This document shows positions 1-64,000 of a stretch of 64,000 nucleotides of DNA, in pieces. Numbering within the stretch: position 1 is the first letter of the stretch; every line of letters begins with the position of its first letter. A model generated the notes under the pieces. That model was not told the DNA's origin and ran no database searches. It worked only from the letters and a program-made list of their open reading frames with translations. This DNA is from Proteromonas lacertae (lineage: Eukaryota), in contig NGBS01000331.1 in the NCBI GenBank assembly GCA_002245135.1, forward strand, positions 1 through 64,000. Reading direction: 5' to 3'. Both the position numbers and the translations under genes were made by a program.

Positions 1-1589
1 GAAGAATTGAGAGGATTGCTGTTTTAACTGTTTGGAAAGGTCCATGTAAATTGTCTTGGCCTTGAAGAGCATCGGATGATCATGTTGAAATATCATCTCG
101 TAGTGATATGCGGCCTTACTTAATTGTCCTAGGAGTTTGTCTATCATCTCAATAAACTGCGAGGTGAGGATAAAGTGATTGATGTTGTTCTCCTTGATCC
201 TGAAGTTCCTAATAAGGTGATGGACGCATTCAAATCGTTTTCGGATGAATAATAATGCTAGTCTTAGGAGATCGTTTTTTGAAGCTTACAAGGTGATGTT
301 GTTGAAGACATCCTCTCTATTGAAGGCAATCTTGAATTAATCCAGTAGACTCCTTGAGAATGTATCTCCAATAGCATATTGATGGGGGTATGGTAGTCTC
401 TTAAGCCATTGTACTTTGGTACTTGACGATGGTGCGGAAGGTAGTAAGAGTTGGTAACAATGGGGGTTTTCTTATTATTCATTGATGGTAGTTCTCTCTG
501 CTTTATATTTAAATGTGTAGATAGGATTTTTATTCCTTCATCTCATATCTTATTTCGGTTGATTATTTAGACAGTGAAGACTTGATAATGAAGATAAATT
601 GCGGATTAATATTTCTATACTTTTATGTGTTAATTTATTATCTAAATATTAGTAAAAAATCAAAATGTACAACTCAATTTAATTTTTTTTCTTTTAATCC
701 ATTTAATCTTAAAGATGAATGATTTGTAAAAATTATAATCAATATCTAAATTGCACAGATACAATTTATTATTACAATCATCTTTAATATATTTGATTAA
801 AATCTGGAATGTTTGGAATAATATTTGTGCAACTAAAAAAATGTAATTCAAAGAATGATGAAAGAAGTTGAAGGAAATGCAGAAATAATGAATCTGATAA
901 TTTTATATACAATAATGAGAAACTAATAAAAGAATATTAATCAAAATTAAATTAAGAACAAAAGAATGATTTTATAGATTGGTTTAACACGAGTACTGAT
1001 ATAAAGATTTAGCTATACCCATCGGCTTGCCAAGTCTCAAGCTCACTTTTTTAAAATCTATTTAACGAATAGATATGATTTATTATAAAGAATTGCTGAT
1101 GCTTTCAAGAGCAAAATTTAGTAATAATTTTTACAGTATCTGTTTCATAGCATTCATCAAGACGTGATAAATAGATTCGACATATAGTTGTTAAGTCTAC
1201 AACAGTTACCTGGCATTATTATGACTAATGTTTATGAATTTATTTTTAGAAATGTTAAATAATTTATTTGTAATACAAATTTTTTATATGAAATTATTCA
1301 TTACATTGTAAATATTTGAATGCCTGGGTATTTAAAATGCAAATTTTTATAACTAAATTGTAAAGTGCCTATGTAAGATGCATAATGATATTGTCCTGGT
1401 GCTGTAAGATCTGGAATTTATGGATGTTTAAATATGCAAAGAATTCTGAAGTTGACTCTGATAAAAATGCCTATGCAAGTTGAATGGAAATATTTTTTGA
1501 ATATTTTATATGAAAAATAGCTTAAATCTTTTTAAATAGAAATATGATTATTGAGAAGGAATTATAAAATTAATACAATATTATATAGT

Positions 1590-2739
1590 TTAAATATTTC
1601 CAAGCTCTATTATATTTGAGAATATATTCATTACTGACATAATGAATGAAGATATATTGAAATTTATATATTTAACATATAATTTCGTATATGTCAATTT
1701 ATATATAAAATAATGCAATCCTAACTGTGTTCCCAATTTTTGCAAATGCATATATAGGATCTTTTGGAGAAATTTCTATAACAACAGTATACCTTTTGGA
1801 AAAATAAATATTAGTCAATCCTGATCCATGATAACCGATAATTATTTTTGCATATGTAAACCAGCAATATATATCATCTAATATAAGATAATTATCGTTA
1901 TATACTATTATGCTTATATTGAAATAGTGTATTAAGCATCTTTTTAATTCATTTTAAATTTTGTAATATTCGATTCTTTGATCTTTGAAGTAATAGAATA
2001 TAATTCAGCTTAGAATTATTACATTGTTTATTAGCCATTCTCTTTCTTAATATTTCACTAAATTTTATTATTAATGGTGTTGATGATTTAACACAATAAA
2101 ATGGAGTAGGTACTAACAAATTAATAAACAAAGTGCTTACCATATATGATTCTATTATTGGAAAAGCCTAAAAGATTTAGAATTTTTTCTGCTGTATTTT
2201 GACTATAACGAGGATATGATATGAATATTTTAATGTATGACCGATTTAAAAGGTAATTTATATATGGAATTATCCTTGTTAATCCTTCAACTGTGGCCAT
2301 GAAAAACTCCATCGGCATGCCAATTTATTAAATTAAATCCATAATTAACTATTGGCAAAGCTTCATTTTCCTTAATATTGTTTATATACCACCTAAAATC
2401 ATTGCACTGCCCTTTAAAAAATAGAATTTTACAATTACTAATTATAATTCTATCAGTAACAAATACATTTTTCATTAAAAGTAAAATATAATTATCATAA
2501 TCGTTGTTATTCAAATAATAAAGCTGACTATTTTTTCCTGATATAATTGTAATATAATTCGATCTTGATTTAGTAAATAATATTTGTGAAGTAATCATTC
2601 TAATGTTTTTTGTAGATGAATTGATTATTTTTATATTTGAACAATAAAAATTTCTTTTATTAATTATAATACTGTAATAAAATAAATTCATAATCAATAG
2701 AATAATTAATATTTTATTATAATAATTACATATAGTCAT
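1590..2739 (-). pseudogene. Frameshifted copy of the GT61 glycosyltransferase
   Basis: Mirror of 16196-17341, split into ORFs 2287-2769, 2121-2318 and 1949-2143 by small indels that may be sequencing errors. Confidence 0.85.
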
Positions 2740-2747
2740 ATATAAAT

Positions 2748-3801
2748 CAGTGTTGTATTTTTCGGTCAAAAAATATAGGTTTACCTATAGGTCAAAACCT
2801 ATATCTTTAGCTTGACCTTTACCTTCCTTATACAAAATTAATGTTTTATACATCATCTTTCAAATATCAAATTTGACCGTCAGTCGATGCACTTTTTATA
2901 TTACTATTATTTTGATCTATTTCTCAATGATGACTCACAATAACATATTATTAACATAATATTAAATTAATTATAGAATAAAAAAATAAAAGAAAAAAAC
3001 ATCAAGCTTGATGGTTTGACTAAGATAATCTTTATTTATAAGACTTTATAATATATGAAACTATAGGGATATCACATTACCATCTTTCGCATCGAAAGAA
3101 GTTGTGGATTTATTCAATTATAAAATGTTTCATAAAAATATTAACTACTTCAAAATGTTTTGGAAAACGTGATTAAAATAAAATATTCAGATTATTACAT
3201 ATGGTAAAAGCCAAAGTCAATTCAGATTCTGTCAACAAAGATCTATTTAAATTCATAACCTTCAATGCAGTCAGTACCACAATATTAGACTCACCAGTAT
3301 TTAGAAGGTTTTGCTTCAAACTAGGATATAGTATAACTCGAAGAGAGGTTTATAATGATTATTTATTTTCAGAAACTGAGAAAGTAAGAGACTTATTGAA
3401 GACAAATCATTAATATCCAGAAATAGAGATTTATTATTATAATTACATTAATATTTGTTTTTTAGAGATAGTAATCAATATAAATTAATCATCAAAATAA
3501 CAAGTTGTTTATAAATATGTTAAATATCACTATTGAGTAGTTTGTAGATGAATTTTAATATATCAGAATAGATATTTATACAATTTCAACAAATCTTAGT
3601 CATAACTATAGTAACTAAAGTAAAACAAGAAGCAGGAATAATATTTTATATAGTATGATAGTTTGTATAAAACAAATGTTACTCAGTATGTAATTAAAAT
3701 AGATTTTAACAAAATAATGCTTGAGGTTTGACCGACCGACGGTCAAAGCTAGATTATAGGTTTTACCTATAACCTATAAGTTACCTATTTATACAACCCT
3801 G
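2748..3801 (+). mobile_element. Non-autonomous hAT DNA transposon (1054 bp)
   Basis: Imperfect TIRs CAGTGTTGTAT / ATACAACCCTG and a perfect 8-bp TSD ATATAAAT (2740-2747, 3802-3809). Internal ORF 3201-3413 resembles a hAT transposase segment (ILDSPVFRRF...Y.I..R). Confidence 0.9.
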
Positions 3802-3807
3802 ATATAA

Positions 3808-4641
3808 ATGATAGTATTGAAATATTTTCTATTTGTGATATTTTTATTCGCTGTAGCTAAATATTATTTTAATAATATAAATGGCAAAGGTAATTGTAAT
3901 AATTCCGAAATATACAATTTAAAAGAGTTTAGTATAGAGTTGATGAAAAAAGTTGTATTAAATAGTATATATGAAAATGGATCCTGGATAATAGACGGAA
4001 GTTCATGGCCGAAAGGTAATGCTCTTACAATGGTGGGAATGAGAAGATTAAATAATTTGCATTTATTAATTCAGAATATCATTGAAAAAAATATTAAAGG
4101 TGATATTATAGAGGCTGGATGTTGGAGAGGAGGGGCAATGATATTAGCAAGGACTATACTAAATTTATACAACCAAAATAACCGAAATGTCTACATGTGT
4201 GATTCATTCTCAGGAATACCACCAATGCCTAATTCAAAATATGTTCAAGATAAAGCAGCTCATACTTATGATATATTGAATAACAATCCTGTAGAAAATC
4301 TTTTCAAAATACTAAAAATCTTAAATTTAGAGAGAGGAACAATTGTAGTAAAAGGTTATTTTAATGAAACTCTTTATAAAATACCATCAAAATCGTTTTC
4401 AATAATTCGATTGGATGGCGATACATACATTAGCACTTGGCAAGCAATTTCTATTCTTTATCCTAAATTATCAATAGGAGGATATGTTATTATTGATGAT
4501 TACATTGGGTGGATATCCTGTAAACAAGCTATTACTGATTATAGAAAGAAATACAATATTGATGAAGAAATAATCGAAGTGTTTCATGAAAAAGGAGAAA
4601 GAATAAGAGGAGTTTATTGGGAAAAAAAGAAGAATATATAA
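3808..4641 (+). CDS. TylF/MycF/NovP-family (macrocin-type) sugar O-methyltransferase with N-terminal signal anchor
   Basis: Motifs TMVG..RL, GDIIEAGCWRGG, CDSFSG, KGYFNETL, IRLDGDTYIST, LSIGGYVIIDDY; hydrophobic N-terminus. Confidence 0.93.
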   Translation: MIVLKYFLFVIFLFAVAKYYFNNINGKGNCNNSEIYNLKEFSIELMKKVVLNSIYENGSWIIDGSSWPKGNALTMVGMRRLNNLHLLIQNIIEKNIKGDIIEAGCWRGGAMILARTILNLYNQNNRNVYMCDSFSGIPPMPNSKYVQDKAAHTYDILNNNPVENLFKILKILNLERGTIVVKGYFNETLYKIPSKSFSIIRLDGDTYISTWQAISILYPKLSIGGYVIIDDYIGWISCKQAITDYRKKYNIDEEIIEVFHEKGERIRGVYWEKKKNI

Positions 4642-4899
4642 TTTATTTTATTAATAATAATAATTTGTAAGAAACATTAAATAGGTATACAAAAGCGGTG
4701 ATTTTCTATTCCAAAAGTATTGTAAATGTATAGCTTGAATAACATCTCTAACATCTATTGTCAAGATATTTTATCTTTCAAAGCCATCCCTAATATAGTA
4801 TTATCAATAATAATCCTTCCTATTACTAATATATTTAATATTTTCATTTGATTTTCATTAAAAGTATATTTTGTAGCTGAGATATTCCATCGTAAGATT

Positions 4900-5100
4900 C
4901 ACTTAGTACCTGACAGCTATCAGATGGATATCGTCTTCTTCCTACCGAAGAATAGCTACAAGCACGATAGCTTTACTTAGTTCACGTGCAGTACATAGTC
5001 AAGGAAGTAGATGAATACTATGTGATGAGCATCCTCAATTGCTCAGTCTCCGAGGTCAAGAGATTACATTATAAGAGAATAGCCAATGCTGGCTTGCACA
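4900..5100 (+). pseudogene. Relic of a Polinton-type rve integrase
   Basis: Translates to PDSYQMDIVFFLPK and later MSILNCSVSEVKRLHYKRI. These match PGYFQMDIVFFLP / LLDRSVS..KRLLYK of the integrase at 45616-46918. Mirror copy at ~13835-14035. Confidence 0.7.
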
Positions 5101-5203
5101 TCAGAGAAGCTCTTGAACATAAAGCAATTCGGCATTATAATGTATATTAATGGAATTTATCACTATGATCATCATTATATTAATTTGGGCAGAATCCATG
5201 TTA

Positions 5204-6190
5204 TTATTTTTTATTGCATAGATGATGACAATATTTTACATCTTTAGGTAAAGATATTTTAGTGTAATTTTTTGCAAATAACGATAAGCTTGTATATCTC
5301 AATGGTGCATCTCCCCATCTATAGATAAACTGACCATAACTTAAATCTACTAACATCATAAACTGAAACATTTTTCTATTTCTAAAAAAATTCAATCTAC
5401 ATATTTCAAAATTATTATAATAAATAAGTGCACTTGAATTAAAATTTTTACTAAATCTATTAACATCTTCTACTTTAATCTTTAATGCATTAATAAATGA
5501 AAATGTAAAATCTTTTAATCCTTTTGTTACAAATGCAGCATCGTATAAAATTCTATTATGCATATATATAATTTCATCACTCATATAATTAAATAAATTC
5601 ACAGAAGTATTTAAAATAGATTCTGAATCAAGTCTCATGATCATATCTGAATCACACAATAATGGATGGATAAAAATACTTTTAAAAAAGAACCTACACA
5701 TGTGTTGATAATTCCATTTTCCTCTTTTCATGTAGTTTGGTTTATATGCAGACGTATTAAATTTGTAGGGAAATGTATAAAAATAAGATGAAACATCAAC
5801 AACAGAATAGAAAATATTACGATATTTGTCATCTAGTGTAATGTTTTCTGTAACAAAGAAAATTAATTTATCATAATGTTTTTGATTTAAAAATAGATAA
5901 TTTTTATCAATAAAAGGTTTTATATTATTATAATACAGTAGAACAATAATTGTCCTTTTTTTACCATTGCATGATTTGCACATATGATATAATCTATTTA
6001 TATATGGCAGTCTTTGATTATAAAGATTAATTGAATTAATAAACATTTTTGAATAATTATAATTATTTATTAATTCTATTTTTTCAAACATTAAATCTAT
6101 TTTTGATAAATTAATTTTTTTAATATATAATAATATGAATAGAGAAAAGAATAATAAGAATATTTTAATATATCTAATTATGAATATCAT
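5204..6190 (-). CDS. GT15 (Kre2/Mnt1-like) alpha-1,2-mannosyltransferase
   Basis: YQHMCRFF, MRLDSES, YNNFEI, YRWGDAPLR motifs; type II membrane anchor. Confidence 0.92.
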   Translation of the reverse strand: MIFIIRYIKIFLLFFSLFILLYIKKINLSKIDLMFEKIELINNYNYSKMFINSINLYNQRLPYINRLYHMCKSCNGKKRTIIVLLYYNNIKPFIDKNYLFLNQKHYDKLIFFVTENITLDDKYRNIFYSVVDVSSYFYTFPYKFNTSAYKPNYMKRGKWNYQHMCRFFFKSIFIHPLLCDSDMIMRLDSESILNTSVNLFNYMSDEIIYMHNRILYDAAFVTKGLKDFTFSFINALKIKVEDVNRFSKNFNSSALIYYNNFEICRLNFFRNRKMFQFMMLVDLSYGQFIYRWGDAPLRYTSLSLFAKNYTKISLPKDVKYCHHLCNKK

Positions 6191-6202
6191 AGAATAATAA
6201 TA

Positions 6203-7126
6203 TTAAGGCTGTTTTAATGAATTTGATATATTAAAAGCAGATCCTGAATGATTTATAGATTTTGAATGTTTTACATAGAATATAAATGACTTAGGCAAAT
6301 CAAGATCGGATATATACCAATCAATATGATGAGCAACATAAGGTGACAGAGATCTAAAAGAATATTGTGAATGTCTTCTAAATTTTGTTGTTCTTTTTCT
6401 CATTCCAAATATAGTGTCAATATCTGCATTAATAAGAGTATAATATTGATTTTTGTAAAATATATCATAGTGGTTCCTTCTTAGATAATTTGTTTCAAAA
6501 GTATATACTTTTCTAAAATCAGGAAATTTATTAGATATATCGTTAACCATTAGTGATGGACCTACTACACTTACATTGCAATTACTCAGTACTGAGGCAT
6601 AAAAATCAAATATATTTGTTGGTATATTTATCATTATAATATCTATATCTGATAAAATATAATATTTAATATTTATATTTAAACTAAGATAAGAAATTAT
6701 GATATTTGGGACCTCTATATCGATTAAATATTTCCAGCTATTCTGTTTGAGATAAACAATATCTATATCATATTTATTTTCTATAAAATTATAATATTTT
6801 AAAAGTGGCAGATAAGTACTACTATGATCCAATATAACTAACTTTATATTATTATTTCTATTGAATTTCATCCAATACTTAATTGAATAATATACTGCAT
6901 ATAGCCTATCTCTAGATAAAAGAAATATAAAGATACTGCTAACATGAATAACTTTAATAGGATATAAGCAATTTAATTTGTTTAACCTATTCATTTTAAG
7001 ATTTTCAAATTCTCTTATATATTCATATTTTATAGTATTACTTTCATTCTCGCAATAAATAACTCTAAAACATAAAAGTAGAAAAATAGTAATTACTATA
7101 ACTGTTATTAGAGAAAATAATAACAT
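6203..7126 (-). CDS. GT-A fold glycosyltransferase (GT2-like)
   Basis: ILDHSSTYLPLL, DxD (SDID), ADIDTIF motifs; N-terminal TM. Confidence 0.7.
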   Translation of the reverse strand: MLLFSLITVIVITIFLLLCFRVIYCENESNTIKYEYIREFENLKMNRLNKLNCLYPIKVIHVSSIFIFLLSRDRLYAVYYSIKYWMKFNRNNNIKLVILDHSSTYLPLLKYYNFIENKYDIDIVYLKQNSWKYLIDIEVPNIIISYLSLNINIKYYILSDIDIIMINIPTNIFDFYASVLSNCNVSVVGPSLMVNDISNKFPDFRKVYTFETNYLRRNHYDIFYKNQYYTLINADIDTIFGMRKRTTKFRRHSQYSFRSLSPYVAHHIDWYISDLDLPKSFIFYVKHSKSINHSGSAFNISNSLKQP

Positions 7127-7170
7127 AAATAAACATATATTGATCTTTTTGATAAAACTCTAATTATTAC

Positions 7171-8199
7171 ATGTTTATAAACTTAATTATATCTCTTTTT
7201 GTTATTAATATATTATATAATATCAATATTATTATCTACTATAATTATTATCATTTAATATACTATAATTATAATAACAGCATAAATATGTATATTCATA
7301 GTAATCAGCAACTAATCATATCGTTTGCACTAAATTACAATTTCTCTAAAATTCAAAATTTTATTATGTCATTAAACAAAACAAAATATTCAGGAAATTT
7401 AATTATTTTTACATTTTCTACTATAGAAATAATAAATAAATTATTTCTATCATATCATATACATTTAATAATACTTAATAAGACATATCCATTTTATCCA
7501 TATAATGATAAATCCTTTCCAATATCTAGGTCGAATATTATAAAATATCTGTTTTTATATAATAGCATATCGTTCTTTACCTATAGATATTTCATTATAA
7601 AATTGTTCATTAGATTCTATGGATATAGATTTAAATATATATTATTAACAGATATTAGAGATGTTTTATTCCAATTAAATCCATTCAATTGGAATATTAA
7701 AAAAGGAATATATTTGGTGGAAGAGCATCCTCGAAGAAAAATAGGGGGAGATAAATCAAATACATTATATGTGAAAAATTATAGACCTACTTCAAAAATA
7801 TATAAAAGCAATGTACTTAATGGAGGAATATTATTTGGTACTTATCCTGATTTATTAACATTTCTTGATGATTTTTTAAAGTATATATGTTCTTTTAACT
7901 GTAATGAGAATGATCAAGGTGGTTTAAATTCATATATATGGAATACACATTCATTTAAGTATCCTATATACATACTTAACTCATCGCATTCACCTGTTAG
8001 AACATTAGCTTTATGGTTATTTGATTCAAATATATGTTGTTTACCTGTTAAAAATGTAATTCTTAATTTAGACTTGTCTATACCATTAATTATTCATCAA
8101 TATGATAGAGCTATAAAAGCAACTAAAAACAATTTTAGCTCAGTCATATTATATAAAACATATTTATATTTTTATACAGAGTGTCGAAATTTTTCATAA
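7171..8199 (+). CDS. Putative GT-A glycosyltransferase
   Basis: LTDIRDVLFQLNPF, LNGGILFG, NDQGGLN, IIHQYDR motifs; N-terminal TM. Confidence 0.72.
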   Translation: MFINLIISLFVINILYNINIIIYYNYYHLIYYNYNNSINMYIHSNQQLIISFALNYNFSKIQNFIMSLNKTKYSGNLIIFTFSTIEIINKLFLSYHIHLIILNKTYPFYPYNDKSFPISRSNIIKYLFLYNSISFFTYRYFIIKLFIRFYGYRFKYILLTDIRDVLFQLNPFNWNIKKGIYLVEEHPRRKIGGDKSNTLYVKNYRPTSKIYKSNVLNGGILFGTYPDLLTFLDDFLKYICSFNCNENDQGGLNSYIWNTHSFKYPIYILNSSHSPVRTLALWLFDSNICCLPVKNVILNLDLSIPLIIHQYDRAIKATKNNFSSVILYKTYLYFYTECRNFS

Positions 8200-8238
8200 T
8201 ACTTATACGATTTAGTATCGCAATAAATTCTATATCAA

Positions 8239-8551
8239 TTAAAATTTCAAAGGGTGATAAAATTTATTGTGGTTGCTTTTAGTATGTATTATATTGTACC
8301 ATCTTTCTTTTGTCAATGTTTTACCAGCAGAGAAAGGAGAACCTATATAAACTTTGGATATTACTTCATATGAAAGATTGTAATACAAAGCAGTTTCAAT
8401 TGTACTTGTTTCAGTTTGCGAATGATAACTATTTTGCAAATCATGTATCATATATCTAAAATAATACTTAGACCATCTTTGAACATATTCTCTATTTACA
8501 TAACCATAATTATACTTAAAAATGGTATTTCTTCTATATTAATATTCTTTT
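8239..8551 (-). pseudogene. 3' fragment of gene 9832-10698 created at the palindrome breakpoint
   Basis: Near-identical to 10386-10698 in reverse; similarity stops at 8551. Confidence 0.9.
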
Positions 8552-8792
8552 TATGCATATTTGATATAAAATAATCTCTTTTATACTTATTTAAAAAGAA
8601 CAGCATAACTACAAAAAACAAAAAACTTATAGAAACAAATATTTATGTCGATATAAACGGGTTTGAGTGTAAATTCAAGTATCATTCAAGCATTATATAT
8701 ATTATCTAAAAAGATTTTACATTTTATATTTATACTACAACAATAATTCCATTACATATACATTCACAATTACTATAGAAGAGAATGACATT

Positions 8793-9632
8793 CTAAAACA
8801 TATAACATGCAGAATCTTTTATATAGAAACCAAGTTCCTTTTTAAATAATGCAACTTTATACCCTTTTACAACAATTCTTGATATAAAATCTAAATCCTC
8901 TGTTGAATAAAGCGATTCATTGTAAAGAATATATTTCATTATATCTCTTTTTATTGAAGGCCAACCATTTGTTATATAGAATCTATTTGACACATCACAC
9001 ATATATATTCTACCATTATTATAAAATGTATTCCTACATCTTTCTGTAATTTTATTATATTGATTAATAACAGCATATTTTTTATATTCTTTTGTAAGAT
9101 TAACTGAATCAAGCAAACTATAGTTTCTTGTTGAAGGATGAAATACTACATCAATCTTTGAATTTTCATAAAATATTTTATGAATTATGTATAGTCTGTA
9201 TATTGACATTATATCGTCAATATCAAAAAATGAAAGTATTTGACATTGTGAATGGATATATCCAAAGTTTCGGTTTGACGCAGCATTATACTTATTATAT
9301 CTAAGCAGAATTACTAATTTCTGTGTGCATTTTTTTAATTCTTTTGATTTTTGTTTATTGTATTTTGATAAATTAGCATTAACTCCTGACAATACAATAA
9401 TTATTTCTTCCGGATATTGTAAAGAATTGCATATACTTCTTTTTAAAGTATTAAAACATCTTTCATAGTCTTCATAAGTTGAAGGTATTATTAGTGATAT
9501 ACAAAATGGATGTATATTAGATATTAAGTAAATATACTTTTCACATATAATTAATAATATAAATGAAAAGATAATAATAATTAATTTGTTTAAATCTATT
9601 TGTATATGTTGTTGAATATTATGAATTTGCAA
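8793..9632 (-). CDS. GT2-family glycosyltransferase (start uncertain)
   Basis: SLIIP, AASNRNFG, FFDIDD, TEDLDF motifs; paralogue of 19025-19831; no clear ATG upstream of the TM. Confidence 0.82.
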   Translation of the reverse strand: MQIHNIQQHIQIDLNKLIIIIFSFILLIICEKYIYLISNIHPFCISLIIPSTYEDYERCFNTLKRSICNSLQYPEEIIIVLSGVNANLSKYNKQKSKELKKCTQKLVILLRYNKYNAASNRNFGYIHSQCQILSFFDIDDIMSIYRLYIIHKIFYENSKIDVVFHPSTRNYSLLDSVNLTKEYKKYAVINQYNKITERCRNTFYNNGRIYMCDVSNRFYITNGWPSIKRDIMKYILYNESLYSTEDLDFISRIVVKGYKVALFKKELGFYIKDSACYMF

Positions 9633-9831
9633 CTACTGGTTATTAAAACATTAAGATGGCATTCTAATCTAATTACTTTAAATTGGCAACCTTGGAGTTG
9701 CATCAGTTCCATTATCTAGTGAGGTGTAATTCATGCCTGGATGAAGTAAGTGTGTTGTATATTGATATGAGTTCTCTTACTTTGAACTTATTTGAAATGG
9801 GGTTATAATACGTATAAATACTACATTTTTA

Positions 9832-10698
9832 ATGAAATTCAAAATATTTTCTAAGTATTTTTTAGTTATGATATTTTATTTTGTTTGTTATAGTATTAAC
9901 ATATACAAAGTTTTAAGAAATAATATATTTTATTCATGTATAGTAATTAGAGTAAAAGATGTAACGACTAAGCAACTTGAAAGGTATATACAATGGAAAA
10001 AATCTTTTCCTAAAGAATATGACTTCTTTATCCTTTCAATGAATAAAATAAATACAAATATTCTAAAAACCTCTGGTGTAATAAATATAGTAGTAACATT
10101 CAATGAAATATTGTTAAAATATCCAAATATTACTAGATTAAATGGTAATTGTTCTAGCTTTAAATCTTCAAGATTACTTTCGTGGATTTCTCATTCTGAA
10201 TCATTAGTTATTCTATACTCAAAATTTATAAAAAGATTTGATTATATTTGGATTATAGAACAAGATGTTGGTTATACTGGAAAATTATATGATTTTATTA
10301 GATTATATAATAACTGCACTAAAGATTTTATAACAATGAATATAGGAAAAATAACACCCAAGTGGGTATGGTTTAATTGTGCCACAAAAGAATATTTATA
10401 TAGAAGAAATACCATTTTTAAGTATAATTATGGTTATGTAAATAGAGAATATGTTCAAAGATGGTCTAAGTATTATTTTAGATATATGATACATGATTTG
10501 CAAAATAGTTATCATTCGCAAACTGAAACAAGTACAATTGAAACTGCTTTGTATTACAATCTTTCATATGAAGTAATATCCAAAGTTTATATAGGTTCTC
10601 CTTTCTCTGCTGGTAAAACATTGACAAAAGAAAGATGGTACAATATAATACATACTAAAAGCAACCACAATAAATTTTATCACCCTTTGAAATTTTAA
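9832..10698 (+). CDS. Signal-anchored putative glycosyltransferase (W..EQD motif; DUF3405-like)
   Basis: FDYIWIIEQDVGYTG, C-terminal FYHPLK, N-terminal TM; paralogue of 22812-23603. Confidence 0.6.
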   Translation: MKFKIFSKYFLVMIFYFVCYSINIYKVLRNNIFYSCIVIRVKDVTTKQLERYIQWKKSFPKEYDFFILSMNKINTNILKTSGVINIVVTFNEILLKYPNITRLNGNCSSFKSSRLLSWISHSESLVILYSKFIKRFDYIWIIEQDVGYTGKLYDFIRLYNNCTKDFITMNIGKITPKWVWFNCATKEYLYRRNTIFKYNYGYVNREYVQRWSKYYFRYMIHDLQNSYHSQTETSTIETALYYNLSYEVISKVYIGSPFSAGKTLTKERWYNIIHTKSNHNKFYHPLKF

Positions 10699-10737
10699 TT
10701 GATATAGAATTTATTGCGATACTAAATCGTATAAGTA

Positions 10738-11764
10738 TTATGAAAAATTTCGACACTCTGTATAAAAATATAAATATGTTTTATATAATATGACTGAGCT
10801 AAAATTGTTTTTAGTTGCTTTTATAGCTCTATCATATTGATGAATAATTAATGGTATAGACAAGTCTAAATTAAGAATTACATTTTTAACAGGTAAACAA
10901 CATATATTTGAATCAAATAACCATAAAGCTAATGTTCTAACAGGTGAATGCGATGAGTTAAGTATGTATATAGGATACTTAAATGAATGTGTATTCCATA
11001 TATATGAATTTAAACCACCTTGATCATTCTCATTACAGTTAAAAGAACATATATACTTTAAAAAATCATCAAGAAATGTTAATAAATCAGGATAAGTACC
11101 AAATAATATTCCTCCATTAAGTACATTGCTTTTATATATTTTTGAAGTAGGTCTATAATTTTCACATATAATGTATTTGATTTATCTCCCCCTATTTTTC
11201 TTCGAGGATGCTCTTCCACCAAATATATTCCTTTTTTAATATTCCAATTGAATGGATTTAATTGGAATAAAACATCTCTAATATCTGTTAATAATATATA
11301 TTTAAATCTATATCCATAGAATCTAATGAACAATTTTATAATGAAATATCTATAGGTAAAGAACGATATGCTATTATATAAAAACAGATATTTTATAATA
11401 TTCGACCTAGATATTGGAAAGGATTTATCATTATATGGATAAAATGGATATGTCTTATTAAGTATTATTAAATGTATATGATATGATAGAAATAATTTAT
11501 TTATTATTTCTATAGTAGAAAATGTAAAAATAATTAAATTTCCTGAATATTTTGTTTTGTTTAATGACATAATAAAATTTTGAATTTTAGAGAAATTGTA
11601 ATTTAGTGCAAACGATATGATTAGTTGCTGATTACTATGAATATACATATTTATGCTGTTATTATAATTATAGTATATTAAATGATAATAATTATAGTAG
11701 ATAATAATATTGATATTATATAATATATTAATAACAAAAGAGATATAATTAAGTTTATAAACAT
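10738..11764 (-). pseudogene. Copy of the 7171-8199 glycosyltransferase with two homopolymer deletions
   Basis: 1027 nt versus 1029 nt; A5>A4 and T5>T4 changes, possibly sequencing errors. Confidence 0.85.
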
Positions 11765-11808
11765 GTAATAATTAGAGTTTTATCAAAAAGATCAATATAT
11801 GTTTATTT

Positions 11809-12732
11809 ATGTTATTATTTTCTCTAATAACAGTTATAGTAATTACTATTTTTCTACTTTTATGTTTTAGAGTTATTTATTGCGAGAATGAAAGTAATAC
11901 TATAAAATATGAATATATAAGAGAATTTGAAAATCTTAAAATGAATAGGTTAAACAAATTAAATTGCTTATATCCTATTAAAGTTATTCATGTTAGCAGT
12001 ATCTTTATATTTCTTTTATCTAGAGATAGGCTATATGCAGTATATTATTCAATTAAGTATTGGATGAAATTCAATAGAAATAATAATATAAAGTTAGTTA
12101 TATTGGATCATAGTAGTACTTATCTGCCACTTTTAAAATATTATAATTTTATAGAAAATAAATATGATATAGATATTGTTTATCTCAAACAGAATAGCTG
12201 GAAATATTTAATCGATATAGAGGTCCCAAATATCATAATTTCTTATCTTAGTTTAAATATAAATATTAAATATTATATTTTATCAGATATAGATATTATA
12301 ATGATAAATATACCAACAAATATATTTGATTTTTATGCCTCAGTACTGAGTAATTGCAATGTAAGTGTAGTAGGTCCATCACTAATGGTTAACGATATAT
12401 CTAATAAATTTCCTGATTTTAGAAAAGTATATACTTTTGAAACAAATTATCTAAGAAGGAACCACTATGATATATTTTACAAAAATCAATATTATACTCT
12501 TATTAATGCAGATATTGACACTATATTTGGAATGAGAAAAAGAACAACAAAATTTAGAAGACATTCACAATATTCTTTTAGATCTCTGTCACCTTATGTT
12601 GCTCATCATATTGATTGGTATATATCCGATCTTGATTTGCCTAAGTCATTTATATTCTATGTAAAACATTCAAAATCTATAAATCATTCAGGATCTGCTT
12701 TTAATATATCAAATTCATTAAAACAGCCTTAA
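11809..12732 (+). CDS. GT2-like glycosyltransferase (identical copy of 6203-7126)
   Basis: Identical protein. Confidence 0.7.
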   Translation: MLLFSLITVIVITIFLLLCFRVIYCENESNTIKYEYIREFENLKMNRLNKLNCLYPIKVIHVSSIFIFLLSRDRLYAVYYSIKYWMKFNRNNNIKLVILDHSSTYLPLLKYYNFIENKYDIDIVYLKQNSWKYLIDIEVPNIIISYLSLNINIKYYILSDIDIIMINIPTNIFDFYASVLSNCNVSVVGPSLMVNDISNKFPDFRKVYTFETNYLRRNHYDIFYKNQYYTLINADIDTIFGMRKRTTKFRRHSQYSFRSLSPYVAHHIDWYISDLDLPKSFIFYVKHSKSINHSGSAFNISNSLKQP

Positions 12733-12744
12733 TATTATTATTCT

Positions 12745-13731
12745 ATGATATTCATAATTAGATATATTAAAATATTCTTATTATTCTTTTCTCTATTCAT
12801 ATTATTATATATTAAAAAAATTAATTTATCAAAAATAGATTTAATGTTTGAAAAAATAGAATTAATAAATAATTATAATTATTCAAAAATGTTTATTAAT
12901 TCAATTAATCTTTATAATCAAAGACTGCCATATATAAATAGATTATATCATATGTGCAAATCATGCAATGGTAAAAAAAGGACAATTATTGTTCTACTGT
13001 ATTATAATAATATAAAACCTTTTATTGATAAAAATTATCTATTTTTAAATCAAAAACATTATGATAAATTAATTTTCTTTGTTACAGAAAACATTACACT
13101 AGATGACAAATATCGTAATATTTTCTATTCTGTTGTTGATGTTTCATCTTATTTTTATACATTTCCCTACAAATTTAATACGTCTGCATATAAACCAAAC
13201 TACATGAAAAGAGGAAAATGGAATTATCAACACATGTGTAGGTTCTTTTTTAAAAGTATTTTTATCCATCCATTATTGTGTGATTCAGATATGATCATGA
13301 GACTTGATTCAGAATCTATTTTAAATACTTCTGTGAATTTATTTAATTATATGAGTGATGAAATTATATATATGCATAATAGAATTTTATACGATGCTGC
13401 ATTTGTAACAAAAGGATTAAAAGATTTTACATTTTCATTTATTAATGCATTAAAGATTAAAGTAGAAGATGTTAATAGATTTAGTAAAAATTTTAATTCA
13501 AGTGCACTTATTTATTATAATAATTTTGAAATATGTAGATTGAATTTTTTTAGAAATAGAAAAATGTTTCAGTTTATGATGTTAGTAGATTTAAGTTATG
13601 GTCAGTTTATCTATAGATGGGGAGATGCACCATTGAGATATACAAGCTTATCGTTATTTGCAAAAAATTACACTAAAATATCTTTACCTAAAGATGTAAA
13701 ATATTGTCATCATCTATGCAATAAAAAATAA
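12745..13731 (+). CDS. GT15 mannosyltransferase (identical copy)
   Basis: Identical protein to 5204-6190. Confidence 0.92.
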   Translation: MIFIIRYIKIFLLFFSLFILLYIKKINLSKIDLMFEKIELINNYNYSKMFINSINLYNQRLPYINRLYHMCKSCNGKKRTIIVLLYYNNIKPFIDKNYLFLNQKHYDKLIFFVTENITLDDKYRNIFYSVVDVSSYFYTFPYKFNTSAYKPNYMKRGKWNYQHMCRFFFKSIFIHPLLCDSDMIMRLDSESILNTSVNLFNYMSDEIIYMHNRILYDAAFVTKGLKDFTFSFINALKIKVEDVNRFSKNFNSSALIYYNNFEICRLNFFRNRKMFQFMMLVDLSYGQFIYRWGDAPLRYTSLSLFAKNYTKISLPKDVKYCHHLCNKK

Positions 13732-14293
13732 TAACATGGATTCTGCCCAAATTAATATAATGATGATCATAGTGATAAATTCCATTAATATACATTATAA
13801 TGCCGAATTGCTTTATGTTCAAGAGCTTCTCTGATGTGCAAGCCAGCATTGGCTATTCTCTTATAATGTAATCTCTTGACCTCGGAGACTGAGCAATTGA
13901 GGATGCTCATCACATAGTATTCATCTACTTCCTTGACTATGTACTGCACGTGAACTAAGTAAAGCTATCGTGCTTGTAGCTATTCTTCGGTAGGAAGAAG
14001 ACGATATCCATCTGATAGCTGTCAGGTACTAAGTGAATCTTACGATGGAATATCTCAGCTACAAAATATACTTTTAATGAAAATCAAATGAAAATATTAA
14101 ATATATTAGTAATAGGAAGGATTATTATTGATAATACTATATTAGGGATGGCTTTGAAAGATAAAATATCTTGACAATAGATGTTAGAGATGTTATTCAA
14201 GCTATACATTTACAATACTTTTGGAATAGAAAATCACCGCTTTTGTATACCTATTTAATGTTTCTTACAAATTATTATTATTAATAAAATAAA

Positions 14294-15127
14294 TTATATA
14301 TTCTTCTTTTTTTCCCAATAAACTCCTCTTATTCTTTCTCCTTTTTCATGAAACACTTCGATTATTTCTTCATCAATATTGTATTTCTTTCTATAATCAG
14401 TAATAGCTTGTTTACAGGATATCCACCCAATGTAATCATCAATAATAACATATCCTCCTATTGATAATTTAGGATAAAGAATAGAAATTGCTTGCCAAGT
14501 GCTAATGTATGTATCGCCATCCAATCGAATTATTGAAAACGATTTTGATGGTATTTTATAAAGAGTTTCATTAAAATAACCTTTTACTACAATTGTTCCT
14601 CTCTCTAAATTTAAGATTTTTAGTATTTTGAAAAGATTTTCTACAGGATTGTTATTCAATATATCATAAGTATGAGCTGCTTTATCTTGAACATATTTTG
14701 AATTAGGCATTGGTGGTATTCCTGAGAATGAATCACACATGTAGACATTTCGGTTATTTTGGTTGTATAAATTTAGTATAGTCCTTGCTAATATCATTGC
14801 CCCTCCTCTCCAACATCCAGCCTCTATAATATCACCTTTAATATTTTTTTCAATGATATTCTGAATTAATAAATGCAAATTATTTAATCTTCTCATTCCC
14901 ACCATTGTAAGAGCATTACCTTTCGGCCATGAACTTCCGTCTATTATCCAGGATCCATTTTCATATATACTATTTAATACAACTTTTTTCATCAACTCTA
15001 TACTAAACTCTTTTAAATTGTATATTTCGGAATTATTACAATTACCTTTGCCATTTATATTATTAAAATAATATTTAGCTACAGCGAATAAAAATATCAC
15101 AAATAGAAAATATTTCAATACTATCAT
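14294..15127 (-). CDS. TylF-family O-methyltransferase (identical copy)
   Basis: Identical protein to 3808-4641. Confidence 0.93.
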   Translation of the reverse strand: MIVLKYFLFVIFLFAVAKYYFNNINGKGNCNNSEIYNLKEFSIELMKKVVLNSIYENGSWIIDGSSWPKGNALTMVGMRRLNNLHLLIQNIIEKNIKGDIIEAGCWRGGAMILARTILNLYNQNNRNVYMCDSFSGIPPMPNSKYVQDKAAHTYDILNNNPVENLFKILKILNLERGTIVVKGYFNETLYKIPSKSFSIIRLDGDTYISTWQAISILYPKLSIGGYVIIDDYIGWISCKQAITDYRKKYNIDEEIIEVFHEKGERIRGVYWEKKKNI

Positions 15128-15133
15128 TTATAT

Positions 15134-16187
15134 CAGGGTTGTATAAATAGGTAACTTATAGGTTATAGGTAAAACCTATAATCTAGCTTTGACCGTCGGT
15201 CGGTCAAACCTCAAGCATTATTTTGTTAAAATCTATTTTAATTACATACTGAGTAACATTTGTTTTATACAAACTATCATACTATATAAAATATTATTCC
15301 TGCTTCTTGTTTTACTTTAGTTACTATAGTTATGACTAAGATTTGTTGAAATTGTATAAATATCTATTCTGATATATTAAAATTCATCTACAAACTACTC
15401 AATAGTGATATTTAACATATTTATAAACAACTTGTTATTTTGATGATTAATTTATATTGATTACTATCTCTAAAAAACAAATATTAATGTAATTATAATA
15501 ATAAATCTCTATTTCTGGATATTAATGATTTGTCTTCAATAAGTCTCTTACTTTCTCAGTTTCTGAAAATAAATAAGCATTATAAACCTCTCTTCGAGTT
15601 ATACTATATCCTAGTTTGAAGCAAAACCTTCTAAATACTGGTGAGTCTAATATTGTGGTACTGACTGCATTGAAGGTTATGAATTTAAATAGATCTTTGT
15701 TGACAGAATCTGAATTGACTTTGGCTTTTACCATATGTAATAATCTGAATATTTTATTTTAATCACGTTTTCCAAAACATTTTGAAGTAGTTAATATTTT
15801 TATGAAACATTTTATAATTGAATAAATCCACAACTTCTTTCGATGCGAAAGATGGTAATGTGATATCCCTATAGTTTCATATATTATAAAGTCTTATAAA
15901 TAAAGATTATCTTAGTCAAACCATCAAGCTTGATGTTTTTTTCTTTTATTTTTTTATTCTATAATTAATTTAATATTATGTTAATAATATGTTATTGTGA
16001 GTCATCATTGAGAAATAGATCAAAATAATAGTAATATAAAAAGTGCATCGACTGACGGTCAAATTTGATATTTGAAAGATGATGTATAAAACATTAATTT
16101 TGTATAAGGAAGGTAAAGGTCAAGCTAAAGATATAGGTTTTGACCTATAGGTAAACCTATATTTTTTGACCGAAAAATACAACACTG
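15134..16187 (-). mobile_element. Non-autonomous hAT element (mirror copy)
   Basis: TIRs CAGGGTTGTAT / ATACAACACTG; TSD ATTTATAT at 15126-15133 and 16188-16195. Confidence 0.9.
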
Positions 16188-16195
16188 ATTTATAT

Positions 16196-17341
16196 ATGAC
16201 TATATGTAATTATTATAATAAAATATTAATTATTCTATTGATTATGAATTTATTTTATTACAGTATTATAATTAATAAAAGAAATTTTTATTGTTCAAAT
16301 ATAAAAATAATCAATTCATCTACAAAAAACATTAGAATGATTACTTCACAAATATTATTTACTAAATCAAGATCGAATTATATTACAATTATATCAGGAA
16401 AAAATAGTCAGCTTTATTATTTGAATAACAACGATTATGATAATTATATTTTACTTTTAATGAAAAATGTATTTGTTACTGATAGAATTATAATTAGTAA
16501 TTGTAAAATTCTATTTTTTAAAGGGCAGTGCAATGATTTTAGGTGGTATATAAACAATATTAAGGAAAATGAAGCTTTGCCAATAGTTAATTATGGATTT
16601 AATTTAATAAATTGGCATGCCGATGGAGTTTTTCATGGCACAGTTGAAGGATTAACAAGGATAATTCCATATATAAATTACCTTTTAAATCGGTCATACA
16701 TTAAAATATTCATATCATATCCTCGTTATAGTCAAAATACAGCAGAAAAAATTCTAAATCTTTTAGGCTTTTCCAATAATAGAATCATATATGGTAAGCA
16801 CTTTGTTTATAATTTGTTAGTACCTACTCCATTTTATTGTGTTAAATCATCAACACCATTAATAATAAAATTTAGTGAAATATTAAGAAAGAGAATGGCT
16901 AATAAACAATGTAATAATTCTAAGCTGAATTATATTCTATTACTTCAAAGATCAAAGAATCGAATATTACAAAATTTAAATGAATTAAAAAGATGCTTAA
17001 TACACTATTTCAATATAAGCATAATAGTATATAACGATAATTATCTTATATTAGATGATATATATTGCTGGTTTACATATGCAAAAATAATTATCGGTTA
17101 TCATGGATCAGGATTGACTAATATTTATTTTTCCAAAAGGTATACTGTTGTTATAGAAATTTCTCCAAAAGATCCTATATATGCATTTGCAAAAATTGGA
17201 ACACAGTTAGGATTGCATTATTTTATATATAAATTGACATATACGAAATTATATGTTAAATATATAAATTTCAATATATCTTCATTCATTATGTCAGTAA
17301 TGAATATATTCTCAAATATAATAGAGCTTGGAAATATTTAA
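16196..17341 (+). CDS. GT61-family glycosyltransferase
   Basis: IIIGYHGSGLTNIYFS..VVIEI motif, R..R.L.N segment, N-terminal TM. First ATG outside the transposon is 16196. Confidence 0.88.
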   Translation: MTICNYYNKILIILLIMNLFYYSIIINKRNFYCSNIKIINSSTKNIRMITSQILFTKSRSNYITIISGKNSQLYYLNNNDYDNYILLLMKNVFVTDRIIISNCKILFFKGQCNDFRWYINNIKENEALPIVNYGFNLINWHADGVFHGTVEGLTRIIPYINYLLNRSYIKIFISYPRYSQNTAEKILNLLGFSNNRIIYGKHFVYNLLVPTPFYCVKSSTPLIIKFSEILRKRMANKQCNNSKLNYILLLQRSKNRILQNLNELKRCLIHYFNISIIVYNDNYLILDDIYCWFTYAKIIIGYHGSGLTNIYFSKRYTVVIEISPKDPIYAFAKIGTQLGLHYFIYKLTYTKLYVKYINFNISSFIMSVMNIFSNIIELGNI

Positions 17342-19024
17342 ACTATATAATATTGTATTAATTTTATAATTCCTTCTCAATAATCATATTTCTATTTAAA
17401 AAGATTTAAGCTATTTTTCATATAAAATATTCAAAAAATATTTCCATTCAACTTGCATAGGCATTTTTATCAGAGTCAACTTCAGAATTCTTTGCATATT
17501 TAAACATCCATAAATTCCAGATCTTACAGCACCAGGACAATATCATTATGCATCTTACATAGGCACTTTACAATTTAGTTATAAAAATTTGCATTTTAAA
17601 TACCCAGGCATTCAAATATTTACAATGTAATGAATAATTTCATATAAAAAATTTGTATTACAAATAAATTATTTAACATTTCTAAAAATAAATTCATAAA
17701 CATTAGTCATAATAATGCAGTAACTGTTGTAGACTTAACAACTATATGTCGAATCTATTTATCACGTCTTGATGAATGCTATGAAACAGATACTGTAAAA
17801 ATTATTACTAAATTTTGCTCTTGAAAGCATCAGCAATTCTTTATAATAAATCATATCTATTCGTTAAATAGATTTTAAAAAAGTGAGCTTGAGACTTGGC
17901 AAGCCGATGGGTATAGCTAAATCTTTATATCAGTACCTCGTGTTAAACCAATCTATAAAATCATTCTTTTGTTCTTAATTTAATTTTGATTAATATTCTT
18001 TTATTAGTTTCTCATTATTGTATATAAAATTATCAGATTCATTATTTCTGCATTTCCTTCAACTTCTTTCATCATTCTTTGAATTACATTTTTTTAGTTG
18101 CACAAATATTATTCCAAACATTCCAGATTTAATCAAATATATTAAAGATGATTGTAATAATAAATTGTATCTGTGCAATTTAGATATTGATTATAATTTT
18201 TACAAATCATTCATCTCTTTAAGATTAAATGGATTAAAAGAAAAAAAATTAAATTGAGTTGTACATTTTGATTTTTTACTAATATTTAGATAATAAATTA
18301 ACACATAAAAGTATAGAAATATTAATCCGCAATTTATCTTCATTATCAAGTCTTCACTGTCTAAATAATCAACCGAAATAAGATATGAGATGAAGGAATA
18401 AAAATCCTATCTACACATTTAAATATAAAGCAGAGAGAACTACCATCAATGAATAATAAGAAAACCCCCATTGTTACCAACTCTTACTACCTTCCGCACC
18501 ATCGTCAAGTACCAAAGTACAATGGCTTAAGAGACTACCATACCCCCATCAATATGCTATTGGAGATACATTCTCAAGGAGTCTACTGGATTAATTCAAG
18601 ATTGCCTTCAATAGAGAGGATGTCTTCAACAACATCACCTTGTAAGCTTCAAAAAACGATCTCCTAAGACTAGCATTATTATTCATCCGAAAACGATTTG
18701 AATGCGTCCATCACCTTATTAGGAACTTCAGGATCAAGGAGAACAACATCAATCACTTTATCCTCACCTCGCAGTTTATTGAGATGATAGACAAACTCCT
18801 AGGACAATTAAGTAAGGCCGCATATCACTACGAGATGATATTTCAACATGATCATCCGATGCTCTTCAAGGCCAAGACAATTTACATGGACCTTTCCAAA
18901 CAGTTAAAACAGCAAATCCTCTCAATTCTTCAATATCCTTTCCAAACAATTAAGAGATATTGAAATAGTAATTATATAGATGCAAAAATAGTTCGGCAAA
19001 ATATTTCTTTTATGAATCTGTTTT

Positions 19025-19831
19025 ATGCAATATAAAAATTTTAAAGTCTATAGTTTTCTTATATTTATTTATTCTATTTATATGATTAGATTATATCTAC
19101 AGACATGTGACACAATCTATCCTTTTTGTGTTTCTCTTGTGATACCAGCAACAATTGAAGATTTTTACAGATGTTATATACCTTTTGCGAATAGTGTATG
19201 TAGTTCTATACAATATCCACAAGAAATAGTAATAGTATTGTCAGGTTTAGAATCAAATAAAAGCGAAATTCTAAAAATGTCAAATAGACTTAAAAGATGT
19301 ACAAATCAGCTTATTATAGTATATAGAAGAAACAAATATAATGCAGCTTCAAATAGAAATGTTGGTTATCATTGTTCACATTGTTCAGTTATTTCATACT
19401 TTGATGTGGATGATAGAATGTCAAAATATAGAATTCACATATTATATAGAATATTTAGTGAAAATAAAAATGTAGATGTAGTTTTTCATCCTTCAACTAA
19501 AAATATTGCTATTTTAGATATGTACAATTTATCAAAATTGTATAAAAAATATGTGGTAACTAATCAGTTTAATGAAATAACTAGAAGATGCAAAGATACA
19601 TTTTCATATGATAATAAAATATATAAATGCGATGTTTCAAATAAATATTATATTACAAATGGTTGGCCATCTATAAAAAGGAATATTATGAATATTATTC
19701 AATTTAATGAATCGCTGAATTCAACCGAAGATTTAGATTTTATATCTAGAATAGTTGTGAAAGGATTCAAAGTAGCATTATTTAAATCACCGTTAGGATT
19801 CTATATAAAAGATAATCAATGCAAAATATAG
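19025..19831 (+). CDS. GT2-family glycosyltransferase
   Basis: SLVIP, AASNRNVG, YFDVDD, TEDLDF; N-terminal TM. Confidence 0.85.
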   Translation: MQYKNFKVYSFLIFIYSIYMIRLYLQTCDTIYPFCVSLVIPATIEDFYRCYIPFANSVCSSIQYPQEIVIVLSGLESNKSEILKMSNRLKRCTNQLIIVYRRNKYNAASNRNVGYHCSHCSVISYFDVDDRMSKYRIHILYRIFSENKNVDVVFHPSTKNIAILDMYNLSKLYKKYVVTNQFNEITRRCKDTFSYDNKIYKCDVSNKYYITNGWPSIKRNIMNIIQFNESLNSTEDLDFISRIVVKGFKVALFKSPLGFYIKDNQCKI

Positions 19832-20065
19832 CTTTATTCACAATAAAAATAAGATATAAGTACATATTTAAGTATATATGGATTTTAGAACAAGATATTG
19901 GCTTTTCTGGAAATATAAATAAACTATTTTTAAAATATGAAAAAATTAAGTCAGATCTTATAACTACACATTTCTTTGTAAATAATAAGGGGTGGTATTA
20001 TTGCTGTACAAAAGAGTATATGAAATATAGAAATAAAAAGCTAAATGAAAAGGTTAATAAAACTA
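19826..20065 (+). pseudogene. Internal ~240-bp duplicate of gene 22812-23603
   Basis: Near-identical direct repeat of 23111-23350. Confidence 0.9.
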
Positions 20066-20178
20066 AGGCAATGCTACAATATTAATATTTCTGAAGAATG
20101 GTTTGATAGATTTAATAATAATTTCGCTTTTAAGTAATTCATTGAAATAAATTTATAATCTATAATAAGATTTAAAAA

Positions 20179-21583
20179 ATGTTGAGATATTCTTATATTC
20201 TTATAATTATGATTTTTATAATATTTATTGAAATAATCTATGATGATTTAAACTATTTAAAGATTAGTAAAAAAATTAAACTTATATTGGATAAAAATAT
20301 TTTAAAAAAATTTGGAAAAGAAAAAAATCTATTTCTAATTTTATTTACTTCTAATATATACAAACAATTAATGAATTTTTATTATTGTTCAATAAGGAAA
20401 TTTAACATTAGTAATGTAATATTCATATCTTTAGATTTAAAAGGGTTTTATTTAACTAAACATGATTTACCAAATATTTACGTGTCAAATTACACACAAA
20501 ATATATCTGAACATATCGATTATAATACTCCTTTGTATTGGAAAATTGTATACTCAAAAACCGACTATGTGAAACTTCTATTATTGCTCAAATTCAATAT
20601 TATTTTATGTGATACAGACCTAATTTTTTTCAAAAACCCTATCAGCTATTTACTTCAGTATAATACTGATTTAGTCACTTCATGTGATCATTATTGTCCA
20701 ATAATGAATTCAGGCTTTTAGTATACTTTAATATGAACAATTATAGTTTAGCTAATGCAAATCAAAGGATGATAAATTTTATGAATATATTACAGGAAAA
20801 TAGGAGGTTATTTAAGTTGGGAGAACAAGCACATTGGAATTATGCATTAAAAAATAATTTAACAATAAATGTGACATATCTATCATTGAAATTATTTGCA
20901 TGCGGAGATGAATTCTATATTAGAGGGAAAAGAATATTTTATTATCACTTACATAGTATTTAAACATTATTATATTAATAGATAATTCATATATTACAGT
21001 ACATAATAATTGGATCACAGGAATGGACAAAAAATTATATAGAGAAAAAGAAATGCATTTTTATTTTTTTGATTTTAATGGATACTATTCTTCATATTCA
21101 GAGAAATATTTTACTTTTATATTTAGCAGTAATAATATTGATGAAGATGAAACAGTTATAAAGTTTGGTTTTTATATAACATCTATTGCAAAATCTGTAT
21201 TTATATTACCTCAAATAAAATGTAACCATTGCCTACATCAATGTAAATACTGTAAAAATCACACATACTGTTCATTTATTGAGTTTTGGAAAATAAGAAA
21301 GTTAAATAAATATTTTGGTAATAGTTATAGAGAGACTGTATTATTTAATTATATATTATAGACTTTTCTATCGCATCCACTTATACCATATACATTGAAA
21401 AAATCATATAAACATTTGACATGGGAGAATTATTCTATAGATTCATTAAGTAATATAATTGCAACAACTCAATATAGACTTTATATTATCCATATAAAAA
21501 ATACATCACTTCTTTCCTTTTTATACACAAACAATTTATCATCATATATATCAAAAGCAATAGTAAGAGAAAATTTTTGTTAA
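20179..21583 (+). CDS. GT77-like nucleotide-diphospho-sugar transferase, 4 exons
   Basis: GT-AG introns 20721-20746, 20956-20981 and 21338-21361 join four ORFs in frame. The product has LCDTDLIFFKNP, NSGFY, EQ..WN, VHNNWI.G..K..R. Confidence 0.9.
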
Positions 21584-21625
21584 ATTTAGAAAACTATTTC
21601 ATTTTATTGTGTTTATAAAGAAGTA

Positions 21626-22705
21626 ATGAAAATTTTAACATATTATTATTTGTTAATATATTATTTTTTAATTATTATTCTCATGGTATATAGTAAAAAA
21701 TACAGTTCTATCACAAATAATAGCGTATTGAATACACTGATGTGCTTAAAGAATGCTACATGTAAAGAAAAGTGTTTAAAGCAAAAGAATACTAGATACA
21801 TACATATGATATATAGAGAATCAGATTATCCTCACCCATTCCCATTTGATTATTATTTTATCCATAATTCTACATGTCCAACTGATACATTTATATATAT
21901 ATTCATTATTTCTGAATGTAAACAAATGAGTGAAAGAAATTCAATCAGATTAACATGGGGTAAAAATTCTAAGTATATAACAGTAAGATATATTATAGGA
22001 ATTGGAAATGATGTTTGTAGCAGAAATTATGTTGTAGAAAACAGAATGTATGGAGACATGCTTCAATTAAATATACATGAATCATTTTCTAATGAAACAT
22101 TATTTACTCTTTACACAATGAAATTTCTGAATACACTATGTCCATATTCTCAATACTATGCAAAGTTTGATGTTGATACATATGTAGATTTGAAAATGTT
22201 GTATGAAGAAATACAGCCATATCTATATAAAGAGTATCAATTTTGGGGCGCTGAAAAACAAAAATGGAAATGTATAAATTCAAATCCGTCATTTAAATAT
22301 AGTTCTCCTAAAAATATAGCAGAATACTATAATAAACAGTTTCCTGTCTCAGGTATTGATGTATACTCAGGTTTTGCAACAATATTTTCTTCTGATATAC
22401 CTATATTATTATTTAATGAATCGCTTAGAAATGCATACTTAATAAGAATTGACGATCAATATATTTCATGGTTATTATATAGGCTTCATCTTAAAATAAA
22501 TAGAATATCTAGTTATGCAGTTCTTCCTAATAGATGTGCAATTCATAAAAATGTTACAGTTATACATAGAATAATATCTACTGATATTCTATCATATTCA
22601 TTATACTACAAAAAAACATCAATTTCAATATATCCACCGCAAAAATATTTAATATCGCAATCACATAACATAACTTTCAAAACAGCTAATCCTCTTAAAT
22701 CTTGA
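21626..22705 (+). CDS. GT31 (beta-1,3-galactosyltransferase-like) glycosyltransferase
   Basis: RNSIRLTWG, ENRMYGDMLQ, KFDVDTYV, SGF, IDDQYIS motifs; TM. Confidence 0.88.
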   Translation: MKILTYYYLLIYYFLIIILMVYSKKYSSITNNSVLNTLMCLKNATCKEKCLKQKNTRYIHMIYRESDYPHPFPFDYYFIHNSTCPTDTFIYIFIISECKQMSERNSIRLTWGKNSKYITVRYIIGIGNDVCSRNYVVENRMYGDMLQLNIHESFSNETLFTLYTMKFLNTLCPYSQYYAKFDVDTYVDLKMLYEEIQPYLYKEYQFWGAEKQKWKCINSNPSFKYSSPKNIAEYYNKQFPVSGIDVYSGFATIFSSDIPILLFNESLRNAYLIRIDDQYISWLLYRLHLKINRISSYAVLPNRCAIHKNVTVIHRIISTDILSYSLYYKKTSISIYPPQKYLISQSHNITFKTANPLKS

Positions 22706-22811
22706 ATATCTTTTTTGAACATTTAACATGTAATACTGTTTCATCAAACATTAGCCATAAATTTTAAGAATATTTAATTCTTATAAGTATAATAGTGTAG
22801 TTGTTATTATT

Positions 22812-23603
22812 TTGTATTTTACATTCCTAAGAAATTCAAAATATAAGTACTATAAAAATGTAATACTAATTCGTTTTCATATTTTAACAAAAATACAATT
22901 TAATAGATTTCTATTATGGATAAATTTATCAAAACCTTATAACATATATTTATTTTTATCAGACTATAAATGTGAAAGATACAGAAAGATGAGAATAATC
23001 TATTGTATAAACTTTAATGAAGTACTTCATAGATATCCTTCTTTAACAAAAAGTGGCTTTTGTGGAAAAAAACAATCACATTTCTTTATGTGGGCTTTTC
23101 ATATTGAACATATAGTTTTATTCACAATAAAAATAAGATATAAGTACATATTTAAGTATATATGGATTTTAGAACAAGATATTGGCTTTTCTGGAAATAT
23201 AAATAAACTATTTTTAAAATATGAAAAAATTAAGTCAGATCTTATAACTACACATTTCTTTGTAAATAATAAGGGGTGGTATTATTGCTGTACAAAAGAG
23301 TATATGAAATATAGAAATAAAAAGCTAAATGGAAAAGGATATAAAACTAGCGAACATATTCAAAGATGGAGTCTGAAATACATTAATTATATTCAGCTAT
23401 TTTTGAAGAAGAACATGCATTCTCATTCTGAGCATGCTAGTATAGAGTTTCTGCTGTTTTCAAATCTATCATATCAATCCTTTTCTTTAAGTGACATTGG
23501 ATATAAATTTTCATATAAAACTAAAGTATCAAAACAAGAATGGGGTAGAATAATTAATAATTCATCATTGAATAACAGACTGTTTCATTCACTAAAATAT
23601 TAA
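22812..23603 (+). CDS. Putative glycosyltransferase, paralogue of 9832-10698 (5' end uncertain)
   Basis: YIWILEQDIGFSG, EHIQRWS, LFHSLK. Confidence 0.6.
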   Translation: MYFTFLRNSKYKYYKNVILIRFHILTKIQFNRFLLWINLSKPYNIYLFLSDYKCERYRKMRIIYCINFNEVLHRYPSLTKSGFCGKKQSHFFMWAFHIEHIVLFTIKIRYKYIFKYIWILEQDIGFSGNINKLFLKYEKIKSDLITTHFFVNNKGWYYCCTKEYMKYRNKKLNGKGYKTSEHIQRWSLKYINYIQLFLKKNMHSHSEHASIEFLLFSNLSYQSFSLSDIGYKFSYKTKVSKQEWGRIINNSSLNNRLFHSLKY

Positions 23604-24329
23604 CAGTAAAATTAATATAAGCATTTTTATTTAGTATGGGTAAACCTCTTCTTAATGAAAACTGTATAAGATTTAAAGTATATTATCTAATTTATATACA
23701 TTTTTTTTAACACTTAAGAAGAACTTCCTGAAAGTATTCTGTTTTTATTTAATGATTTGTTTACTATTTTTATGGTAAACATATATTATATAAAAATAAC
23801 AAAATAAGAGGGATAGAATCATTATATATATAAATATGTATAATAGTGAAAAAATGCGAATTGAATAGCCTTTTAAAATTTGAGCGCCCTTTATTTGTGG
23901 CTTTTTTTAATTTTATGATTTTTTTACTTTCTATTATTTAAATGATTCAAATCCATATTTCTCCATATAAAATACATTTACTTTATACAAATACCTTTCC
24001 TTAATTTACTCTTAACTCTTTCGAAATTAAACAAATAATAAAAATATTAATATACACTATAAATAAATATTATTTTAGAAGACAGGAGTTTAAAAAAGAA
24101 ACAATACTTTGTTCAAGCCACGGCTTGTGTTAAATTTTGTATTAGACATCTTTAAATTTTTATTTTATTTTATGAGTTATATATATGTGTTATGCACCGT
24201 TTTACAATATTATGGACATTTTAGAGGGATTGGAAATGAGTATAATTTTTGAAATAATGATTCGAATATTATTATATATGTGCGAATATTTTATTTTTGA
24301 TCAAAACAAACCCAACAAACTATATATTA

Positions 24330-25407
24330 ATGTTATTTTCAAATATATACTATGTTAATAAAAACAAAACCCTCTTTATCATTTTAATTATTTCCATTTT
24401 TTTATTTCTTAATAATGCTTATAATACTCAAAGAATAATTTATATATATACTAAGCCAAATTCTGGAGGTTTGGGAAACAAATTACTAGGAATTAGCTCA
24501 TCATTAATTCTAGCATTTATTAGTAGCAGACGCCTTGTCCGTATAATAGTGTAATATATTGATAGTATATGAGACATATTCATTATTAAATATAGTAAAC
24601 TTCAATGAGATAATAATTGTTAATAAAAATTATTTGAAAGTCGAAAATTGCCGAATTTATAAATTTTCAGGTTATTCTTATAATAAATCATTTCAAAATA
24701 TAATTAATGAAATAATCGCTTTTAAAATAAGAAATATTGAAGTTATAACTCACTATGACTTAGTTCCGCAGTTATTATATGCCGATCAGATATATAATAA
24801 ATTATTAAAATTGAAATTATTGAAGCAAAATATACATCAACACAATGATCAGATCATATATATAAATTCAATAATTTTCAATAAGTATATCAGATTAAAA
24901 CTATTTTCAACAACTCTTACTAAAAGAAATACATTTTATATAGGAGCTCATATAAGATTAGGTGATAATTGTATGATTAAGCAAAATAAATGTAAAATTG
25001 ATACTAATAGTTATCAAAGAATATTAAAACTATATACTAATATATGTGGAAATAGAAGCTGCAAGTTAATGTTAAGCAGCGATAATAAATTTTTTATTTA
25101 TAAAATTAAACAATACATCCATGACAGCATAACATATAAAGAAGAATATGAAATATATCATAGCAGTGGAATAAGTAAAAATAAGAACTATTCTAAATCA
25201 TTTTATTTTAAACTGCTTGGTGATATTGATTTGCTTACAAGAAGTGATTTTTTAATTTTATCTCCGAGAAGTACATTCTCATTATTAATTTTATATAATT
25301 TAAATAAAAAGAAAAGAAAAAGTAAATATTATATGTTTCATGATGGAACTTACGCAATTTATGATCCTTTATGTTATGAAATTATAAAAAGATTAAATAA
25401 AAAATAA
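24330..25407 (+). CDS. Fucosyltransferase-like GT-B enzyme (GT11/23/37-type), 2 exons
   Basis: A 25-nt intron at 24541-24565 joins the two ORFs in frame; GGLGNKL, GAHIRLGD, LSSDN, STFS motifs; TM. Confidence 0.82.
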
Positions 25408-25938
25408 TTATTATGAATTGTGTTTAAGATTACAATTAATTTTTGCATGAGTAATTTTTAAAGTGGAATTGACTTTTATAATTGTATATCCACAGAGAAC
25501 CATTACTACTAATGGAGTTGCACTCAAAATACATAATTATACAATGTCTTTAACAAAGAGACTATGTATTTAAAATGTTATCGTTCAGCATTATTTGGAA
25601 TGCTATACAATGAAGGTAACTTTAGAATAATTGTAGGTATGTTTATGCAAAATATAAGACTAATATAAAGTAAAATATTAATGATAACAAACTTTAATAT
25701 TATTGAAAATAATTGCTCGCTTGAGATAATGCCTTTGTGTTCTTTATGTTGCTATAAATTATTTTTTTAATATTATTTTCATCTGTAAATTGCAACTATA
25801 CTGGGAAATATAACAACTATTGATCTACTAATATTCCTTATGTCTTTCTAATCTATATAAATTATTATTATTATTAATTGAATGATTTTAGATAGAGAAT
25901 AATTCAAATTGACTATGAATATTCTATTTAAATAGAAG

Positions 25939-27111
25939 ATGTATAGAATTAAGAAGTATAAATGTGTATATATCTATTCAATTTATGTTGTTATTAGTTA
26001 TATTATAATTGTTTCATGCTTTACATTTAATGTTCATTTTATATCATTAAAAGAAAAATTCATACCATTTAACAGAATGATAATTAACAATTTTTACCTC
26101 AGCAGTTCATATTATGATGCAAGATTTAGAGTAATAAGAATTTTAATATCTTATAATCCATATAATGAATATAAATTTGAGGTAAAACATAATATTAATA
26201 ATGGACTGAATTATTCAATAATTACGTATGATAAATGTATTCCATCAGAAAATAAATTTAGATTAAAATATGGCAATATTGTAATTAAAAGTGAGAATAT
26301 TTATGATAGATTATACATTTTTTACGACAATAGAAATTATACTGTATTTATTAATAATGTAGATAAATATTCTAAGATTTATTCATTAACTTGGTGTTTA
26401 ACATCTCTTAGAAATCATTATGATGCTATAACACAGTTTAATCAAACAATAAGTTTATCAATAAAATTTAAAGTAGATAGAATAATACTATACTACTCTG
26501 ATGTTAGTAATAGAGTTATGAATTTAATCAAGAAATATGAAGAAAAAGGATTATTAATATCATACTCTTTCAAAGAGAATTCTGAATCATGTGATATGAA
26601 AGTCTGTGGAAAACTTCTTCAACTAAATGATTGCTTCTATAAGTCTTTATATAATACCAAATATATATTAAATGTTGATATTGATGAAATTATTATTCCA
26701 AAGATTCATAGTAATTATTTATCATTATTAAAATATAGCCGAAGTATCAATCCTAATATTAACATGTATATATTCTACACAAAGCTATGCATAAAATCAA
26801 GTGTACTTTACAAAGAAGAAAGAAAATCTCCTGCGCAATATTTAATGTTGCCTACTGTTATGGATTCAAATATATACAACATAAAAAATTGTTGTAAAAT
26901 ATCTGTTGTAAAAACAGCTTGTAGCAAATATATAATTGAACCAACAATGATTGAAGCTTTATGGCTACATGATATATGGAGTGGCAAATATAACTATACA
27001 ATCATACCTATTGAAATTGCATACACAAGACATACTAGGCATTTATCATACGGACTAAGTAAAGTATGTTCTAATTATTCTGCTGACGAAATTAGAGAGT
27101 TATACAGATAA
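25939..27111 (+). CDS. GT92 (DUF23) glycosyltransferase
   Basis: QLNDCFY...KYILNVDIDEIIIP, SKYII, H..H motifs; TM. Confidence 0.85.
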   Translation: MYRIKKYKCVYIYSIYVVISYIIIVSCFTFNVHFISLKEKFIPFNRMIINNFYLSSSYYDARFRVIRILISYNPYNEYKFEVKHNINNGLNYSIITYDKCIPSENKFRLKYGNIVIKSENIYDRLYIFYDNRNYTVFINNVDKYSKIYSLTWCLTSLRNHYDAITQFNQTISLSIKFKVDRIILYYSDVSNRVMNLIKKYEEKGLLISYSFKENSESCDMKVCGKLLQLNDCFYKSLYNTKYILNVDIDEIIIPKIHSNYLSLLKYSRSINPNINMYIFYTKLCIKSSVLYKEERKSPAQYLMLPTVMDSNIYNIKNCCKISVVKTACSKYIIEPTMIEALWLHDIWSGKYNYTIIPIEIAYTRHTRHLSYGLSKVCSNYSADEIRELYR

Positions 27112-27149
27112 TCAATTATATGGCCAACTTACTCTTTGAATATATCAAT

Positions 27150-27900
27150 AGAATTTGTATATTGTAGTGTTCTTTTTACAATCAAGAGTTATAACAACTG
27201 TTAGTTTATAAAACGTATACAATCAATAGCATCACCGTTCAAATCATACTACAATACAGCTTCATTATAGTCAATCTTACTATCCTTAACTAAGCAAGGT
27301 AGTGTAAGTTACGGGCAACGACCATAATACCTCAGTTGTTAGGGTCGATTATTGTCAATCCCTGGATATTCATCTCCACTTCTGCTATGTTGTAAGTGAT
27401 TGTAATCTTAACTTCTCCGTGTATATATCTGCATCCGGCACCGAGAGTCACACAATCATTACGACAAGGTGTTGTTCATCTGAGTAAGTACGGTCTTAAT
27501 CTCCAATTATTCATCTCCTTTGGAAGCAAGAGTTTCTACAGACGTCTTCAGCTCCTATATCCTTTGCATGTTCTGGACATTAATATCAACAGGGTTGAAC
27601 TTATTTAGCTGAGCAGCACTTAGTGCATTGTGCTTGATTTTGTTGACTTTACCTTGTATGATGTTTACCTTTACCTAAACATCGATAACTCTTGTTTGAT
27701 AGTCTCCTACAAATATTGAATCCATCGATCAGCAGCAGCGTTATGGATTTCTTTATCAATAAGTTCTTTATGGTCCTTCTATCAACCTTTGTCTTTATTC
27801 ATCATGGCATCTATATTACTTCTAAGTTCATCTATGTCAGTGTTGCTTGAAATACAGTTTTTTTGCCATTAACTTTTTGAACAGAGTCATACCAACTATG
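27150..27900 (-). pseudogene. Degraded relic of a related viral element
   Basis: 27790-27895 aligns by eye with 31683-31790 (NTDI.ELR.NIDAMMNK); the remainder is a stop-riddled frame. Confidence 0.55.
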
Positions 27901-28976
27901 GTTTCTCTGCTATTAATTTTTTGAAAAATATTTTGATATATCAGTATAGTTTCTAAAATTAGTATTCAATACGAAATAAGGCTTGCTCTTGGATACTTAT
28001 TGGCAGTATGATAATTTAAGGCAGCTTATGCCTAGTAAATATTACTATTATGAATATGAACGTAAGGATTGGTGTAAACATTACCTTAACAAGACTATAG
28101 AAAATCAGCTAGAGTTAGCAAAAGCTATTTACAGCAAAAGTTGCATTGATAAAATAAGTGTTTCTAAAGAGATTATGAAAATATTGAGTATCCTTGATGA
28201 AGTATGTAATTGTATGTGATAGAAATACACTTCAGTCTATTTAATCAATTAATATGTTTTGAAGACTGTGATAAATATGAATGCCTTAACAAATTCCACG
28301 CAAAAGTAAAAAGTAAAAAGTAAAAATTGATTGATTTTGGATTATCAGAGGTGTTGTGAGCCGTTTGTCTATCAGACACTTTTAAAATAAACTAAATGTG
28401 TATTCATACTTATTTTGATGAAAATATATTATTTTAATGCTTACTTTGTCATATAACCTATGTTGGACTATGTGTAAAGTTTTCTTGATGATATGCATCA
28501 ATCTCAGCTAAGAATTCATTCACATCTTCTACTAAAATTTTATGAAATTTCACGATAATTGAAGAAAATTGATAATTTATTGTATTTTCTATTGGAATAT
28601 TGTTTTGTTTAAATTTGAGTTTGGCAAAGAACTTCCTTTTTGTTTCTGCCTCAGCATTTGTCCCTTTATTTGTCCCTTTTGCAAAAATTTGATATTACCT
28701 TTTTGTTATATAAATAAATTATGTAATTTTTTTGTTAATTATAACATTTATAAAAGAATACAGACAATCAATAATAACATTAATAATCTGGAATACCTTC
28801 TTCGCTTTCGTCATCTTCATCACTTTCTACATTTTGTTCTTGCTCTCTCTTATTTCTCTCAACTAATTCATATTTTAATCTCATAATGTTATTAATAGTA
28901 TCTAAGTTTAATCTGTTTCTCCTGTATGAATGTATTACGCTTTCGATGGAGAAACTTCTCTCAATAAAAGAGCTTG

Positions 28977-29222
28977 ATAATAATGAAAGAAAGGGGGAAA
29001 TGAGTACAATTTGAAATCCCTATTATTTTTGTATTTTTTGTATTGATTTCCCCCTATGTGTTTTTTGTCCGTTTCATAATCAAATCATAATTCAAGCTTA
29101 CATTATTTTTCGCTTTTCTGTTTGAATTTAAACAAAAATAATTATTCCATTTGAATCCTCATCTTATGATGAATCTATTTATGTTGTTAGTTCAAATTAT
29201 AGAAAGTGAATGACATATAATT
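28977..29222. repeat. Left terminal inverted repeat
   Basis: Starts ATAATAATGAAAG; reverse complement of 48139-48384 with one mismatch seen. Confidence 0.96.
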
Positions 29223-29257
29223 CGAAATCAATAATCATTAATTCAAATTGAATTTAA

Positions 29258-30012
29258 TTATAATCTTCCATAAGAAAATAAATCGACTTCTTCTATTTGA
29301 TCTTCACCATAAGAAAATAAATTAACTTTTTCTGTTTGATCTTCATCTGTTTCTTCATCATCATCATCCAGATTATCAAACAACGATGCTACAGAGACTT
29401 TACTACTTACCATACTTTTCGAATTCTTGTTTTCTTCTTTTTCGCATTTTGCTAATTCTGCTTCAGATTCAGATATTTCTTCTAGATCATCATCACTATC
29501 ATTACTATAAATAATTCCAATAACATTGTTGTTGTTATCATCCATCTCGTTAGGGTAATCTTGACATTTGTCTCCATCTCCCCACTCTGTTATGTTTTCT
29601 TCAGTTAGTGACTTTAATGAGCAGTATATATAATCCAATTTTCTGTCTATCTATAAAAAAATAATATAATATATATATAAATATACAATTGACTTTGGAT
29701 TTGATGGTAAATAGTTAAAACAATATATAAAATTGGACTTGAAGTCCCTGTAGTACTGTATTCTGTCACGAGAATCGTAGATCCAAAAATGTTTTAAAAT
29801 GGCTGATCATTGTATTCATATTTGGATAGTAGCAGTTTCTTTTCCACCTAAGAATAATATAAATTAGGAATATACTTATATCTGCTTAGTTCTCTTTGTC
29901 TTTTCATGATATCATTCAAATTGTATACTACTATATCAAACTCAGGGTCATCGTGATAGTATTTAATTTTCACTCTGTAGATAATCTCTTGTTTCAAGAT
30001 TATACGTGCCAT
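29258..30012 (-). CDS. Intron-containing viral hypothetical protein with acidic tail (one frameshift)
   Basis: ATG at 30012; GT-AG introns 29875-29848 and 29686-29651; paralogue of 47080-47884; needs one single-base correction in exon 2. Confidence 0.7.
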
Positions 30013-30404
30013 AATTCTATATATAAATTAATTAAAAAAATACATTAAATACAAGTGTATTAATTATGTACTTTTTATAAAGAATGAATTGACTTTAGCT
30101 AACTATAATTTATATATACTTACTAGGGTATATACCCATCTCAATTATATCAATATCTTATTTCAGGCAATAATCTAAATCATCTTTGATTATGAAACAT
30201 ATATGAAATCTAACTATATCAATCGATTGCTCATGATATGCCATATAATAAGAAACACATCAGATTATTCATTATGTCAATGGATCATGAGATATTATTT
30301 TTTTAACAAACCTCAAACATTTGTATTACTAAACAAACAATAACTTTATTGATTAGACCCATAAAAATTTAATAATATATATAATAGCAAAAAATACAAA
30401 GAAT

Positions 30405-30899
30405 ATGCCTGACCATTTAACATATAATATGCTTAGACAACCTAACGGTGAATATGCTTTTTATATTCATAGATATAGAGACAATAGAGCACATAGATGG
30501 GTTATTCAATTTCCAATTAAAACAATGAAAATATTAAAAAGAAATAAAGTAAAGGTGTTTATATGTGGTTCACTCAGAACTAATAGAAATGATCCAGAAG
30601 TACTAGGTGATTATAGACATCATGGTGATCAATTAATGATAAACCTCAAAACCTATGGGTATGACAGAAGAGCTTCAATATTAGTAATGAATAGAAAATT
30701 AAGAAATGGAGAACATGAGTATGCAGATGGCGATTGTATTCCTCAAAAATTTAAAAAATATGTTTTTCATCATATGAGTTATCAATGGAATGGAGGGAAT
30801 TTTTATCACATACATCCAGTTGATAGAAATGTTGCTGATGGAATTAGTAGTAGTAGTAGTAGTGATAGTAGTAGTAGCAGTAGTAGTGACTCTGATTAA
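30405..30899 (+). CDS. Viral hypothetical protein, Ser/Asp tail
   Basis: Clean 164-aa ATG ORF. Confidence 0.75.
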   Translation: MPDHLTYNMLRQPNGEYAFYIHRYRDNRAHRWVIQFPIKTMKILKRNKVKVFICGSLRTNRNDPEVLGDYRHHGDQLMINLKTYGYDRRASILVMNRKLRNGEHEYADGDCIPQKFKKYVFHHMSYQWNGGNFYHIHPVDRNVADGISSSSSSDSSSSSSSDSD

Positions 30900-31007
30900 A
30901 TACTTAAAAATTCTATATATTATTATTATATATGTTTGTTTTTGTTTGATAAACATACTATTAATAGTTACTATATTTTAAATAATATCAATTATAAAAA
31001 TCACAAC

Positions 31008-31379
31008 ATGTCTTATTATGGAGGATGGCCAAAAGGGTTTAAAATTAGTAAAGACTGGAATACATATATTCCTAAATCAGTTAACAGGAGTAAATGGAGA
31101 AAGAGCTATGATTTGTATAGAGACAAAGTAAAGAATGCACTACAAAACAAAACGAAAGTTAAATTACAATATAGACAATTAATGAAAATGTATGAACGAT
31201 TATTAGCTGCTAATCCACCTAAACAAAGAGGAAGACCAAAAGGAAGTAAAGATAGAGCAAAACGTAAACCAAGACGAGCCGGGCCACGAGCCGCGCCAAA
31301 GAATGATCCACATCGTATAGTTGTGCATAATGGCAGGCATTATCAGTATGGTATTCCAGTTCCTAATATGGATAATTAA
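31008..31379 (+). CDS. Basic AT-hook protein
   Basis: PKQRGRPKGSK AT-hook core; very basic; ATG at 31008. Confidence 0.7.
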   Translation: MSYYGGWPKGFKISKDWNTYIPKSVNRSKWRKSYDLYRDKVKNALQNKTKVKLQYRQLMKMYERLLAANPPKQRGRPKGSKDRAKRKPRRAGPRAAPKNDPHRIVVHNGRHYQYGIPVPNMDN

Positions 31380-31486
31380 AGTAATTCTTTATATATTCTG
31401 TTTTTTATGTAATGTTATGTGTGTTTGTTTTTTGGTGTTTGGTACTGCTATATCCGGCGGCCACTTGACAACTTGAATTGTAATAT

Positions 31487-31557
31487 AAGTTACAACTGGC
31501 GCCAGTTGTAACTTGAATTGTGATGTATCCTACAACTGGGCCCAGTTGTAAGATACA
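31487..31557. repeat. Tandem palindromes (TACAACTGG core)
   Basis: Perfect 28-bp palindrome 31487-31514 and 20-bp palindrome 31531-31550 (extends to 31524-31557). Confidence 0.9.
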
Positions 31558-31607
31558 AGTTTAACCAAAAAAACATAATATAATATAATATAAAAAGCGA
31601 AATAAAT

Positions 31608-31844
31608 TTATATAGTCATTTTCCTTTGTTTAGTGATTTCAATAAGAGACTGAATATCCTTAAGTGTCTTATCATGTTCTAACCCTTTATTCATCATGGC
31701 ATCTATATTATTTCTAAGTTCTTCTATGTCTGTATTGTTTGGAATACAATTGTGTGCCTTTAAGTATTTGAAAAGAGCCAAAGCTATCATATACAATACA
31801 AATACGAGAACTGAAAGCAAAACAGTTATTACATCAAAGTCCAT
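31608..31844 (-). CDS. Small membrane protein
   Basis: N-terminal TM plus short coiled coil; degraded homologue at 27790-27895. Confidence 0.7.
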   Translation of the reverse strand: MDFDVITVLLSVLVFVLYMIALALFKYLKAHNCIPNNTDIEELRNNIDAMMNKGLEHDKTLKDIQSLIEITKQRKMTI

Positions 31845-31911
31845 GTGTGTTTATGAGAATCTTATATAAGAAAACAAAATTAATCAAAGTAATGTATTTA
31901 TTATCAATAAA

Positions 31912-32514
31912 CTAACTTACAAGACATTGGTTATTATTAATATATTCATCCTTAATGGATCTTGGTGATATTGGAGATAAGTCATAATCTGTGAGATTGA
32001 CATTGTCATTGTCATTTCCAAGCTTGACTTGTATTTCTTCTATTTCTTTATTACTATTATCATTAGGAGGAGGAGGAGGTAATATATTAGCTTCATGATT
32101 CATCATAATAATACTTTCTAATAATTGATGAGTTTTTTCAAAAGATGGGTTTCTTTTCTCCTTAATCTTGTTAACACACTCAAGGAACATATTAGGTGTA
32201 ATGCGCACAGTCTCATCTACATCAGAAATACCTAATCTTTGAATTAATTTCTCTTTACTCTCATCCCACCAACATCCATTTTTGAATCTATATTCCAAGT
32301 CTAATCTATACTGTTCATCGACGTATTTGAGTATATATCTGATCTCACTATAAGTTAATTCCTTTTTCTCGCCACATATGAGATTCCATAATTTAGATTT
32401 GGTTGGTGCCCTCATTTTGCCATCCTTTCTAAAGCAATTAATAAGTATTTGTTTATCAGAGTTCCAAAAGTTATATGGCACTGTTCTAAATTTGTGCTCC
32501 TGATCGTTATTCAT
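31912..32514 (-). CDS. Viral hypothetical protein
   Basis: 200-aa ORF; central part duplicated at 57322-57581. Confidence 0.75.
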   Translation of the reverse strand: MNNDQEHKFRTVPYNFWNSDKQILINCFRKDGKMRAPTKSKLWNLICGEKKELTYSEIRYILKYVDEQYRLDLEYRFKNGCWWDESKEKLIQRLGISDVDETVRITPNMFLECVNKIKEKRNPSFEKTHQLLESIIMMNHEANILPPPPPNDNSNKEIEEIQVKLGNDNDNVNLTDYDLSPISPRSIKDEYINNNQCLVS

Positions 32515-32599
32515 TTTTAAAAAATAAAAGTGTAATTAATACTAATAATGACAATATTGACATTATTAACGAATTTATTTTCAAAATAGATTTTATCTT

Positions 32600-33556
32600 A
32601 TGTTAGTTTCGAATCATCGTGTATACTACTTAAATTCTGATATGATTGTATTATCTGATTCCATGGGCGGAGGAAACAAGTATAAGAAGACATTAAAATT
32701 GCAATCATTCGATGATTATACTCATGTCAGCTTATTACATGCTGTTATACCCAATTCATTCCCAACTATACAGGAAGAAACAAATGATGAGTTTTCATTA
32801 GTATTCACATTGGGATGGAGACATGATGTTCAAGTAGATACACCAAAGTATCCAAACATCATAAAACACCTCAAAATACCAGAAGGATTCTATGATGAAA
32901 CTCAGATATTAAGTATGATTAATAATTTAGTCAAAAATATGACATATGATGTTTTTGGAATAAAAGATGATGCATATAATACTGAAGGTTCACATGTGTC
33001 TATTATACAAGGAAAAGGAGATTTATTTCGTATAGACAATTTCGATGATAATCAAACATATCATATTGAGGTAGCTAATGATATGAATATAATATACTAT
33101 CAAAAAGACCCAGTATATTGGATAGAAAAATTAGAGATCATCACCAAAGATCTTAGTTACAAAATATTAGGCATACCCAAAAACAATTACTGGTGTTGTT
33201 TTAAAGAATATATTCCATCTGAAGAACCAGAGAATCAACAAGAAATTATGGTTAAGCCATTCCCATTTACTCAATTACCATTTCGTCCTTCTTTGATATG
33301 GGTTAATTCTATATCCATTAGATTAGACATAGTGAATATTATGCAGGATTCAAATGTATTAGAAAATATACCCGTTTCAAATCCTGAGTTACCATTTATT
33401 ACATATCAGAATAATGACATATTGAATACATCAAAGAGATTCAATAATACCTATAACAATGGTATGATCACTATTCAGATTACTCAACAAAATGGCTATG
33501 AACTTAATCTTGATAATATTGAGTTTAATTTAGATATTGTTGTATTTAAAGTCTAA
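32600..33556 (+). CDS. Minor capsid (penton-like, single jelly-roll) protein
   Basis: VSLLHAVIPNSF, IPEGFY, ITIQITQQNGYELNL patterns typical of PLV/virophage mCP; lies immediately upstream of the MCP. Confidence 0.8.
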   Translation: MLVSNHRVYYLNSDMIVLSDSMGGGNKYKKTLKLQSFDDYTHVSLLHAVIPNSFPTIQEETNDEFSLVFTLGWRHDVQVDTPKYPNIIKHLKIPEGFYDETQILSMINNLVKNMTYDVFGIKDDAYNTEGSHVSIIQGKGDLFRIDNFDDNQTYHIEVANDMNIIYYQKDPVYWIEKLEIITKDLSYKILGIPKNNYWCCFKEYIPSEEPENQQEIMVKPFPFTQLPFRPSLIWVNSISIRLDIVNIMQDSNVLENIPVSNPELPFITYQNNDILNTSKRFNNTYNNGMITIQITQQNGYELNLDNIEFNLDIVVFKV

Positions 33557-33587
33557 TTTTTATATTTCTTTATTCTTTTGTTTTCTA

Positions 33588-35075
33588 ATGGCTTTATCTA
33601 TTCCAAAAGAACAGAAATATGGTGTAGATGTCCCTGTGATGCTACCCTTCTATAATTATGTGAGATTGACTCCGATGGGATCAACATCAGAATATACTCT
33701 AAGTGATAACGCGTATACAGAAGAGATTAGATGGGAGATAAGTGGAGATAATATTATCAATTTAGCTAAGTCATATATTCAATTCGATATAGATGTAGAA
33801 ACAGAACCAGTAGCAAAAGGTTCAGAAGTAGGTGCTGTTAGAGCAGATTTAAGTAAGAAACTTATAAATAAAGATAATGATTTATATCCAAGTACAATTG
33901 GAGGAATTAAAGAAGGGTTTGGCTTGGCCTCTTTTAGAATTTGTAACCAGACTGGAACAGATCTGGTCAAGCTTGATGATTCGTATGAACCATATCGTGT
34001 ATTTATGGATGAATTAGTTAGAAAGAGATGCGATATATTCTATCAAGACAATTACTATGATGGAATACAATTAGATTGAAGTAACGATGAACACAGTTAT
34101 CTTATTCAAGATGTTAATAAATGGAAAATGGATAAAGAAATGAACGGTGCATTTACTGATACTGTAGACACTGTAGAGATTTTTGATACTAGTAATAATA
34201 AAGTAACAAATGCTACTGTGTATAAGAGTAAAAAGACATTACATTTCAAATTACAGTTAGGTAAATTTTACAATACATTTGCTGCATTAAAGAGCGATGT
34301 ATTCTTTGGAGAGAGAATGTATATATGCATTCGATTCCAAACTAAAGCAAATTATGGAAATTTGAAATCATATACACCAACGAAATATTGTATTGATGAA
34401 AATGGTTATGAAGATTTAAATAATGTTATAGCATGGGATAGGAATGGTGGTATTAAAAATATGACATTTAAGAATTTTAAATTTTATGCTTATATCAACA
34501 AGGATACTCAATGCAACAATAATACCAAACAATATTGTTTATCAAAACCTATTCAATTCAATGATTTCAGATGTCATCAAATTGTTGTACCATCAGGTGG
34601 ATCTGGCATATTCAATTATTCATTCACATTGAATAGTTCCAATGGACCATTTGTTCGTTACATTATCTATAGGCCATGGATAGAATCATTAAAAAGATAT
34701 GCACATGTACCTGAAAATGCACAATTCAGATGGATGATCAATGATTTTGTATATCAGCCAGATTATACACTTATGCAATATTATGATAGCTTCATGACTG
34801 TCCGTGAATATTTCCAAGACTCATGGTTTGATATATTCAGAAAAGATAAGAAGTTCAATGACAAGTTGTTTGAGATATTGAATTTTGGCTCTAAGGATTT
34901 GGACAATATTAAGAACCAGGCAGGTAGACCTTTAGCTACTGATTTGAAAATAACCTTTGAATTTTCAACACCTGGTAAGAATGACTTTACTAATAATGAT
35001 ATATCTCATCGTTTCTATATCATCACTGGACGCATGGTCACTATTAATGGAAGTGGTATTGTAAGTGTAGTTTAA
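33588..35075 (+). CDS. Major capsid protein (double jelly-roll), one in-frame TGA at 34077
   Basis: IRWEISGDNIINLAKSYIQFDIDV N-terminal MCP pattern; two ORFs in the same frame total ~495 codons; sits between mCP and ATPase. Confidence 0.8.
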
Positions 35076-35142
35076 AAATAATCATAATCATAATATCAAT
35101 AACGGCTATATTTCTTATAATTATGTTTTTGTTATTTTTGTT

Positions 35143-35985
35143 ATGAGTAAAGTTAATTTAGAAAAAATAAACAACATAGTCATAAATCCTGTTGAGACAG
35201 TAGTCAAAGGATGTGGAAAACGCTCCAAAGATAGTGTCCTTGGATATGACTATTTTCAGGAGCCTTTCTGCAACATATTTATTTTAGCTAAGAAAAACAG
35301 TGGTAAGACTACACTTATATTTAATATGATCCAACACTTGTTAAAAAAGGGATATGACCAAGTAGTGTATTTTTTCGTTGCAACTATATCCAAGGATATT
35401 ATATATGAGAAAATCACTGATATGCTCAAGTATAACCAAATTGAGTACCATTGCTATGATTCAGTAGTGAATGAAGATAGAGTGAATATATTGGATGCAG
35501 TATTAGATAATATCAAAGATATAGACAAAGATAATTATGATTACCCAGAGAATATATTTATATTCGATGATATATCATTTGATTTAAGAAATAAATCCGT
35601 TTCTAAATTACTTAAGTCAAACCGTCATTACAAGTCAAAAGTAATTATATCAAGTCAATATGTCACTGATATTACTCCATCAGTTCGTTTACAGCTTGAT
35701 TACTGTTTGGTATTCAAAAACCTGGTAGGTATAAGAATGTATGCATTGATATGGATCGATTTCGATGTTTTCAAATCATATTATGATTATGCAACCAAAC
35801 AGAGTAATCACTCATTTTTATATATCGATTTATATAATCATGAATTTAGAGTGAATTTTGATAGTAGAATAAGAGATAATAGTAATAATAGCTATAATCA
35901 CAATAATAAATATGATCACCTCATTTCCTATAGCAGCGATGATGAGTCCACTGATTCATCAAGTTATCCCAGCGATTCGGAATAA
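35143..35985 (+). CDS. A32/FtsK-HerA-type genome packaging ATPase
   Basis: Walker A AKKNSGKTT, Walker B FIFDD, RHY..IISSQY. Confidence 0.92.
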   Translation: MSKVNLEKINNIVINPVETVVKGCGKRSKDSVLGYDYFQEPFCNIFILAKKNSGKTTLIFNMIQHLLKKGYDQVVYFFVATISKDIIYEKITDMLKYNQIEYHCYDSVVNEDRVNILDAVLDNIKDIDKDNYDYPENIFIFDDISFDLRNKSVSKLLKSNRHYKSKVIISSQYVTDITPSVRLQLDYCLVFKNLVGIRMYALIWIDFDVFKSYYDYATKQSNHSFLYIDLYNHEFRVNFDSRIRDNSNNSYNHNNKYDHLISYSSDDESTDSSSYPSDSE

Positions 35986-36040
35986 TAATAATCCCCATAT
36001 TGTCACTAATATAATTTTTTTGTTTATTTTGCTATATTTT

Positions 36041-36913
36041 ATGTTTGGCCGTCCTATTAAAAAACAAGCTGTATCAACAGATCTAACACCTGTCACGAGG
36101 GCACTGACATCGATTACAAGCAATTTGGGAGAAAAAGTTGGAGATGCTAAATCGATTAGAGAAATGTTGGTCGATATCAAGAATAGTGGTACAGGAGGAT
36201 CATCTGGATCAGGTGGTGGTATTGATAGTGCAACTAGCGAGAAAATTGATGGAATTGTGAATGTCATTGGAAAGACCAAATTAGAGAGTTGGGAAAATAA
36301 CATATATTATATGTTATCTATTTTGTATTCTACAATTTATGATGATGCTAATTCAATTGCTTATAATGTCAATAGTATAATGTCCTATATAGGATATCGA
36401 AGTGAATATCAAGATAGTTCATGGAAAATGGAGAATCGTATAAAATGGAGTTCTATGGGTGAAAATAACATGATATTAAAATCTGTAGATGGTCAATTAG
36501 AAATTGTTCAAGCAAGACAAGTTTTACCAAACTGTTATTGCTTTGTAAGATATGCAGCTTTTCAAACATATTTGCAAATAGAAATACTAAATCCTGTTAG
36601 AATAATAACAAGCGAACTAATAATTAATTCAATCTAAACTCCAGATGTAGAAATAATTTTAAGCAAATATTTAGGTTATACAAATAATGTACCAAGAATA
36701 GATATTTTTTTTGAGTCATTAAGTGGACATCATCAAGTATGCTTTTTTGAAATCACTCGTGATATATGTTGTTTCAGTATGAAAAATCCTACTACAGAAC
36801 ATAATGTGGATAACTTTGAAGGTAATTGTATTCTAATCCCACAAAAAATAATATTTCCATATGGTAATAATGTTATAATTCATAAAGATGATGCATTTGA
36901 TTTTAATATATGA
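36041..36913 (+). CDS. Putative fibre/spike-like virion protein, in-frame TAA at 36635
   Basis: Helical N-terminus, Gly linker, beta-rich C-terminus. Frame stays open 92 codons past the TAA. Same position after the ATPase as 55646-56495. Function is inferred. Confidence 0.5.
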
Positions 36914-36920
36914 ATTATAA

Positions 36921-37622
36921 TTAATTCTTCTTGTTTCTCTTGTATTGTTGGTTTTGATTATCACTCTCAGTTCTTCTTTTCATCGGAGCAGGTGTTGTTG
37001 GTACTGGAATAATATCATAATCTGCAGGTTGTGTATACATATTCTCCAAATCTATATCATTTACATCCTGATTCTCAGCACACTGATCCTCATCATCCTC
37101 CTTCTCCTTCTCAAGTTTTTGCTCAAATTTCTTGATACTACTATGCACTTCAAATTTTGGGATAATAGTGTATTTTTCTTTATCCTTCTTATCTAATACA
37201 GTTATCTGTCTAATTCTCAAATCACACTGACACTCATAAAATAAATAACTTGGAGGATCTTTAATCTTGTTTAACCATGCCCAGAATCTGACAGTGTTAT
37301 TATCGTTGTCTTCAGAAAATATCACTTGGAAGCCACATTTCTTATAGTCTTTAACCATATTTGAGTCATCTGTATACTTGATGGCATAATCCACAAACAT
37401 TTTTTTCAAAGGCTCCTTTACATCTTGATAATAATTTTTAATAGGTCTTCTGTTCTTAAATAAGAACCTTCCTGGAGTAAAACTCATGACATAGTACTTT
37501 GCATCTTCAATCTTTTCTGTATTTGGTTCAGCTTCATTACACCATCCTTTTACAGTTAAATAAGTAACATCTCTATCATCTAATGTGATAAAATTAGATC
37601 CATTATTGATATTTGAACTCAT
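36921..37622 (-). CDS. Hypothetical protein, possibly ssDNA-binding (OB-like)
   Basis: Size, architecture and weak N-terminal similarity to 60948-61721; basic C-terminus. Confidence 0.5.
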   Translation of the reverse strand: MSSNINNGSNFITLDDRDVTYLTVKGWCNEAEPNTEKIEDAKYYVMSFTPGRFLFKNRRPIKNYYQDVKEPLKKMFVDYAIKYTDDSNMVKDYKKCGFQVIFSEDNDNNTVRFWAWLNKIKDPPSYLFYECQCDLRIRQITVLDKKDKEKYTIIPKFEVHSSIKKFEQKLEKEKEDDEDQCAENQDVNDIDLENMYTQPADYDIIPVPTTPAPMKRRTESDNQNQQYKRNKKN

Positions 37623-37805
37623 ACCGCCAAAATGAATATTATATATCCGTTTCACAAAAAAGATTTATGTGGTTTGAATATATTTGATACATTTGGAGCG
37701 GTTATACAAATTACCGCGCATACAATGAACATGTGTAAATTGTATAGTTTGATTACACAAGCTTATTTGATAGATTCCATTTTCATCATTTCATTACACT
37801 CAAGT

Positions 37806-38045
37806 ATGTCAGACAACCAAAAAGATACTTCAGATAAACAAGAAAAATATAAGGACTTAGATTATTGTGATTACATGCCATTCGAAGAAGCTGTAAACAG
37901 ATTCTGGGAGCGTATGGAGCAATTAGACCCTAATGGGAGAGATACCTTAGATAAAGAGTATAATCGATTTTTAAAGAATTTTAATCAAGAAAGAGAAGAA
38001 ATAATGAGAAGTAATTATAATAATTATAATAATAGTAACCATTAA
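37806..38045 (+). CDS. Small viral hypothetical protein
   Basis: Charged coding-like part of ORF 37632-38045 from MSDNQK. Confidence 0.55.
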   Translation: MSDNQKDTSDKQEKYKDLDYCDYMPFEEAVNRFWERMEQLDPNGRDTLDKEYNRFLKNFNQEREEIMRSNYNNYNNSNH

Positions 38046-38057
38046 TTAATTAATTAA

Positions 38058-38702
38058 TTACGGTCTATAGTATTCTCTTTTTGATATGACTCCCACAAAT
38101 TTACAAAGACAATGATACACGCTCCATATTAACCGCTCATACTCATCTAACTCCCTATCAAAATGCACCAACTCATAGTGATTTCCTTCTTTTTCATTAT
38201 TACGTATACGTTCCCATAGGCATATTAATACATTATGAACTCCAACTTTTACTGCAGAGTACGGAACAGTATCTTTCAAACATAATTTTATAGCATCATC
38301 GACTCTATTACTTACCTCTATACAATCTTCTACACTGAGATTAAAAAATCTTGTTTGAATTCTATAATGAGTTAGAGATTCTTTAAAAATTTCTAAAATA
38401 CGCTGAATTTGAGTTATATTGAATTTCACACGTGGTAAACTCTCTTCACCAATTGGTAATGCTAAACCAGCATGTCCCTCACAATCACATATTGCTCTCT
38501 CGCTATGCTCCAAAACATCTAAATTAGCTTTATATGTATGAACATCCATTTTCTTTACATCTTTCTCATTGAATAGACATACTGGTTTTACAGCATCTTC
38601 AATCGGCAATGCTCTTTCTAATTCAGTGAAATCTAGAGGTTTAACAATACTTTTAGGTGAGTCAGTATGTTGTAATGGTGGTACAGTGTTCATGATAAGC
38701 AA
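38058..38702 (-). CDS. Viral hypothetical protein
   Basis: 214-aa ORF with normal composition. Confidence 0.7.
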   Translation of the reverse strand: MLIMNTVPPLQHTDSPKSIVKPLDFTELERALPIEDAVKPVCLFNEKDVKKMDVHTYKANLDVLEHSERAICDCEGHAGLALPIGEESLPRVKFNITQIQRILEIFKESLTHYRIQTRFFNLSVEDCIEVSNRVDDAIKLCLKDTVPYSAVKVGVHNVLICLWERIRNNEKEGNHYELVHFDRELDEYERLIWSVYHCLCKFVGVISKREYYRP

Positions 38703-38752
38703 AATAAAATTAATTAAAAAAAAATAAAGTAATTACGTTTAATCACTAACAC

Positions 38753-39301
38753 TTAAAGATCTTCTAAATCTTCTTCTTTATCAAGGTTTTTTGAATCGTC
38801 ACATTGCATGTTTGGCTTGATCAAATGCTTATGTTTTTTTGATGGTACTAATTCATCTAATGATTCAGATATAGCATTTAATAATTTTCTCTTGATGATG
38901 TGTATCTTATTATCATTGTCATTCACAATTTCAGGAATATCATATACATCATACCATTGATCATTATCGCTATCATAATCATCCTGCTCCATATTCGATT
39001 CAGCGTCATTTTCATCTTCACTATATGCAATGAAATCCTTTAAATTACCATTACTATCAACATCACTTGCATTTGGATCATCTTCAGGATCATAGTCATC
39101 TGATTCATCGTCAGTACATTCTGCTTCTCCATACAAGTACTTATACACATTATCTAAATAATCATTCTCTCTTTTTCTTTTTTGACTGAATCGCATTTTC
39201 TTATCTTCTAAATTTTCTTTCTTTTGGTCTTGATCATTTGATTTACCCATTATGCCTATAATATGTATGGTATTATGGTTGTTTGAATCCATAGAACACA
39301 A
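38753..39301 (-). CDS. Acidic hypothetical protein with NLS-like motif
   Basis: D/E-rich; QKRKR; start uncertain. Confidence 0.65.
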   Translation of the reverse strand: MCSMDSNNHNTIHIIGIMGKSNDQDQKKENLEDKKMRFSQKRKRENDYLDNVYKYLYGEAECTDDESDDYDPEDDPNASDVDSNGNLKDFIAYSEDENDAESNMEQDDYDSDNDQWYDVYDIPEIVNDNDNKIHIIKRKLLNAISESLDELVPSKKHKHLIKPNMQCDDSKNLDKEEDLEDL

Positions 39302-39360
39302 TATACAAAAAATAATAAAATGAAACGAATATATTTCAAATATTGATATTATGTTAATTA

Positions 39361-39720
39361 TTAACCTATTAATGTCATATTTTGTCTAGCATATTGCACA
39401 GGAGTTAAATTCTGTGCTGGGTATGATTGTTGTTGTTGTATTGGTGTATGATTTCTCTCCATTAACACTTCATCTGCCAATTTATTTAATATAGCTTGTG
39501 CTTCCTTGAATGTCCATGGATTAATACTCTTTAACATCTGTTGTGCCTCTGGAGGTAATGTTTCGAGTGTTTTCAATACTTGAGTTTGTTGATCATTTTG
39601 TACCGATTGTTGCGATTGTTGATTTGGTTGTTGTTGTGGTAGATATTGAGGGTGTTGACCATCTTGTTGATATGCAACACCACTATTAAAAGTTATTTGA
39701 GGTATTGGACCAGCTGACAT
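39361..39720 (-). CDS. Gln-rich hypothetical protein
   Basis: ORF from MSAGP. Confidence 0.65.
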   Translation of the reverse strand: MSAGPIPQITFNSGVAYQQDGQHPQYLPQQQPNQQSQQSVQNDQQTQVLKTLETLPPEAQQMLKSINPWTFKEAQAILNKLADEVLMERNHTPIQQQQSYPAQNLTPVQYARQNMTLIG

Positions 39721-39794
39721 ATTAAAAACGGCTATAATGGCAATATTGATATTATTGACTATATTATCACTCAAAAATATAATTATTTCAAATT

Positions 39795-40290
39795 ATGGTT
39801 AAAAGAAGTTCAAAAGCGAAATATCGTAAGTATATCATAGGTAAAGGCAAGTTCTGGGATGGAGTAAAGAATTTCTTTAAGAAAACAAAAATTTTATCAA
39901 CAGCAGCTAGCTTAATCCCAGGTGTAGGTCCAGCCTTAGGTAATGTTGTATCCAATGTAGGATATGGTAGAAAACGTAGAAGAAGAGGAGGACAAGCAGA
40001 ATGGAATTATGATGGTGGTATAAGTGGTGGTACCAAAGGAAGTAAAAAGTGTAATTAGTGGTGGTCCAGGCAGTATGCCCTATTTAAAAAATGGCGGAAT
40101 GGCTAATCCATTTGCTGTAAAGATGTTAGGTGGTCCAAGCACTATTCCAAAAAAGAATTGGACAAAAGGTGGTCCAAGTACTATACCGAAATTTTTGTTA
40201 GCAAAGAAAAAGACTGGTTCTGGTAAAAGACGTAAAAGTAGTAATAGTCTCGATAATCGATATATTGACAATAAGATTAGAGTTTTCTAG
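39795..40290 (+). CDS. Basic core-protein precursor(s) with repeated GG sites (two overlapping ORFs or one frameshifted gene)
   Basis: IIGKG-KFWDGVKNFFKK amphipathic helix, RKRRRRGG, ISGG, MLGG, GGPSTIPK x2. Confidence 0.7.
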
Positions 40291-40348
40291 TCTAATTTTA
40301 TTTTTTCTATTTTAATCGTATTTCTTTATTTTCATTCGAAATAACATA

Positions 40349-40636
40349 ATGCCAAAAGGTGGTAGAAGACGTAGATGCGTTTATGGAAGAAGGGGTGGTT
40401 CATTTTGGGGTAAGTTAAAAAATTGGGGTTCCAAAGCATTTAACTGGGCAAAGGATCATAAAATAGCATCCAAAATAGCTAGGGAATTTGGAAAGAACGA
40501 TATCGCAGATGGATTATCAACAATGGGATTTGGTCGTAGTAGGTCAGGAAGAGGTAGATTACCATTCAATGGAGGTGGGAGTAATCAACAAGCATTATTG
40601 AATGCATATTTAAAATCAAAGGTGGCTCGAATGTAA
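40349..40636 (+). CDS. Adenovirus pVI-like membrane-active core protein
   Basis: GG-SFWGKLKNWGSKAFNW resembles the mature pVI N-terminal amphipathic helix; Arg/Gly-rich. Confidence 0.65.
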   Translation: MPKGGRRRRCVYGRRGGSFWGKLKNWGSKAFNWAKDHKIASKIAREFGKNDIADGLSTMGFGRSRSGRGRLPFNGGGSNQQALLNAYLKSKVARM

Positions 40637-40727
40637 ACTTGACTTTTAATAATGCTAATAATACTTATATTATTATTTTCATTGTTATTTTTGTTAATTT
40701 TATTTTTTCATAACATAGAAATAAAAA

Positions 40728-41342
40728 ATGAGTGATACTGAATCAACTGAATATGTGAGTGATGATAGTTCTACTGATGTGTCTGATAGTGAAGTAGAGT
40801 CAATAAATGAAAATGATTCCAAGATGTCCAAACCAAAAATCACAGAAGCTGAACCAAGTGATGCTATGATCAATGAATTACTATCATAATTCTCTCCAAA
40901 GGATATATACAACATATTACAGAATGATGGATCATCATCTCATAAAAATTCAAAAAAAGGTAAAAAACACTCCCATAAATCCAGATCAAGATCAAGATCA
41001 CATGAGAGATCCAAAAGAAGATCTAGTAAGAAACAAAAATCAAATGCTTTAGACGAGCCTAAGTCCAAACGTGGTGGCGGTAGAAAAAATAGCAAAAAGG
41101 ATAGGGACTCATCATTACCTCCTCCTAGTCGTATGACAAAAGCTGAATTACAAATAGCTTTGAAAGAAACTAGAGATCAATTAGGCAAATATATGAAGAA
41201 ATTAGAAAAGAGTTCAAATCCAAAGAAAGAGAAAATAGAGAAAGTAAAAGAACCAGAACCAGAAGAAGATAAACCATTAGGTAATGATATTGCAGGTAGA
41301 GAAATACAAGGCGAGCCTATCGAGCCTGTTTATGTTCAATAA
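40728..41342 (+). CDS. Acidic/RS-rich basic protein, in-frame TAA at 40887
   Basis: ATG at 40728 is in frame with ORF 41133-41342; contains an SRSRSRSH..RR tract. Confidence 0.65.
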
Positions 41343-41408
41343 TATTAATAATACTTATATTACACATTATTATTATAATTAAATTGTTTTTTTATTTTCT
41401 ATTAAGTA

Positions 41409-44400
41409 ATATTTGGTGCTACTCCTACAACAACAAATTCGACGAGTGCGCCGGCCACTTCAAATATTCAAGCATCGAATGTTACAACTGCCCCCAGTTA
41501 TAATAATACAACTTCAATACCTACAACTGGTGCAGGTTATAATAATCAAAGTTCAAATGCTGCAAGTTACGCCGGAATGATGGCAGGTGCTGCTGCCGCC
41601 ACGGGGCAGCAGCCCAGCCAACATTCCAAAATAACACACAACCAATACAACAACAACAACAACAACAACAACAAAGATATAATATAGATGCTATTATGGA
41701 AAAAATACAACCATTTTTGATTAATCAATATGATTATGAATCAGTTAAGCAAATGGTTATGAATAATACAAAACAAGATTTAGAAAATGTATGTAAAAAT
41801 GTAGGATTGCCATTAGATATTATATCAAAGTATTCCAGCTATGGTGGAACAATAGATCAATTAGTAGATTACTTACATTATTTCAAATATCAATGTGGTC
41901 GTAGTGTTCCAGAAGCACGATCAGATGTGTGTAATTTAATTATTGGTATGGGTAGTGAATATGTTTTATGGCCAAAAGTAAATTATGGTTTATTTGGTAT
42001 GTCTTTAGATGGATATCCAAAGACAGGTTCAGGAAGAAGAAAACATGTTCATTTCAAACATAAGAAACATCACAGAAGAAATAAACTCAAATTAGAGAGT
42101 ATCCCACGGAGGCATCTCTTGGCTACTAAGAAATTAGGTGGTAATAGTGGTATTATACCATTAAGAGTGGGTCAAAGTGTTGGTCCTAATGAGCATGTCA
42201 TTATTACTAATCCAAGACAACAAATGTATGATGCTGCTAGTGCTGCTTATATTGGAACATCACAATTACAGCCAAGTCAAATACCAGATTATATTCAACC
42301 ATATATACCAAAAGAAACTGTAGGATATGATTATAATTGGAATTATGATAAATTATTTAGTCCAGGTTTGAATAGACAAGCTCGAAAAGAAGTTCAATAT
42401 GCATTAACTAATAATTATGCTTCTTTGCTGCCTAACAATTATCATATTAATTTTTATGATATGCTAGATCGTGAACATAAAACAGGACATTTAAGAGGAA
42501 CATTCCCATTAGCAACATTAGATACATCTAATCCAAGAAGCTATCTTTTGAACTGGCCTGAATATGTTACAGAAGCAGATGTTCAGGCATATGATAATGG
42601 AATGAATAGAGTTACAAATCCTTTGTTACAAAAATTTCCTAAATTACAAAATTATAAATCATTACAAGAGATTATAGAAAAGAATCCTCAATTAGCAGCC
42701 TATAAAAATTATAGACAAGATTGGTTGACCTCAACTTGGGACAAATTAACAGGTAATGATAAAGATGCAATAGAATATTATAACAAACTATTATTACAGC
42801 AGGAGTATTTGCAAAATGAATTAGTTGATGAGTAAGTAAGATCAATCAATATTCAGATCCATATAATTTTGATCCAAATCGAGCTGAAAAAGTAAAAGAA
42901 TATATTGCATTGAATAATCAAAAGGCACAAAGATATATGGATGATCAAGAGATATTAGAAAGATCAAAATTTTATAGATGGGCATTAGATCCAAAAAATC
43001 AGGAACTGATGAATAGCGCTATAGATATGGGTGAAGGACAGTGTACATTAATTAATGAAGATAAATATAGAGAGCTGAATGAAATAGCATCACAGAATAG
43101 TAGAGATTTCATTAACTTTGATTATAACAGAGAGAAGTTAGGTCACTCACTTCCTCAAGAGTGGGTGAATGCAGATAATAAACAAAAATATGAAATAGCT
43201 ATTGGTTTAGTGAAAACTGCTTGTAGTTCATAGTCACAATTTGAAAATTCACAGTTTCAAAAAGCACTTGATTCATTACGTGAATCTGATTTTATGGGTT
43301 TTGCTGGTAATTTGTTCCTGTGTGTAGAGAATGTATTTAGGATATTTCCACAAATATACTATACAATGAAGTCATATTTGGTAGGTGGAGTTACTCCTCA
43401 AATGTTTGAAGTAGATCATGCAATGAAATATGTTCGTGCAATAGTAATGACATGTTTGGCTTATTGGTTATGGAAAAAATCCAAACTACCAACATCAGGG
43501 TTCTTGTATGTAATGTGGTACTTCATTTTCGACTACTATGAAATAATTCGTATGCTGTCAGGTGGTAGATTACCTGCTATCACTGACTTGTATTATGGTA
43601 ATTCAGAAAAAGTTAAGTCAATGTTACCTGAAGCAATTCAAAAATCATGGTTACCTGTAGACTTGTTGTATAACTTTGGTGTTTCATTTATGTTCAATAC
43701 TCATCCATATGTTCGATACTTATTTCAATTAGTTCCATTCTTCTACAAATTTTCTAATATTGGAAATATAGATGCAAAAAATGTAGGTGATACATTAAAA
43801 ACAGCAGCAACTGTAGCTGCAGCTGCAAATGGAGGTGATGCAACAACTGCTGCAGCAGCAGTTAAAGGTATCAGTGAATTATCAAAAGCTATGCCATCAA
43901 TGGCAAAAACTGCTGTTGCAGCTGATCCAACAGGTACATTACAAACTGTTGCAGGTATAGGAACAGTATTCAGTGCATTGACTGCTTGTTTTGGTTTGCT
44001 AGATGCAGGTGGTTTATTAAACTGGTTAAAACCAACACCATATCAACACAAGAATGCAATCAAAATGGATAACTACGTGAAACGTTCACAACAAACAATT
44101 CCAAGTTCACTCACTAATTTTGGTAGAGCAGTGAGTAATTTAGATCAAGCAAAACAACTCAGTGAAGCTATGAGTTACTTTGGAATAGGTAATGGAAATA
44201 ATAAAAAAGTAAAGAAATTAATTTCACGTAGGAAAGTTTTGTATAACAGTATCACTTCAGATGCCTTATCGAACTTTGATATAGAGTTAATTGTGAAAAA
44301 TGAGTTCAATAATTTTCATGGAAAGTTCATGGGAGTGTTCTGCTGGGACGAGCTTGTACTTCTTATACCCAAAAAGAAGAATCAATGGGGAATCATAATC

Positions 44401-44757
44401 AATACACTCACCACACAAGCTAGCCCTGATTCTATAGGTCATTGGGTGGCCTTAGTAGTTGACAATATCAAGAAGCAATTCCTGTACTATGATTCATTTG
44501 GTGAAGATCCTCAACACTTGGAAGAATTTAAAAAAAAATTGAAAAAATTAAAGAAGTATCATAATGAAAAGTATGAACTTAAAATCAATGGAGTACAGAA
44601 TCAAAATTCAAATACTGCTAACTGTGGTTTTTTTGCTATTAATTTTTTGAAAAATATTTTAAGAGATCAGTGTAGTTTCAAAAAGGCTACTGACTATAAT
44701 ACAATAGTGGGTGAAGCAAAAATTAGGTTAATGAAAAAACAATTTGGATTAATATAA
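41409..44757 (+). CDS. Reconstructed ~1100-aa virion protein ending in an adenain/Ulp1-like (clan CE) cysteine protease
   Basis: GHWVAL..YYDSFG..QNQNSNTANCGFF catalytic H-D-Q-C in 43294-44757. Upstream ORFs join via single-base shifts at ~41615 and ~42832 and an in-frame TAG at 43231. Confidence 0.75.
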
Positions 44758-44805
44758 TATATAATATATAATTATTACTTAATTATTTTTTTTTTCTGTT
44801 TTTCT

Positions 44806-45213
44806 TTATGTGTGGTAAAATATTGTATGAGTTTCAATATATTCTATCATCTCTGTATCCACATGAGTACATTTGAAGAATATTGGCATCTTACCATTAA
44901 AGCGGCTTTGTGGCATTCTAATGATTACTTTTTTCATTGTTGGTGTGTATGTAACTTTGGGTCTATCTCTATTTCCTAAGTCACAAGGACCTACAAACAC
45001 TAATATCAAACGTTGACTCATAATCATGTTAATCATTTTGTGTGTTAACTCAAAATACCATTGATATATTGGTTTTCGATGATAAAAAAATATAAGGAAT
45101 TGTAGGCTATACAAATCCAAGTATATGTCTGGACCACTTAAATGATATTTCTTTGTTACCTTGGATTCAAGTTCTGGTAATTTATATTCAATCTGTGGTG
45201 GTAGTGTAAGCAT
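44806..45213 (-). CDS. Viral hypothetical protein
   Basis: ORF from ATG 45213 (MLTLPPQ). Confidence 0.65.
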   Translation of the reverse strand: MLTLPPQIEYKLPELESKVTKKYHLSGPDIYLDLYSLQFLIFFYHRKPIYQWYFELTHKMINMIMSQRLILVFVGPCDLGNRDRPKVTYTPTMKKVIIRMPQSRFNGKMPIFFKCTHVDTEMIEYIETHTIFYHT

Positions 45214-45276
45214 ATATAAAAAATAGAATATACTATATGTATATGTATAATAAAATATTTTAAAATAAAAGAAATT

Positions 45277-45371
45277 AAAAAAAATGGGATTACTAATAGT
45301 CTGTGCTAGGAATCGAACCACTAATGCCAGCTGCATTACTCTTTTTTCCTTGCACAGTCTATCAGATCCCA
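45277..45371 (-). ncRNA. Putative Pol III hairpin RNA (VA-RNA-like)
   Basis: 87-nt stem-loop with a consensus B-box GGTTCGATTCC, a G-U pair only on the minus strand, and a T8 run directly after. Confidence 0.6.
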
Positions 45372-45378
45372 ATTAAAT

Positions 45379-45457
45379 AAAAAAAAGGGCATTTAGATAT
45401 ACCGTGCCAGGATGATTCAAGCCGAATTTCAATGGCGCAATATTAAACAACACATCC
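45379..45457 (-). ncRNA. Second putative small hairpin RNA
   Basis: Imperfect stem with G-U pairs on the minus strand, degenerate B-box GGCTTGAATCA, T8 run. Confidence 0.4.
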
Positions 45458-45615
45458 AAGTAGAAATTATTAAACTTCCATAAATTCCTTGTGAAATTAA
45501 TTTAATAAATAAATAATTATAAATTAGAAACGCAGCCCTCATCGTAGCTAGTCTATCCAATGCCCAATAATAAAAAACAACATATACAATATATAGCATA
45601 ATAAAAATTTATTCG

Positions 45616-46918
45616 TTACAATATTGATTTGTCTCCCTTCTTTCTCTTGGGTCTCTCCAGTATTTTTCTAAACCATGTGGTTGGTGCATCATCTTTTCTC
45701 ACTAACTGCAACTCATAGTGTTTGAATCGAATTAATGAAAAACCTTGAATGTCATTCCCATTGATATCACCTAAATTGTATGAATATCGATTTTTCTTGA
45801 TTATCTTATATACATTGTCTGACCAGTATATGTTCTTATCCATTTTACGTCTTCTCTCTTTGAATCTCACCAAATCACCTACTTCGAAATTTTGACCAGT
45901 ATGATCTAATTTTTCATAATTCTTTAAGTTGTAGTTAATTGATTTTTGTAATATTTGTTTTTGTAATTCTGGACTATGGAATACCTCATTTGGGGTATAT
46001 CCTTTAATTCCTGGTAATGGCTTGTTGTTATAGTCATCTATCACTTCCTGTATTATACTATCTAGTTTCAATTTATAATTCATATCTGGTATAATATGCT
46101 TATCATTGTGATCAATATCTGCCATATATGTAGGTGCATCATATCCCAGATCCACCAAGTGTTTGTACAACAGTCTTTTTATCATCACTCACTGATCTAT
46201 CCAATAATGACTCTATTTTATGCTCTGAACCATCTTTTTGAAAATATGATATTCCTTCAGCATCACATAACTTCTTGATATTTGAAAAACTAGCATCAGC
46301 ATCTGATAGGATACTTACCACATTTTTATGTGTTTTGTTTCCATAGGCATCTGTTTCATAATACCACTTCTGAAATGCATCCAATGTAATATCACCATAT
46401 TTATTAGGCATAAATATTGCCCATACTTTTCTTGAATTCATTTCGATAAAATACAAATGTTCCATATCAGGTAAGAAAAACACTATATCCATTTGGAAGT
46501 ACCCTGGCTTTTTGATAGTTGCGAATGGATTATTTTTTTTATATTTGAAATCGACAATTTGTTTTCCAGGTTGTCTCCTTAAGTATTCACGTACTACATC
46601 TGGTGGTGGAGCTATATCATTCATACTAGACAAATGTTGTGTCATTTTGACAAATTCATTTTCATTAAGGTAATAATATTTTTTATATAGTTCATCTAAG
46701 CGTGATCGATATTGGGCAATTTGGTTTGACATTTGGTCTTCATACGAAGCCTCTCTTGTTGGATGTGTAATATTCGGTGCTCCATGGTTAATATATGTTG
46801 CAAGTGATAAGTTACCATTTGTAGGTAACGGTTTGACAGGATATGGGTTCTGGTTGCTATATGAGCTGTATAAATGTGGATCGTAACTATTAGTGCTAAA
46901 CATATGGTCCAAAAACAA
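45616..46918 (-). CDS. Polinton-type rve (retroviral-like) integrase, frameshift near 46188
   Basis: FQMDIVF, SRKVW, ILSDADASF, LDRSV, YNNKP..G.TPNEV, FEVGDLVR, WSDNVYKI. Confidence 0.9.
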
Positions 46919-47079
46919 AAAACAAAAGTAATAATGAAATTCATTTCATTATGATTATTATCTAAATTAATAGAGTTATATGTCTTTATAGCAACATTTA
47001 AAAAAATATATATCCGTTTCATATATACATATAACATTTGTTCATCGTTCAACATTATTTTCCTTTCAATTCACTTATT

Positions 47080-47884
47080 ATGAGCAACTGGAAGATACTA
47101 TACAAAAACAGCTTCATTAATGATCCAAATCCGAGCATATATAAAATTTTATGTGAGAATTTTAAGACGATTACAGAACATGAGAAAGATTTGCAACGTT
47201 ATAGGTATATTATATTATTATATGTCTATAGCTGGAATGGTAACTTCAGTATAAGGCGTTTCAGAACATGGTACAAAAGATTCACAGAAATTGAAAAGAT
47301 TGATGCTCGACATGAAAGATTAAAAATGTCCAGAGTGTTGATGTCTGTCCTGCTATGTAATATCATGTATAAAGAGGATCTGGACAAAAGCATCGTATAT
47401 CCATTTAATATATATTTCAATTTTGAATCAATAGTATGATCGTATGCTTGACCATGCAATGGAGGACATGGTGGAACTGACTTGTATGTATATCATACAT
47501 TTCGGTGACAACGATTTAGCAAAATGCGAAAAAGAAGAAAACAAGAATTCGAAAGGAGATATAGTTTACAGAAGTACTGCTGAAAGTATAGTAAGTAGTA
47601 AAGTCTCTGTAGCACCGTTGTTTGATAATCTGGATGATGATGATTATAATGATGATGATGATGACAACAACAAGTTGTTAAAGGTGGTATCCACAAAAAG
47701 AAAGTGCAGTACATCTAAAACTCCAAGATTCAAAAGAAAGAAAATAAATCAAAAAAACATTTCAACCAAAAACCAAAAACAAGAAGATAGTACTACAGAG
47801 GAAGAAGATGATGATGATGATAATAACTTCTCACAATATATAGTTGATGATGATGAGGAGCCAGAGTACCAAAATGATTATTAA
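47080..47884 (+). CDS. Intron-containing viral hypothetical protein, acidic tail with NLS
   Basis: GT-AG introns 47205-47231 and 47395-47434 give a continuous frame; intron positions match the paralogue at 29258-30012. Confidence 0.8.
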
Positions 47885-48056
47885 TCTCTGGTCCTAATTG
47901 GTTCAAATGATAGATTGTGTTTGTGTGGGAGTGTTGTTTTCATAATTTACTTAATTAATTAGCATTATAACAAGTCTTATAAGAAATATCAATATTAGAA
48001 AAATAGATGCGTTTCGAGATTTGACTTGAACTCCATTTTTTTTTTTTTTTTATTAC

Positions 48057-48108
48057 ATAGGATGGTCACCATATGGTGTCATATCACACCATATGTTGAC
48101 CATCCTAT
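48057..48108. repeat. 52-bp hairpin next to the right TIR
   Basis: 23-bp arms with one mismatch and a 6-nt loop, preceded by a long T run. Confidence 0.85.
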
Positions 48109-48138
48109 TGAGATTGTTTTTATTGAATTATTTTTTGA

Positions 48139-48384
48139 AATTATATGTCATTCACTTTCTATAATTTGAACTAACAACATAAATAGATTCATCATAAGAT
48201 GAGGATTCAAATGGAATAATTATTTTTGTTTAAATTCAAACAGAAAAGCGAAAAATAATGTAAGCTTGAATTATGATTTGATTATGAAACGGACAAAAAA
48301 CACATAGGGGGAAATCAATACAAAAAATACAAAAATAATAGGGGTTTCAAATTGTACTCATTTCCCCCTTTCTTTCATTATTAT
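48139..48384. repeat. Right terminal inverted repeat
   Basis: Ends CTTTCATTATTAT, followed by TSD AGCTTG. Confidence 0.96.
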
Positions 48385-48515
48385 AGCTTGAACATGGTAT
48401 TGTTGATATAATTTCACAGATTTTCTTTAAATTTCTAAAGTATATCCCATATGATGCAAACCATATATTTGTAATACTTTCGTGAAAAAATGGAAGAAAG
48501 TGCAACATTGTGTGA

Positions 48516-49121
48516 TATTGCGCGCCAATATGAAAAATGCGCCTATATGAAATTAATGATTTTTATCAAAAACTGATATCTCCATAGTTCTTACAATGAC
48601 CTAAACTATATGAATATACCCTTATTTAGTGATATAAGCTCCTTTGTATGAATCTCATATTATGAAATTTAAAGTCAATTATCTAATGAATTTCTTTTTT
48701 TTTTTTCATGTTCTTTTTATGTAGAACACAAAAGCAAATAAACATAAACAAAATATATGAATATTATTGTGAATTAAATACCCCATCAGTAGTTATACTA
48801 AAAAAAAGAAAAAAAGATCAAGCCTCATTCAAGCCATTTTCTATTTTTTTAATATTCATTAATAAATAGTTGTATTTAATATCTATAATAATCTATGGAT
48901 ATATAATATTATTTATATGATTTATGAAAAAATTACAAAAAAAAAATTCTTTAGATAAATGACTTTAAATTTCATAATATGAGATTCATACAAAGGAGCT
49001 TATATCACTAAATAAGGGTATATTCATATAGTTTAGGTCATTGTAAGAACTATGGAGATATCAGTTTTTGATAAAAATCATTAATTTCATATAGGCGCAT
49101 TTTTCATATTGGCGCGCAATA
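48516..49121. mobile_element. Foldback MITE with ~190-bp TIRs
   Basis: TATTGCGCGCC... / ...GGCGCGCAATA; flanked by TGTGA on both sides (5-bp TSD). Confidence 0.85.
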
Positions 49122-49249
49122 TGTGACATTCTGTTTTCAAAAAAGTAAATTTCTATAATGAATCTCTGCGTAATTATTTTTATCTCCATGTTTGAATTTG
49201 TAGTTTATATTTAAATATTGACTTATCAATTATATAACTAAATCGCTGA

Positions 49250-50000
49250 TTCCAATTGTTTGGTAATTATAATCTTTATATTATCATTTTCGCTTAATTT
49301 CAAATATCTCTTCATTGATATAATGATGCAGTAATGCATTACTTAAAGAAGTGCTATCTCTGCTTAATTCTTGTGCATATGTTGATAGCTTGTTGGTAAT
49401 TTTCATTATTTCACTTATTTCTTCACAAGCTATCAACTATATTTTATAATACTGAAGAATATCATTATACTTATCGATCTCCATTATTTTTTTGGTGATT
49501 AAATTTACAACATGTTTCATAGTTGGATTGTTGTCAGTGCAATATTTCTTGTTTGTACCTTTTTTTGTAATGCACTTTCAACAAATACAATTCTTTACTT
49601 TTTTAACTGCAATGTTTATAATGCTATTTCCAAGTATATTTTTCCATTCATCCAATATTATTTTTAGCTTTTTTCTTCTCTCTATACTCTCATTTAACAT
49701 TTTCTTTGATTCCATTCTTTTAATATTTTTACTATTTTAGTTGATATTACAGCATAATCTTTGAACAAGCTTTTGAAAGATCACTCAGATAAATTGTTGA
49801 CTGTATTGCTGTGCTTGTGCAACTATAAATTATAATAATAATCTGGAATACTGTCTTGCATGTCTTTTTAATTAAGTAGCATGCTTGATGATAAACATCT
49901 TGTGCTTTTTGCATTCGACGATTTTATTTTTCTCTCTAGATCTTTCTAATATATTAACACGAGTTAATCAAACATTATTTCAACATTATTTTATAGTACA
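49250..50000 (-). pseudogene. Degraded hAT-type transposase
   Basis: Broken frame containing IILDEWKNILGNSIINIAV and CTDNNPTMK, resembling the hAT D.W and TDN..NM motifs; boundaries approximate. Confidence 0.55.
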
Positions 50001-50593
50001 AATTAGTGTAATGATAAGCATGTATCATGTGGAGTTCTGTTATGTAATGAGTGTTTGTAAATGTGGATATATTTCATTAAACTTAACAGAGTTCTTTAAA
50101 TGGTATAAGTAGGTTAAATATTATTCATAGATTTAGCAAATATGGTTTATATGGATTTTTGATAGATACTTTTTAGAATATACAAAAATGACTTGAGTAT
50201 AGTATGTAATACTTAATATTAAGCTTATTTAATGCTATTGCAGTATATTTTTATTAAAAAAGCAGAAACTTAAACTCAAAAATATAGGACAAAAAAGGAC
50301 GTGTTAAACTACTAAAGGACATGTGTAATCAACGAGAAGTTTTAGTGTATGAAAAGGACAAGGGACGGGACAAAACACAAAAGGACGTCCCGTTGCCGAA
50401 CTCAGCTTCCAGGAGTACCCGTAGGAGATCGTCTCATAGATAGGTATAGGTAGGTATAGGAAGGTATAGGAAGGTATAGGTAAGTATTGGTAGGTATAGA
50501 TAGATATAGAAATAGCTTAGAGGAGCTCCCGTAGGGAAGTAGACCCCGTTGAGAAGTAGACCCTGTTGGGAGGAATCCCGTAGGAACCTTACG

Positions 50594-50796
50594 TAAATGG
50601 GACTATGGGACATTGTCACAGAGTTCTAACGAGTGTTCTAGGAGTCCGTCCCCTTCTATATTCAGAGTTGACCTTTACGGGAGCTTCATCGATGCAATCG
50701 ATGAAGGCCCCGTAAAAGTCAACTCTGAATCTAGAATGGGACGGACTCCTAGAACACTCGTTAGAACTCTGTGACAATGTCCCATAGTCCCATTTA
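50594..50796. repeat. 203-bp near-perfect palindrome, GC-richer repeat family
   Basis: 100-bp arms and a 3-nt GCA loop; arm sequence recurs at ~54887-54935; adjacent AGGTAT-type tandem repeat at 50440-50510. Confidence 0.9.
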
Positions 50797-50809
50797 TATA
50801 CTATATATC

Positions 50810-51622
50810 TTACTATCTCTAAAAAACAAATATTAATGTAATTATAATAATAAATCTCTATTTCTGGATATTAATAATTTTTCTTCAATAAGTCTCTTAC
50901 TTTCTCAGTTTCTGAAAATAAATAAGCATTATAAAACTCTCTTAGAGGTATAATATATCCTAATTTGAAGCAAAACCTTCTAAATTCTGGTGAGTCTAAT
51001 ATTGTGGTACTGACTGCATTGAAGGTTATTAATTTAAATAGATCTTTGTTGAGAGAATCTGAATTGACTTTGGCTTTTACCATATGTAATAATCTGAATA
51101 TTTTATTTTAATCACGTTTTCCAAAACATTTTGAAGTAGTTAAAATGTTACTTCTCTAACATACAACAATTGAATAAAATCACAACTCTTTTGATGCGAT
51201 AGGGGTAATGTGATATCCCTATAGTTTCATATATTATAAAGTCTTATAAATATTGAGTAATTATACATCTAAATAATCTAAATCTTAAAAAATAAAGATT
51301 TACTTAGTCAAACCATCAAGCTTGATGTTTTTTCTTTTATTTTTTTATTCTATAATTAATTTAATATTATGTTAATAATATGTTATTGTGAGTCATCATT
51401 GAGAAATAGATCAAAATAATAGTAATATAAAATGTGCATCGACCGACTGTCAAATTTGATATTTGAAAGATGATGTATAAAACATTAATTTTGTATATAT
51501 GGTTAGATTATATGCTTCTTAACTCATGTTCAATAGGAGGTCAACTAATAGTTAGTATAAGGAAGGTAAAGGTCAAGCTAAAGATATAGGTTTTGACCTA
51601 TAGTTAAACCTATATTTTTTGA
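50810..51622 (-). mobile_element. Truncated, diverged third copy of the hAT element
   Basis: Aligns with 15461-16169 including the 70-aa ORF; both TIRs are missing. Confidence 0.85.
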
Positions 51623-51868
51623 AGCAAACTAAATACATATTTAGCTAATATAGACTAAAATACATTAGTTGAAATGATTAGAACAACTTAATGTTGATCA
51701 TAAGACATATAAAAAGAAAAAAGAAAATATTGAATCAAGCCTCACTCAAGCCTATATTTTACATTTCTCTTTTATATAGAAAGATGTAATAATTATTATA
51801 TTCTAATCATTTTAGCTAATGTATTTTAGTCTATATTTGCTAAAAATGCATATAGTTTGCTTCAAAAA
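51616..51868. mobile_element. Small foldback element
   Basis: ~68-bp imperfect IRs (TTTTTGAAGCAAACTA...); internal TCAAGCCTCA.TCAAGCC motif shared with 48516-49121. Confidence 0.7.
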
Positions 51869-53696
51869 TTTCTAGAAAACAAATGGCGCAAATATTCAAA
51901 CTATTTATATTATCAAAAAAGTATACTGCAGATATAGGCCATATAACAAAGTAAGTAATAAAAGTAACGATTTTTCATCAAGACAAGTAAGAATATACAT
52001 TTAGTTTGTTTTAAAAGTGTCTGGTAGACAAACGGCCAACTATGACAAACGGAGCACAACAATGATGATGATTATGGCAGAGATGGCAGTGATAGTGATG
52101 ATGAAGATAATGAAGTTTTATAAACCAATTTAATCATAACATAATCGATCCAGGTAACATATATAAGGCAGATACTTTTTCTACAATAGCTTATGTAAAG
52201 ATTAGTGAAGATGGAGTATATTACTTTCCTGTTTGTGATAGAGCATACAAACACTGGACTTTTTGGGAAGTAGATTATAAAGATAATGATCGAATTATCT
52301 ACAATATATAAGACAGCCTTTCAATATATGACAAAGATGAAAATTCTAGAGATGCAATAAGTACTAGAATAGCATACTTTTTTAGATCATATTATGAAGA
52401 AGAATATCATATTATTAAAACAGCAGTAAAACAAAATGAAAGAGATGTAATTATATGATATTCAAAAAGAACATTAACAAAGATAGCATTCAAAATATTT
52501 AAAGCTTCAATATTCAATACTTTATTCATGATATAAAAGATGCTATATCTAGATTGACAACAGAACAAAAAGCAAAGCGTTTTCTCCATTATGACAGAAA
52601 TAATACATTCCACAGATTTATGTAGACTTTAATCAGATTCATTTCCCTTAAAACTACACTTTTAGCTATATAACATTTTTTGTTTAATTAATAAAAATTA
52701 CAAAATTAAATAATATTTAAAAAGAATTTGTTTTCATTATAAAGCACAAGGATTATAAAGATGATACTTTGTATATGAGATACATATGTTTTGTTCTAGA
52801 AATATATTCATATGTAATAAATTAAATATAGAAACTAGAAATATTTGTGAATTATCTTTATAAATTTGTATTGTGTTTAATTTTTTTATCTCTATACATA
52901 GATCTGAAGTTTATTATTTAAATTTAGTAGTTAAATTTACAGTGAATTATTTATTTGTAGAGATTATCAAATTTTGAACAAAATTTAGGTGTAAAATTTT
53001 TAAGGAATTTAGTTTTATTTTTTCATTTATCTCATGAACCATTATGATTTATTTTCAGATATTTTATATTAACAATACATATAAGTAGTAGTAATGGATT
53101 ATATAATAATATTACTTATGTTAATCTAATAGTTGATATCGGCAAAAGTTATATATTATTATTAAGATAAAAATGATATTAGTTTTAAAAGTAATTATAT
53201 GATGAAAGCGTCTCAACGGCGCACAACATCTCCAAAAAATAGCTTCATATTCTTATCATCATCTGTTAATACTGTATCTGGATGAAAGTTATTCAGTGTT
53301 ATTTCTTTGAATGCATTGTTGATAATGTTTAATATTTGATCTTGAGTATGAAATCCTTCTAGTATTATAAAGCTTATGGTTTAGAGACTTAAGTAAAGAA
53401 TTCACAATAGATGAGAACAATTTATCTTTATTCTCATCATCATCATTCATTAGAAGTTTTAATAACAAAACTTTCAACAACAATTAAAGAAGATAATTAA
53501 TCTAAATGAACAAGTCAAGAAGATAATCCCATCTGAGACACTAAATAAAATCACATCATAAGTAATAAATAGTAATTATAATACACTTTATTCTCTAAAT
53601 AATAGAGAAAGTAATAGTAATAGCAATCCATCTCTTGATAGCATTAATAATGGTTATATGGTTATATGCTTATGAACAATCTTTAATTAAGGAAAT

Positions 53697-54677
53697 ATGT
53701 TTATGTATAAGAGAAAGTATCGTTTTTCATTAGTTATAATTAATATTATTATGTTATTATCAGTGATATATTTATATAACTTTATAACTGAAAACGAAAA
53801 TGATTATTTAAAATATATAGCTTATAAATCATCTAAGATTGAAACGGAATGGATTAATATACTTAAACATCATAAATATAATTACTATAAACAATATTGC
53901 AAATTCATATATCCCTTTACTAACAGATTAATATTATTAAACAATAGTATATCTAAATGTAAAGAATTAAAATATAGTAAATGCATTGGAGAGGATATGT
54001 CATACTTTTTATTCAAAAATAAATATGGCAGGTTGGTAAAAGAGTATATAGAACCTTTATTTGGCATTCTTAGAAACACATTTTCTCAGTGTTGTACTGG
54101 TAAAAAGGGTAATATACTTTCAAAAGATTATCTTTTACCTTCCTATTTATTTGCTTTGTATAAACCTATAGTATATATTGATGCTGGTGCTTCTACATTT
54201 AATGAAGAATATGGAGGATCGAGTCAGAGTTATTTTTACAATTTCTATAAAAAATATCCTTCAACAGAATTTAGAAAATGGTATTTGTGGGAGGCTGCTA
54301 AAATAAATATTACCAAAGCACTAAAAGAAATACCACATGATATTCTCAGAAAATATAATTACTTTAATAAACCAATTACAACAAATATTACATCAAATGA
54401 TAATCCACTTAATTTGATAAAGAAATATCAAAATCATTCATACATTATTTTTAAACTTGATGTTGATACTCCAGCTGTTGAAATTCCTATATTTAATCAT
54501 TTAATAAAATATAACAATATAATGCCAAATGAATTTTATTTTGAATATCATTTTTATGAGCCATATATGATGAAATGGTGGGGAAAAAAGGTAGATAGAA
54601 ATTGTTCATTGTATTGCGCAACAATGAAATTTCTTCACCTAAGAAAAAAAGGAATTAGAGCTCATGCATGGGTATAA
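53697..54677 (+). CDS. Signal-anchored FkbM-like SAM methyltransferase
   Basis: YIDAGAS, FKLDVDTPAVE, EFYFEYH, LRKKGIRAHAW; N-terminal TM. Confidence 0.7.
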   Translation: MFMYKRKYRFSLVIINIIMLLSVIYLYNFITENENDYLKYIAYKSSKIETEWINILKHHKYNYYKQYCKFIYPFTNRLILLNNSISKCKELKYSKCIGEDMSYFLFKNKYGRLVKEYIEPLFGILRNTFSQCCTGKKGNILSKDYLLPSYLFALYKPIVYIDAGASTFNEEYGGSSQSYFYNFYKKYPSTEFRKWYLWEAAKINITKALKEIPHDILRKYNYFNKPITTNITSNDNPLNLIKKYQNHSYIIFKLDVDTPAVEIPIFNHLIKYNNIMPNEFYFEYHFYEPYMMKWWGKKVDRNCSLYCATMKFLHLRKKGIRAHAWV

Positions 54678-54764
54678 TCACACTATTAAGCAAATTATTT
54701 AAACTTTTGCTATTTATTACTATAAATGTAATTTGCATATATAGAAGATAGCTAAAAGAAGCTA

Positions 54765-55140
54765 CCATTTGGCAACAAGTTAAGAATTGTAAATTCCCGG
54801 TTCTACGGTGAGTTTCAACGATTCTAATAAAAGCCTTACTGATTATGCCTCAAATGCAGCAATCATGGACAAGAACATCTACGATACCTAGAACACTCGT
54901 TAGAACTTTGACAATTGTACCATAGTCCCATTTACAGGACTCCTCTTACAGGACAATCTTCTACGGGTACTGCTGGAAGATATCTAGAAGTGTTAATTAC
55001 CTATACCTACCTATGAGACTATTTCCTACAACATGGACTCTCCTTGCAACGCTGGTGACCTTGTAAGGGCTTTTAATTGAACCTTGGAAACCAACTGGGG
55101 ACAGGGACTTTACAATTGTTAACTTGTTACCAATTGTTAA
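54765..55140. mobile_element. MITE-like element
   Basis: ~33-bp imperfect IRs (GGCAACAAGTTAAGAATTGTAAATTCCC / GGGACTTTACAATTGTTAACTTGTTACC); interior related to 50400-50800. Confidence 0.6.
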
Positions 55141-55200
55141 CAAGTTACCAATTGGTAAATCCAGGAGGCTTCGGCTAGAGATAATTTAGTAGAGAAGTTA

Positions 55201-55611
55201 ATGAAATCAATTGATGATACAAACAAAGATAATTATGAGTATGCAGAACATATTATAATATTTGATGATCTTAGTTTAGAGTTGAAAACAGCTAATATCA
55301 TACCAGTATTAATGAAAGAAAATAGACATTTAAAATCAAAAATTATAATTAGTAGTCAATATATTACTGATATAGTACCTTCAGCAAGATCACAAGTAGA
55401 TTATTGTTTAACATTTTATGGATTGAGTAATAGAAATTTGTTTGACTTATACAACTCATTGAATATATGGATACCTGAATATGAAACATTTAAAGAGTTA
55501 TATTTAGCTGTTACTAAGCCACAATATAACTTCTTATATATTGATAATGTTAAAAAAGTGTTTAGAGCTAACTTCAATATATTGATTGAAGACCATTCTG
55601 AAGTTTCTTGA
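55201..55611 (+). pseudogene. C-terminal half of an A32-type packaging ATPase
   Basis: IIFDD, NRHLKSKIIISSQY; clearly homologous to 35143-35985; Walker A is missing. Confidence 0.88.
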
Positions 55612-55645
55612 TGTTTTTATTGATTTTGTTATTTTATTGTTTATT

Positions 55646-56495
55646 AATACAAAAAATGTTTATTGGGGATAGACAAACTATTGATTTAAACATAGATCAA
55701 ACAAAATTAGCTAATGATATTGCTGATAAAATAAATCTAATTGATGAAGCTAAATTAGCAATAGATATTGCATCTAAAGTTGTTATACCACCTTCATCAA
55801 TAACACCAGAAGATAAAGTAGATATAACATCAAGTATAATAACTAGTGTAAATAGTAATACTACTAAAGAAGTAGATTCAAAAAAATTAGAATTAGAAGA
55901 ATATTTGAAATCAATAAAAGATATAATCAATAAACAAGTACTTGTACTATGTGATTCAATAAACAATACAGTTAATAGTATACCTCGAAATTTAGTACCA
56001 AAACCTTATTGTTTACATAAACAACATACTAGTTATACAGTGAAAAGAAGAATTAATGGTATATGGGATAGTGATGATAAAACATTTAAAATACCTACTA
56101 AAATAGAAATGTTTGAAAACTTTATGAAGATTAAATTATATGATGGTTTTACATGTAATTATGAAGGATGTGATGGTCATGAATTATATCTTGAACCTCA
56201 AAATTTTATAAAAGCTGAGCCTGGTAGAGAAGGTTTATTACCACAATACTATAATAAAGTATTACAAGTATACAGTGGGAAATCATTCCCTATAAGAGCT
56301 ACAAATGATAAAAATACATATCATACATTAACTAATAGACCATATTTTCAAATAAATCATATATTACAAAATGATAATAATCAACCTAATTTACATATAA
56401 TAGTAAATGGTTACCCTCAACAACCTTATTTAGCAATACCAAGGCAAACATCCTTCACAGACTATATAGATACAGGTGTTACAGATTTCTTTTAA
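55646..56495 (+). CDS. Putative fibre/spike-like virion protein
   Basis: Repeated KLA.DIA.K helical N-terminus, beta-rich C-terminus; follows the ATPase; start approximate. Confidence 0.5.
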
Positions 56496-56568
56496 TCTTT
56501 TTATTAAATTACGCATATTTTTAAACCCTGTCCCAAATCATTTTAAGATAGAGATTCGTTTTTAAAAT

Positions 56569-57051
56569 TTAGACTATGTTTATCGTAGTTTGATCATTGT
56601 TTCCTTTAACTTCTTCTTGTACTTCTTCTTCTTCCTCATCATCATCACTATCATCAAATATATAATTCTTCTTTACATAATGTTTCAGCTCAGGATTCTT
56701 CTTCAAATGAACACTTCCCATTCCTTCAGGTAGTGTTAACCACTCAATATACTTATCAAACACTGCAAAATAATGTCTATTTAATCCTCTTGGTTTTACT
56801 GATGGTTTAATATCGAAAAGCATCATGTAATATCTCTTATCACTATACTTTGTCCACATCTTTTGATGGCAAATAGCACAGAATTCATTATAAGACTTTA
56901 TCTCTTCCTTAGGTAATGGACTATATAAATCTGCACTTATGTTATGGTTAAAATATAAGTAAAACTTACAAGTTCCACATATACACTTATCTAAATAATC
57001 TTCATTATTTCTAAATGAACAAAAGAAAGCAAAGTTTACTGAAGCACACAT
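56569..57051 (-). CDS. Cys-rich (putative Zn-binding) protein
   Basis: CICGTC, CAICH, acidic tail. Confidence 0.65.
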   Translation of the reverse strand: MCASVNFAFFCSFRNNEDYLDKCICGTCKFYLYFNHNISADLYSPLPKEEIKSYNEFCAICHQKMWTKYSDKRYYMMLFDIKPSVKPRGLNRHYFAVFDKYIEWLTLPEGMGSVHLKKNPELKHYVKKNYIFDDSDDDEEEEEVQEEVKGNNDQTTINIV

Positions 57052-57321
57052 ATTTTATATTTTTTGATAAAAAATGGTTTTTCAAAAATGCCAGGAAAAT
57101 CAAAACTATTTCTTTTTTCTGTTTATAACAACAGTTTCTCGTCAGAATTTCGATTTAGTAAAAAATATAGAATATTGCAGATAATTCTTTAAATATATAT
57201 TTTTGACACTATTTAAATTCTTTTGAATGTTTTTAACTACACTATATAAATCCATAAATAATTTGATAAATGAAAAAATAACTAAAAATAGTAAGAACGT
57301 TTTCTGTAGCTTGGCCACCAC

Positions 57322-57581
57322 AATAATACTTTCTAATAATTGATGAGTTTTTTCAAAAGATGGATTTCCTTTTCTTTAATCTTGTTAACACACTCAAGGA
57401 ACATATTAGGTGTAATGCGCACAGTCTCATCTACATCAGAAATACCTAATCTTTGAATTAATTTCTCTTTACTCTCATCCCACCAACATCCATTTTTGAA
57501 TCTATATTCCAAGTCTAATCTATACTGTTCATCGACGTATTTGAGTATATATCTGATCTCACTATAAGTTAATTCCTTTTT
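57322..57581 (-). repeat. 260-bp near-identical copy of 32107-32367
   Basis: Direct repeat encoding KKELTYSEIRY...KIKEK. Confidence 0.93.
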
Positions 57582-57838
57582 ATCACCAAGACAAGAAGAA
57601 GTAAAGAAAGGAAGTGATAATAGTGGAGAAGATAAGAAGCGTAAAGTAGAGAATAGTTCCACTGCCGAGGGTCGACCAAAGGTAGATATTGCTTAAGTAG
57701 AAACACCTACAAGTTCTATCCCGGGGGTAGCTACAGTAGATCTAACTACATCACCTACTTGTATAATTAATTAACTTTTGGTTTAAAATTCATTTTTATA
57801 TTTCTATGCGTTTTTATATATAAATAATTTCACATAAA

Positions 57839-58228
57839 ATGTCATTTAATAATACACAATATTCAACTATGCTTAAAGATATGAATGATACATTAACAAG
57901 TCTAAAGCAAGAAGGTCTTATATTTTTTGTATGTATGTTATTATGGATTCTTTATAAAGTTAAAAAGATTGTAGTATGGTTATATCATAGATATTGTCCA
58001 GCAGAAATCACTGAGATATTAAATGAACCAGAACCTGCTGTTCAATTAGCATTAAGAAAATCTACTATTGTTTCTGCTATTCCATTTACTTTAACACCTG
58101 AAAATAGTAGAATAAATTCTAGAAATGTTAGTGATAATGAAGATGAAGAACCATCAGAAACAGAAATAGAAATTATTCCTATTAATAAACCTGAGATTAA
58201 AATTCAAAAACCAATCATAAATATTTAA
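57839..58228 (+). CDS. Small single-TM protein
   Basis: GLIFFVCMLLWILY hydrophobic segment. Confidence 0.7.
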   Translation: MSFNNTQYSTMLKDMNDTLTSLKQEGLIFFVCMLLWILYKVKKIVVWLYHRYCPAEITEILNEPEPAVQLALRKSTIVSAIPFTLTPENSRINSRNVSDNEDEEPSETEIEIIPINKPEIKIQKPIINI

Positions 58229-58408
58229 TTTTATATATAGTCTTTTTTTCGTATTTGATTTTGAAAGTTGTTTTATTGTTCCCCCTTAAAAAATTACATA
58301 AAGAAAAACCGTTTTTTTCATTCACACTTTTCTTACTCATTTTCAGTATTTTATTTTTTCATTTTTTTACTTTAATAGAAAATTAATTATTCAATTATTC
58401 AATCAAAA

Positions 58409-59581
58409 ATGCCAGCAGACAGAGTCAAACAACCAACCAATTCAGAATTATGCTCTCAGCTCCCATTAAAGGGACAGGCTTATGAGTTCTATCAGAAAGT
58501 GAGTCGTAATATCCAGCATTTAAAGTCATTTTGCGATGAAATATATATTCAAAGTTTGGCTTATGATGACAGCAAAAAATCAAAGAAGAAGCAAAGTCCA
58601 CCACAATTCAACTATATCGAATTAGAGAAGTCAGCTACAGCAGTTTATTATTTTTTTTCATGTAAGTTTGATAATCAGAAGTTAATTCCCATCAAACATC
58701 TAGAGACATTAGATCAAAATGAGTATATGAATTTATACTTTAGTGACGATGAGATGAAGAGTATAGTAAAACCAAATGTAAAACCGATTAAACCTTTTAT
58801 TCAACCTCAGTTAAAACAACAACAACAACCACAACAAGAACCACCACCACCAACTGTACCTCAAAAACCTAAAAGAGTTTATAAAAGAAGAACTGATACT
58901 GTAAAGAAACCTAAAACAAAAGCAGTTATTGATAGTGATAATGAATTAATCCATTTAAAGAAAAGAAAGATTATTAAGGATTCTGATTTTGTTGACGAAC
59001 CAATGGGTATAATTGTGAAAGATACTGAATCAAGAACATCTGCTGATGATTTATTAAGTAGCCAAAGTCCTACCTTTACACCTCCAATGTCACCAAGGTC
59101 TGATTCTACACTTCTTGATGTTACTAATATTGATATACTTGATGCTGAATTGAAGTATTTTAATGCTGAAATAACTAAAAAAGATGAAGAAAAACAAAAA
59201 GAGATAGAAGAGAAAATTAAACATCAAGATGCAGAGAGAAAGAAACAAGAAGATGAAGAAAAAAAGAAAAAACAACAAGAAGAAGAAAGAGTTAGAAAAT
59301 TACAAGAAGTAGCAGAGAGAAAAAGAAAACAAGAAGAAGCAGAAAAGAAAAGAAAAGAAGAATTAGTTGTTATTAGAATGCTTCAAGAAGAAGAGAATAT
59401 GAGACAACAAGAAGAGTTAAGAAAGAAATGGGTATTAGAACAAAAGAGACAAATGGAAGAAAAGATGAAAAAAGAAAACGATGAATTAGAAAAGAAAATG
59501 GAAGAAGAGTTTAAGAAGAGAATAGAAGAAGAGAAAAGAAAGAAAGCTGAAGAGTTTGAGAAGATGATGAAGAACTTATAA
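58409..59581 (+). CDS. Hypothetical protein with long E/K coiled coil
   Basis: 390-aa ORF. Confidence 0.8.
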   Translation: MPADRVKQPTNSELCSQLPLKGQAYEFYQKVSRNIQHLKSFCDEIYIQSLAYDDSKKSKKKQSPPQFNYIELEKSATAVYYFFSCKFDNQKLIPIKHLETLDQNEYMNLYFSDDEMKSIVKPNVKPIKPFIQPQLKQQQQPQQEPPPPTVPQKPKRVYKRRTDTVKKPKTKAVIDSDNELIHLKKRKIIKDSDFVDEPMGIIVKDTESRTSADDLLSSQSPTFTPPMSPRSDSTLLDVTNIDILDAELKYFNAEITKKDEEKQKEIEEKIKHQDAERKKQEDEEKKKKQQEEERVRKLQEVAERKRKQEEAEKKRKEELVVIRMLQEEENMRQQEELRKKWVLEQKRQMEEKMKKENDELEKKMEEEFKKRIEEEKRKKAEEFEKMMKNL

Positions 59582-59751
59582 GTATTAATATATACTTTAA
59601 ATTTGTCTGGTTTATGCTTTAATCCATATACTTGAAAAAAGCACTTTGAATTCATTACTTTGATAAAAATTGGTGTTTGTTTAATATGTAAAAAATAACA
59701 TAAATAAAAAACATAAAAAATTATACGAAATCATTAAATAGCGAATTTTTC

Positions 59752-60879
59752 TTATATGCTCTCATATCTACTTTTTCTGCCTTCTGGTACTGGTTGAATA
59801 TCTGGTTCTATAGGTTGTGCTTCATTATTTATACTATGAATTTGTCTTAATCTAAACTTACCATTTGTTGTAATACTATTAACTGGTACTCTTTTAATTT
59901 CATGTGATTTGAATCTATATGAACCTATATCTCTAGGATTAAATTCTTTAGGTATTGTTCCATCCAAGTTCTTAACAGAATATGAAAATGGTCCAACTTT
60001 GTGTATTTGGTATACTTTATCAGTATAATAAGTAGTTTTTTGAAGTTTGTTATCTCTACGTTCTTTTATTCTGACAAAATCATCAGCTTTAAAATGAGTA
60101 TCACTTTTACGCTTCTTTAAGTTTCTAGCATGGGATTCTTTATACAATCTATCTTGGACTTCAAAATCATTGAATACTTCATTTGGAGTTAGATTATTAA
60201 GTGCAGAATGTGGTTTTGCATTGTAATCATCTACAACAGTATATACTATATTACACAATGATTCCATATTGTTAATTTTATCAAATTCTTCATCAGAAAA
60301 TGTATTAATTTTTCTATAAAACATATCTTTAATAGTTCTCACACATCGATCCAATATTTTCATTATATCATGTTCATTGCGTTCTTTAAGTATAAATCGT
60401 ATATGATTTTTATTAAACAAATCTAAAAATTTCTTACCATAGATAATACCAGACTCTTCATCTGACAATATACTTCCTACAAAACGAGCGTTTTCATCCT
60501 TAGGTTGCATACCCTGATAAAACCATTTTTCAAACACTGGATACACATCATTTTCTGATTTAGATTTAACATAATATATCCAACACTTACGACTAACAAC
60601 TTCTATAATTAACAAAAATGGAACTTTTGTATTGTTGAAAAACACCAAATCTATTTGATATGACCCAGGTAACTTTTCAATTTCATATTTAATTCTATTC
60701 CTTTTAGTTGCAGTGATTTGATAATCTGGTTTAGACTCTACAAGTTCACTACTAGCTTTTTTAATGTCAGATTTTTTAAAGTTATTCTCAAGTTCATTTA
60801 CAGAGAAATTAATAAAGTCTCCTTTGTTTAAATAACCATATGTTTTGTATAACTCATTTATTTTATCTTGTAGTGACAT
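59752..60879 (-). CDS. Polinton-type rve integrase (intact)
   Basis: YQIDLVF, SRKCW, ILSDEES, LDRCVRTIK, YNAKPHSAL..TPNEV, FKADDFVR. Confidence 0.93.
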   Translation of the reverse strand: MSLQDKINELYKTYGYLNKGDFINFSVNELENNFKKSDIKKASSELVESKPDYQITATKRNRIKYEIEKLPGSYQIDLVFFNNTKVPFLLIIEVVSRKCWIYYVKSKSENDVYPVFEKWFYQGMQPKDENARFVGSILSDEESGIIYGKKFLDLFNKNHIRFILKERNEHDIMKILDRCVRTIKDMFYRKINTFSDEEFDKINNMESLCNIVYTVVDDYNAKPHSALNNLTPNEVFNDFEVQDRLYKESHARNLKKRKSDTHFKADDFVRIKERRDNKLQKTTYYTDKVYQIHKVGPFSYSVKNLDGTIPKEFNPRDIGSYRFKSHEIKRVPVNSITTNGKFRLRQIHSINNEAQPIEPDIQPVPEGRKSRYESI

Positions 60880-60947
60880 TCAAAACAATATATATAAAAA
60901 ATATGAATGATATATATTTAAAGAATTAATGAATTAAAATAATTAAA

Positions 60948-61721
60948 TCATTCTTCTACCTCTCCCAAATCCTTATCACTTAAACTGTTACCACCATTAC
61001 TAAAGTTAATAACTTTAGCAGCACTAATAAATTCATTACTAATTACTTTCTTAGCAGGGAATGGTCTACGAGTACTAATTAAATCACTATCTTCTATCTT
61101 AGTTCTCTTAATTCTGGGAGGTGAAACAAATTTGTTTTGATTAGCTTGTTCTTTCTTAATTTTCTTCTCATTACTTCTAATAGTTGTAGCTAAATCAGGG
61201 TTTTCATCATAACCAACAATATCACTACAAACTCTATGATTAACAAAGTTTTGAGTACCATTACTCTTAATAGAGATTTGATTATCAACAACACTTACAG
61301 CAATTTTACTACCAACATCAACATCAGATGGAACTCTATAGTTACTATTATCCCATATCATAATAGAATTGAAATTGTGGAAGTATTTAATACCATGTTG
61401 AGGTTCTCTACATCCTACACTAATCAAATATCCACGAATGATTTTTTCTATAAAGTCATTCTCGTTTCTATCATAAATTTGTTTCAATACATATTTCACT
61501 TCATCAGCTGAATATGTTTCAAAATCTCTTCCATTATTAATTACAACTTTATGATCCAAATCATGAACAAAAGTAATCAATACATATTGACTAGTTTTAG
61601 TAGGCTTAACTGTAATACTCTCAACAGTTCCTTTAATAATCCATTTGTTACATAACTTTGGATTCTTGTAGTAATCACTGAATTCTACATCGGTAGCTTC
61701 ATTGGGTGTTTCGTTACTCAT
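60948..61721 (-). CDS. Hypothetical protein, possibly ssDNA-binding
   Basis: Beta-rich IKGTVESI..K...YV pattern; divergent from pPolB; function inferred. Confidence 0.55.
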   Translation of the reverse strand: MSNETPNEATDVEFSDYYKNPKLCNKWIIKGTVESITVKPTKTSQYVLITFVHDLDHKVVINNGRDFETYSADEVKYVLKQIYDRNENDFIEKIIRGYLISVGCREPQHGIKYFHNFNSIMIWDNSNYRVPSDVDVGSKIAVSVVDNQISIKSNGTQNFVNHRVCSDIVGYDENPDLATTIRSNEKKIKKEQANQNKFVSPPRIKRTKIEDSDLISTRRPFPAKKVISNEFISAAKVINFSNGGNSLSDKDLGEVEE

Positions 61722-61805
61722 TTTATATAAGGGAGAGATGAAAATAAAAAATGATTAAAAAATGTCAAGAAAAATGAAAATGAAAATTTCTTTTTTTTTT
61801 AAAGT

Positions 61806-61882
61806 CGACCAATCAAATCATCCGACCAATCAAATTTCATATTTCCATTTTTGATTTATTTCGCGAATTCTGTCTATATATA
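61806..61882. promoter_or_regulatory. Putative bidirectional promoter
   Basis: CGACCAATCAAAT x2 (61806, 61823), TTTCGCGAA and TATATATA between divergent genes. Confidence 0.5.
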
Positions 61883-63934
61883 ATGAGCAAACATAAAAAG
61901 CTTTTAAAAGCATTTTTTAAGCTTCTAGAACAAACTTTTAATAAAAATAAACATCATAAGCATAAGCATCACCATCATCATAAACATAAACATACAAATG
62001 AACCACCACCACCAGAAGAAGCTCCAAAACGAAGATTAGCGCCATTATTTAGTACAGATGCTATTCAAAATAAAAAAAGATACAATAATGATATACCAAT
62101 AATCAGTGATACATTCTTTGGTGGATTAATGCCTTCTTCCCTACCAAAACCTAACCAAAATCAAAGATTTAATGATAGAATTCGTGATGCTAGAGAAGTT
62201 GATAAATCATCTCAAGGTGTTACCAGGAAATGGGTTTTCAATTATAACAATAGAAATTACAGTACTCCACAACAATGTTATCATGATGTTGTTAATAATA
62301 GTGATATCAAAGATATATTACATGAACTAGCTGATACTATGAATATGATCAAATTTTTCTTTATTGTACGTTCTGTTTATATACCTGATGAGTCTACTGA
62401 CAGTGATGATGAAGTTTCTATATTCAGTCGTAGTAGACTATGTGAAATAACAAAAATGTCTACTGTAGGTGAAATACAAAATATACTGGAGAATATATTT
62501 ACACAAATATCAGAAGATGATTCAAATCATCCTCAAAGTGGTCTTACTTTTGCTAGAGTAAATACTATAGAATTATATGTAACAAAATTTAAAGTGATAC
62601 GTGGAAGTAGTTTTATTGTTTTACCTGCTAAACTTCAAGGTCTTAGATGTTTAACAAATGTAATAAATGAAGATAATGAATGTTTTAAGTGGAGTGTACT
62701 ATGTTCATTATATTCTAATAATCTACAATGTAATAAAGATAAACCTGAAAAATACAAAATGTATGAAAAGAAACATGATTGGAGTATGTTAACATTCCCT
62801 GTTGATGCTACAGACAATGAATCTATTGATAAATTTGAAACAAAGAATCGACTAAATGTCAATATATTTTATATTGATATTGCTAAAGATAAAGAAGAAA
62901 TATTCTTACCCATTCATTTATCTAAACAAAAGAAATCTAAAAAATACAGCGTTGTAAATCTATTGCTAATAAAAAATGAAGATGGAAATTCACACTATGT
63001 GACAATAAATACCTTACCTGCTCTATTTAGAAAAATGATAAATAAAAAGAATAATACTAATAATATATTTGTGTGTCCATATTGTCTCTTCTATACTTAC
63101 GATGATGGATCCTTTAATAGTCACCAAATATATGACTGTCAAGATAAAGAGAATGTATTAAGATTATTCCCTGATAAAGATGATAAAGAAAAATCATATT
63201 TAAAATTTAGGCATTGGACTCACCTCCAAACATTGCCAGTTGTTATGTATTATGATACTGAAACTTATTTTGTACCTTATGATAATGAATTGAATTTAAG
63301 TAGATATAAATCTATGGAAGAAATAGATGATAATGATACTAGAATAGAATTATCAAAAACTGAACAATCTATTATGGCTAGACATAAGCTTTATTCCTAC
63401 TGTATCTATGTAGATAGTAAAATACCAGATATAAACAGTTTTACTGTGATTAAATATAAACAAAATGAGGATCATAATATTGAAAATGATTATGTATTGG
63501 ATATATTAAATATATATGATCAAATATGTACAGTTTACAATTATAGACTAAATAATCCTAAACCTTTTGATGGAGATGAAATAGCTAAGGATATACATAA
63601 TAAAAAGAGAAAATGTGACTTTTGTGGTAAACCATTTAATTCTATTGATCATGTAAAGGTACTTCACCATGATCATTTCACAGGCCATTATATTGCTTCA
63701 ATTGGTAGTAATGAGAATCTTAATATTGATATAAAAAAATTAAAAGTACCAATAATAGGTCATAATGCTATGAAATATGACCAGCATTTCATAGTAAAGG
63801 AATTAGCCAAATTTGCTGCAATAACTAATAGTCCACTCAATATTATACCTAATACAGATGAAAACTATAAGTGTATACAATACAAGAATTTGGTGTTTAT
63901 TGATAGTTATTTATTCTTAGCCTGGGTTGAATAA
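61883..63934 (+). CDS. Protein-primed family B DNA polymerase, N-terminal part (truncated)
   Basis: GSSFIVLP, NEDNECFKWSV, NLLLI..SHY, ExoI YYDTET, HDHFTG, ExoII HNAMKYDQHFI, FIDSYLFL. Polymerase motifs are absent and the sequence switches to GC-rich at ~63922. Confidence 0.92.
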   Translation: MSKHKKLLKAFFKLLEQTFNKNKHHKHKHHHHHKHKHTNEPPPPEEAPKRRLAPLFSTDAIQNKKRYNNDIPIISDTFFGGLMPSSLPKPNQNQRFNDRIRDAREVDKSSQGVTRKWVFNYNNRNYSTPQQCYHDVVNNSDIKDILHELADTMNMIKFFFIVRSVYIPDESTDSDDEVSIFSRSRLCEITKMSTVGEIQNILENIFTQISEDDSNHPQSGLTFARVNTIELYVTKFKVIRGSSFIVLPAKLQGLRCLTNVINEDNECFKWSVLCSLYSNNLQCNKDKPEKYKMYEKKHDWSMLTFPVDATDNESIDKFETKNRLNVNIFYIDIAKDKEEIFLPIHLSKQKKSKKYSVVNLLLIKNEDGNSHYVTINTLPALFRKMINKKNNTNNIFVCPYCLFYTYDDGSFNSHQIYDCQDKENVLRLFPDKDDKEKSYLKFRHWTHLQTLPVVMYYDTETYFVPYDNELNLSRYKSMEEIDDNDTRIELSKTEQSIMARHKLYSYCIYVDSKIPDINSFTVIKYKQNEDHNIENDYVLDILNIYDQICTVYNYRLNNPKPFDGDEIAKDIHNKKRKCDFCGKPFNSIDHVKVLHHDHFTGHYIASIGSNENLNIDIKKLKVPIIGHNAMKYDQHFIVKELAKFAAITNSPLNIIPNTDENYKCIQYKNLVFIDSYLFLAWVE

Positions 63935-64000
63935 TAAAGGGACAGGGCAGTGGCGGGACAAGGGCATGTCCCGGGCAAAAATTGAAAGGGGCGTCCTTTA

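Follow-up and report, generated by a model that had tools for sequence, protein, structure and literature searches.

A multi-family island of glycosyltransferase- and methyltransferase-like genes beside a Polinton-like element on an AT-rich eukaryotic chromosome

Thirteen distinct glycosyltransferase- and methyltransferase-like genes of about 11 families fill positions 8,793-27,111 of the window (the whole 64,000-nucleotide stretch of contig NGBS01000331.1 analysed here), and only transferase-like genes are found there. The genes use both strands of a chromosome of an AT-rich eukaryote, probably a protist, and have transposon and Polinton-like remnants around them. Their anchored products are predicted to be Golgi enzymes that likely assemble the side chains of a variable glycan on the cell surface and O-methylate them, a reading to which we assign a probability of roughly 0.58. 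Our best reading of the region is a host Golgi glycan-tailoring island within mobile-element-rich DNA, which would work like the outlier-chromosome islands of Ostreococcus but without sugar-supply genes. That 13 of 13 consecutive genes belong to the same class is not chance, unless such genes form most of the genome; the transferase gene island is real, and the "operon" label is not. The earlier note had described closely spaced, mostly signal-anchored glycan enzymes of unrelated families, a TylF methyltransferase among them, with no housekeeping genes; a dense set of secretory-pathway glyco-enzymes from many families, one of them a predicted sugar O-methyltransferase, is upheld, and there is no housekeeping gene among the 13. 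Its count of about 13 distinct enzymes also stands, although it had spread them over 1,590-27,111: the distinct set occupies 8,793-27,111, and 1,590-8,551 holds second, inverted copies of five genes and of a portion of a sixth (Table 1).

Table 1. Features of the window
Feature	Coordinates	Strand	Remarks
Inverted copy of 10,386-18,931	1..8551	-	reaches window edge; 99.8% identity
GT2b, GT2-like glycosyltransferase, GT2a paralogue	8793..9620	-	PF00535 E 2.3e-6, above cut-off; no in-frame ATG before anchor
u288, DUF3405-like GT-A-fold protein	9832..10698	+	EQD in DxD position; homologue set and predicted fold
u342, unclassified GT-A-like protein	10738..11764	-	two 1-bp deletions; copy 7,171-8,199 (+) open
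u307, GT2-like by language-model features	11809..12732	+	copy 6,203-7,126 (-)
GT15 (Kre2/Ktr-type alpha-1,2-mannosyltransferase family)	12745..13731	+	PF01793 E 2.2e-9; copy 5,204-6,190 (-)
TylF/MycF/NovP-type sugar O-methyltransferase	14294..15127	-	PF05711 E 1.2e-56; N-terminal anchor; copy 3,808-4,641 (+)
Non-autonomous hAT-like transposon, 1,054 bp	15134..16187		between divergent TylF/GT61 start codons; copy 2,748-3,801
GT61	16196..17341	+	PF04577 E 1.9e-12; copy 1,590-2,739 (-) with four 1-bp insertions
GT2a, GT2-like glycosyltransferase	19025..19831	+	PF00535 E 8.4e-6, above cut-off
Duplicated internal fragment of u279	19823..20065	+	97-98% identical to 23,107-23,349
GT77 (nucleotide-diphospho-sugar transferase), 442 aa	20179..21583	+	PF03407 E 5.8e-12 on exon 1
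GT31 (galactosyltransferase family)	21626..22705	+	PF01762 E 1.2e-18
u279, u288 paralogue	22764..23603	+	32% identity over 280 residues, E 1.8e-35; no in-frame ATG before anchor
Fucosyltransferase-like protein, 350 aa	24330..25407	+	one predicted 25-nt intron 24,541-24,565; GT11/GT23/NodZ-type motifs
GT92	25939..27111	+	PF01697 E 1.4e-25
Polinton-like element A, integrated, 19.4 kb	28977..48384		265-bp inverted termini; 6-bp target duplication AGCTTG
MT326, outlying signal-anchored methyltransferase-like gene of island type	53697..54677	+	flanked by virus-like repeats 50,594-50,796 and 54,887-54,935

Gene families of the island

Curated Pfam cut-offs are passed by eight of the 13 genes (GT2 twice, and GT15, GT31, GT61, GT77, GT92 and TylF), which bears out these labels of the earlier note; its fucosyltransferase found no database support and is classed as such on short motifs only. 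Four further genes (u288, u279, u342 and u307) appear to be of GT-A type by fold, features or paralogy. Non-homologous enzymes stand next to each other throughout, internal alignment being found only for GT2a/GT2b and u288/u279. An N-terminal anchor is clear in ten genes, whose 17-residue Kyte-Doolittle means are 2.18-3.09, and weak in the other three, at 1.25-1.71.

The TylF gene scores 192 bits against a PF05711 cut-off of 23 and matches NovP at E 2.3e-45, and its SAM/metal motifs EAGCWRGG, RLDGDTY and IIDDY align with those of NovP. The GT15 profile, which is above cut-off, matches Ktr4 at 1.6e-18 and Kre2 at 2.3e-14, and the gene carries the YxHMCRF, NFEI and RWGDAP motifs; its activity is predicted. 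GT2a and GT2b are 61% identical, and a pN of 0.26 against a saturated pS of 0.58 shows that the pair is under purifying selection.

Among the genes below the Pfam cut-offs, u288 has a DUF3405 score of 18 bits (cut-off 25 bits). It matches 111 representatives at E<=0.001, and 39 of 76 aligned members carry DUF3405. Its predicted model (pLDDT 94.3; Foldseek E 5.7e-7 to XXYLT1 and B3GNT2; Z 14.3, rmsd 3.9 and 206 aligned residues against CHSY3) has a GT-A fold with an acidic motif after the fourth strand. For u342, with eight relatives, none of them named, and a predicted model of pLDDT 63.9, the best structural match is GTB (Z 9.0, rmsd 4.0, 163 aligned); its distant bacterial relatives are located in glycan loci. 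The u307 protein has no Pfam match and is not alignable to GT2a; its Atlas scores are 0.96-0.97, with PF00535 on 29-38% of the members in two of the three best clusters. The fucosyltransferase-like protein contains GGLGN, HIRLGD and DIDLL..SD...STFS, which we take to be motifs of GT11/GT23/NodZ enzymes. Searches of Pfam, NCBIfam and PHROGs and of plasmids and PDB sequences turned up no fitting match for it, and scans of its separate exons gave none either.

Introns are needed by two genes, GT77 and the fucosyltransferase-like gene (24-26 nt, GT-AG), and by none of the other 11. Those predicted from the DNA in GT77 (20,721-20,746, 20,956-20,981 and 21,338-21,361; 26, 26 and 24 nt, GT-AG) open its frame.

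Layout and transcription

Three of the 13 genes are on the minus strand, giving two convergent and three divergent junctions, and the last seven genes share one strand. Gaps of 12, 39, 42 and 44 bp do exist, as the earlier note had it, and with one of ~58 bp they make five of 12 below 60 bp; the other seven measure 211, 347, 531, 562, 726, 1,068 and 1,683 bp. A true polycistronic operon, with co-transcribed and processed same-strand runs, would account for the one-strand series and for the tight spacing of u307-GT15 (12 bp), GT77-GT31 (42 bp) and GT31-u279 (~58 bp). Against it stand the mixed strands, the gaps of 347-1,683 bp within the same-strand run, one of them filled by a gene fragment, and a 12-bp gap that would be too short for a trans-splicing signal; a search for a common upstream word found none above shuffles for the island genes, though in AT-rich DNA this counts for little. 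Very short gaps are moreover ordinary in some compact protist genomes; the Blastocystis genomes from humans are reported to have many gaps of tens of bases (PMC10690189). The earlier description "operon-like" is accordingly dropped, and an operon proper is highly improbable. The island genes are more likely transcribed singly or as divergent pairs, which would use very short promoters.

The closest divergent pair is TylF/GT61, whose start codons are only 6 bp apart once the inserted transposon is removed; those of the other two pairs are 44 and ~211 bp apart. The termini of the transposon agree in 10 of 11 bases and it is bounded by an 8-bp target duplication, ATTTATAT, a match with a chance probability of ~1e-4; the termini and the 8-bp duplication suggest the hAT superfamily. 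A second, partial copy lies at 50,802-51,622, and the internal 78-aa frame has no Pfam match. Because no in-frame ATG was found before the anchor in GT2b and u279, and the transposon lies against the start codons of two more genes, up to four of the 13 may be silent or decaying.

The inverted copy at the window start

The inverted copy holds a second GT61, hAT-like element, TylF, GT15, u307 and u342 and the 3' third of u288. Aligned to 10,386-18,931 over 8,555 columns it differs by 13 gap bases and two mismatches, one of them internal; 11 of the gap bases fall within its first 2.3 kb. The junction near 8,540, at which one mismatch is followed by 11 matching bases, cuts u288. The excess of gaps over mismatches and the cutting of a gene by the junction make an assembly fold-back artefact the probable explanation. 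Cells too can produce microhomology-primed fold-backs, and a real, very recent amplification, with five genes at double dose, is somewhat the less likely of the two: each arm bears its own indels, and the O. tauri glycosyltransferase region on chromosome 19 has PacBio-resolved long inverted repeats (PMC5082852). However, 13 gap bases against one internal substitution is the pattern of long-read consensus error, not of divergence, the errors become denser towards position 1 as in a thinning contig end, and inverted chimeras with short overlap at a distance below 10 kb are reported as the commonest amplification chimera (PMC9984789). The proposal that the locus was diversified by duplication and transposons is retained for two old paralogue pairs (GT2a/GT2b, and u288/u279 at 32% identity), one recent 243-bp fragment copy and the transposons; the large duplication is more likely an artefact.

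Element A and the downstream region

Element A begins 1.9 kb downstream of the island. With Polinton/Maverick elements and MELD viruses, including those in Blastocystis data sets, it shares long inverted termini, a target duplication of 6 bp, an integrase, a packaging ATPase, a protease of adenain-like type and capsid genes that have no recognisable sequence relatives (PMC8502044). It departs from them in its broken key frames and in having no polymerase recognised inside, and it is the neighbour of the island, not its carrier. The protease matches PF02902 at E 1.1e-7 and PF00770 at E 6.1e-5. Matches of the integrase, which is split over two frames, and of the ATPase, which shares 46% identity with a fragment that matches Pox_A32 weakly, are themselves weak. 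The probable major capsid frame contains one in-frame stop, and the capsid labels, which have no database match, are putative ones from place and size. We call the element Polinton-like because no protein-primed polymerase B was recognised within 28,977-48,384; a frame at 61,883-63,934 in another remnant, with no Pfam match, is presumably polymerase-like.

The island is not virus cargo of element A, since it lies outside the element's termini and differs in codon usage: of the 13 island genes, 12 fit the island model better and one is neutral, and of the 14 frames on the virus side, 13 fit the virus model better. MT326 has island-like codon usage and an anchor of 2.61; its Atlas scores are 0.94-0.95 to unnamed eukaryotic clusters and 0.83-0.84 to FkbM clusters, the latter a lead.

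Relatives and origin

The 24-26-nt GT-AG introns of two genes, and the hAT-like and Polinton-like insertions with their target duplications, argue for a nuclear eukaryotic origin. In the TylF tree the island protein groups with seven AT-rich unnamed proteins (SH-aLRT 96), adjoins a group of 14 mostly longer proteins that includes an MMETSP transcript, and stands apart (98) from a 92-row set containing both named bacterial proteins. GT15 groups with 16 unnamed relatives (99) at 43-62% identity; many of these may be paralogues, as would be the case were genes of this kind dispersed across these genomes. The gene phylogenies, put forward earlier as a check for horizontal origin, thus disfavour a recent bacterial block.

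Close relatives of island genes were found only as unnamed proteins without gene context, contig scans giving distant relatives; in the fetched loci no island gene had a close relative, the best identity being 41%. Only 12 of 212 loci had relatives from two of the island's families, and none had relatives from three. GT15, GT31, GT77 and GT92 are families that occur mainly in the eukaryotic Golgi. These families, the position of the island outside element A, its codon usage, the placement of TylF outside the bacterial bulk of its tree and the mere 20-35% identity of bacterial and viral relatives all speak against entry as one block from a bacterium, giant virus or Polinton-like virus with anchors and introns added later. 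Such entry would fit the 11 intronless genes and the gaps down to 12 bp, and u342 and TylF relatives do adjoin in bacterial and viral glycan loci: of 159 bacterial or viral loci that contain a u342 relative, nine, several of them redundant, have genes of both types, with glycan-locus context in the five inspected. This co-occurrence also speaks for the tailoring-island reading. Polinton-like viruses with glycosyltransferase domains have also been reported (10.64898/2026.05.28.728513). On balance block entry is very unlikely.

Comparison with known clusters

Bacterial capsule and O-antigen loci and giant-virus glycosylation clusters likewise set unrelated glycosyltransferase families and TylF/FkbM methyltransferases side by side, and in some of the neighbourhoods inspected a u342-type gene adjoins TylF or GT61. 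The island is set apart from them by mixed strands, N-terminal anchors and introns, and it lacks nucleotide-sugar enzymes, a flippase, a polymerase and an ABC exporter; genes for nucleotide-sugar synthesis, transport, polymerisation or export were found neither among the 13 nor in the scanned spacer frames, and the likeness to capsule loci seen earlier is not supported.

The closer parallel is with the small outlier chromosomes (SOCs) of Mamiellales, as described in PMC5082852. O. tauri chromosome 19 clusters GT92, other glycosyltransferases, an FkbM methyltransferase and transposons, and its gene content is proposed to change surface glycans; SOCs resemble the island in diverse glycosyltransferases including GT92 and in methyltransferases, FkbM being among those of O. 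tauri, and chromosome 19 also resembles this region in paralogue shuffling, transposons and inverted repeats (PMC5082852). The SOCs are, however, chromosomes of 100-290 kb with glycosyltransferases making up 5-14 of 57-125 ORFs, against 13 of 13 transferases in 18 kb; they carry epimerases and sugar transporters, whereas the island has neither and no sugar-supply gene; and their hosts are algal, with hypervariability and induction in virus resistance as SOC features, whereas the present host is an AT-rich, non-algal-looking eukaryote (PMC5082852). The galactosaminogalactan cluster of Aspergillus and other Pezizomycotina is also eukaryotic and makes a single surface polysaccharide, which it modifies chemically, but its five genes are co-regulated and comprise a deacetylase and synthase-type functions like those for bacterial PNAG, unlike the many small anchored Golgi-type transferases and the methyltransferase of the island (PMC4817252).

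Proposed function

On the CAZy activities of these families, GT15 would add alpha-1,2-mannose, GT31 and GT92 beta-linked galactose or GlcNAc, and GT77 and GT61 pentose or galactose branches; the fucosyltransferase-like enzyme would, from family knowledge, add fucose, and further residues would come from the two GT2-like and the four unclassified GT-A proteins. TylF, with SAM and Mg2+, would methylate a sugar hydroxyl, capping or masking the chain. Other loci would have to supply the acceptor as well as nucleotide sugars and their transporters, for which the island has no gene. Since 11 families exceed the need of one linear chain and no acceptor or transporter gene is present, the enzymes may serve several glycans, or none in common. 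Clustering would hold a matching linkage set together, and mobile elements could change the coat stepwise.

An accessory-region pile-up, in which gene-poor regions accumulate the expanded, dispensable glyco-genes of this lineage together with transposons and Polinton remnants, the genes sharing no product and their linkage being under no selection, is a lesser possibility, though one with a real claim. It would fit the decay signs, the want of a common promoter word, the many homologue clusters of each family, the failure to recognise any housekeeping gene among the window's ORFs, and MT326, a gene of the same type alone amid virus remnants 27 kb off. Such pile-ups, however, usually yield one-family tandem arrays, against the 11 families and just two diverged paralogue pairs seen here; the island frames are long and open, and the start-codon spacing of the three divergent pairs suggests shared promoters. 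A tailoring island remains our preferred reading. Its boldest extension is doubtful: a glycan switch of the Ostreococcus type would have arisen independently in a non-algal protist, as a Golgi cassette of 11 families that makes an O-methylated coat and lies in Polinton-invaded DNA. The doubling of the cassette by fold-back inversion would then be real, the transposon in the 6-bp divergent promoter gap would have rewired it, and lineages would thereby change their coat against viruses or host lectins.

Gene content and layout of the island

An operon-like glycan biosynthesis island of about 13 genes had been proposed in the earlier note for positions 1,590 to 27,111. The island is real and the count correct, with 13 distinct glycosyltransferase- and methyltransferase-like genes, but its extent was partly inflated by an inverted copy; because the first 8,551 bases duplicate 10,386-18,931, the distinct genes begin only at 8,793. 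GC content is 0.21-0.28 up to 30 kb and 0.23-0.33 beyond. No genes for nucleotide-sugar synthesis, transport, polymerisation or acceptors were found in the island, and no Rfam families, tRNAs or telomere-like arrays in the window. A Pfam scan of 20 spacer frames gave nothing above threshold (a hAT dimerisation match, E 0.086, was among the sub-threshold ones), and 10 window proteins had no exact-sequence match in the protein collection searched.

Features of the window, with the island genes in order. Gap, distance to the next island gene; the values 211 and 58 hinge on provisional start codons. E, Pfam value.
Feature	Position	Strand	Gap (bp)	E
Inverted copy	1-8,551
Island (13 genes)	8,793-27,111
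GT2b (GT2-like)		-	211	2.3e-6
u288 (DUF3405-like)	9,832-10,698	+	39
u342		-	44
u307		+	12
GT15		+	562	2.2e-9
GT15-TylF spacer	13,732-14,293
TylF	14,294-15,127	-	1,068	1.2e-56
TylF to GT61 start codons	15,125-16,198
GT61	16,196-17,341	+	1,683	1.9e-12
GT2a (GT2-like)		+	347	8.4e-6
GT77		+	42	5.8e-12 (exon 1)
GT31		+	58	1.2e-18
u279		+	726
Fucosyltransferase-like	24,330-25,407	+	531
GT92		+		1.4e-25
hAT dimerisation, sub-threshold	28,783-28,968
Element A (Polinton-like)	28,977-48,384
Arginine/glycine-rich frames	40,349-40,636
Miniature inverted-repeat element	48,515-49,122
Host-like segment	50,594-54,935
Partial hAT-like copy	50,802-51,622
Miniature inverted-repeat element	51,616-51,868
MT326 (methyltransferase-like)	53,697-54,677	+
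Second Polinton-like remnant	55,201-63,934

The term operon was overstated. Three island genes are carried on the minus strand and seven of the 12 gaps are 211-1,683 bp long. The u342 and u307 start codons are 44 bp apart; gaps of tens of bases are reported to be frequent in human Blastocystis (PMC10690189). No 5-7-mer was common to the regions upstream of 12 tested starts beyond shuffle level (246, 488 and 498 of 500 shuffles matched the top word count). The Blastocystis downstream motif (a degenerate form appears in PMC10690189) occurs six times in the 64 kb and never directly 3' of an island gene. Co-transcription of the genes as a true operon is a weak and very improbable reading.

The island is nuclear and eukaryotic. 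The GT77 frame opens to 442 aa with predicted GT-AG introns of 26, 26 and 24 nt, the first of which has an equally long alternative (the chosen version retains an NSGF motif), and the fucosyltransferase-like frame opens to 350 aa with one predicted 25-nt intron. Genes end with all three stop codons of the standard code. The low GC is compatible with the 21-23% reported for tortoise Blastocystis, whose introns, in contrast, are given as longer than 30 nt (PMC10690189). The host is an AT-rich eukaryote and probably a protist.

Enzyme families

Eight of the 13 genes pass the curated Pfam cut-offs, which bears out the GT15, GT61, GT77, GT31, GT92, GT2-like and TylF labels of the earlier note. TylF also aligns with NovP (E 2.3e-45) across the SAM and metal motifs, and the GT15 profile retrieves Ktr4 and Kre2. 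The fucosyltransferase-like label is tentative: it comes from motifs resembling those of GT11/GT23/NodZ enzymes, and the protein had no fitting match in five databases (Pfam, NCBIfam, PHROGs, PDB sequences, plasmids).

The u288 family has 111 representatives, with a DUF3405 match (E<=0.01) in 39 of 76 aligned members, and the predicted u288 model (pLDDT 94.3) has a GT-A fold nearest to XXYLT1, B3GNT2, CHSY3 and B3GalT5; this confident model suggests that DUF3405 is a glycosyltransferase family. The family also shows a conserved H-x-x-K motif at the extreme C-terminus and EQD in place of DxD. u279 is a paralogue of u288 (32% identity). Confidence in the u342 model is low (pLDDT 63.9); the best fold matches are GT-A enzymes at E 5e-4 or weaker and Z <=9, values that settle the GT-A class only. 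u307 is GT2-like on language-model features only. A clear N-terminal hydrophobic stretch is present in 10 of the 13 proteins, agreeing with the description "mostly signal-anchored", and a second stretch of equal strength in none; a single stretch of this kind matches the way in which Golgi enzymes are anchored as type II membrane proteins.

Inverted copy and hAT-like insertion

Bases 1-8,551 match the inverse of their counterpart at 99.8% over 8,555 columns, with two mismatches and 13 gap bases. Of the latter, 11 fall within the first 2.3 kb; four disrupt the left GT61 and another two the right u342. The single internal substitution lies in the hAT-like transposon. Where the junction interrupts u288, near codon 185, a single mismatch precedes 11 matching bases (chance ~3e-6), the signature of template switching. 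Short-overlap inverted joins arise in cells too. They are reported as the commonest amplification chimeras (PMC9984789), and genuine long inverted repeats over the glycosyltransferases are described in O. tauri (PMC5082852). The copy is probably an artefact, and whether artefact or real it contributes no new gene.

TylF and GT61 are separated by a 1,054-bp hAT-like element whose termini match at 10 of 11 bases and which is bounded by an exact 8-bp target duplication; a partial second copy lies beyond element A. With the insertion removed the divergent start codons are only 6 bp apart, so that transcription would formerly have begun inside each other's coding sequence or with almost no leader. 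The two genes may now depend on the insertion or be silenced by it. Such spacing bears on transcription initiation in compact genomes of this kind.

Relatives and origin

The closest relatives of TylF (48-77%, BLASTP, top seven), GT15 (16 proteins, 44-62%) and u342 (eight, 54-66%) are Logan proteins; thus the host lineage has already been sampled. Phylogenies, proposed in the earlier note as a check for horizontal origin, were run for TylF (best 120 of 2,740 matches) and GT15 (all 27 matches) as quick searches with SH-aLRT only, drawn with midpoint roots, and do not name donors. The window TylF groups with seven AT-rich proteins (SH-aLRT 96) and next (94) with 14 proteins, most of them longer and one an MMETSP transcript, separate (98) from a 92-row set containing both named bacterial proteins. 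The window GT15 groups with 16 relatives (99). With their relatives in bacteria and viruses, u342 and GT15 share 20-33% identity, and the GT15 alignment gave 590 pattern matches in JGI metagenomes, none confirmed. The TylF alignment matched 39 metagenome and two viral loci at 24-41% identity, all without a second island family. Transfer of the island as a block is a weak reading and, as a recent event, unlikely (we consider it improbable overall); old, separate acquisitions of its genes may have occurred.

Among 159 loci with a u342 relative, several of them redundant and with no control set, a TylF-type gene occurs in nine, GT61 in two and a GT2 match in one. In five inspected loci (40 of 51 listed frames scanned) the neighbours are mostly glycan genes, which supports u342 as a glycan enzyme and does not back the island gene order. 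A GT-A family that is related to u342 and has no Pfam match was confirmed in 105 GTDB and 249 IMG/VR stretches, in bacterial and viral glycan loci alongside TylF, FkbM, GT8, GT61 and epimerase genes, and appears to be a widespread glycosyltransferase family without a name.

Proposed function and comparison with known systems

The Golgi-anchored enzymes are predicted to extend a surface glycoprotein or glycolipid with residues of mannose, galactose or GlcNAc, pentose and fucose, and TylF to methylate one of the sugar hydroxyls. Both predictions follow the general activities of the families. The Blastocystis coat is reported to contain mannose, glucose, GlcNAc and fucose (PMC5608401). We favour a functional cassette (probability about 0.6) because GT2a and GT2b are old paralogues under purifying selection (pN 0.26, pS 0.58), divergent pairs are separated by tiny gaps, and tandem arrays are absent; the same three features make a pile-up of genes in an accessory region less likely.

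Golgi glycosyltransferase genes are normally scattered, so that their products cannot be read from the genome. A compact, transferase-only island of 13 genes would bring the pathway of an uncharacterised surface glycan of a protist within direct reach. It would also offer the first TylF-type sugar methyltransferase of a eukaryote for assay, and three unclassified GT-A families. Closest in working are the glycan islands of Mamiellales outlier chromosomes, reported with 5-14 glycosyltransferases and 0-11 methyltransferases per 57-125 ORFs, plus epimerases and transporters (PMC5082852), and the fungal GAG cluster likewise groups genes for a modified surface polymer (PMC4817252). Judged from sequence and without sugar-supply genes, the island belongs to neither type. 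It would test whether the anti-viral glycan-island strategy of Mamiellales recurs in other eukaryotes; should its families prove scattered genome-wide, an ordinary accessory region and some new enzyme families would remain. A literature search on gut and other heterotrophic protists found no transferase-only, multi-family island, although supplements and most subscription papers, outside its scope, may hold cases; a search for TylF with eukaryotic glycans found nothing related.

Polinton-like elements

Glycosyltransferase domains are reported from Polinton-like viruses (10.64898/2026.05.28.728513), but the island lies outside element A, and codon usage separates the two, favouring the island model in 12 of 13 island genes and the virus model in 13 of 14 virus-side frames. 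Element A ends in inverted repeats of 265 bp and is bounded by a target duplication of 6 bp. Among its genes are those for an adenain-like protease, an ATPase and an integrase, the last of them split, together with probable capsid genes, one of which is interrupted by an in-frame stop; no polymerase was recognised in it. Its small arginine/glycine-rich frames resemble core proteins. A pattern scan of IMG/VR viral contigs found no relatives of the capsid-like, ATPase and neighbouring integrase frames. Comparable viruses are reported from Blastocystis and rumen data (PMC8502044) and from Parabasalia (10.1101/2024.03.23.586382). A degenerate frame in the GT15-TylF spacer shares nine residues, QMDIVFFLP, with the element A integrase, a similarity that tblastn did not report at E 0.02.

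Further Polinton-like remnants extend downstream to the window end. The second remnant retains an ATPase C-terminus and an open 375-aa integrase frame, and its 683-aa polymerase-like frame stops early, next to the GC-rich repeat with which the window closes. Between virus-like repeats lies MT326, an anchored methyltransferase-like gene with island-like codon usage. It belongs to a 4-kb host-like segment, together with the partial hAT-like copy and a weak minor-capsid-like remnant. Copies of a virus-like repeat of higher GC content, one of them a 203-bp hairpin, flank this segment, which is possibly host DNA undergoing capture by a Polinton-like element. Two miniature inverted-repeat elements also occur in this region, the first with 186-bp arms (98%) and the second with 77-bp arms (87%).

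What the first reader, a model, noticed from the sequence alone, without database searches (positions are those of the whole stretch)
28977..48384. Complete capsid- and integrase-encoding Polinton-like virus with no DNA polymerase or helicase: candidate satellite
Seen: both 246-bp TIRs and the 6-bp TSD AGCTTG are intact, so the whole genome is visible. It carries mCP, MCP, ATPase, protease and integrase. No ORF shows pPolB, primase or helicase motifs and no unassigned gap is large enough to hold one. The termini read ATAATAATG. Known: Polintons carry pPolB plus rve integrase and make 6-bp TSDs; short terminal reiterations serve slide-back protein priming in adenovirus and phi29. Inference: a full-size, replication-dependent virus that borrows pPolB in trans, perhaps from the family represented 7 kb downstream.
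Basis: partly seen in the sequence, partly recalled or inferred. Interest (0 to 1): 0.9.

Follow-up and report, generated by a model that had tools for sequence, protein, structure and literature searches.

The report
Polymerase-less Polinton-like provirus, starting to decay
This is a whole 19.4-kb integrated virus-like element that carries capsid, packaging, protease and integrase genes but no detectable DNA polymerase or helicase, and it is most likely a damaged, dependent offshoot of a polymerase-bearing family, not yet a proven satellite virus.

Summary
The observation largely holds. The 246-bp TIRs (1 mismatch) and 6-bp TSD are exact, and the insertion splits a decayed hAT-like transposase frame. 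The MCP folds as a double jelly-roll. ATPase, protease and rve integrase are present; mCP rests on position only. A pPolB profile that detects 20 of 22 50-residue pieces of an outside polymerase finds nothing in six frames, and the only Walker A motif is the ATPase's.

The MCP has an in-frame stop and the integrase a frameshift. The proposed helper downstream is itself truncated, with its pPolB cut. The capsid resembles an MCP group already listed from Proteromonas lacertae. TIR-bounded polB-less Polintons are in print (insects).

Best reading (0.5): a recently inserted deletion derivative of a pPolB-encoding family with the same ends, likely copied in trans. A stable satellite or bipartite lineage (0.22) and a small hidden initiator (0.15) stay open. 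No sister copy could be fetched, so the decisive test was not run.

The parts
28971..28976 (+). left target-site duplication AGCTTG
28977..29222 (+). left TIR, 246 nt, begins ATAATAATG
29258..29545 (-). 95-aa acidic ORF; 102 nt of it (29357-29458) recur inverted at 47513-47644 with 3 mismatches and a 30-nt indel
29650..30012 (-). possible broken small ORF (two stops), no family hit of note
30405..30899 (+). 164-aa ORF of unknown function; holds an H-I-H motif near its C-terminus (weak candidate HUH-like initiator)
   Evidence: no family or homologue found
31008..31379 (+). 123-aa basic ORF (26% K+R)
31486..31557 (.). two tandem palindromes with shared arms, between convergent genes
   Evidence: (z -6.8)
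31608..31844 (-). 78-aa ORF, hydrophobic N-terminus then coiled coil; weak SLATT hit (E 0.016, far below cut-off)
31912..32514 (-). 200-aa unknown ORF; a 274-nt piece recurs at 57316-57588 at 97% identity
32600..33556 (+). 318-aa putative minor capsid protein (position and size only)
   Evidence: no hit
33588..35075 (+). major capsid protein, double jelly-roll; in-frame stop at 34077-34079
35143..35985 (+). A32/FtsK-like packaging ATPase, 280 aa
35912..36913 (+). possible fibre/spike gene (inferred from position and a Gly/Ser linker); stop at 36635
36921..37622 (-). 233-aa unknown ORF, beta-rich low-confidence model, no convincing fold match
38058..39720 (-). three separate unknown ORFs (211, 179 acidic, 119 Q-rich) with AT-rich spacers
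39795..40636 (+). three small basic, Gly-rich frames (87, 88, 95 aa), likely virion core proteins
   Evidence: 20-24% K+R; resemblance to adenovirus core/pVI proteins is recalled, not tested
40728..41342 (+). 204-codon acidic-then-basic ORF, stop at 40887
41406..43233 (+). unassigned frames (93, 379-429, 98-133 aa); no P-loop or polymerase motif
43234..44757 (+). hydrophobic N-terminal part plus C-terminal adenain/Ulp1-like cysteine protease
45616..46903 (-). rve-type integrase, frame change near 46189
47080..47884 (+). 119-aa ORF and 146-aa acidic ORF, in the slot where the neighbour has a 257-aa gene and pPolB
48057..48108 (.). 22-bp-stem hairpin just inside the right TIR
   Evidence: (z -8.1)
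48139..48384 (-). right TIR
48385..48390 (+). right target-site duplication AGCTTG
55201..63934 (+). neighbouring, different Polinton-like element: partial ATPase, rve, 257-aa ORF, pPolB cut at about 63918

Best explanation
This is a TIR- and TSD-bounded Polinton-like provirus with virion and integrase genes but no detectable replication enzyme; it most likely lost its polymerase end-module by deletion, was likely copied by the protein-primed polymerase of sister elements with the same ends, and carries a nonsense codon in its capsid gene. Shown: ends, TSD, double jelly-roll MCP, ATPase, protease, rve, absence of pPolB and of helicase P-loops, and the stop in the MCP. Inferred, step by step: (1) the parent had pPolB next to rve, as the neighbour does; (2) that end was deleted and patched, the 102-nt copy of the left-end gene near the right end being the likely scar; (3) a sister's pPolB and terminal protein primed at the ATAATAAT reiteration; (4) an rve integrase (own or sister's) inserted it with a 6-bp TSD; (5) it has drifted neutrally since. 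Whether the loss came before or after this insertion is open; I put about 60:40 on before.
For: No pPolB remnant: the best of 376 frames scored 2.1 bits, whereas 20 of 22 50-aa pieces of an outside pPolB scored over 10 bits and the neighbour's gene 320 bits. The rve + 6-bp TSD + protease + reiterated-end set is the Polinton set, in which pPolB is the norm. The neighbour has pPolB divergent from rve, one gene away; the finding has two small ORFs there, one containing a 97%-identical inverted piece of the left-end gene. Family DNA is deleted and patched elsewhere in this window: the relic at 27793-27958 joins pieces that lie 12.8 kb apart in the element (85-88% identity), and a 274-nt piece sits inside the neighbour. 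1 TIR mismatch in 246 predicts 1.7 nonsense codons (range 0.04-9.6) under neutral decay, in line with the 1 proven and 3 possible ones. Precedent: TIR-flanked polB-less Polintons whose close sisters keep polB and which still spread (bioRxiv 10.1101/2025.02.07.637071, section 13).
Against: No sister copy with pPolB was seen, because none could be fetched. The clean absence of any remnant and a normal full size of 19.4 kb fit a long-standing polymerase-less design equally well. The gene-order argument rests on a neighbour of another family. About 15 ORFs are unassigned, and Pfam also missed this element's MCP and integrase halves, so its negatives are weak for small divergent enzymes. Premature stops in protist EVEs are often assembly errors (PMC10120064 section 7), and this window shows 11 indels between two copies of an 8.5-kb duplication, so the frameshifts may be artefacts.
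Confidence: 0.5

Rival explanations
1. A stable polymerase-less lineage: a satellite virus, or the capsid half of a two-part Polinton, that makes its own virion and always borrows pPolB and terminal protein from another element with matching ends.
For: No polymerase trace at all. Full virion module with protease and likely core proteins. Reiterated ends retained. A 97%-identical piece is shared with a pPolB-bearing neighbour of another family, so their DNA has met recently. An earlier scan note describes a split Polinton in another genome (e1-8580994; unchecked lead).
Against: One copy only, with a nonsense codon in the MCP. The neighbour is broken and its ends are not visible. The shared piece is a truncated fragment flanked by unrelated DNA, which also fits patch repair. 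Simple polB loss is documented.
Confidence: 0.22
2. The element has its own small, unrecognised initiator (for example an HUH-type nickase in the 164-aa ORF acting on the palindromes at 31486-31557) and uses host or giant-virus polymerase.
For: The 164-aa ORF holds an H-I-H motif and lies 600 nt from two strong palindromes. HUH genes and replication-module swaps are common among PLV groups.
Against: No HUH family hit in Pfam, PHROGs, NCBIfam or PDB sequences. The motif is three residues, and similar ones turned up in 2 other frames. Linear-type reiterated ends point to protein priming. No fold could be run for this ORF.
Confidence: 0.15
3. A virophage-like dependent virus replicated wholly by a co-infecting large DNA virus, like the reduced PLV group VC40 that lacks detectable replication genes.
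For: 15-20-kb PLVs lacking any detectable replication gene are described (bioRxiv 10.64898/2026.06.19.733378 passage). Several PLVs depend on giant viruses.
Against: VC40 has a different, NCLDV-like MCP and is not described with rve or protease. Only three strong hairpins occur, so there is no genome-wide hairpin pattern at gene ends. Reiterated linear ends suit pPolB.
Confidence: 0.08
4. Assembly artefact: collapse or mis-joining of similar copies removed the polymerase region.
For: EVE assemblies are error-prone. The window has a giant near-perfect inverted duplication with 11 indels between its arms.
Against: Matching TSDs and a host frame that continues across the site show that both ends belong to one insertion. 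No polymerase stub is left.
Confidence: 0.05

Closest known systems
Endogenous PLV-type MCP cluster of Proteromonas lacertae (Bellas et al. 2023, PMC10120064, Tables S1, S3, S4: 285 MCPs in one cluster)
   Same: The MCP printed in Table S3 shows, in the same order, the six short motifs that mark this family (N.INL.KSY, D.FFGE, FNYSFT.N, NSS.GP, WMINDF, FE.LNFGS; compared by eye) and was also recognised only by fold.
   Different: The N-termini differ and no alignment score could be computed. The gene maps of those elements are figures that I could not see, so whether they carry pPolB is unknown to me.
Polintons/Mavericks (Polintoviricetes; Alpha 'adintovirus'-type)
   Same: TIRs, 6-bp TSD, reiterated end motif, rve integrase, cysteine protease, ATPase, double jelly-roll MCP.
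   Different: No pPolB. The MCP has no sequence match to named Polinton capsids. Ends are 5'-ATA ATA rather than (AGT)2 or (AG)3. The third catalytic position of rve reads D in both elements of the window.
polB-less Polintons of Pieris mannii and other insects (bioRxiv 10.1101/2025.02.07.637071, section 13)
   Same: TIR-flanked, lack polB, and appear to have spread after the loss.
   Different: Those carry a LINE or LTR cargo and have known polB-positive sisters. Here there is no retroelement cargo and the sisters are unknown.
Blastocystis MELD virus (Starrett et al. 2021, PMC8502044, section 3.4)
   Same: Gut-protist element with Polinton-like integrase and virion proteins unrecognisable by sequence; a 'MELD virus sp.' protein is rank 4 in the viral fold search (TM 0.51).
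   Different: It encodes PolB. Identity with this family was not shown: the short MCP motifs were not found in the supplement text held.
VC40 reduced PLVs (bioRxiv 10.64898/2026.06.19.733378)
   Same: 15-20 kb, no detectable replication gene.
   Different: NCLDV/Yaravirus-like MCP, with Tlr6F and methyltransferase as the consistent genes; none of these was found here.

Membership tests
Polinton/Maverick | [quoted passage not shown] | tested here: met
Polinton/Maverick | rve-type integrase | tested here: met
   30-37% identity to the neighbour's rve-like protein over both halves, first two acidic motifs kept, frameshifted
Polinton/Maverick | protein-primed DNA polymerase B | tested here: not met
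Polinton/Maverick | cysteine maturation protease | tested here: met
   PF02902 E 1.1e-7, PF00770 E 6.1e-5
Polinton/Maverick | short reiterated end motif | tested here: met
   ATAATAAT at both ends; about 1-2% by chance
Polinton-like viruses (broad sense) | double jelly-roll MCP | tested here: met
Polinton-like viruses (broad sense) | A32-like packaging ATPase | tested here: met
   Walker A/B; 45% identical to the neighbour's piece, which hits Pox_A32 weakly at E 0.018
Polinton-like viruses (broad sense) | single jelly-roll minor capsid protein | tested here: inconclusive
   318-aa ORF upstream of the MCP; no family hit, not folded
Polinton-like viruses (broad sense) | replication gene (pPolB, SF1/SF3 helicase or primase-helicase) | tested here: not met
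   the single Walker A in six frames belongs to the ATPase; Pfam negative on 150 of 151 frames of 40 aa or more
Proteromonas-type EVE MCP cluster (Bellas 2023) | MCP in the same 25%-identity cluster | tested here: inconclusive
   six motifs match in order by eye; no alignment computed
Satellite virus | a lineage that stably lacks replication genes | not testable with these tools
Satellite virus | a helper with matching ends and intact pPolB | tested here: inconclusive
   the neighbour's pPolB is cut and its ends are not in the window
HUH/rolling-circle PLVs (Mriyavirus-like) | HUH endonuclease | tested here: inconclusive
   one H-I-H motif, no profile hit, no fold run
Virophages (Maveriviricetes) | virophage-type MCP | tested here: inconclusive
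   no Pfam family hit for the MCP pieces; virophage capsids score like other jelly-rolls in Foldseek

The most novel reading that the evidence does not exclude
A true satellite among Polinton-like viruses of gut protists: a 19-kb virus that builds its own capsid and integrates itself but has permanently outsourced replication to another Polinton-like virus's protein-primed polymerase through shared end sequences; or the capsid half of a two-part Polinton.
Probability: 0.22. Interest if true: 0.75.

Novelty: new member of a known kind. Interest (0 to 1): 0.4.

Why it matters
How endogenous Polinton-like viruses without a polymerase are copied is an open question (PMC10120064 discussion; bioRxiv 10.1101/2025.02.07.637071). 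This copy is a clean case: both ends and the target site are visible, and the absence is backed by a sensitivity control. Counting sisters in one genome would settle deletion derivative against satellite. It also gives a full gene map for a capsid family that has only unnamed relatives in the protein collections searched. If sisters keep pPolB it is an ordinary defective provirus.

Tried and rejected
Sister copies. No sequencing run was listed, which is no evidence either way. MCP, ATPase, integrase and TIR queries found no related locus in viral contigs, JGI metagenomes (26, 47), prokaryote genomes (107) or phage records (31: one chance hit at E 1; 85, 86: none). A pPolB relative fetched two distant viral contigs; L001 was read and used as a control, and L002 was not examined.

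Unknown ORFs. The 233-aa ORF, suspected from its acidic tail to be an ssDNA-binding protein, had no homologue among 199 candidates, a poor model (pLDDT 40.8), best Z 6.0 to unrelated folds, no useful viral match and no similarity to the neighbour's 257-aa protein. It stays unresolved. The ESM Atlas returned no result for the sequences tried. Rfam found nothing.

Considered and rejected. A changed genetic code: the internal stops are of three kinds and host ORFs read normally. An intron at the 42832 junction: the GT-AG gaps there do not give a frame (read by eye). The neighbour as the working helper. A giant-virus hairpin pattern at gene ends (3 hairpins only). No complex was predicted, as no binding claim is made.

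Literature. Searches for polB-less, non-autonomous, bipartite or satellite Polintons. For this host group. None listed a capsid-bearing satellite of a Polinton; only open-access text is covered, and bioRxiv supplements and all figures were not visible.
Full report
Boundaries. The element runs from 28977 to 48384 (19,408 nt). Its TIRs match over 246 nt with one mismatch, and AGCTTG flanks both ends; two random 6-mers of this window agree with probability 8.6e-4. The flanks give an independent check. Read separately on the minus strand, the right flank ends in ...EIISTIPC and the left begins SSFIERSFSIE...RRNRL, in frame across a single TSD copy. The left part hits the hAT dimerisation domain weakly (E 0.067, below cut-off); the right part has no hit. 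So both ends belong to one insertion into a likely dead hAT transposase, and the whole genome is visible. The element is richer in GC (0.25-0.34 per kb) than most host windows (0.20-0.25).

Genes that are there. The C-terminal MCP frame found 6 relatives among 414 candidates, all unnamed Logan proteins. A profile search of 1.84 billion representatives gave 23 hits at E up to 0.001; none of those looked up carried a name. Folded with 28 relatives and X at its stop, the MCP gave pLDDT 82.8 and matched iridovirus, PBCV-1, faustovirus and Sputnik capsids (E 5e-12 to 7e-11) and viral models including a MELD virus protein. In a tree of 24 of the 29 rows (those of 340 aa or more) it sits in a supported group with P0001- and P0002-type proteins, 67-69% identical. 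The ATPase has the only Walker A of the element. The protease passes two Pfam cut-offs. The integrase halves align with the neighbour's rve-like protein. The mCP is assigned only by position. Three small basic Gly-rich frames look like core proteins; their likeness to adenovirus core proteins is recalled, not tested.

The gene that is missing. I built a profile from 19 full-length relatives of the neighbour's pPolB. It scores the neighbour at 320 bits and the element's six frames below zero. Across 376 frames of 25 aa or more the best score is 2.1 bits, while 20 of 22 50-residue pieces of a pPolB outside the profile score above 10. No pPolB region I, II or III motif occurs. Pfam on 150 of the 151 frames of 40 aa or more hit only the ATPase, the protease and two weak membrane-type matches on one 80-aa frame. 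The largest gap outside my gene map is 859 nt. A polymerase or P-loop helicase is therefore absent with good confidence. A small initiator is not excluded: Pfam also missed the MCP and integrase here, and about 15 small ORFs have no match. The best such candidate is the 164-aa ORF with an H-I-H motif, near two palindromes at 31486-31557. This is a weak lead.

The MCP has an in-frame stop at 34077 where 5 of 5 full-length relatives are open. The integrase changes frame near 46189, and there are stops at 36635, 40887 and 43231 and a frame change near 42832 that I could not check against relatives. The window's 8.5-kb inverted duplication differs by 11 small indels but only 7 substitutions, 6 of them in the last 25 bases where the match ends. 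If the arms are true copies, errors here are mostly indels: the frameshifts may be artefacts, and the stops are more likely real. One TIR mismatch predicts 1.7 nonsense codons (0.04-9.6) in 14.2 kb of coding DNA under neutral decay, which fits a recent insertion that has begun to decay. Bellas et al. warn that such stops often vanish on read correction (section 7), so raw reads are needed.

The neighbour. The element at 55201-63934 starts in mid-ATPase after unrelated GC-richer DNA, has no MCP in the window, and its pPolB is cut at about 63918, at residue 651 of a 1318-aa relative. It is another family (ATPase 45%, integrase 30-37%). It holds a 274-nt piece of the finding's 200-aa gene at 97% identity, truncated at both sides. 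A relic at 27793-27958 joins two pieces of the family that lie 12.8 kb apart in the element. Deletion and patching of these elements is thus common locally. In the neighbour, pPolB lies divergent from rve with one 257-aa gene between. In the finding that slot holds two small ORFs, one with a 102-nt inverted copy of the left-end gene (3 mismatches, 30-nt indel), which I read as a likely rearrangement scar.

Mechanism. The ends carry a trinucleotide reiteration (1.1% of positions by chance; 2.1% for any period 1-4). Such motifs serve jumping-back protein priming and are expected to do so in Mavericks (PMC8097293 passages). The terminal protein is part of pPolB in Polintons (PMC11071308 passages), so both primer and polymerase would have to come in trans. 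I infer loss of the replication end-module from a pPolB-bearing parent, copying by sisters that recognise the same ends, insertion by rve, then decay (0.5). Rivals are a stable satellite or two-part lineage (0.22), a hidden small initiator (0.15), giant-virus dependence (0.08) and mis-assembly (0.05).

Host. This is inferred, not shown: an AT-rich eukaryote with many glycosyltransferase-like genes and a short GT-AG intron of about 26 nt near 20721 (read by eye). The MCP resembles by six ordered motifs the one printed for Proteromonas lacertae, a genome with 285 MCPs in one cluster (PMC10120064 Tables S1, S3, S4). An opalinate gut protist (Proteromonas/Blastocystis group) is the likely host.

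What is known. Many protist EVEs lack a detectable polymerase (PMC10120064 passages). VC40 PLVs of 15-20 kb lack replication genes, and replication modules swap often (10.64898/2026.06.19.733378: passages and sections 5 and 9). Replication and integration genes form end modules (PMC11296320 passages). TIR-bearing decayed or dependent copies occur in Halocafeteria (10.64898/2026.07.28.741278 passages). polB-less Polintons spread in insects while sisters keep polB (10.1101/2025.02.07.637071: passages and section 13). A PolB-bearing MELD virus is known from Blastocystis datasets (PMC8502044: passages and section 3.4). A Blastocystis genome paper has no occurrence of 'Maverick' in its main text (PMC12129017 passages). 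I also saw passages of PMC12220804 and 10.1101/2024.03.23.586382, which did not change the reading. My searches listed no capsid-bearing satellite of a Polinton. Figures and bioRxiv supplements were not visible, and the Bellas spreadsheet was cut, so the gene content of the Proteromonas elements may already bear on this.

Verdict. The element is real, complete and polymerase-less. It works like a non-autonomous Polinton but fails strict Polinton membership on pPolB. It is a new member of a known kind, with an open and easily tested chance of being a true satellite. Interest 0.4.

Noticed in passing
window 55201-63934: Second Polinton-like element of another family, truncated on the left in its ATPase, interrupted at 57316-57760, with pPolB cut at about 63918 by GC-rich DNA; closest full pPolB relative P0017 (45% over the region searched).
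   Followed up: partly
window 27793-27958: Relic of the finding's family (85-88% identity) joining a piece of the 78-aa gene to a piece of the protease gene, beside GC-richer unexplained DNA at 27130-27790.
   Followed up: partly
window 16-8562 and 10375-18915: Giant near-perfect inverted duplication of a glycosyltransferase/methyltransferase-like gene cluster; the arms differ by 11 small indels. A real palindrome or a long-read artefact.
   Followed up: partly
window 1-27111 and 53697-54677: Dense cluster of probable glycan-synthesis genes (GT92 confirmed by Pfam at 25939-27111; the others named by recalled motifs only).
   Followed up: no
window 28783-28976 and 48391-49923: Decayed hAT-like transposase remnant that served as the insertion site, itself interrupted by a 608-nt MITE-like element (48515-49122, 186-nt TIRs).
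   Followed up: partly
window 50330-50800 and 54700-55200: GC-richer repeat family with a 100-bp-arm hairpin (50594-50796) and shared 50-nt units; it sits at the broken left edge of the neighbour element. Nature unknown.
   Followed up: no
window 31486-31557 and 48057-48108: Two tandem palindromes with shared arms between convergent genes, and a 22-bp-stem hairpin just inside the right TIR; possible origin, terminator or protein-binding sites.
   Followed up: partly
window 45616-46903 and 59752-60879: Both integrases have Asp (LDR) where rve enzymes usually have the third catalytic Glu (the usual pattern is recalled; L001's integrase reads VERFN).
   Followed up: no
window 32514-32600 and 39720-39795: The two divergent promoter regions share an AATATTGA-centred AT-rich motif, and TAATACT recurs upstream of 32600, 40728 and 41406.
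   Followed up: no
L001 176-8482: Viral contig with ATPase, protease, C2H2 zinc-finger protein, intact pPolB and rve in tandem; a distant Polinton-like virus fragment.
   Followed up: no

Follow-up and report, generated by a model that had tools for sequence, protein, structure and literature searches.

Our preferred reading, which we consider probable, is that two small genes (A and B) of a relic Polinton-like element in the window (the whole 64,000-nucleotide stretch of DNA analysed) represent a free-standing, often repeated virophage capsid-tail module, processed by the clan CE protease of the element into peptides predicted to breach membranes and to condense DNA. By profile comparison, the modules of the window are homologous to the tails of Sputnik-type virophage capsid proteins (MCPs), and the closest proven kin of the two genes is this capsid tail, not adenovirus pVI. 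Judged from their sequences, the products of genes A and B look like protease-processed core/entry precursors.

Predicted core-precursor genes A and B

Three short plus-strand frames cover positions 39795-40636 and amount to two genes, with the following features (↓ marks a cut or a predicted cut):

39795..40058, plus strand: gene A, 5' part (ORF1, 87 aa in frame), with a basic leader, the module and an Arg tract; module HMM E 1e-12
39846..39965, plus strand: predicted released peptide of gene A, 40 aa, from IIGK↓G to NVGY↓G; cuts predicted from the family pattern and mavirus
40024..40290, plus strand: gene A, 3' part (ORF2, next frame), with a GG-repeat stretch, a basic tract and a C-terminal tail common to P0007
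40349..40636, plus strand: gene B (ORF3, 95 aa, intact), with an Arg-rich leader, the module, a basic linker, (F/Y)NGG and a conserved C-terminal tail
40364..40399, plus strand: Arg-rich leader of gene B between two GG sites, Arg/His-rich in relatives, with an unconserved Cys
40400..40531, plus strand: predicted released peptide of gene B, 44 aa, from RRGG↓S to TMGF↓G, with a Trp amphipathic helix at its start; cuts predicted likewise

ORF1 and ORF2 were taken as one frameshifted gene, with the break between 39987 and 40033, because both are spanned by P0007, a 165-aa protein encoded in one frame that matches ORF1 at 79% over 63 residues and ORF2 at 38% over 89. A programmed frameshift was considered and rejected, given an RNA folding z of 0.06, the single frame of P0007 and several other breaks in the element. 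The predicted peptide of gene A contains an additional consensus-like site, IPGV↓G.

The initial annotation of this region had described two small basic proteins and a third segment of short peptides separated by GG. All the motifs that it quoted were found where it had placed them and the two proteins are basic (pI 10.8 and 11.7), whereas the third segment proved to be the latter half of the frameshifted gene A and no protein in its own right. Its GG dipeptides are enriched (4 vs 1.3 in shuffles, p = 0.02), which was not the case in ORF1 (p = 0.44) or ORF3 (p = 0.23). One of the four GG sites is kept in P0007, the sole relative found, and three of the four are followed by Pro, a residue that occupies P1' in none of the 86 GG front sites of the family and that Ulp-type proteases are described as refusing at this position in the passages covered of PMC11653089. 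On these counts the GG string was rejected as a conserved polyprotein, and it looks like a local amplification.

All six candidates were relatives of ORF3 (6/6), and the GG before the helix, the G-F-G after it and the (F/Y)NGG were kept in every one of them. Scans for the genomic surroundings of the closest relatives yielded no loci. ORF3 ends in Met and gene A in Phe. An atlas search with ORF3 returned only unnamed clusters with low recognition, and no match was obtained in a phage collection.

The Polinton-like element and its other genes

The two genes lie within an element in which the following features were recognized:

28977..48384: whole Polinton-like element, 19,408 bp, with TIRs of ~265 bp and a 6-bp TSD (AGCTTG)
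33588..35075, plus strand: putative double-jelly-roll MCP gene, 495 codons, in-frame stop at 34077, no module tail at its end
35143..35985, plus strand: P-loop ATPase gene, A32-type by likeness to a paralogue at 55201
44191..44757, plus strand: C-terminal clan CE cysteine protease domain of ORF 43294-44757
45616..46918, minus strand: integrase-like gene in two frames, resembling the rve-bearing ORF 59752-60879

It carries the hallmarks of a Polinton-like element (Preplasmiviricota), namely TIRs and a TSD together with genes for a putative double-jelly-roll MCP, a packaging ATPase, a clan CE protease and an integrase. Classification as a strict Polinton was rejected, as protein-primed PolB was not found inside the element: between the TIRs there was no PolB motif and no match to a neighbouring pPolB N-terminal part. 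Virophage (Lavidaviridae) status was also rejected, the capsid lacking a cleaved tail and the 495-aa protein yielding no Sputnik_MCP Pfam match; the module tail was absent both from this protein and from its relatives (five full-length, of 469-484 aa, and one fragment). The identification of 33588-35075 as a double-jelly-roll MCP is provisional, resting on the low-confidence model of one relative, P0093 (pLDDT 45), whose top fold matches listed were double-jelly-roll capsid proteins headed by Sputnik, mavirus and a MELD-virus protein. The protease domain, located 3.6 kb downstream of the two small core genes, matched Peptidase_C48 (E 1.1e-7) and Peptidase_C5 (E 6.1e-5) in Pfam, and its best PDB match was ASFV pS273R (E 0.0036); His, Asp, Gln and Cys are all present.

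The element is considered decayed because several of its genes are broken, and since gene A is frameshifted and the capsid gene stopped, the copy at 28977-48384 is most likely a relic that by itself no longer forms particles. An alternative genetic code was rejected as the source of the broken frames: the long ORFs stop at TAA (33), TGA (6) and TAG (4), and all three are found among the internal stops. The flanks of the element (23% GC, many glycosyltransferase genes) and their apparent 25-27-nt introns point to a protist as the likely host genome.

Virion genes and an integrase, but no detectable replicase, were observed in 28977-48384, and the element may therefore be non-autonomous, or rely on an unrecognised replicase. 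On the plus strand, the protease is perhaps the C-terminal end of one long broken frame of ~1,100 codons (41400-44757), with a YFGI↓G site and a Lys-rich stretch upstream of the protease domain and a His/Lys tract at 41696-42835 bordered by KTGS↓G and KLGG↓N; this frame possibly encodes a self-releasing protease on a core polyprotein. The neighbour gene at 40728-41342 (plus strand), with an acidic N-terminus, a Ser/Arg/Lys-rich middle, an RGG↓G site and a stop at 40887, is a possible third core protein.

The module family

Searching 1.84 billion proteins with a profile built on ORF3 and related sequences gave 78 representatives, from which P0068 was removed (a spurious repeat, by eye) and to which P0003 and P0008 were added, giving a family of 79 proteins with 157 copies of the module. 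The module, of ~44 aa, is laid out as a Gly site, a helix, K-x-x-x-x-x-S, one or two more helices, G[YLF]G and an Arg tract, with a median front-to-rear site distance of 44 residues. For one member, P0060, a fold of three helices was predicted (pLDDT 65), and the family members scanned had no Pfam match. When a module HMM built without ORF1 (ORF3 being its own seed) was run against 818 frames, taken from the window and from five loci, only ORF1 (E 1e-12) and ORF3 were recovered in the window; genes A and B are thus paralogues.

The multi-module subfamily formed by P0016, P0019, P0021, P0030, P0035, P0036, P0048 and P0083 shows a strongly conserved 14-residue C-terminal tail, which follows a GG site and has Lys/Arg-Phe as its last residues, and which is a candidate protease cofactor or capsid-binding strand.

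The initial annotation had placed an amphipathic helix right after the Gly site of each small protein. This was borne out for ORF3 (18-mer moment 0.52, p = 0.04) and for a 14-mer of ORF1 (moment 0.69, shuffle p = 0.005), but not for the ORF1 18-mer (p = 0.07). Among 10,070 18-mers from 37 long ORFs of the window, the helices stand at the 96.6th (ORF1) and 98.7th (ORF3) percentiles, and 57% of 142 modules beat their own shuffles at p < 0.05. The amphipathicity is real and moderate.

Pattern of the predicted cleavage sites

Gly was present at P2 of the front site in 142 of 145 modules. The 142 sites, taken from profile columns and followed by a hydrophobic residue in 121 cases, were divided into GG↓X (n = 82), GX↓G (n = 53), both (n = 4) and neither (n = 3, with 33.5 expected). 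One or other form was hence found in 139/142 modules, and in 72/74 when the first module per protein was taken, against 80/362 in a shuffled-protein control, although these statistics are inflated by related sequences. The rear site read GX↓G in 153 of 156 modules, with Tyr (114), Leu (24) or Phe (13) at P1; the rear G[YF]G may instead cap a helix.

At P4 of the front site, R/K predominated (83 of 142), while M/I/L accounted for 21 and a relaxed set including N/Q for 45. The adenain-type rule proposed at the outset, (M/L/I)xGG-x or (M/L/I)xGx-G, thus survives in its glycine positions only, and strict adenain specificity was rejected for the M/I/L count at P4; in the window, IIGK↓G fits (M/I/L)xGx↓G and RRGG↓S, with Arg at P4, does not. 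Conservation in relatives, which had been named as a test of the sites, was observed for those flanking the modules but not for the GG string of ORF2. The front-site pattern is the dual rule described, in the passages covered of these papers, for adenain (xGG↓X/xGX↓G, PMC4246237) and, without a strict P4, for the mavirus protease (GG↓X/GX↓G, PMC6048507).

Relationship with virophage capsid tails

A scan of IMG/VR with module-derived patterns gave 14 distinct loci, L006 being a duplicate of L002, and L012 and L013 carrying an identical capsid fragment. The module was the C-terminal tail of a Pfam-confirmed Sputnik-type MCP in 12 of the 14, a proportion that is biased and not a true frequency, because the loci were found by module-derived patterns. 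In the two other loci it was a small separate gene, and in L002 two such genes adjoin a Peptidase_C5 gene, as in the window. A profile of 11 tails matched the ORF3 family with a probability of 94.6 (E 7e-8) and ORF1 with a probability of 96.2 (E 3e-9), and in L003 the tail begins at the end of the mature Sputnik chain. The capsid gene of L012 (8168-10438) and L013 (3558-5828) is in two ORFs with a gap of ~370 bp, identical in both contigs, and possibly carries an intron.

The best PDB match of a 66-protein profile was the mavirus capsid tail, a weak one (E 0.034, and E 0.67 in another run), and mavirus was not retrieved by the virophage-tail profile at E up to 10. The cuts in the mavirus tail have been mapped by mass spectrometry at 516/517, 567/568 and 580/581 (PMC6048507), and the GG, GYG and second GG of the profile align with these three positions (4-residue chain offset, hand count). 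According to the passages covered of the same paper, cleavage of the corresponding sites in mavirus was obtained in vitro, the first fragment is predicted to form an amphipathic, possibly membrane-rupturing helix and the basic fragments to bind DNA.

The virophage MCP tail (mavirus MCPC1-C2, Sputnik-type) and the window have in common the module sequence with its GG↓X/GX↓G front and GY↓G rear, the basic tract, the predicted amphipathic helix and a partner clan CE protease. The window differs from virophages in that the module is a separate small gene with two paralogues, the capsid is tail-less and the element is Polinton-like.

Comparison with adenovirus pVI and alternative interpretations

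The two proteins were originally likened to adenovirus pVI. With the 50-residue ORF3 module, pVI topped the PDB matches at a non-significant E of 0.45, in an ungapped alignment of 41 residues with pVI 46-86 (12 identities by hand count), and three of five matches were pVI; other scores of ORF3 against pVI were weaker, with E up to 3.2 (2.1 in one run). The match begins at pVI residue 46, and the pVI cut lies after residue 33. The window resembles pVI/pX in its xGG↓X/xGX↓G site logic and in the amphipathic helix behind a Gly site, and pX/mu in the Arg/His leader between GG sites, an architecture to which we liken that of gene B and which we take to make it mu-like in build. In contrast to pVI, the proteins have 95-165 aa (vs 250), mostly R/K at P4, no Cys-bearing 11-residue cofactor at the C-terminus and no significant profile match. 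They are pVI-like in design, possibly in sequence, and not in their cofactor and P4 features.

The proposal that the genes are true pVI/pX orthologues, belonging to a system of adenovirus type that has strict adenain sites and a cofactor like pVIc, draws on that PDB match and on the 31 of 79 family proteins that end in Phe/Tyr (background 6%), many of which carry this residue on a short extension behind a Gly site, where pVIc lies in adenovirus. However, pVI was lost from the PDB searches with broader profiles (E up to 10) and with ORF1, and no match was listed for ORF3 or its family to the Pfam models MCPVI and Adeno_PX, which we take to represent the pVI and pX families; MCPVI was found in 0/3 virophage records. 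The motif GGRRRRCV, likened in the initial annotation to the pVIc cofactor, is at the wrong end of the protein, and its Cys is kept in one of six ORF3 relatives, the near-identical P0001, the others reading as Arg/His tracts. The likeness is attributed to chance, because pVIc lies at the C-terminus and its Cys is strictly conserved (PMC4246237, passages covered); a Cys occurs within the last four positions in only 3 of 79 family proteins. The Phe/Tyr-ending tail, though Cys-free, is a better cofactor candidate, and orthology with pVI/pX in the above sense is quite improbable. Lower still, to the point of being barely credible, we place basic, protamine-like proteins that stay uncut and use their Gly motifs as flexible linkers or to cap helices: a Gly content of 12-17% and the unenriched GG of ORF1 and ORF3 would suit them, but linkers would give no reason for an either-or rule kept at a constant spacing from the helix, and mavirus is cut at equivalent positions.

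A stronger competitor, although a rather unlikely one, is that the processed helical peptide serves inside the particle as scaffold or cement, holding on to capsomers and anchoring the DNA, and plays no part at membranes. A scaffolding role has been proposed for the mavirus tail, whose fragments were undetected in virions (PMC6048507, passages covered). A structural core protein would also suit the presence of up to six modules per protein between Arg tracts, and many repeats are His/Lys-rich instead of Trp-rich. Against this, both helices of the window are cationic and aromatic and in the top 4% of its 18-mers by hydrophobic moment, family members have weak matches to antimicrobial-peptide families (E 0.01-0.09), and a covalent strain mechanism is impossible here because the capsid relatives of the element are without any tail. 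Scaffold and membrane roles are not mutually exclusive.

In the preferred reading of a protease-released capsid-tail module, the basic precursors A and B, likely packaged in the particle core, would attach to DNA and to the inside of the capsid as the particle assembles, and the packaged clan CE protease would cut at GG↓X and GX↓G on both sides of the helix. The Arg-rich peptides would stay on the DNA and condense it, and at uncoating the amphipathic peptide of 40-44 residues would insert into the vacuole membrane and breach the host membrane. The original suggestion of an adenovirus-like maturation and entry module is probably right as to maturation and entry, because of the site rule and the module match to processed virophage capsid tails, with an encoded protease and conserved sites alongside; its pVIc analogue, GG polyprotein and strict adenain rule fell away.

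Significance and known systems

Small membrane-active core genes have been proposed as adintovirus Cupiennin, MELD-virus 'VI' and adomavirus LO6 ('Macc' class), the latter cleaved in virions and proposed to be a pVI-pX fusion (PMC8502044, 10.1101/341131, 10.1101/2024.03.25.586562), so the general idea is already in print. As far as the passages covered of these papers go, these are, like the window proteins, small core proteins of Polinton-type virion modules for which membrane activity is predicted; their labels rest on HHpred/BLAST resemblance, they are set beside the window family by description only, and no link to the virophage capsid tail is made there. In the mainly open literature searched, as far as the passages covered extend, no published statement was found of homology between the virophage capsid tail and free-standing core genes of Polinton-like elements (including PMC11161782, 10.1101/2023.08.22.554363, 10.64898/2026.10.13.758929 and 10.1101/2025.10.09.676808).

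Small core genes of Polinton-like viruses have so far been labelled by loose resemblance only, and the link to virophage tails transfers experimentally mapped cut sites to them and defines exact peptides. It also shows a gene fusion or fission between a capsid and a core/entry protein across two virus classes, provides a profile that can annotate overlooked genes of 60-250 aa and puts the module forward as a concrete source from which adenovirus pVI could have arisen. A broader and tentative idea, which we hold possible yet doubtful, is that one ancient protease-released helix and Arg-tract module was the common entry/DNA-release device of the Polinton-virophage-adenovirus lineage, free-standing or up to sixfold in Polinton-like viruses, capsid-fused in virophages and, in adenovirus, still present as the lytic N-terminal part of pVI, with the Cys-free, Phe-ending tail as the forerunner of pVIc.

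Other features of the window

Just outside the left TIR, at 27793-28461, short pieces resembling 31685-31777 and the protease end (44620-44684) are debris from an older insertion. A second Polinton-like element or remnant occupies 55201-64000, with an ATPase fragment, an rve-type integrase (59752-60879) and, from 61883 and running off the end of the window, a probable pPolB N-terminal part (judged by eye); it has a 275-bp stretch in common with 32101-32374. A near-perfect palindrome of 18.9 kb, with glycosyltransferase and TylF methyltransferase genes, extends over 16-18915, and smaller palindromes are located at 48515-49122, 50594-50796 and 51616-51868.

Follow-up and report, generated by a model that had tools for sequence, protein, structure and literature searches.

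The intergenic gap between a split rve-type integrase gene and a 135-aa ORF of a Polinton-like provirus carries two panhandles of RNA type, real and well formed, with an incomplete set of Pol III signals (Table 1). We consider it fairly probable that these two units, designated unit 1 and unit 2, are genes for two Pol III panhandle RNAs. Transcription of the locus by Pol III had been proposed in a preliminary description, and this reading gained support after unit 1 was drawn at its full length, since the units then appear as paralogues, both end flush with a T8 run, unit 1 folds as RNA only and internal TTTT is avoided; it loses support from the lack of a good A-box and from the degenerate B-box of unit 1. 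All positions refer to the window, that is, the whole stretch of DNA analyzed (64,000 nt).

Table 1. Features of the panhandle locus and of its carrier element (positions in the window)
Feature	Position	Strand	Remarks
Polinton-like provirus	28977..48384	.	19.4 kb; TIRs ~260 nt, 98%
Target duplication AGCTTG	28971-28976 and 48385-48390		6 bp; flanks the provirus
rve-type integrase, upstream neighbour	45616..46903	(-)	Split over two reading frames
AATAAA	45613-45608	(-)	Directly past the integrase stop, before unit 1
TATA-like TATATATT	45588..45595	(-)	-30 of unit 1; by sequence
Unit 1 panhandle	45387..45565	(-)	179 nt; 5' start GGGCATTGGATAGACT...
GATAGACT in unit 1	45550..45557	(-)	+9, A-box position; only 5' half A-box-like
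Degenerate B-box-like GGCTTGAATCA	45413..45423	(-)	Unit 1 +143; weak, score ~0, rank 352-536/127,980
3'-arm motif CCTGGCACGG, unit 1 copy	45402..45411	(-)	Common to both units
TATA-like TATATCTAAA	45392..45401	(-)	-31 of unit 2; inside the unit 1 3' arm
T8, putative Pol III terminator of unit 1	45379..45386	(-)	Flush with stem end
Unit 2 hairpin	45285..45370	(-)	86 nt; terminal stem 23 pairs, apical stem 6 pairs
GATAGACT in unit 2	45356..45363	(-)	+8, A-box position; A-box score weak
Exact B-box GGTTCGATTCC	45309..45319	(-)	Unit 2 +52 to +62; score rank 1/127,980
3'-arm motif CCTAGCACAG, unit 2 copy	45301..45310	(-)	Common to both units
T8, putative Pol III terminator of unit 2	45277..45284	(-)	Flush with stem end
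135-aa ORF, downstream neighbour	44806..45213	(-)	Same strand as the integrase

Predicted folds of the two units

For unit 2, a minus-strand fold of 45371-45285 with the helices TGGGAT/ATCCCA, CTGATAG/CTATTAG, CTGTGC/GCACAG, AGGAA/TTCCT and TAATGC/GCATTA had been drawn beforehand, and all five helices were reproduced in our analysis, as was the T8 end at 45284-45277. This 87-nt hairpin has a predicted stability of -36.8 kcal/mol (z -6.43), reached by none of 200 shuffles, and takes rank 3 in stability among the loci after comparison of 12,782 windows of 90 nt along the 64 kb. Both strands gave a z-score of -5.80, and unit 2 folds better than its shuffles with RNA and DNA parameters alike. In the predicted fold, an internal loop contains the 5' part of the B-box.

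A second, weaker hairpin with T8 had been placed just upstream. As drawn (45372-45460), it stays at the level of its shuffles (z -0.19, reached by 80 of 200), and a z-score of -0.64 was obtained for 45380-45445. The segment is the 3' half of unit 1, the true start of which lies about 110 nt further upstream, at 45565: the ATGCCC preceding the upstream T8 pairs with GGGCAT at this position. The terminal stem of unit 1, imperfect and interrupted, consists of 35 pairs, most of which have probabilities above 0.9 and 7 of which are G-U, and encloses a middle of 84% AT. On the minus strand the unit folds with -49.4 kcal/mol (z -3.60, 0 of 200 shuffles), against -33.6 kcal/mol on the plus strand; a separate run as RNA gave z -4.1 for the minus and -2.3 for the plus strand, while the use of DNA parameters gave z -1.0, no better than shuffles. 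The earlier statement that G-U pairs work only on the minus strand was not borne out in that form. It depends on a single G-U pair in the 87-nt hairpin; the signal for the strand lies in the difference between the two unit 1 folds, in the B-box and in the T-runs.

When all 578 runs of at least five T in the window were ordered by how well the last 30 nt pair with sequence upstream, the two units came second and third; among stems flush with the run they came first and second. T8 as such is not rare, with 8 runs within the provirus. In a test conceived post hoc, after inspection of the sequence, unit 1, which is also without AAAA, was found to contain 9 TTT runs and no TTTT, as extreme a case being given by 50 of 5000 dinucleotide shuffles of the unit and by 7 of 5000 of its middle; TTTT was present in every one of 64 T-matched non-coding windows. 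The avoidance of TTTT fits the requirement for a Pol III transcript.

Further hairpins were observed in the window. A long GC-rich one on the minus strand at 41560-41640 (z -4.5), between AAC repeats and a 379-aa ORF of the provirus, has no adjacent T-run or B-box. At 31487-31557 there is a tandem of two near-perfect palindromes whose cores are related (z -6.5), possibly a protein-binding or 3'-end signal. A near-perfect palindrome at 48057-48108 lies just within the right TIR and adjoins a T16 run. A near-perfect 200-nt hairpin occupies 50594-50796, and a sequence related to it seems, by eye, to recur at 54880-54935; it may represent one end of a small transposon of the foldback type.

Promoter signals and relationship of the two units

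The A- and B-boxes were scored with the matrices of PMC12498455 at 127,980 positions of the window. The exact B-box recognized earlier in unit 2 is indeed its single occurrence in the window; 0 of 100 shuffles included an exact copy, and with one mismatch 0.65 occurrences are expected by chance. By the same matrices unit 1 is without a good B-box. No clear A-box had been seen before, and we agree, since the first 25 nt of both units score between -0.4 and -1.8 (ranks ~1,900-2,700 of 127,980). TAGACT opens the D arm in a natural tRNA-Asn of a phage, so that the common GATAGACT motif may represent the 5' half of a degenerate A-box, which we regard as a lead. The TATAW elements at -30 and -31 should be read against a background of 7% per non-coding position for each. 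The previous denial of a tRNA was also correct, as ARAGORN identified 0 genes and the fold is a single long stem, not a cloverleaf. Rfam gave 0 matches at gathering in the window and three unrelated weak matches at E up to 10.

Units 1 and 2 are probably paralogues in head-to-tail arrangement, to judge from the elements they have in common. Both begin with TT-GGG and finish with CCC(A)T8, and share GATAGACT near the start and CCTRGCACRG in the 3' arm. The former is present in the window at chance level (2 found, 1.97 expected), and only its position is notable; the latter is confined to these two sites, with 0.01 expected. The similarity between the 5' 25-mers of the units was reached by 1 of 2000 shuffles and that between the 3' arms by 3 of 2000, two comparisons that are not independent because the arms pair with each other. 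When the 3' arm of unit 1 was compared with 579 other T-run arms, unit 2 came out first; for the start of unit 1, three other 25-mers equal unit 2. In the predicted folds, GATAGACT occupies the same paired register in each unit, with four of the eight bases on the opposite strand changed between the units, and one additional C in the 5' arm of unit 1 has its counterpart in an additional G in the 3' arm, a compensatory indel. With two copies at hand, this pattern would be that of a sequence-constrained motif within a structure-constrained stem. At E <0.2, the covariance model of unit 2 retrieved nothing but unit 2 itself and the reverse strand of unit 2; it did not retrieve unit 1, the 179 nt of which may not be spanned by a model of 90 positions.

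The unequal quality of the two B-boxes raises the alternative that unit 2 alone is a Pol III gene and unit 1 a decayed paralogue, or a structure in Pol II read-through or in the integrase 3' UTR. A good B-box exists in unit 2 alone, and VA RNAII gives a precedent, in the excerpted text of PMC7589676, for drift of one of two tandem copies. Against this view, unit 1 retains its 35-pair stem with high pair probabilities, its flush T8 and its freedom from internal TTTT, and an AATAAA separates it from the integrase stop, suggesting that the integrase mRNA ends upstream of unit 1. We regard this alternative as unlikely. A combination of strong B-box and poor A-box would also suit a TFIIIC-bound site that acts in chromatin as a barrier or positioning element, protects the provirus against silencing and makes little or no RNA, and TFIIIC-only sites exist in yeasts. 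Such a site has no need for a G-U-rich, strand-specific RNA fold or for terminators, and we take this explanation to be very unlikely.

The carrier element and the search for relatives

The Polinton-like nature of the carrier, stated in the preliminary description, was confirmed by the presence of penton, major capsid, packaging ATPase, adenain-type protease, pVII-like core protein and rve integrase, and of TIRs with a 6-bp TSD. Profiles from 13 IMG/VR loci of Polinton-like viruses (PLVs) gave 9e-57 for the ATPase, 6e-27 for the protease, 1e-11 for the penton, 8e-8 for the pVII-like protein, and 3e-5 and 6e-4 for the capsid halves. Pfam identified Peptidase_C5/C48 in the provirus; its rve match is weak (E 0.005) and located on the integrase copy of a second element. 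No replicase or protein-primed PolB was recognized between the TIRs by library and profile searches; protein-primed PolB is the requirement for a true Polinton. Since both the capsid and the integrase genes are split, this provirus copy may be decaying. The flanks are of 20-25% GC with clustered glycosyl- and methyltransferase genes, and the host is probably a single-celled eukaryote of AT-rich genome.

Other parts of the window were noted in passing. A second, diverged Polinton-like element (55201-64000) includes an ATPase fragment and an intact rve integrase (59752-60879), and shares with the first element (32101-32374) a 274-nt piece at 97% identity. Its 683-aa ORF has no library match, and its motifs suggest the start of a PolB. 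No panhandle unit adjoins the integrase of this second element in a scan for T-run pairing. Just beyond the left end of the provirus, at 27790-27960, there are short fragments 85-88% identical to 31685 and 44620, which on sequence identity we take as remnants of an older provirus copy. Finally, 16-18915 is a huge inverted duplication with arms 99-100% complementary, carrying host glycosyl- and methyltransferase genes, either a real palindrome or an assembly artefact.

The position of the units between two same-strand genes suits another alternative, that the stems act in cis in Pol II transcripts, either as hairpins for 3'-end formation or polyadenylation of the integrase mRNA or as a structured leader that controls the 135-aa ORF, with the B-box incidental. 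Hairpin-directed polyadenylation in mimivirus and its virophage, and the further hairpins in this element, such as that at 31487-31557 between convergent genes, count for it. An ATG at 45336 in unit 2 opens a 41-aa F/Y-rich extension of the 135-aa ORF, which is probably a chance open frame. Cis signals of this kind leave unexplained why an exact B-box stands at +52, why both units run flush into T8, why the start motif is duplicated and why TTTT is avoided, and we consider this explanation improbable.

The nearest proteins, ATPases and proteases with 50-65% identity, are known only from Logan contigs. The PLVs examined for the units themselves are distant (ATPase identity 26-39%) and were sampled as 15 loci from 14 contigs, with a total of 193,969 bases, mostly partial genomes. 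In these 15 loci none of the 26 B-box-like sites had a comparable stem and T-run. No tRNA was detected in any of 13 distant loci, no Rfam family in the 11 of 13 scanned, no match to the unit 2 model in 13 loci plus two complete records, and no match to the unit 1 pattern in 21 loci. Nothing comparable being present in distant PLVs, the unit pair is not general in this PLV group; absence at such distance and from mostly partial genomes has little bearing on sister elements. An abstract-level literature search, with subscription journals outside its reach, did not turn up VA-like Pol III RNAs described from either Polintons or PLVs. Among the candidates rejected, one panhandle lies inside a coding frame (PLV locus L014), those in two other PLV loci (L009 and L010) have no B-box, and the loci related by ATPase or protease offered nothing close, L002 being a giant-virus contig and L003 a 1.3-kb fragment of a distant Polinton.

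In IMG/VR, the exact 19-mer had a single match, a tRNA-like T arm on a phage contig, and all five matches to the gapped motif were phage tRNAs. The stem pattern had 0 matches in prokaryote genomes, and blastn against phages gave none. A tRNA-like sequence of a phage, at L001 1969-2042, has the D, anticodon and T arms as well as a terminal CCA, but its acceptor halves are unpaired, and ARAGORN missed it.

The IMG/VR matches, phage tRNAs throughout apart from one tRNA-like T arm, and the location of the B-box at +52, as in tRNA numbering, might indicate the non-functional relic of a captured host Pol III gene, be it of tRNA, SINE, vault-like or other type, that was duplicated once, or else a foldback insertion. 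PLVs are known to capture tRNA and rRNA genes, according to the excerpts of PMC12220804. Neither a cloverleaf (ARAGORN) nor an Rfam match was obtained for the units, their long stems were kept in both copies despite much sequence divergence, and unit 1 does not fold as DNA. We hold an origin of this kind, without present function, to be quite improbable.

Proposed function and comparison with known systems

If the units are Pol III genes, as we favour, the TFIIIC of the host would bind the B-box of unit 2 (+52) and the weak A-box-like TAGACT (+10/+11), and the TATA-like elements at -30/-31 might assist initiation. Pol III would start at the G of GGG and stop in each T8, leading to RNAs of ~180-182 and ~88 nt. 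Unit 1 might use its own degenerate B-box or, as in BLV, the box of unit 2, 236 nt past its A-like motif. The RNAs would fold into imperfect double-stranded panhandles and, by analogy with known viral RNAs, would accumulate after excision and amplification of the provirus and titrate a Dicer-like or other dsRNA-binding defence; alternatively, 21-24-nt RNAs might be cut from the terminal stems.

Given transcription, we see about an even chance that the RNAs would function as decoys for, or substrates of, dsRNA-binding or Dicer-type proteins of the host, again by analogy. To our knowledge, PKR and OAS, the targets of VA RNA, are not expected in protist hosts. When four 24-nt arms were searched for targets against the rest of the window, three of the four stayed at chance level. 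In a host gene at 53947-53959 (+), 13 nt are identical, in the same sense, to part of the 3' arm of unit 1; this match, from one of the four arms, is probably due to chance.

A wider proposition is put forward tentatively, and we think it rather doubtful: that protist Polinton-like viruses encode tandem Pol III panhandle RNAs jamming dsRNA or RNAi defence in hosts without interferon, as a class hidden from Rfam and tRNA finders. The VA strategy would then have been invented a second time, independently, or have been retained since a Polinton ancestor common to both; a common origin has been suggested for adenoviruses and Polintons. If true, the VA-type solution would recur far outside the vertebrates, a defence of protist hosts against such elements at the RNA level would be indicated, and a class of non-coding genes would be overlooked when PLVs are surveyed with Rfam and ARAGORN. 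The two predicted RNAs, with base-exact ends, provide a concrete and cheap test.

Vault RNAs and the EBV EBER1/2 have a terminal stem, a variable middle and a B-box near the 3' end, and the EBERs are tandem. The units are alike in layout, but their A-box is degenerate and there are 0 Rfam matches to these families (gathering; E up to 10). The non-coding RNA genes so far described for PLVs were found by Rfam and ARAGORN (PMC12220804, in excerpt), and tRNA genes were flagged in some MELD viruses (PMC8502044, in excerpt). In the portions of these two papers at hand, such genes are recognizable tRNA, rRNA, snRNA, snoRNA, miRNA and introns, whereas the present unit pair is invisible to Rfam and ARAGORN.

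The pre-miRNA cluster of BLV, as far as the excerpted PMC12498455 describes it, resembles the unit pair in its tandem Pol III-type hairpins with degenerate A-boxes, a terminator and an internal or downstream B-box. The BLV B-boxes sit beyond the terminator, and gaps between A and B of up to ~365 bp are reported to be functional (same excerpts of PMC12498455). In contrast, BLV is a retrovirus with short pre-miRNAs (PMC12498455, in excerpt), while unit 1 measures 179 nt with a large AT-rich middle. The seeds of the two units also differ, and no target was found for them within the window.

The analogy with adenovirus VA RNAs, drawn in the first account of the locus, holds for the layout and fails for membership in the VA RNA family, as there is neither a match in Rfam, which presumably includes a VA RNA model, nor a GGGU/ACCC pair. 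VA RNAs are tandem, G-starting Pol III transcripts with box A in the terminal stem, where Dicer cuts, and are proposed to originate from tRNA genes (PMC7589676, in excerpt). Compared with the VA RNAs as given there, the units differ in length (179 and 86 nt versus ~160 nt), in the spacer (8 nt past T8 versus 98), in the absence from both of the central complementary tetranucleotides GGGU/ACCC, in having no clear box A, and in the B-box, which unit 2 carries in an internal loop and VA RNA in the apical stem. The location differs as well, VA RNA genes adjoining the L1 region of adenovirus and the units lying in an integrase-bearing Polinton-like element. In common with VA RNAI and VA RNAII, as described in these excerpts, the units form a head-to-tail tandem, of likely duplication origin, in a virus with an adenain/pVII-type virion module, begin with G, and have a terminal stem that joins the two ends of the RNA and is followed by at least four T in an oligo-T end. 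As to the internal box B of the VA RNAs, the copy in unit 2 is exact and that in unit 1 degenerate.

Follow-up and report, generated by a model that had tools for sequence, protein, structure and literature searches.

The window analysed here is 64,000 nt of Proteromonas lacertae DNA (contig NGBS01000331.1, positions 1 to 64,000, forward strand). It is AT-rich eukaryotic sequence (~74% AT) with glycosyltransferase genes in its left part. To their right lies a decayed Maverick/Polinton-like element, bounded as follows.

28971-28976: left TSD, AGCTTG, 6 bp
28977-48384, no strand assigned: Maverick/Polinton-like element, 19,408 nt, decayed, recognised by TIRs, TSD and empty-site frame, with no pPolB found within
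28977-29235, plus strand: left TIR, 259 nt, starting ATAATAAT, 98% identical to the right TIR
48127-48384, minus strand: right TIR
48385-48390: right TSD, AGCTTG, 6 bp

The TIR pair has a single mismatch in its first 246 nt (245/246 identical), and both element termini read ATAATAAT, a short tandem repeat. When the flanks are rejoined without the element, the empty site forms one continuous frame resembling the C-terminus of a hAT transposase (weak Pfam match, E 0.086), which fixes the element boundaries. With near-identical TIRs and an intact TSD, the insertion is young. The hosting hAT-like transposon occupies 28360-28970 and 48391-52036, has an inverted match of 28360-28461 to 51934-52036, and is interrupted by a further inverted-repeat element at 48515-49122.

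The element encodes an adenovirus-like cysteine protease (C48/C5) with two Pfam matches over cut-off (PF02902, 32.3 bits; PF00770, 23.2 bits). A candidate packaging ATPase, ORF 35143, has weak P-loop matches only (PHROG 2666, E 1.6e-4, and sub-cut-off Pfam). An integrase-like gene lies in two halves at 46903-45616, which match ORF 59752 at E 1e-16 and 1e-17; ORF 59752 itself has an rve match below cut-off only (E 0.005). A capsid-like gene, tentatively the double jelly-roll major capsid protein, reaches 0.97 by Atlas features to clusters in which 10-18% of members carry Capsid_N/Capsid_NCLDV, a low level of recognition, and its fold model, read through with X, failed (pLDDT 28). ORF 32600 is a minor capsid candidate by position only and has no Pfam or PHROG match. 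Neither a Pfam match to pPolB nor a frame resembling one was found in 28977-48384. The 20 element frames also gave no match to ORF 61883, which sits in a separate fragment and is pPolB-like by motifs only. Because no pPolB was found inside, the element is classed as Polinton-like and not as a canonical Polinton.

Element frames other than the two genes described below are interrupted by in-frame stops at 34077, 36635, 40887, and 43231 and by frame breaks near 41690, 42832, and 46186. A recoded stop codon was rejected, the four stops being TGA, TAA, TAA, and TAG. The copy is decayed, and present-day expression is therefore doubtful. At 41406-44757, frames 41406, 41696, 42832, and 43234 follow directly on one another, separated by two frame breaks and one stop, and may once have been a single long gene with the protease at its end. 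About 1 kb outside the left TIR, at 27793-27958, there are short stretches similar to ORF 31608 and to the 3′ end of the protease, perhaps left over from a third related element.

Two genes, R and L, adjoin the right and left TIRs and read outward. Each is interrupted by two short segments, and the scores given below come from the host-trained model described later.

47080-47884, plus strand: gene R, reading outward toward the right TIR
47080-47204, plus strand: R exon 1, 125 nt
47205-47231, plus strand: R intron 1, 27 nt, phase 2, in frame and stop-free, score 15.2, rank 1/77
47232-47394, plus strand: R exon 2, 163 nt
47395-47434, plus strand: R intron 2, 40 nt, phase 0, score 13.6, rank 2/77
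47435-47884, plus strand: R exon 3, holding the end of the shared domain, the shared blocks, and an acidic tail with a basic KRKK patch
47513-47644, plus strand: near-identical blocks in R, separated by 30 nt that are absent from L
30012-29258, minus strand: gene L, reading outward toward the left TIR
29876-30012, minus strand: L exon 1, 137 nt
29848-29875, minus strand: L intron 1, 28 nt, phase 2, stop on retention, score 11.0
29687-29847, minus strand: L exon 2, 161 nt, with a 1-nt frame break at ~29771-29810
29651-29686, minus strand: L intron 2, 36 nt, stop on retention, score 23.5
29258-29650, minus strand: L exon 3, holding the end of the shared domain, the shared blocks, and an acidic tail, its stop 23 nt from the TIR
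29357-29458, minus strand: near-identical blocks in L, with partners at 47585-47644 and 47513-47554

Four GT-AG segments of 27 and 40 nt in R and 28 and 36 nt in L had been proposed by an earlier note on this DNA, and all four are present at these coordinates and lengths. Spliced at both segments, R yields an open 245-aa frame, and retention of intron 2 brings a stop after 119 codons. Intron 1 of R is not demanded by the frame alone, because it is in frame without a stop and read-through is possible. Its removal lifts the R-L alignment score from 69 to 88. Between the R stop and the right TIR, a 52-nt hairpin follows a long T run (48057-48108); it is absent at the left end.

The clean splicing proposed for both genes holds for R only. 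The exons of L total 691 nt (3n+1), a stop is met in exon 2, and the 28- and 36-nt pair fails the open-frame test because of the 1-nt frame break in exon 2. Both intron removals take out stops, and the separate break stays. A 40-nt acceptor variant of L intron 2 scores 24.8 and gives a total length of 3n, but was rejected because the exon-2 stop stays and no open frame results. A third intron in exon 2 was also rejected, with no fitting GT donor and no room in the alignment. The break sits among short homopolymers. At 1-18931 of the window, host genes are duplicated in inverted orientation over 8.5 kb, almost perfectly (99.8% identical), and the two arms differ by 11 gaps and only 3 substitutions, the pattern of consensus indel error. 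Given this pattern, the L frame break may stem from the assembly; genuine decay may also explain it. The duplication itself could be a genuine palindrome, or could have arisen as a fold-back artefact of long reads.

A de novo scan of host genes in the window found 24-26-nt GTAT..TAG introns, and a host model was built from them. It was trained on 4 sequence-predicted introns of 2 host genes, whose self-scores are not leave-one-out, and the window's host genes may be unrepresentative of the genome as a whole. The reference gene lies outside the element.

20179-21583, plus strand, end approximate: host glycosyltransferase gene, with PF03407 on exon 1
20721-20746, 20956-20981, and 21338-21361: its introns, whose splicing gives a 442-aa open frame

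All four viral segments start with GTATAT, end with TAG, and have 6-18% GC against 30-36% in the exons, and thus combine a host-like 5′ signal, GT-AG ends, and intron-like composition. They are 27-40 nt long, longer than the four host training introns (24-26 nt). L intron 1 contains CTAAT, which is branch-point-like, the host introns being too few to define a host motif. In each gene the top two scoring regions are the proposed segments. L has 68 candidates, of which the top five are alternative versions of the intron-2 region and the sixth is intron 1. As background, 25 other viral frames (21,863 nt) supplied 2221 candidates; three of the four segments outscore every one of them, and L intron 1 (11.0) is equalled or beaten by 11. 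No background candidate scores above 12.5, and the top ones lie within open frames. Introns were rejected as the cause of the 7 other element frame breaks, for which the best host-like score was 2.5. The view that the other viral genes are intronless is therefore upheld as far as tested, stop-free in-frame introns excepted. A weak 34-nt intron candidate lies at 30323, upstream of ORF 30405.

Over their first 120 residues, with X at the break, R and L align with a score of 88 against 30.5 ± 5.5 for shuffled sequences (0/2000 as high), and 31/116 residues are identical (27%). Exons were also aligned separately to avoid circularity. The exon 1 alignment reaches the last residue in both genes (12/5000 shuffles as high), and that of exon 3 opens at residue 2 in both (6/5000). 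Exon 2 aligns end to end and alone is not significant (1048/5000). Both intron positions thus align, as the earlier note had claimed, and intron 1 is in phase 2 in both genes. The probability that a random pair among the 27 donors of L matches the pair in R is ≤0.003. At neither site do the paralogues agree in segment length modulo 3 (27/28 and 40/36), which excludes that the segments are coding in both genes. Retention gives a stop in three of the four segments, and retention of intron 2 does so in both paralogues. From this evidence, the introns are in all probability real.

Of the first 26 codons of exon 3, 9 encode the same residue in R and L, yet just 1 of these 9 uses the same codon, indicating that the duplication is old. 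The shared block has 32/36 residues and 31 codons identical. Because proteins with 27% identity share both positions, the introns appear to predate the duplication. Because these old paralogues share the positions while the TIRs are 245/246 identical, the introns also appear older than the insertion, and therefore were not gained after integration. By this comparison, the introns are old.

The R and L exons group with the element genes and not with host genes in GC, GC3, and codon use. GC is 0.33 in R and 0.31 in L against 0.21-0.28 in 12 host genes; GC of 21-23% has been reported in some gut stramenopile lineages (PMC10690189). GC3 is 0.34 and 0.28 against 0.14-0.21 in the same host genes. 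Codon scores of R (+0.14) and L (+0.04) fall on the viral side, and those of all 12 host genes are negative.

A homologue search proposed for the spliced proteins was run on the N-terminal 105 codons of R and found no independent homologue. Among 1.84 billion protein representatives there was one match, P0001, a 96% identical unspliced copy. No usable homologue was found in viral, metagenome, and prokaryote contigs or in longer proteins, the Atlas, Pfam, and PHROGs, and no cellular homologue was found in longer proteins, the 1.84-billion set, the Atlas, and Pfam. The fold model of these codons, with intron 1 retained, is all helical and poor (pLDDT 51), with no match to viral structures at E ≤ 0.001. 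No host homologue of R or L was found within the window, and no related elements were found through the ATPase, the capsid-like gene, the integrase, or a 36-nt block pattern. In P0001, as a second copy, both R segments are kept in a DNA-level call.

R and L are old paralogues of a Polinton-like element and likely carry real spliceosomal micro-introns, probably ancestral, that would be spliced in the host nucleus. The claim that such introns need nuclear host splicing is well supported at the sequence level, by the host-like ends, shared positions, and scores. A quite improbable alternative is that the segments are no introns at all: either two decayed genes happen to hold AT-rich GT-AG stretches, or each locus consists of two small ORFs. 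It would draw on the ~74% AT of the window, where GTATA..AG stretches are common (>100 among the matches listed), on the in-frame R intron 1, on the broken L, and on segments predicted from sequence. Against it stand the coincidence of four sites in two divergent genes, the continuous alignment across every junction, the cross-wise frame lengths, and the top ranks under an independent host model. Gain after integration, whether through introners or through intronisation of a decaying endogenous copy, is less probable still and is largely refuted for this copy. The positions are common to paralogues whose synonymous sites look saturated, the insertion is young, and the second copy also keeps both R segments. 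The four segments share little sequence beyond their ends, and no repeat family covering them was found within the window. What speaks for such gain is the decay of the copy and the precedent of dinoflagellate viral elements, of which ~25% of those classified are described as carrying introners, mostly by secondary insertion (PMC11957031).

Two further alternatives concern the history of the pair. The near-identical blocks of the earlier note are borne out, with 41/42 and 58/60 nt identical. The blocks begin 380 and 740 nt from the element ends. The inverted orientation, colinear blocks, and position of both genes beside TIRs would suit a relic of formerly much longer TIRs that spanned the whole gene and then eroded, as the earlier note had supposed. 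Simple erosion predicts a steady inward fall of identity and is disfavoured because the pattern differs: TIRs of 245/246, unalignable tails of different length, blocks of 97-98%, and then 27% amino-acid identity. A long-TIR relic is therefore unlikely, and an old duplication with recent exchange between the ends fits better. With one copy, gene conversion is indistinguishable from a short-lived recent lengthening of the TIRs across exon 3 and later replacement of the tails. The other alternative, suggested in part by the same note, is a captured host gene. Recent capture is unlikely because exon GC, GC3, and codon use are viral-type, and no cellular homologue was found in the protein collections searched. 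Long-past capture of an intron-bearing host gene as cargo, followed by duplication to the other end and drift to viral composition, is a reasonable possibility, though not the favoured one. Its introns would be real and inherited from the host gene, so that it differs from the favoured reading only in the first source of the gene. It would account for introns that match the host class and occur only in R and L, both adjoining a TIR, as in nematode Maverick cargo. That cargo stands out from its element by composition, whereas the composition of R and L is viral, and the absence of a cellular homologue from those collections also counts against capture.

Under the favoured reading, both introns would have been present before duplication and carried through element replication. 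Nuclear transcription by host polymerase II would run outward through both genes, starting at divergent promoters that back onto ORF 30405 (L) and the integrase (R). Because L stops 23 nt from the TIR, its 3′ end would probably be formed within the TIR. A recent end-to-end exchange, by gene conversion or template switching at end pairing, would have copied ~100 nt of exon 3. The predicted products comprise a ~120-aa domain (helical in a low-confidence model, pLDDT 51) and an acidic tail, with 34 D/E in 125 residues in R, which also has the KRKK patch, and 33 in 104 in L. Acidic tails are also present in other element ORFs. A role as nuclear accessory or regulatory proteins rather than virion parts is our best guess from these predictions and the weakest step of the proposal. 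The adenovirus E1A and E4 genes are spliced terminal early genes, but they read inward and the analogy is loose.

A search for a promoter motif common to R and L gave only the word TCAATTCAYT, which lies upstream of both and has 3 matches in the window. The motif AATATTGAYATTAT is found at three divergent or intergenic sites of the element (32553, 39339, and 39742) and at two places in the inverted repeat of host genes; it is a possible promoter word and is absent upstream of R and L. The downstream motif TGTTTGTT has only 6 occurrences.

A more speculative and rather unlikely extension is that the lineage has a long-standing two-part programme, with intronless virion and integration genes beside duplicated, spliced, outward-reading terminal regulators expressed when integrated. 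Under such a programme, intron 2 would act as a switch, its retention giving a short N-terminal product and its splicing the full acidic-tailed protein, and pairing of the ends would periodically swap tails.

Nematode Mavericks are described as having intron-bearing cargo (wasp proteases, krma kinases) by the TIR or integrase and intronless core genes (bioRxiv 10.1101/2022.07.12.499685). The present element is alike in combining an intronless core with intron-containing genes beside the TIR or integrase. There, the cargo occupies a single high-GC region of 2-5 kb at the left end and is interpreted as host-derived, whereas R and L are diverged paralogues at both ends that read outward, share two intron positions, have the composition of the element, and belong to no known family. 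Intact vertebrate Mavericks/Polintons are reported to be intronless and to encode pPolB (PMC8097293). They share with the present copy TIRs, a 6-bp TSD, a terminal short tandem repeat, and a protease gene, and they have counterparts to its candidate ATPase, integrase-like, and capsid-like genes; this copy differs in its two intron-bearing genes and in having no detectable pPolB. The introners of dinoflagellate Maverick-Polinton-like elements are likewise spliceosomal-type introns in integrated protist elements. They are described as repeated, mobile, and mostly post-integration, whereas the R and L introns are short, dissimilar, and apparently older than the insertion.

Spliceosomal introns are also reported in mirusviruses and in the integrated giant virus punuivirus (PMC12768974; bioRxiv 10.64898/2026.10.09.758095), where those of punuivirus are described as enriched in latency genes. 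There too host-style GT-AG introns occur in DNA-virus genes and are taken as a sign of nuclear expression. Those viruses are described as large, with many RNA-supported introns (~80 nt peak; 176 nt mean), whereas the present element is 19 kb and has four 27-40-nt introns predicted from its sequence. Cryptophyte PLVs are reported to carry group I introns (PMC12220804). A large protist Polinton survey assumed no introns, according to its methods (PMC10120064). Because protist Polinton-like elements are commonly annotated as intronless, spliced genes would be split or missed, and P0001 is an example of unspliced annotation of such a gene.

No report of paralogous terminal Polinton genes sharing intron positions was found in the literature covered, mainly open-access papers. 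Intron-bearing cargo beside a Maverick TIR is already known in nematodes; the new feature is an ancient, duplicated, intron-bearing pair at both ends. If the shared positions are true, spliceosomal introns would have persisted in a small Polinton-like lineage during its replicating phase, which would point to transcription in the nucleus and a lasting bond with one type of host rather than to gain after integration. The pair also provides a straightforward way to ask whether latent or early genes of small integrating viruses are the ones that bear introns, as reported for punuivirus. The weight of the finding is limited by the known nematode cargo, the decay of the copy, and the predicted status of the R and L products.

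A second Polinton-like fragment lies at 55201-63934 and encodes a partial ATPase, the intact integrase-like ORF 59752, and the truncated pPolB-like ORF 61883; no homologue of R or L was found in it. Between the two otherwise divergent elements, 274 nt are 97% identical (32101-32374, in ORF 31912, and 57316-57588), which suggests recent exchange. A GC-richer 200-nt palindrome lies at 50594-50796, with a partial copy at 54887-54935, and the stretch after the truncated pPolB-like ORF, 63940-64000, looks similar and likewise GC-richer by eye. These GC-richer sequences are possibly another mobile element.
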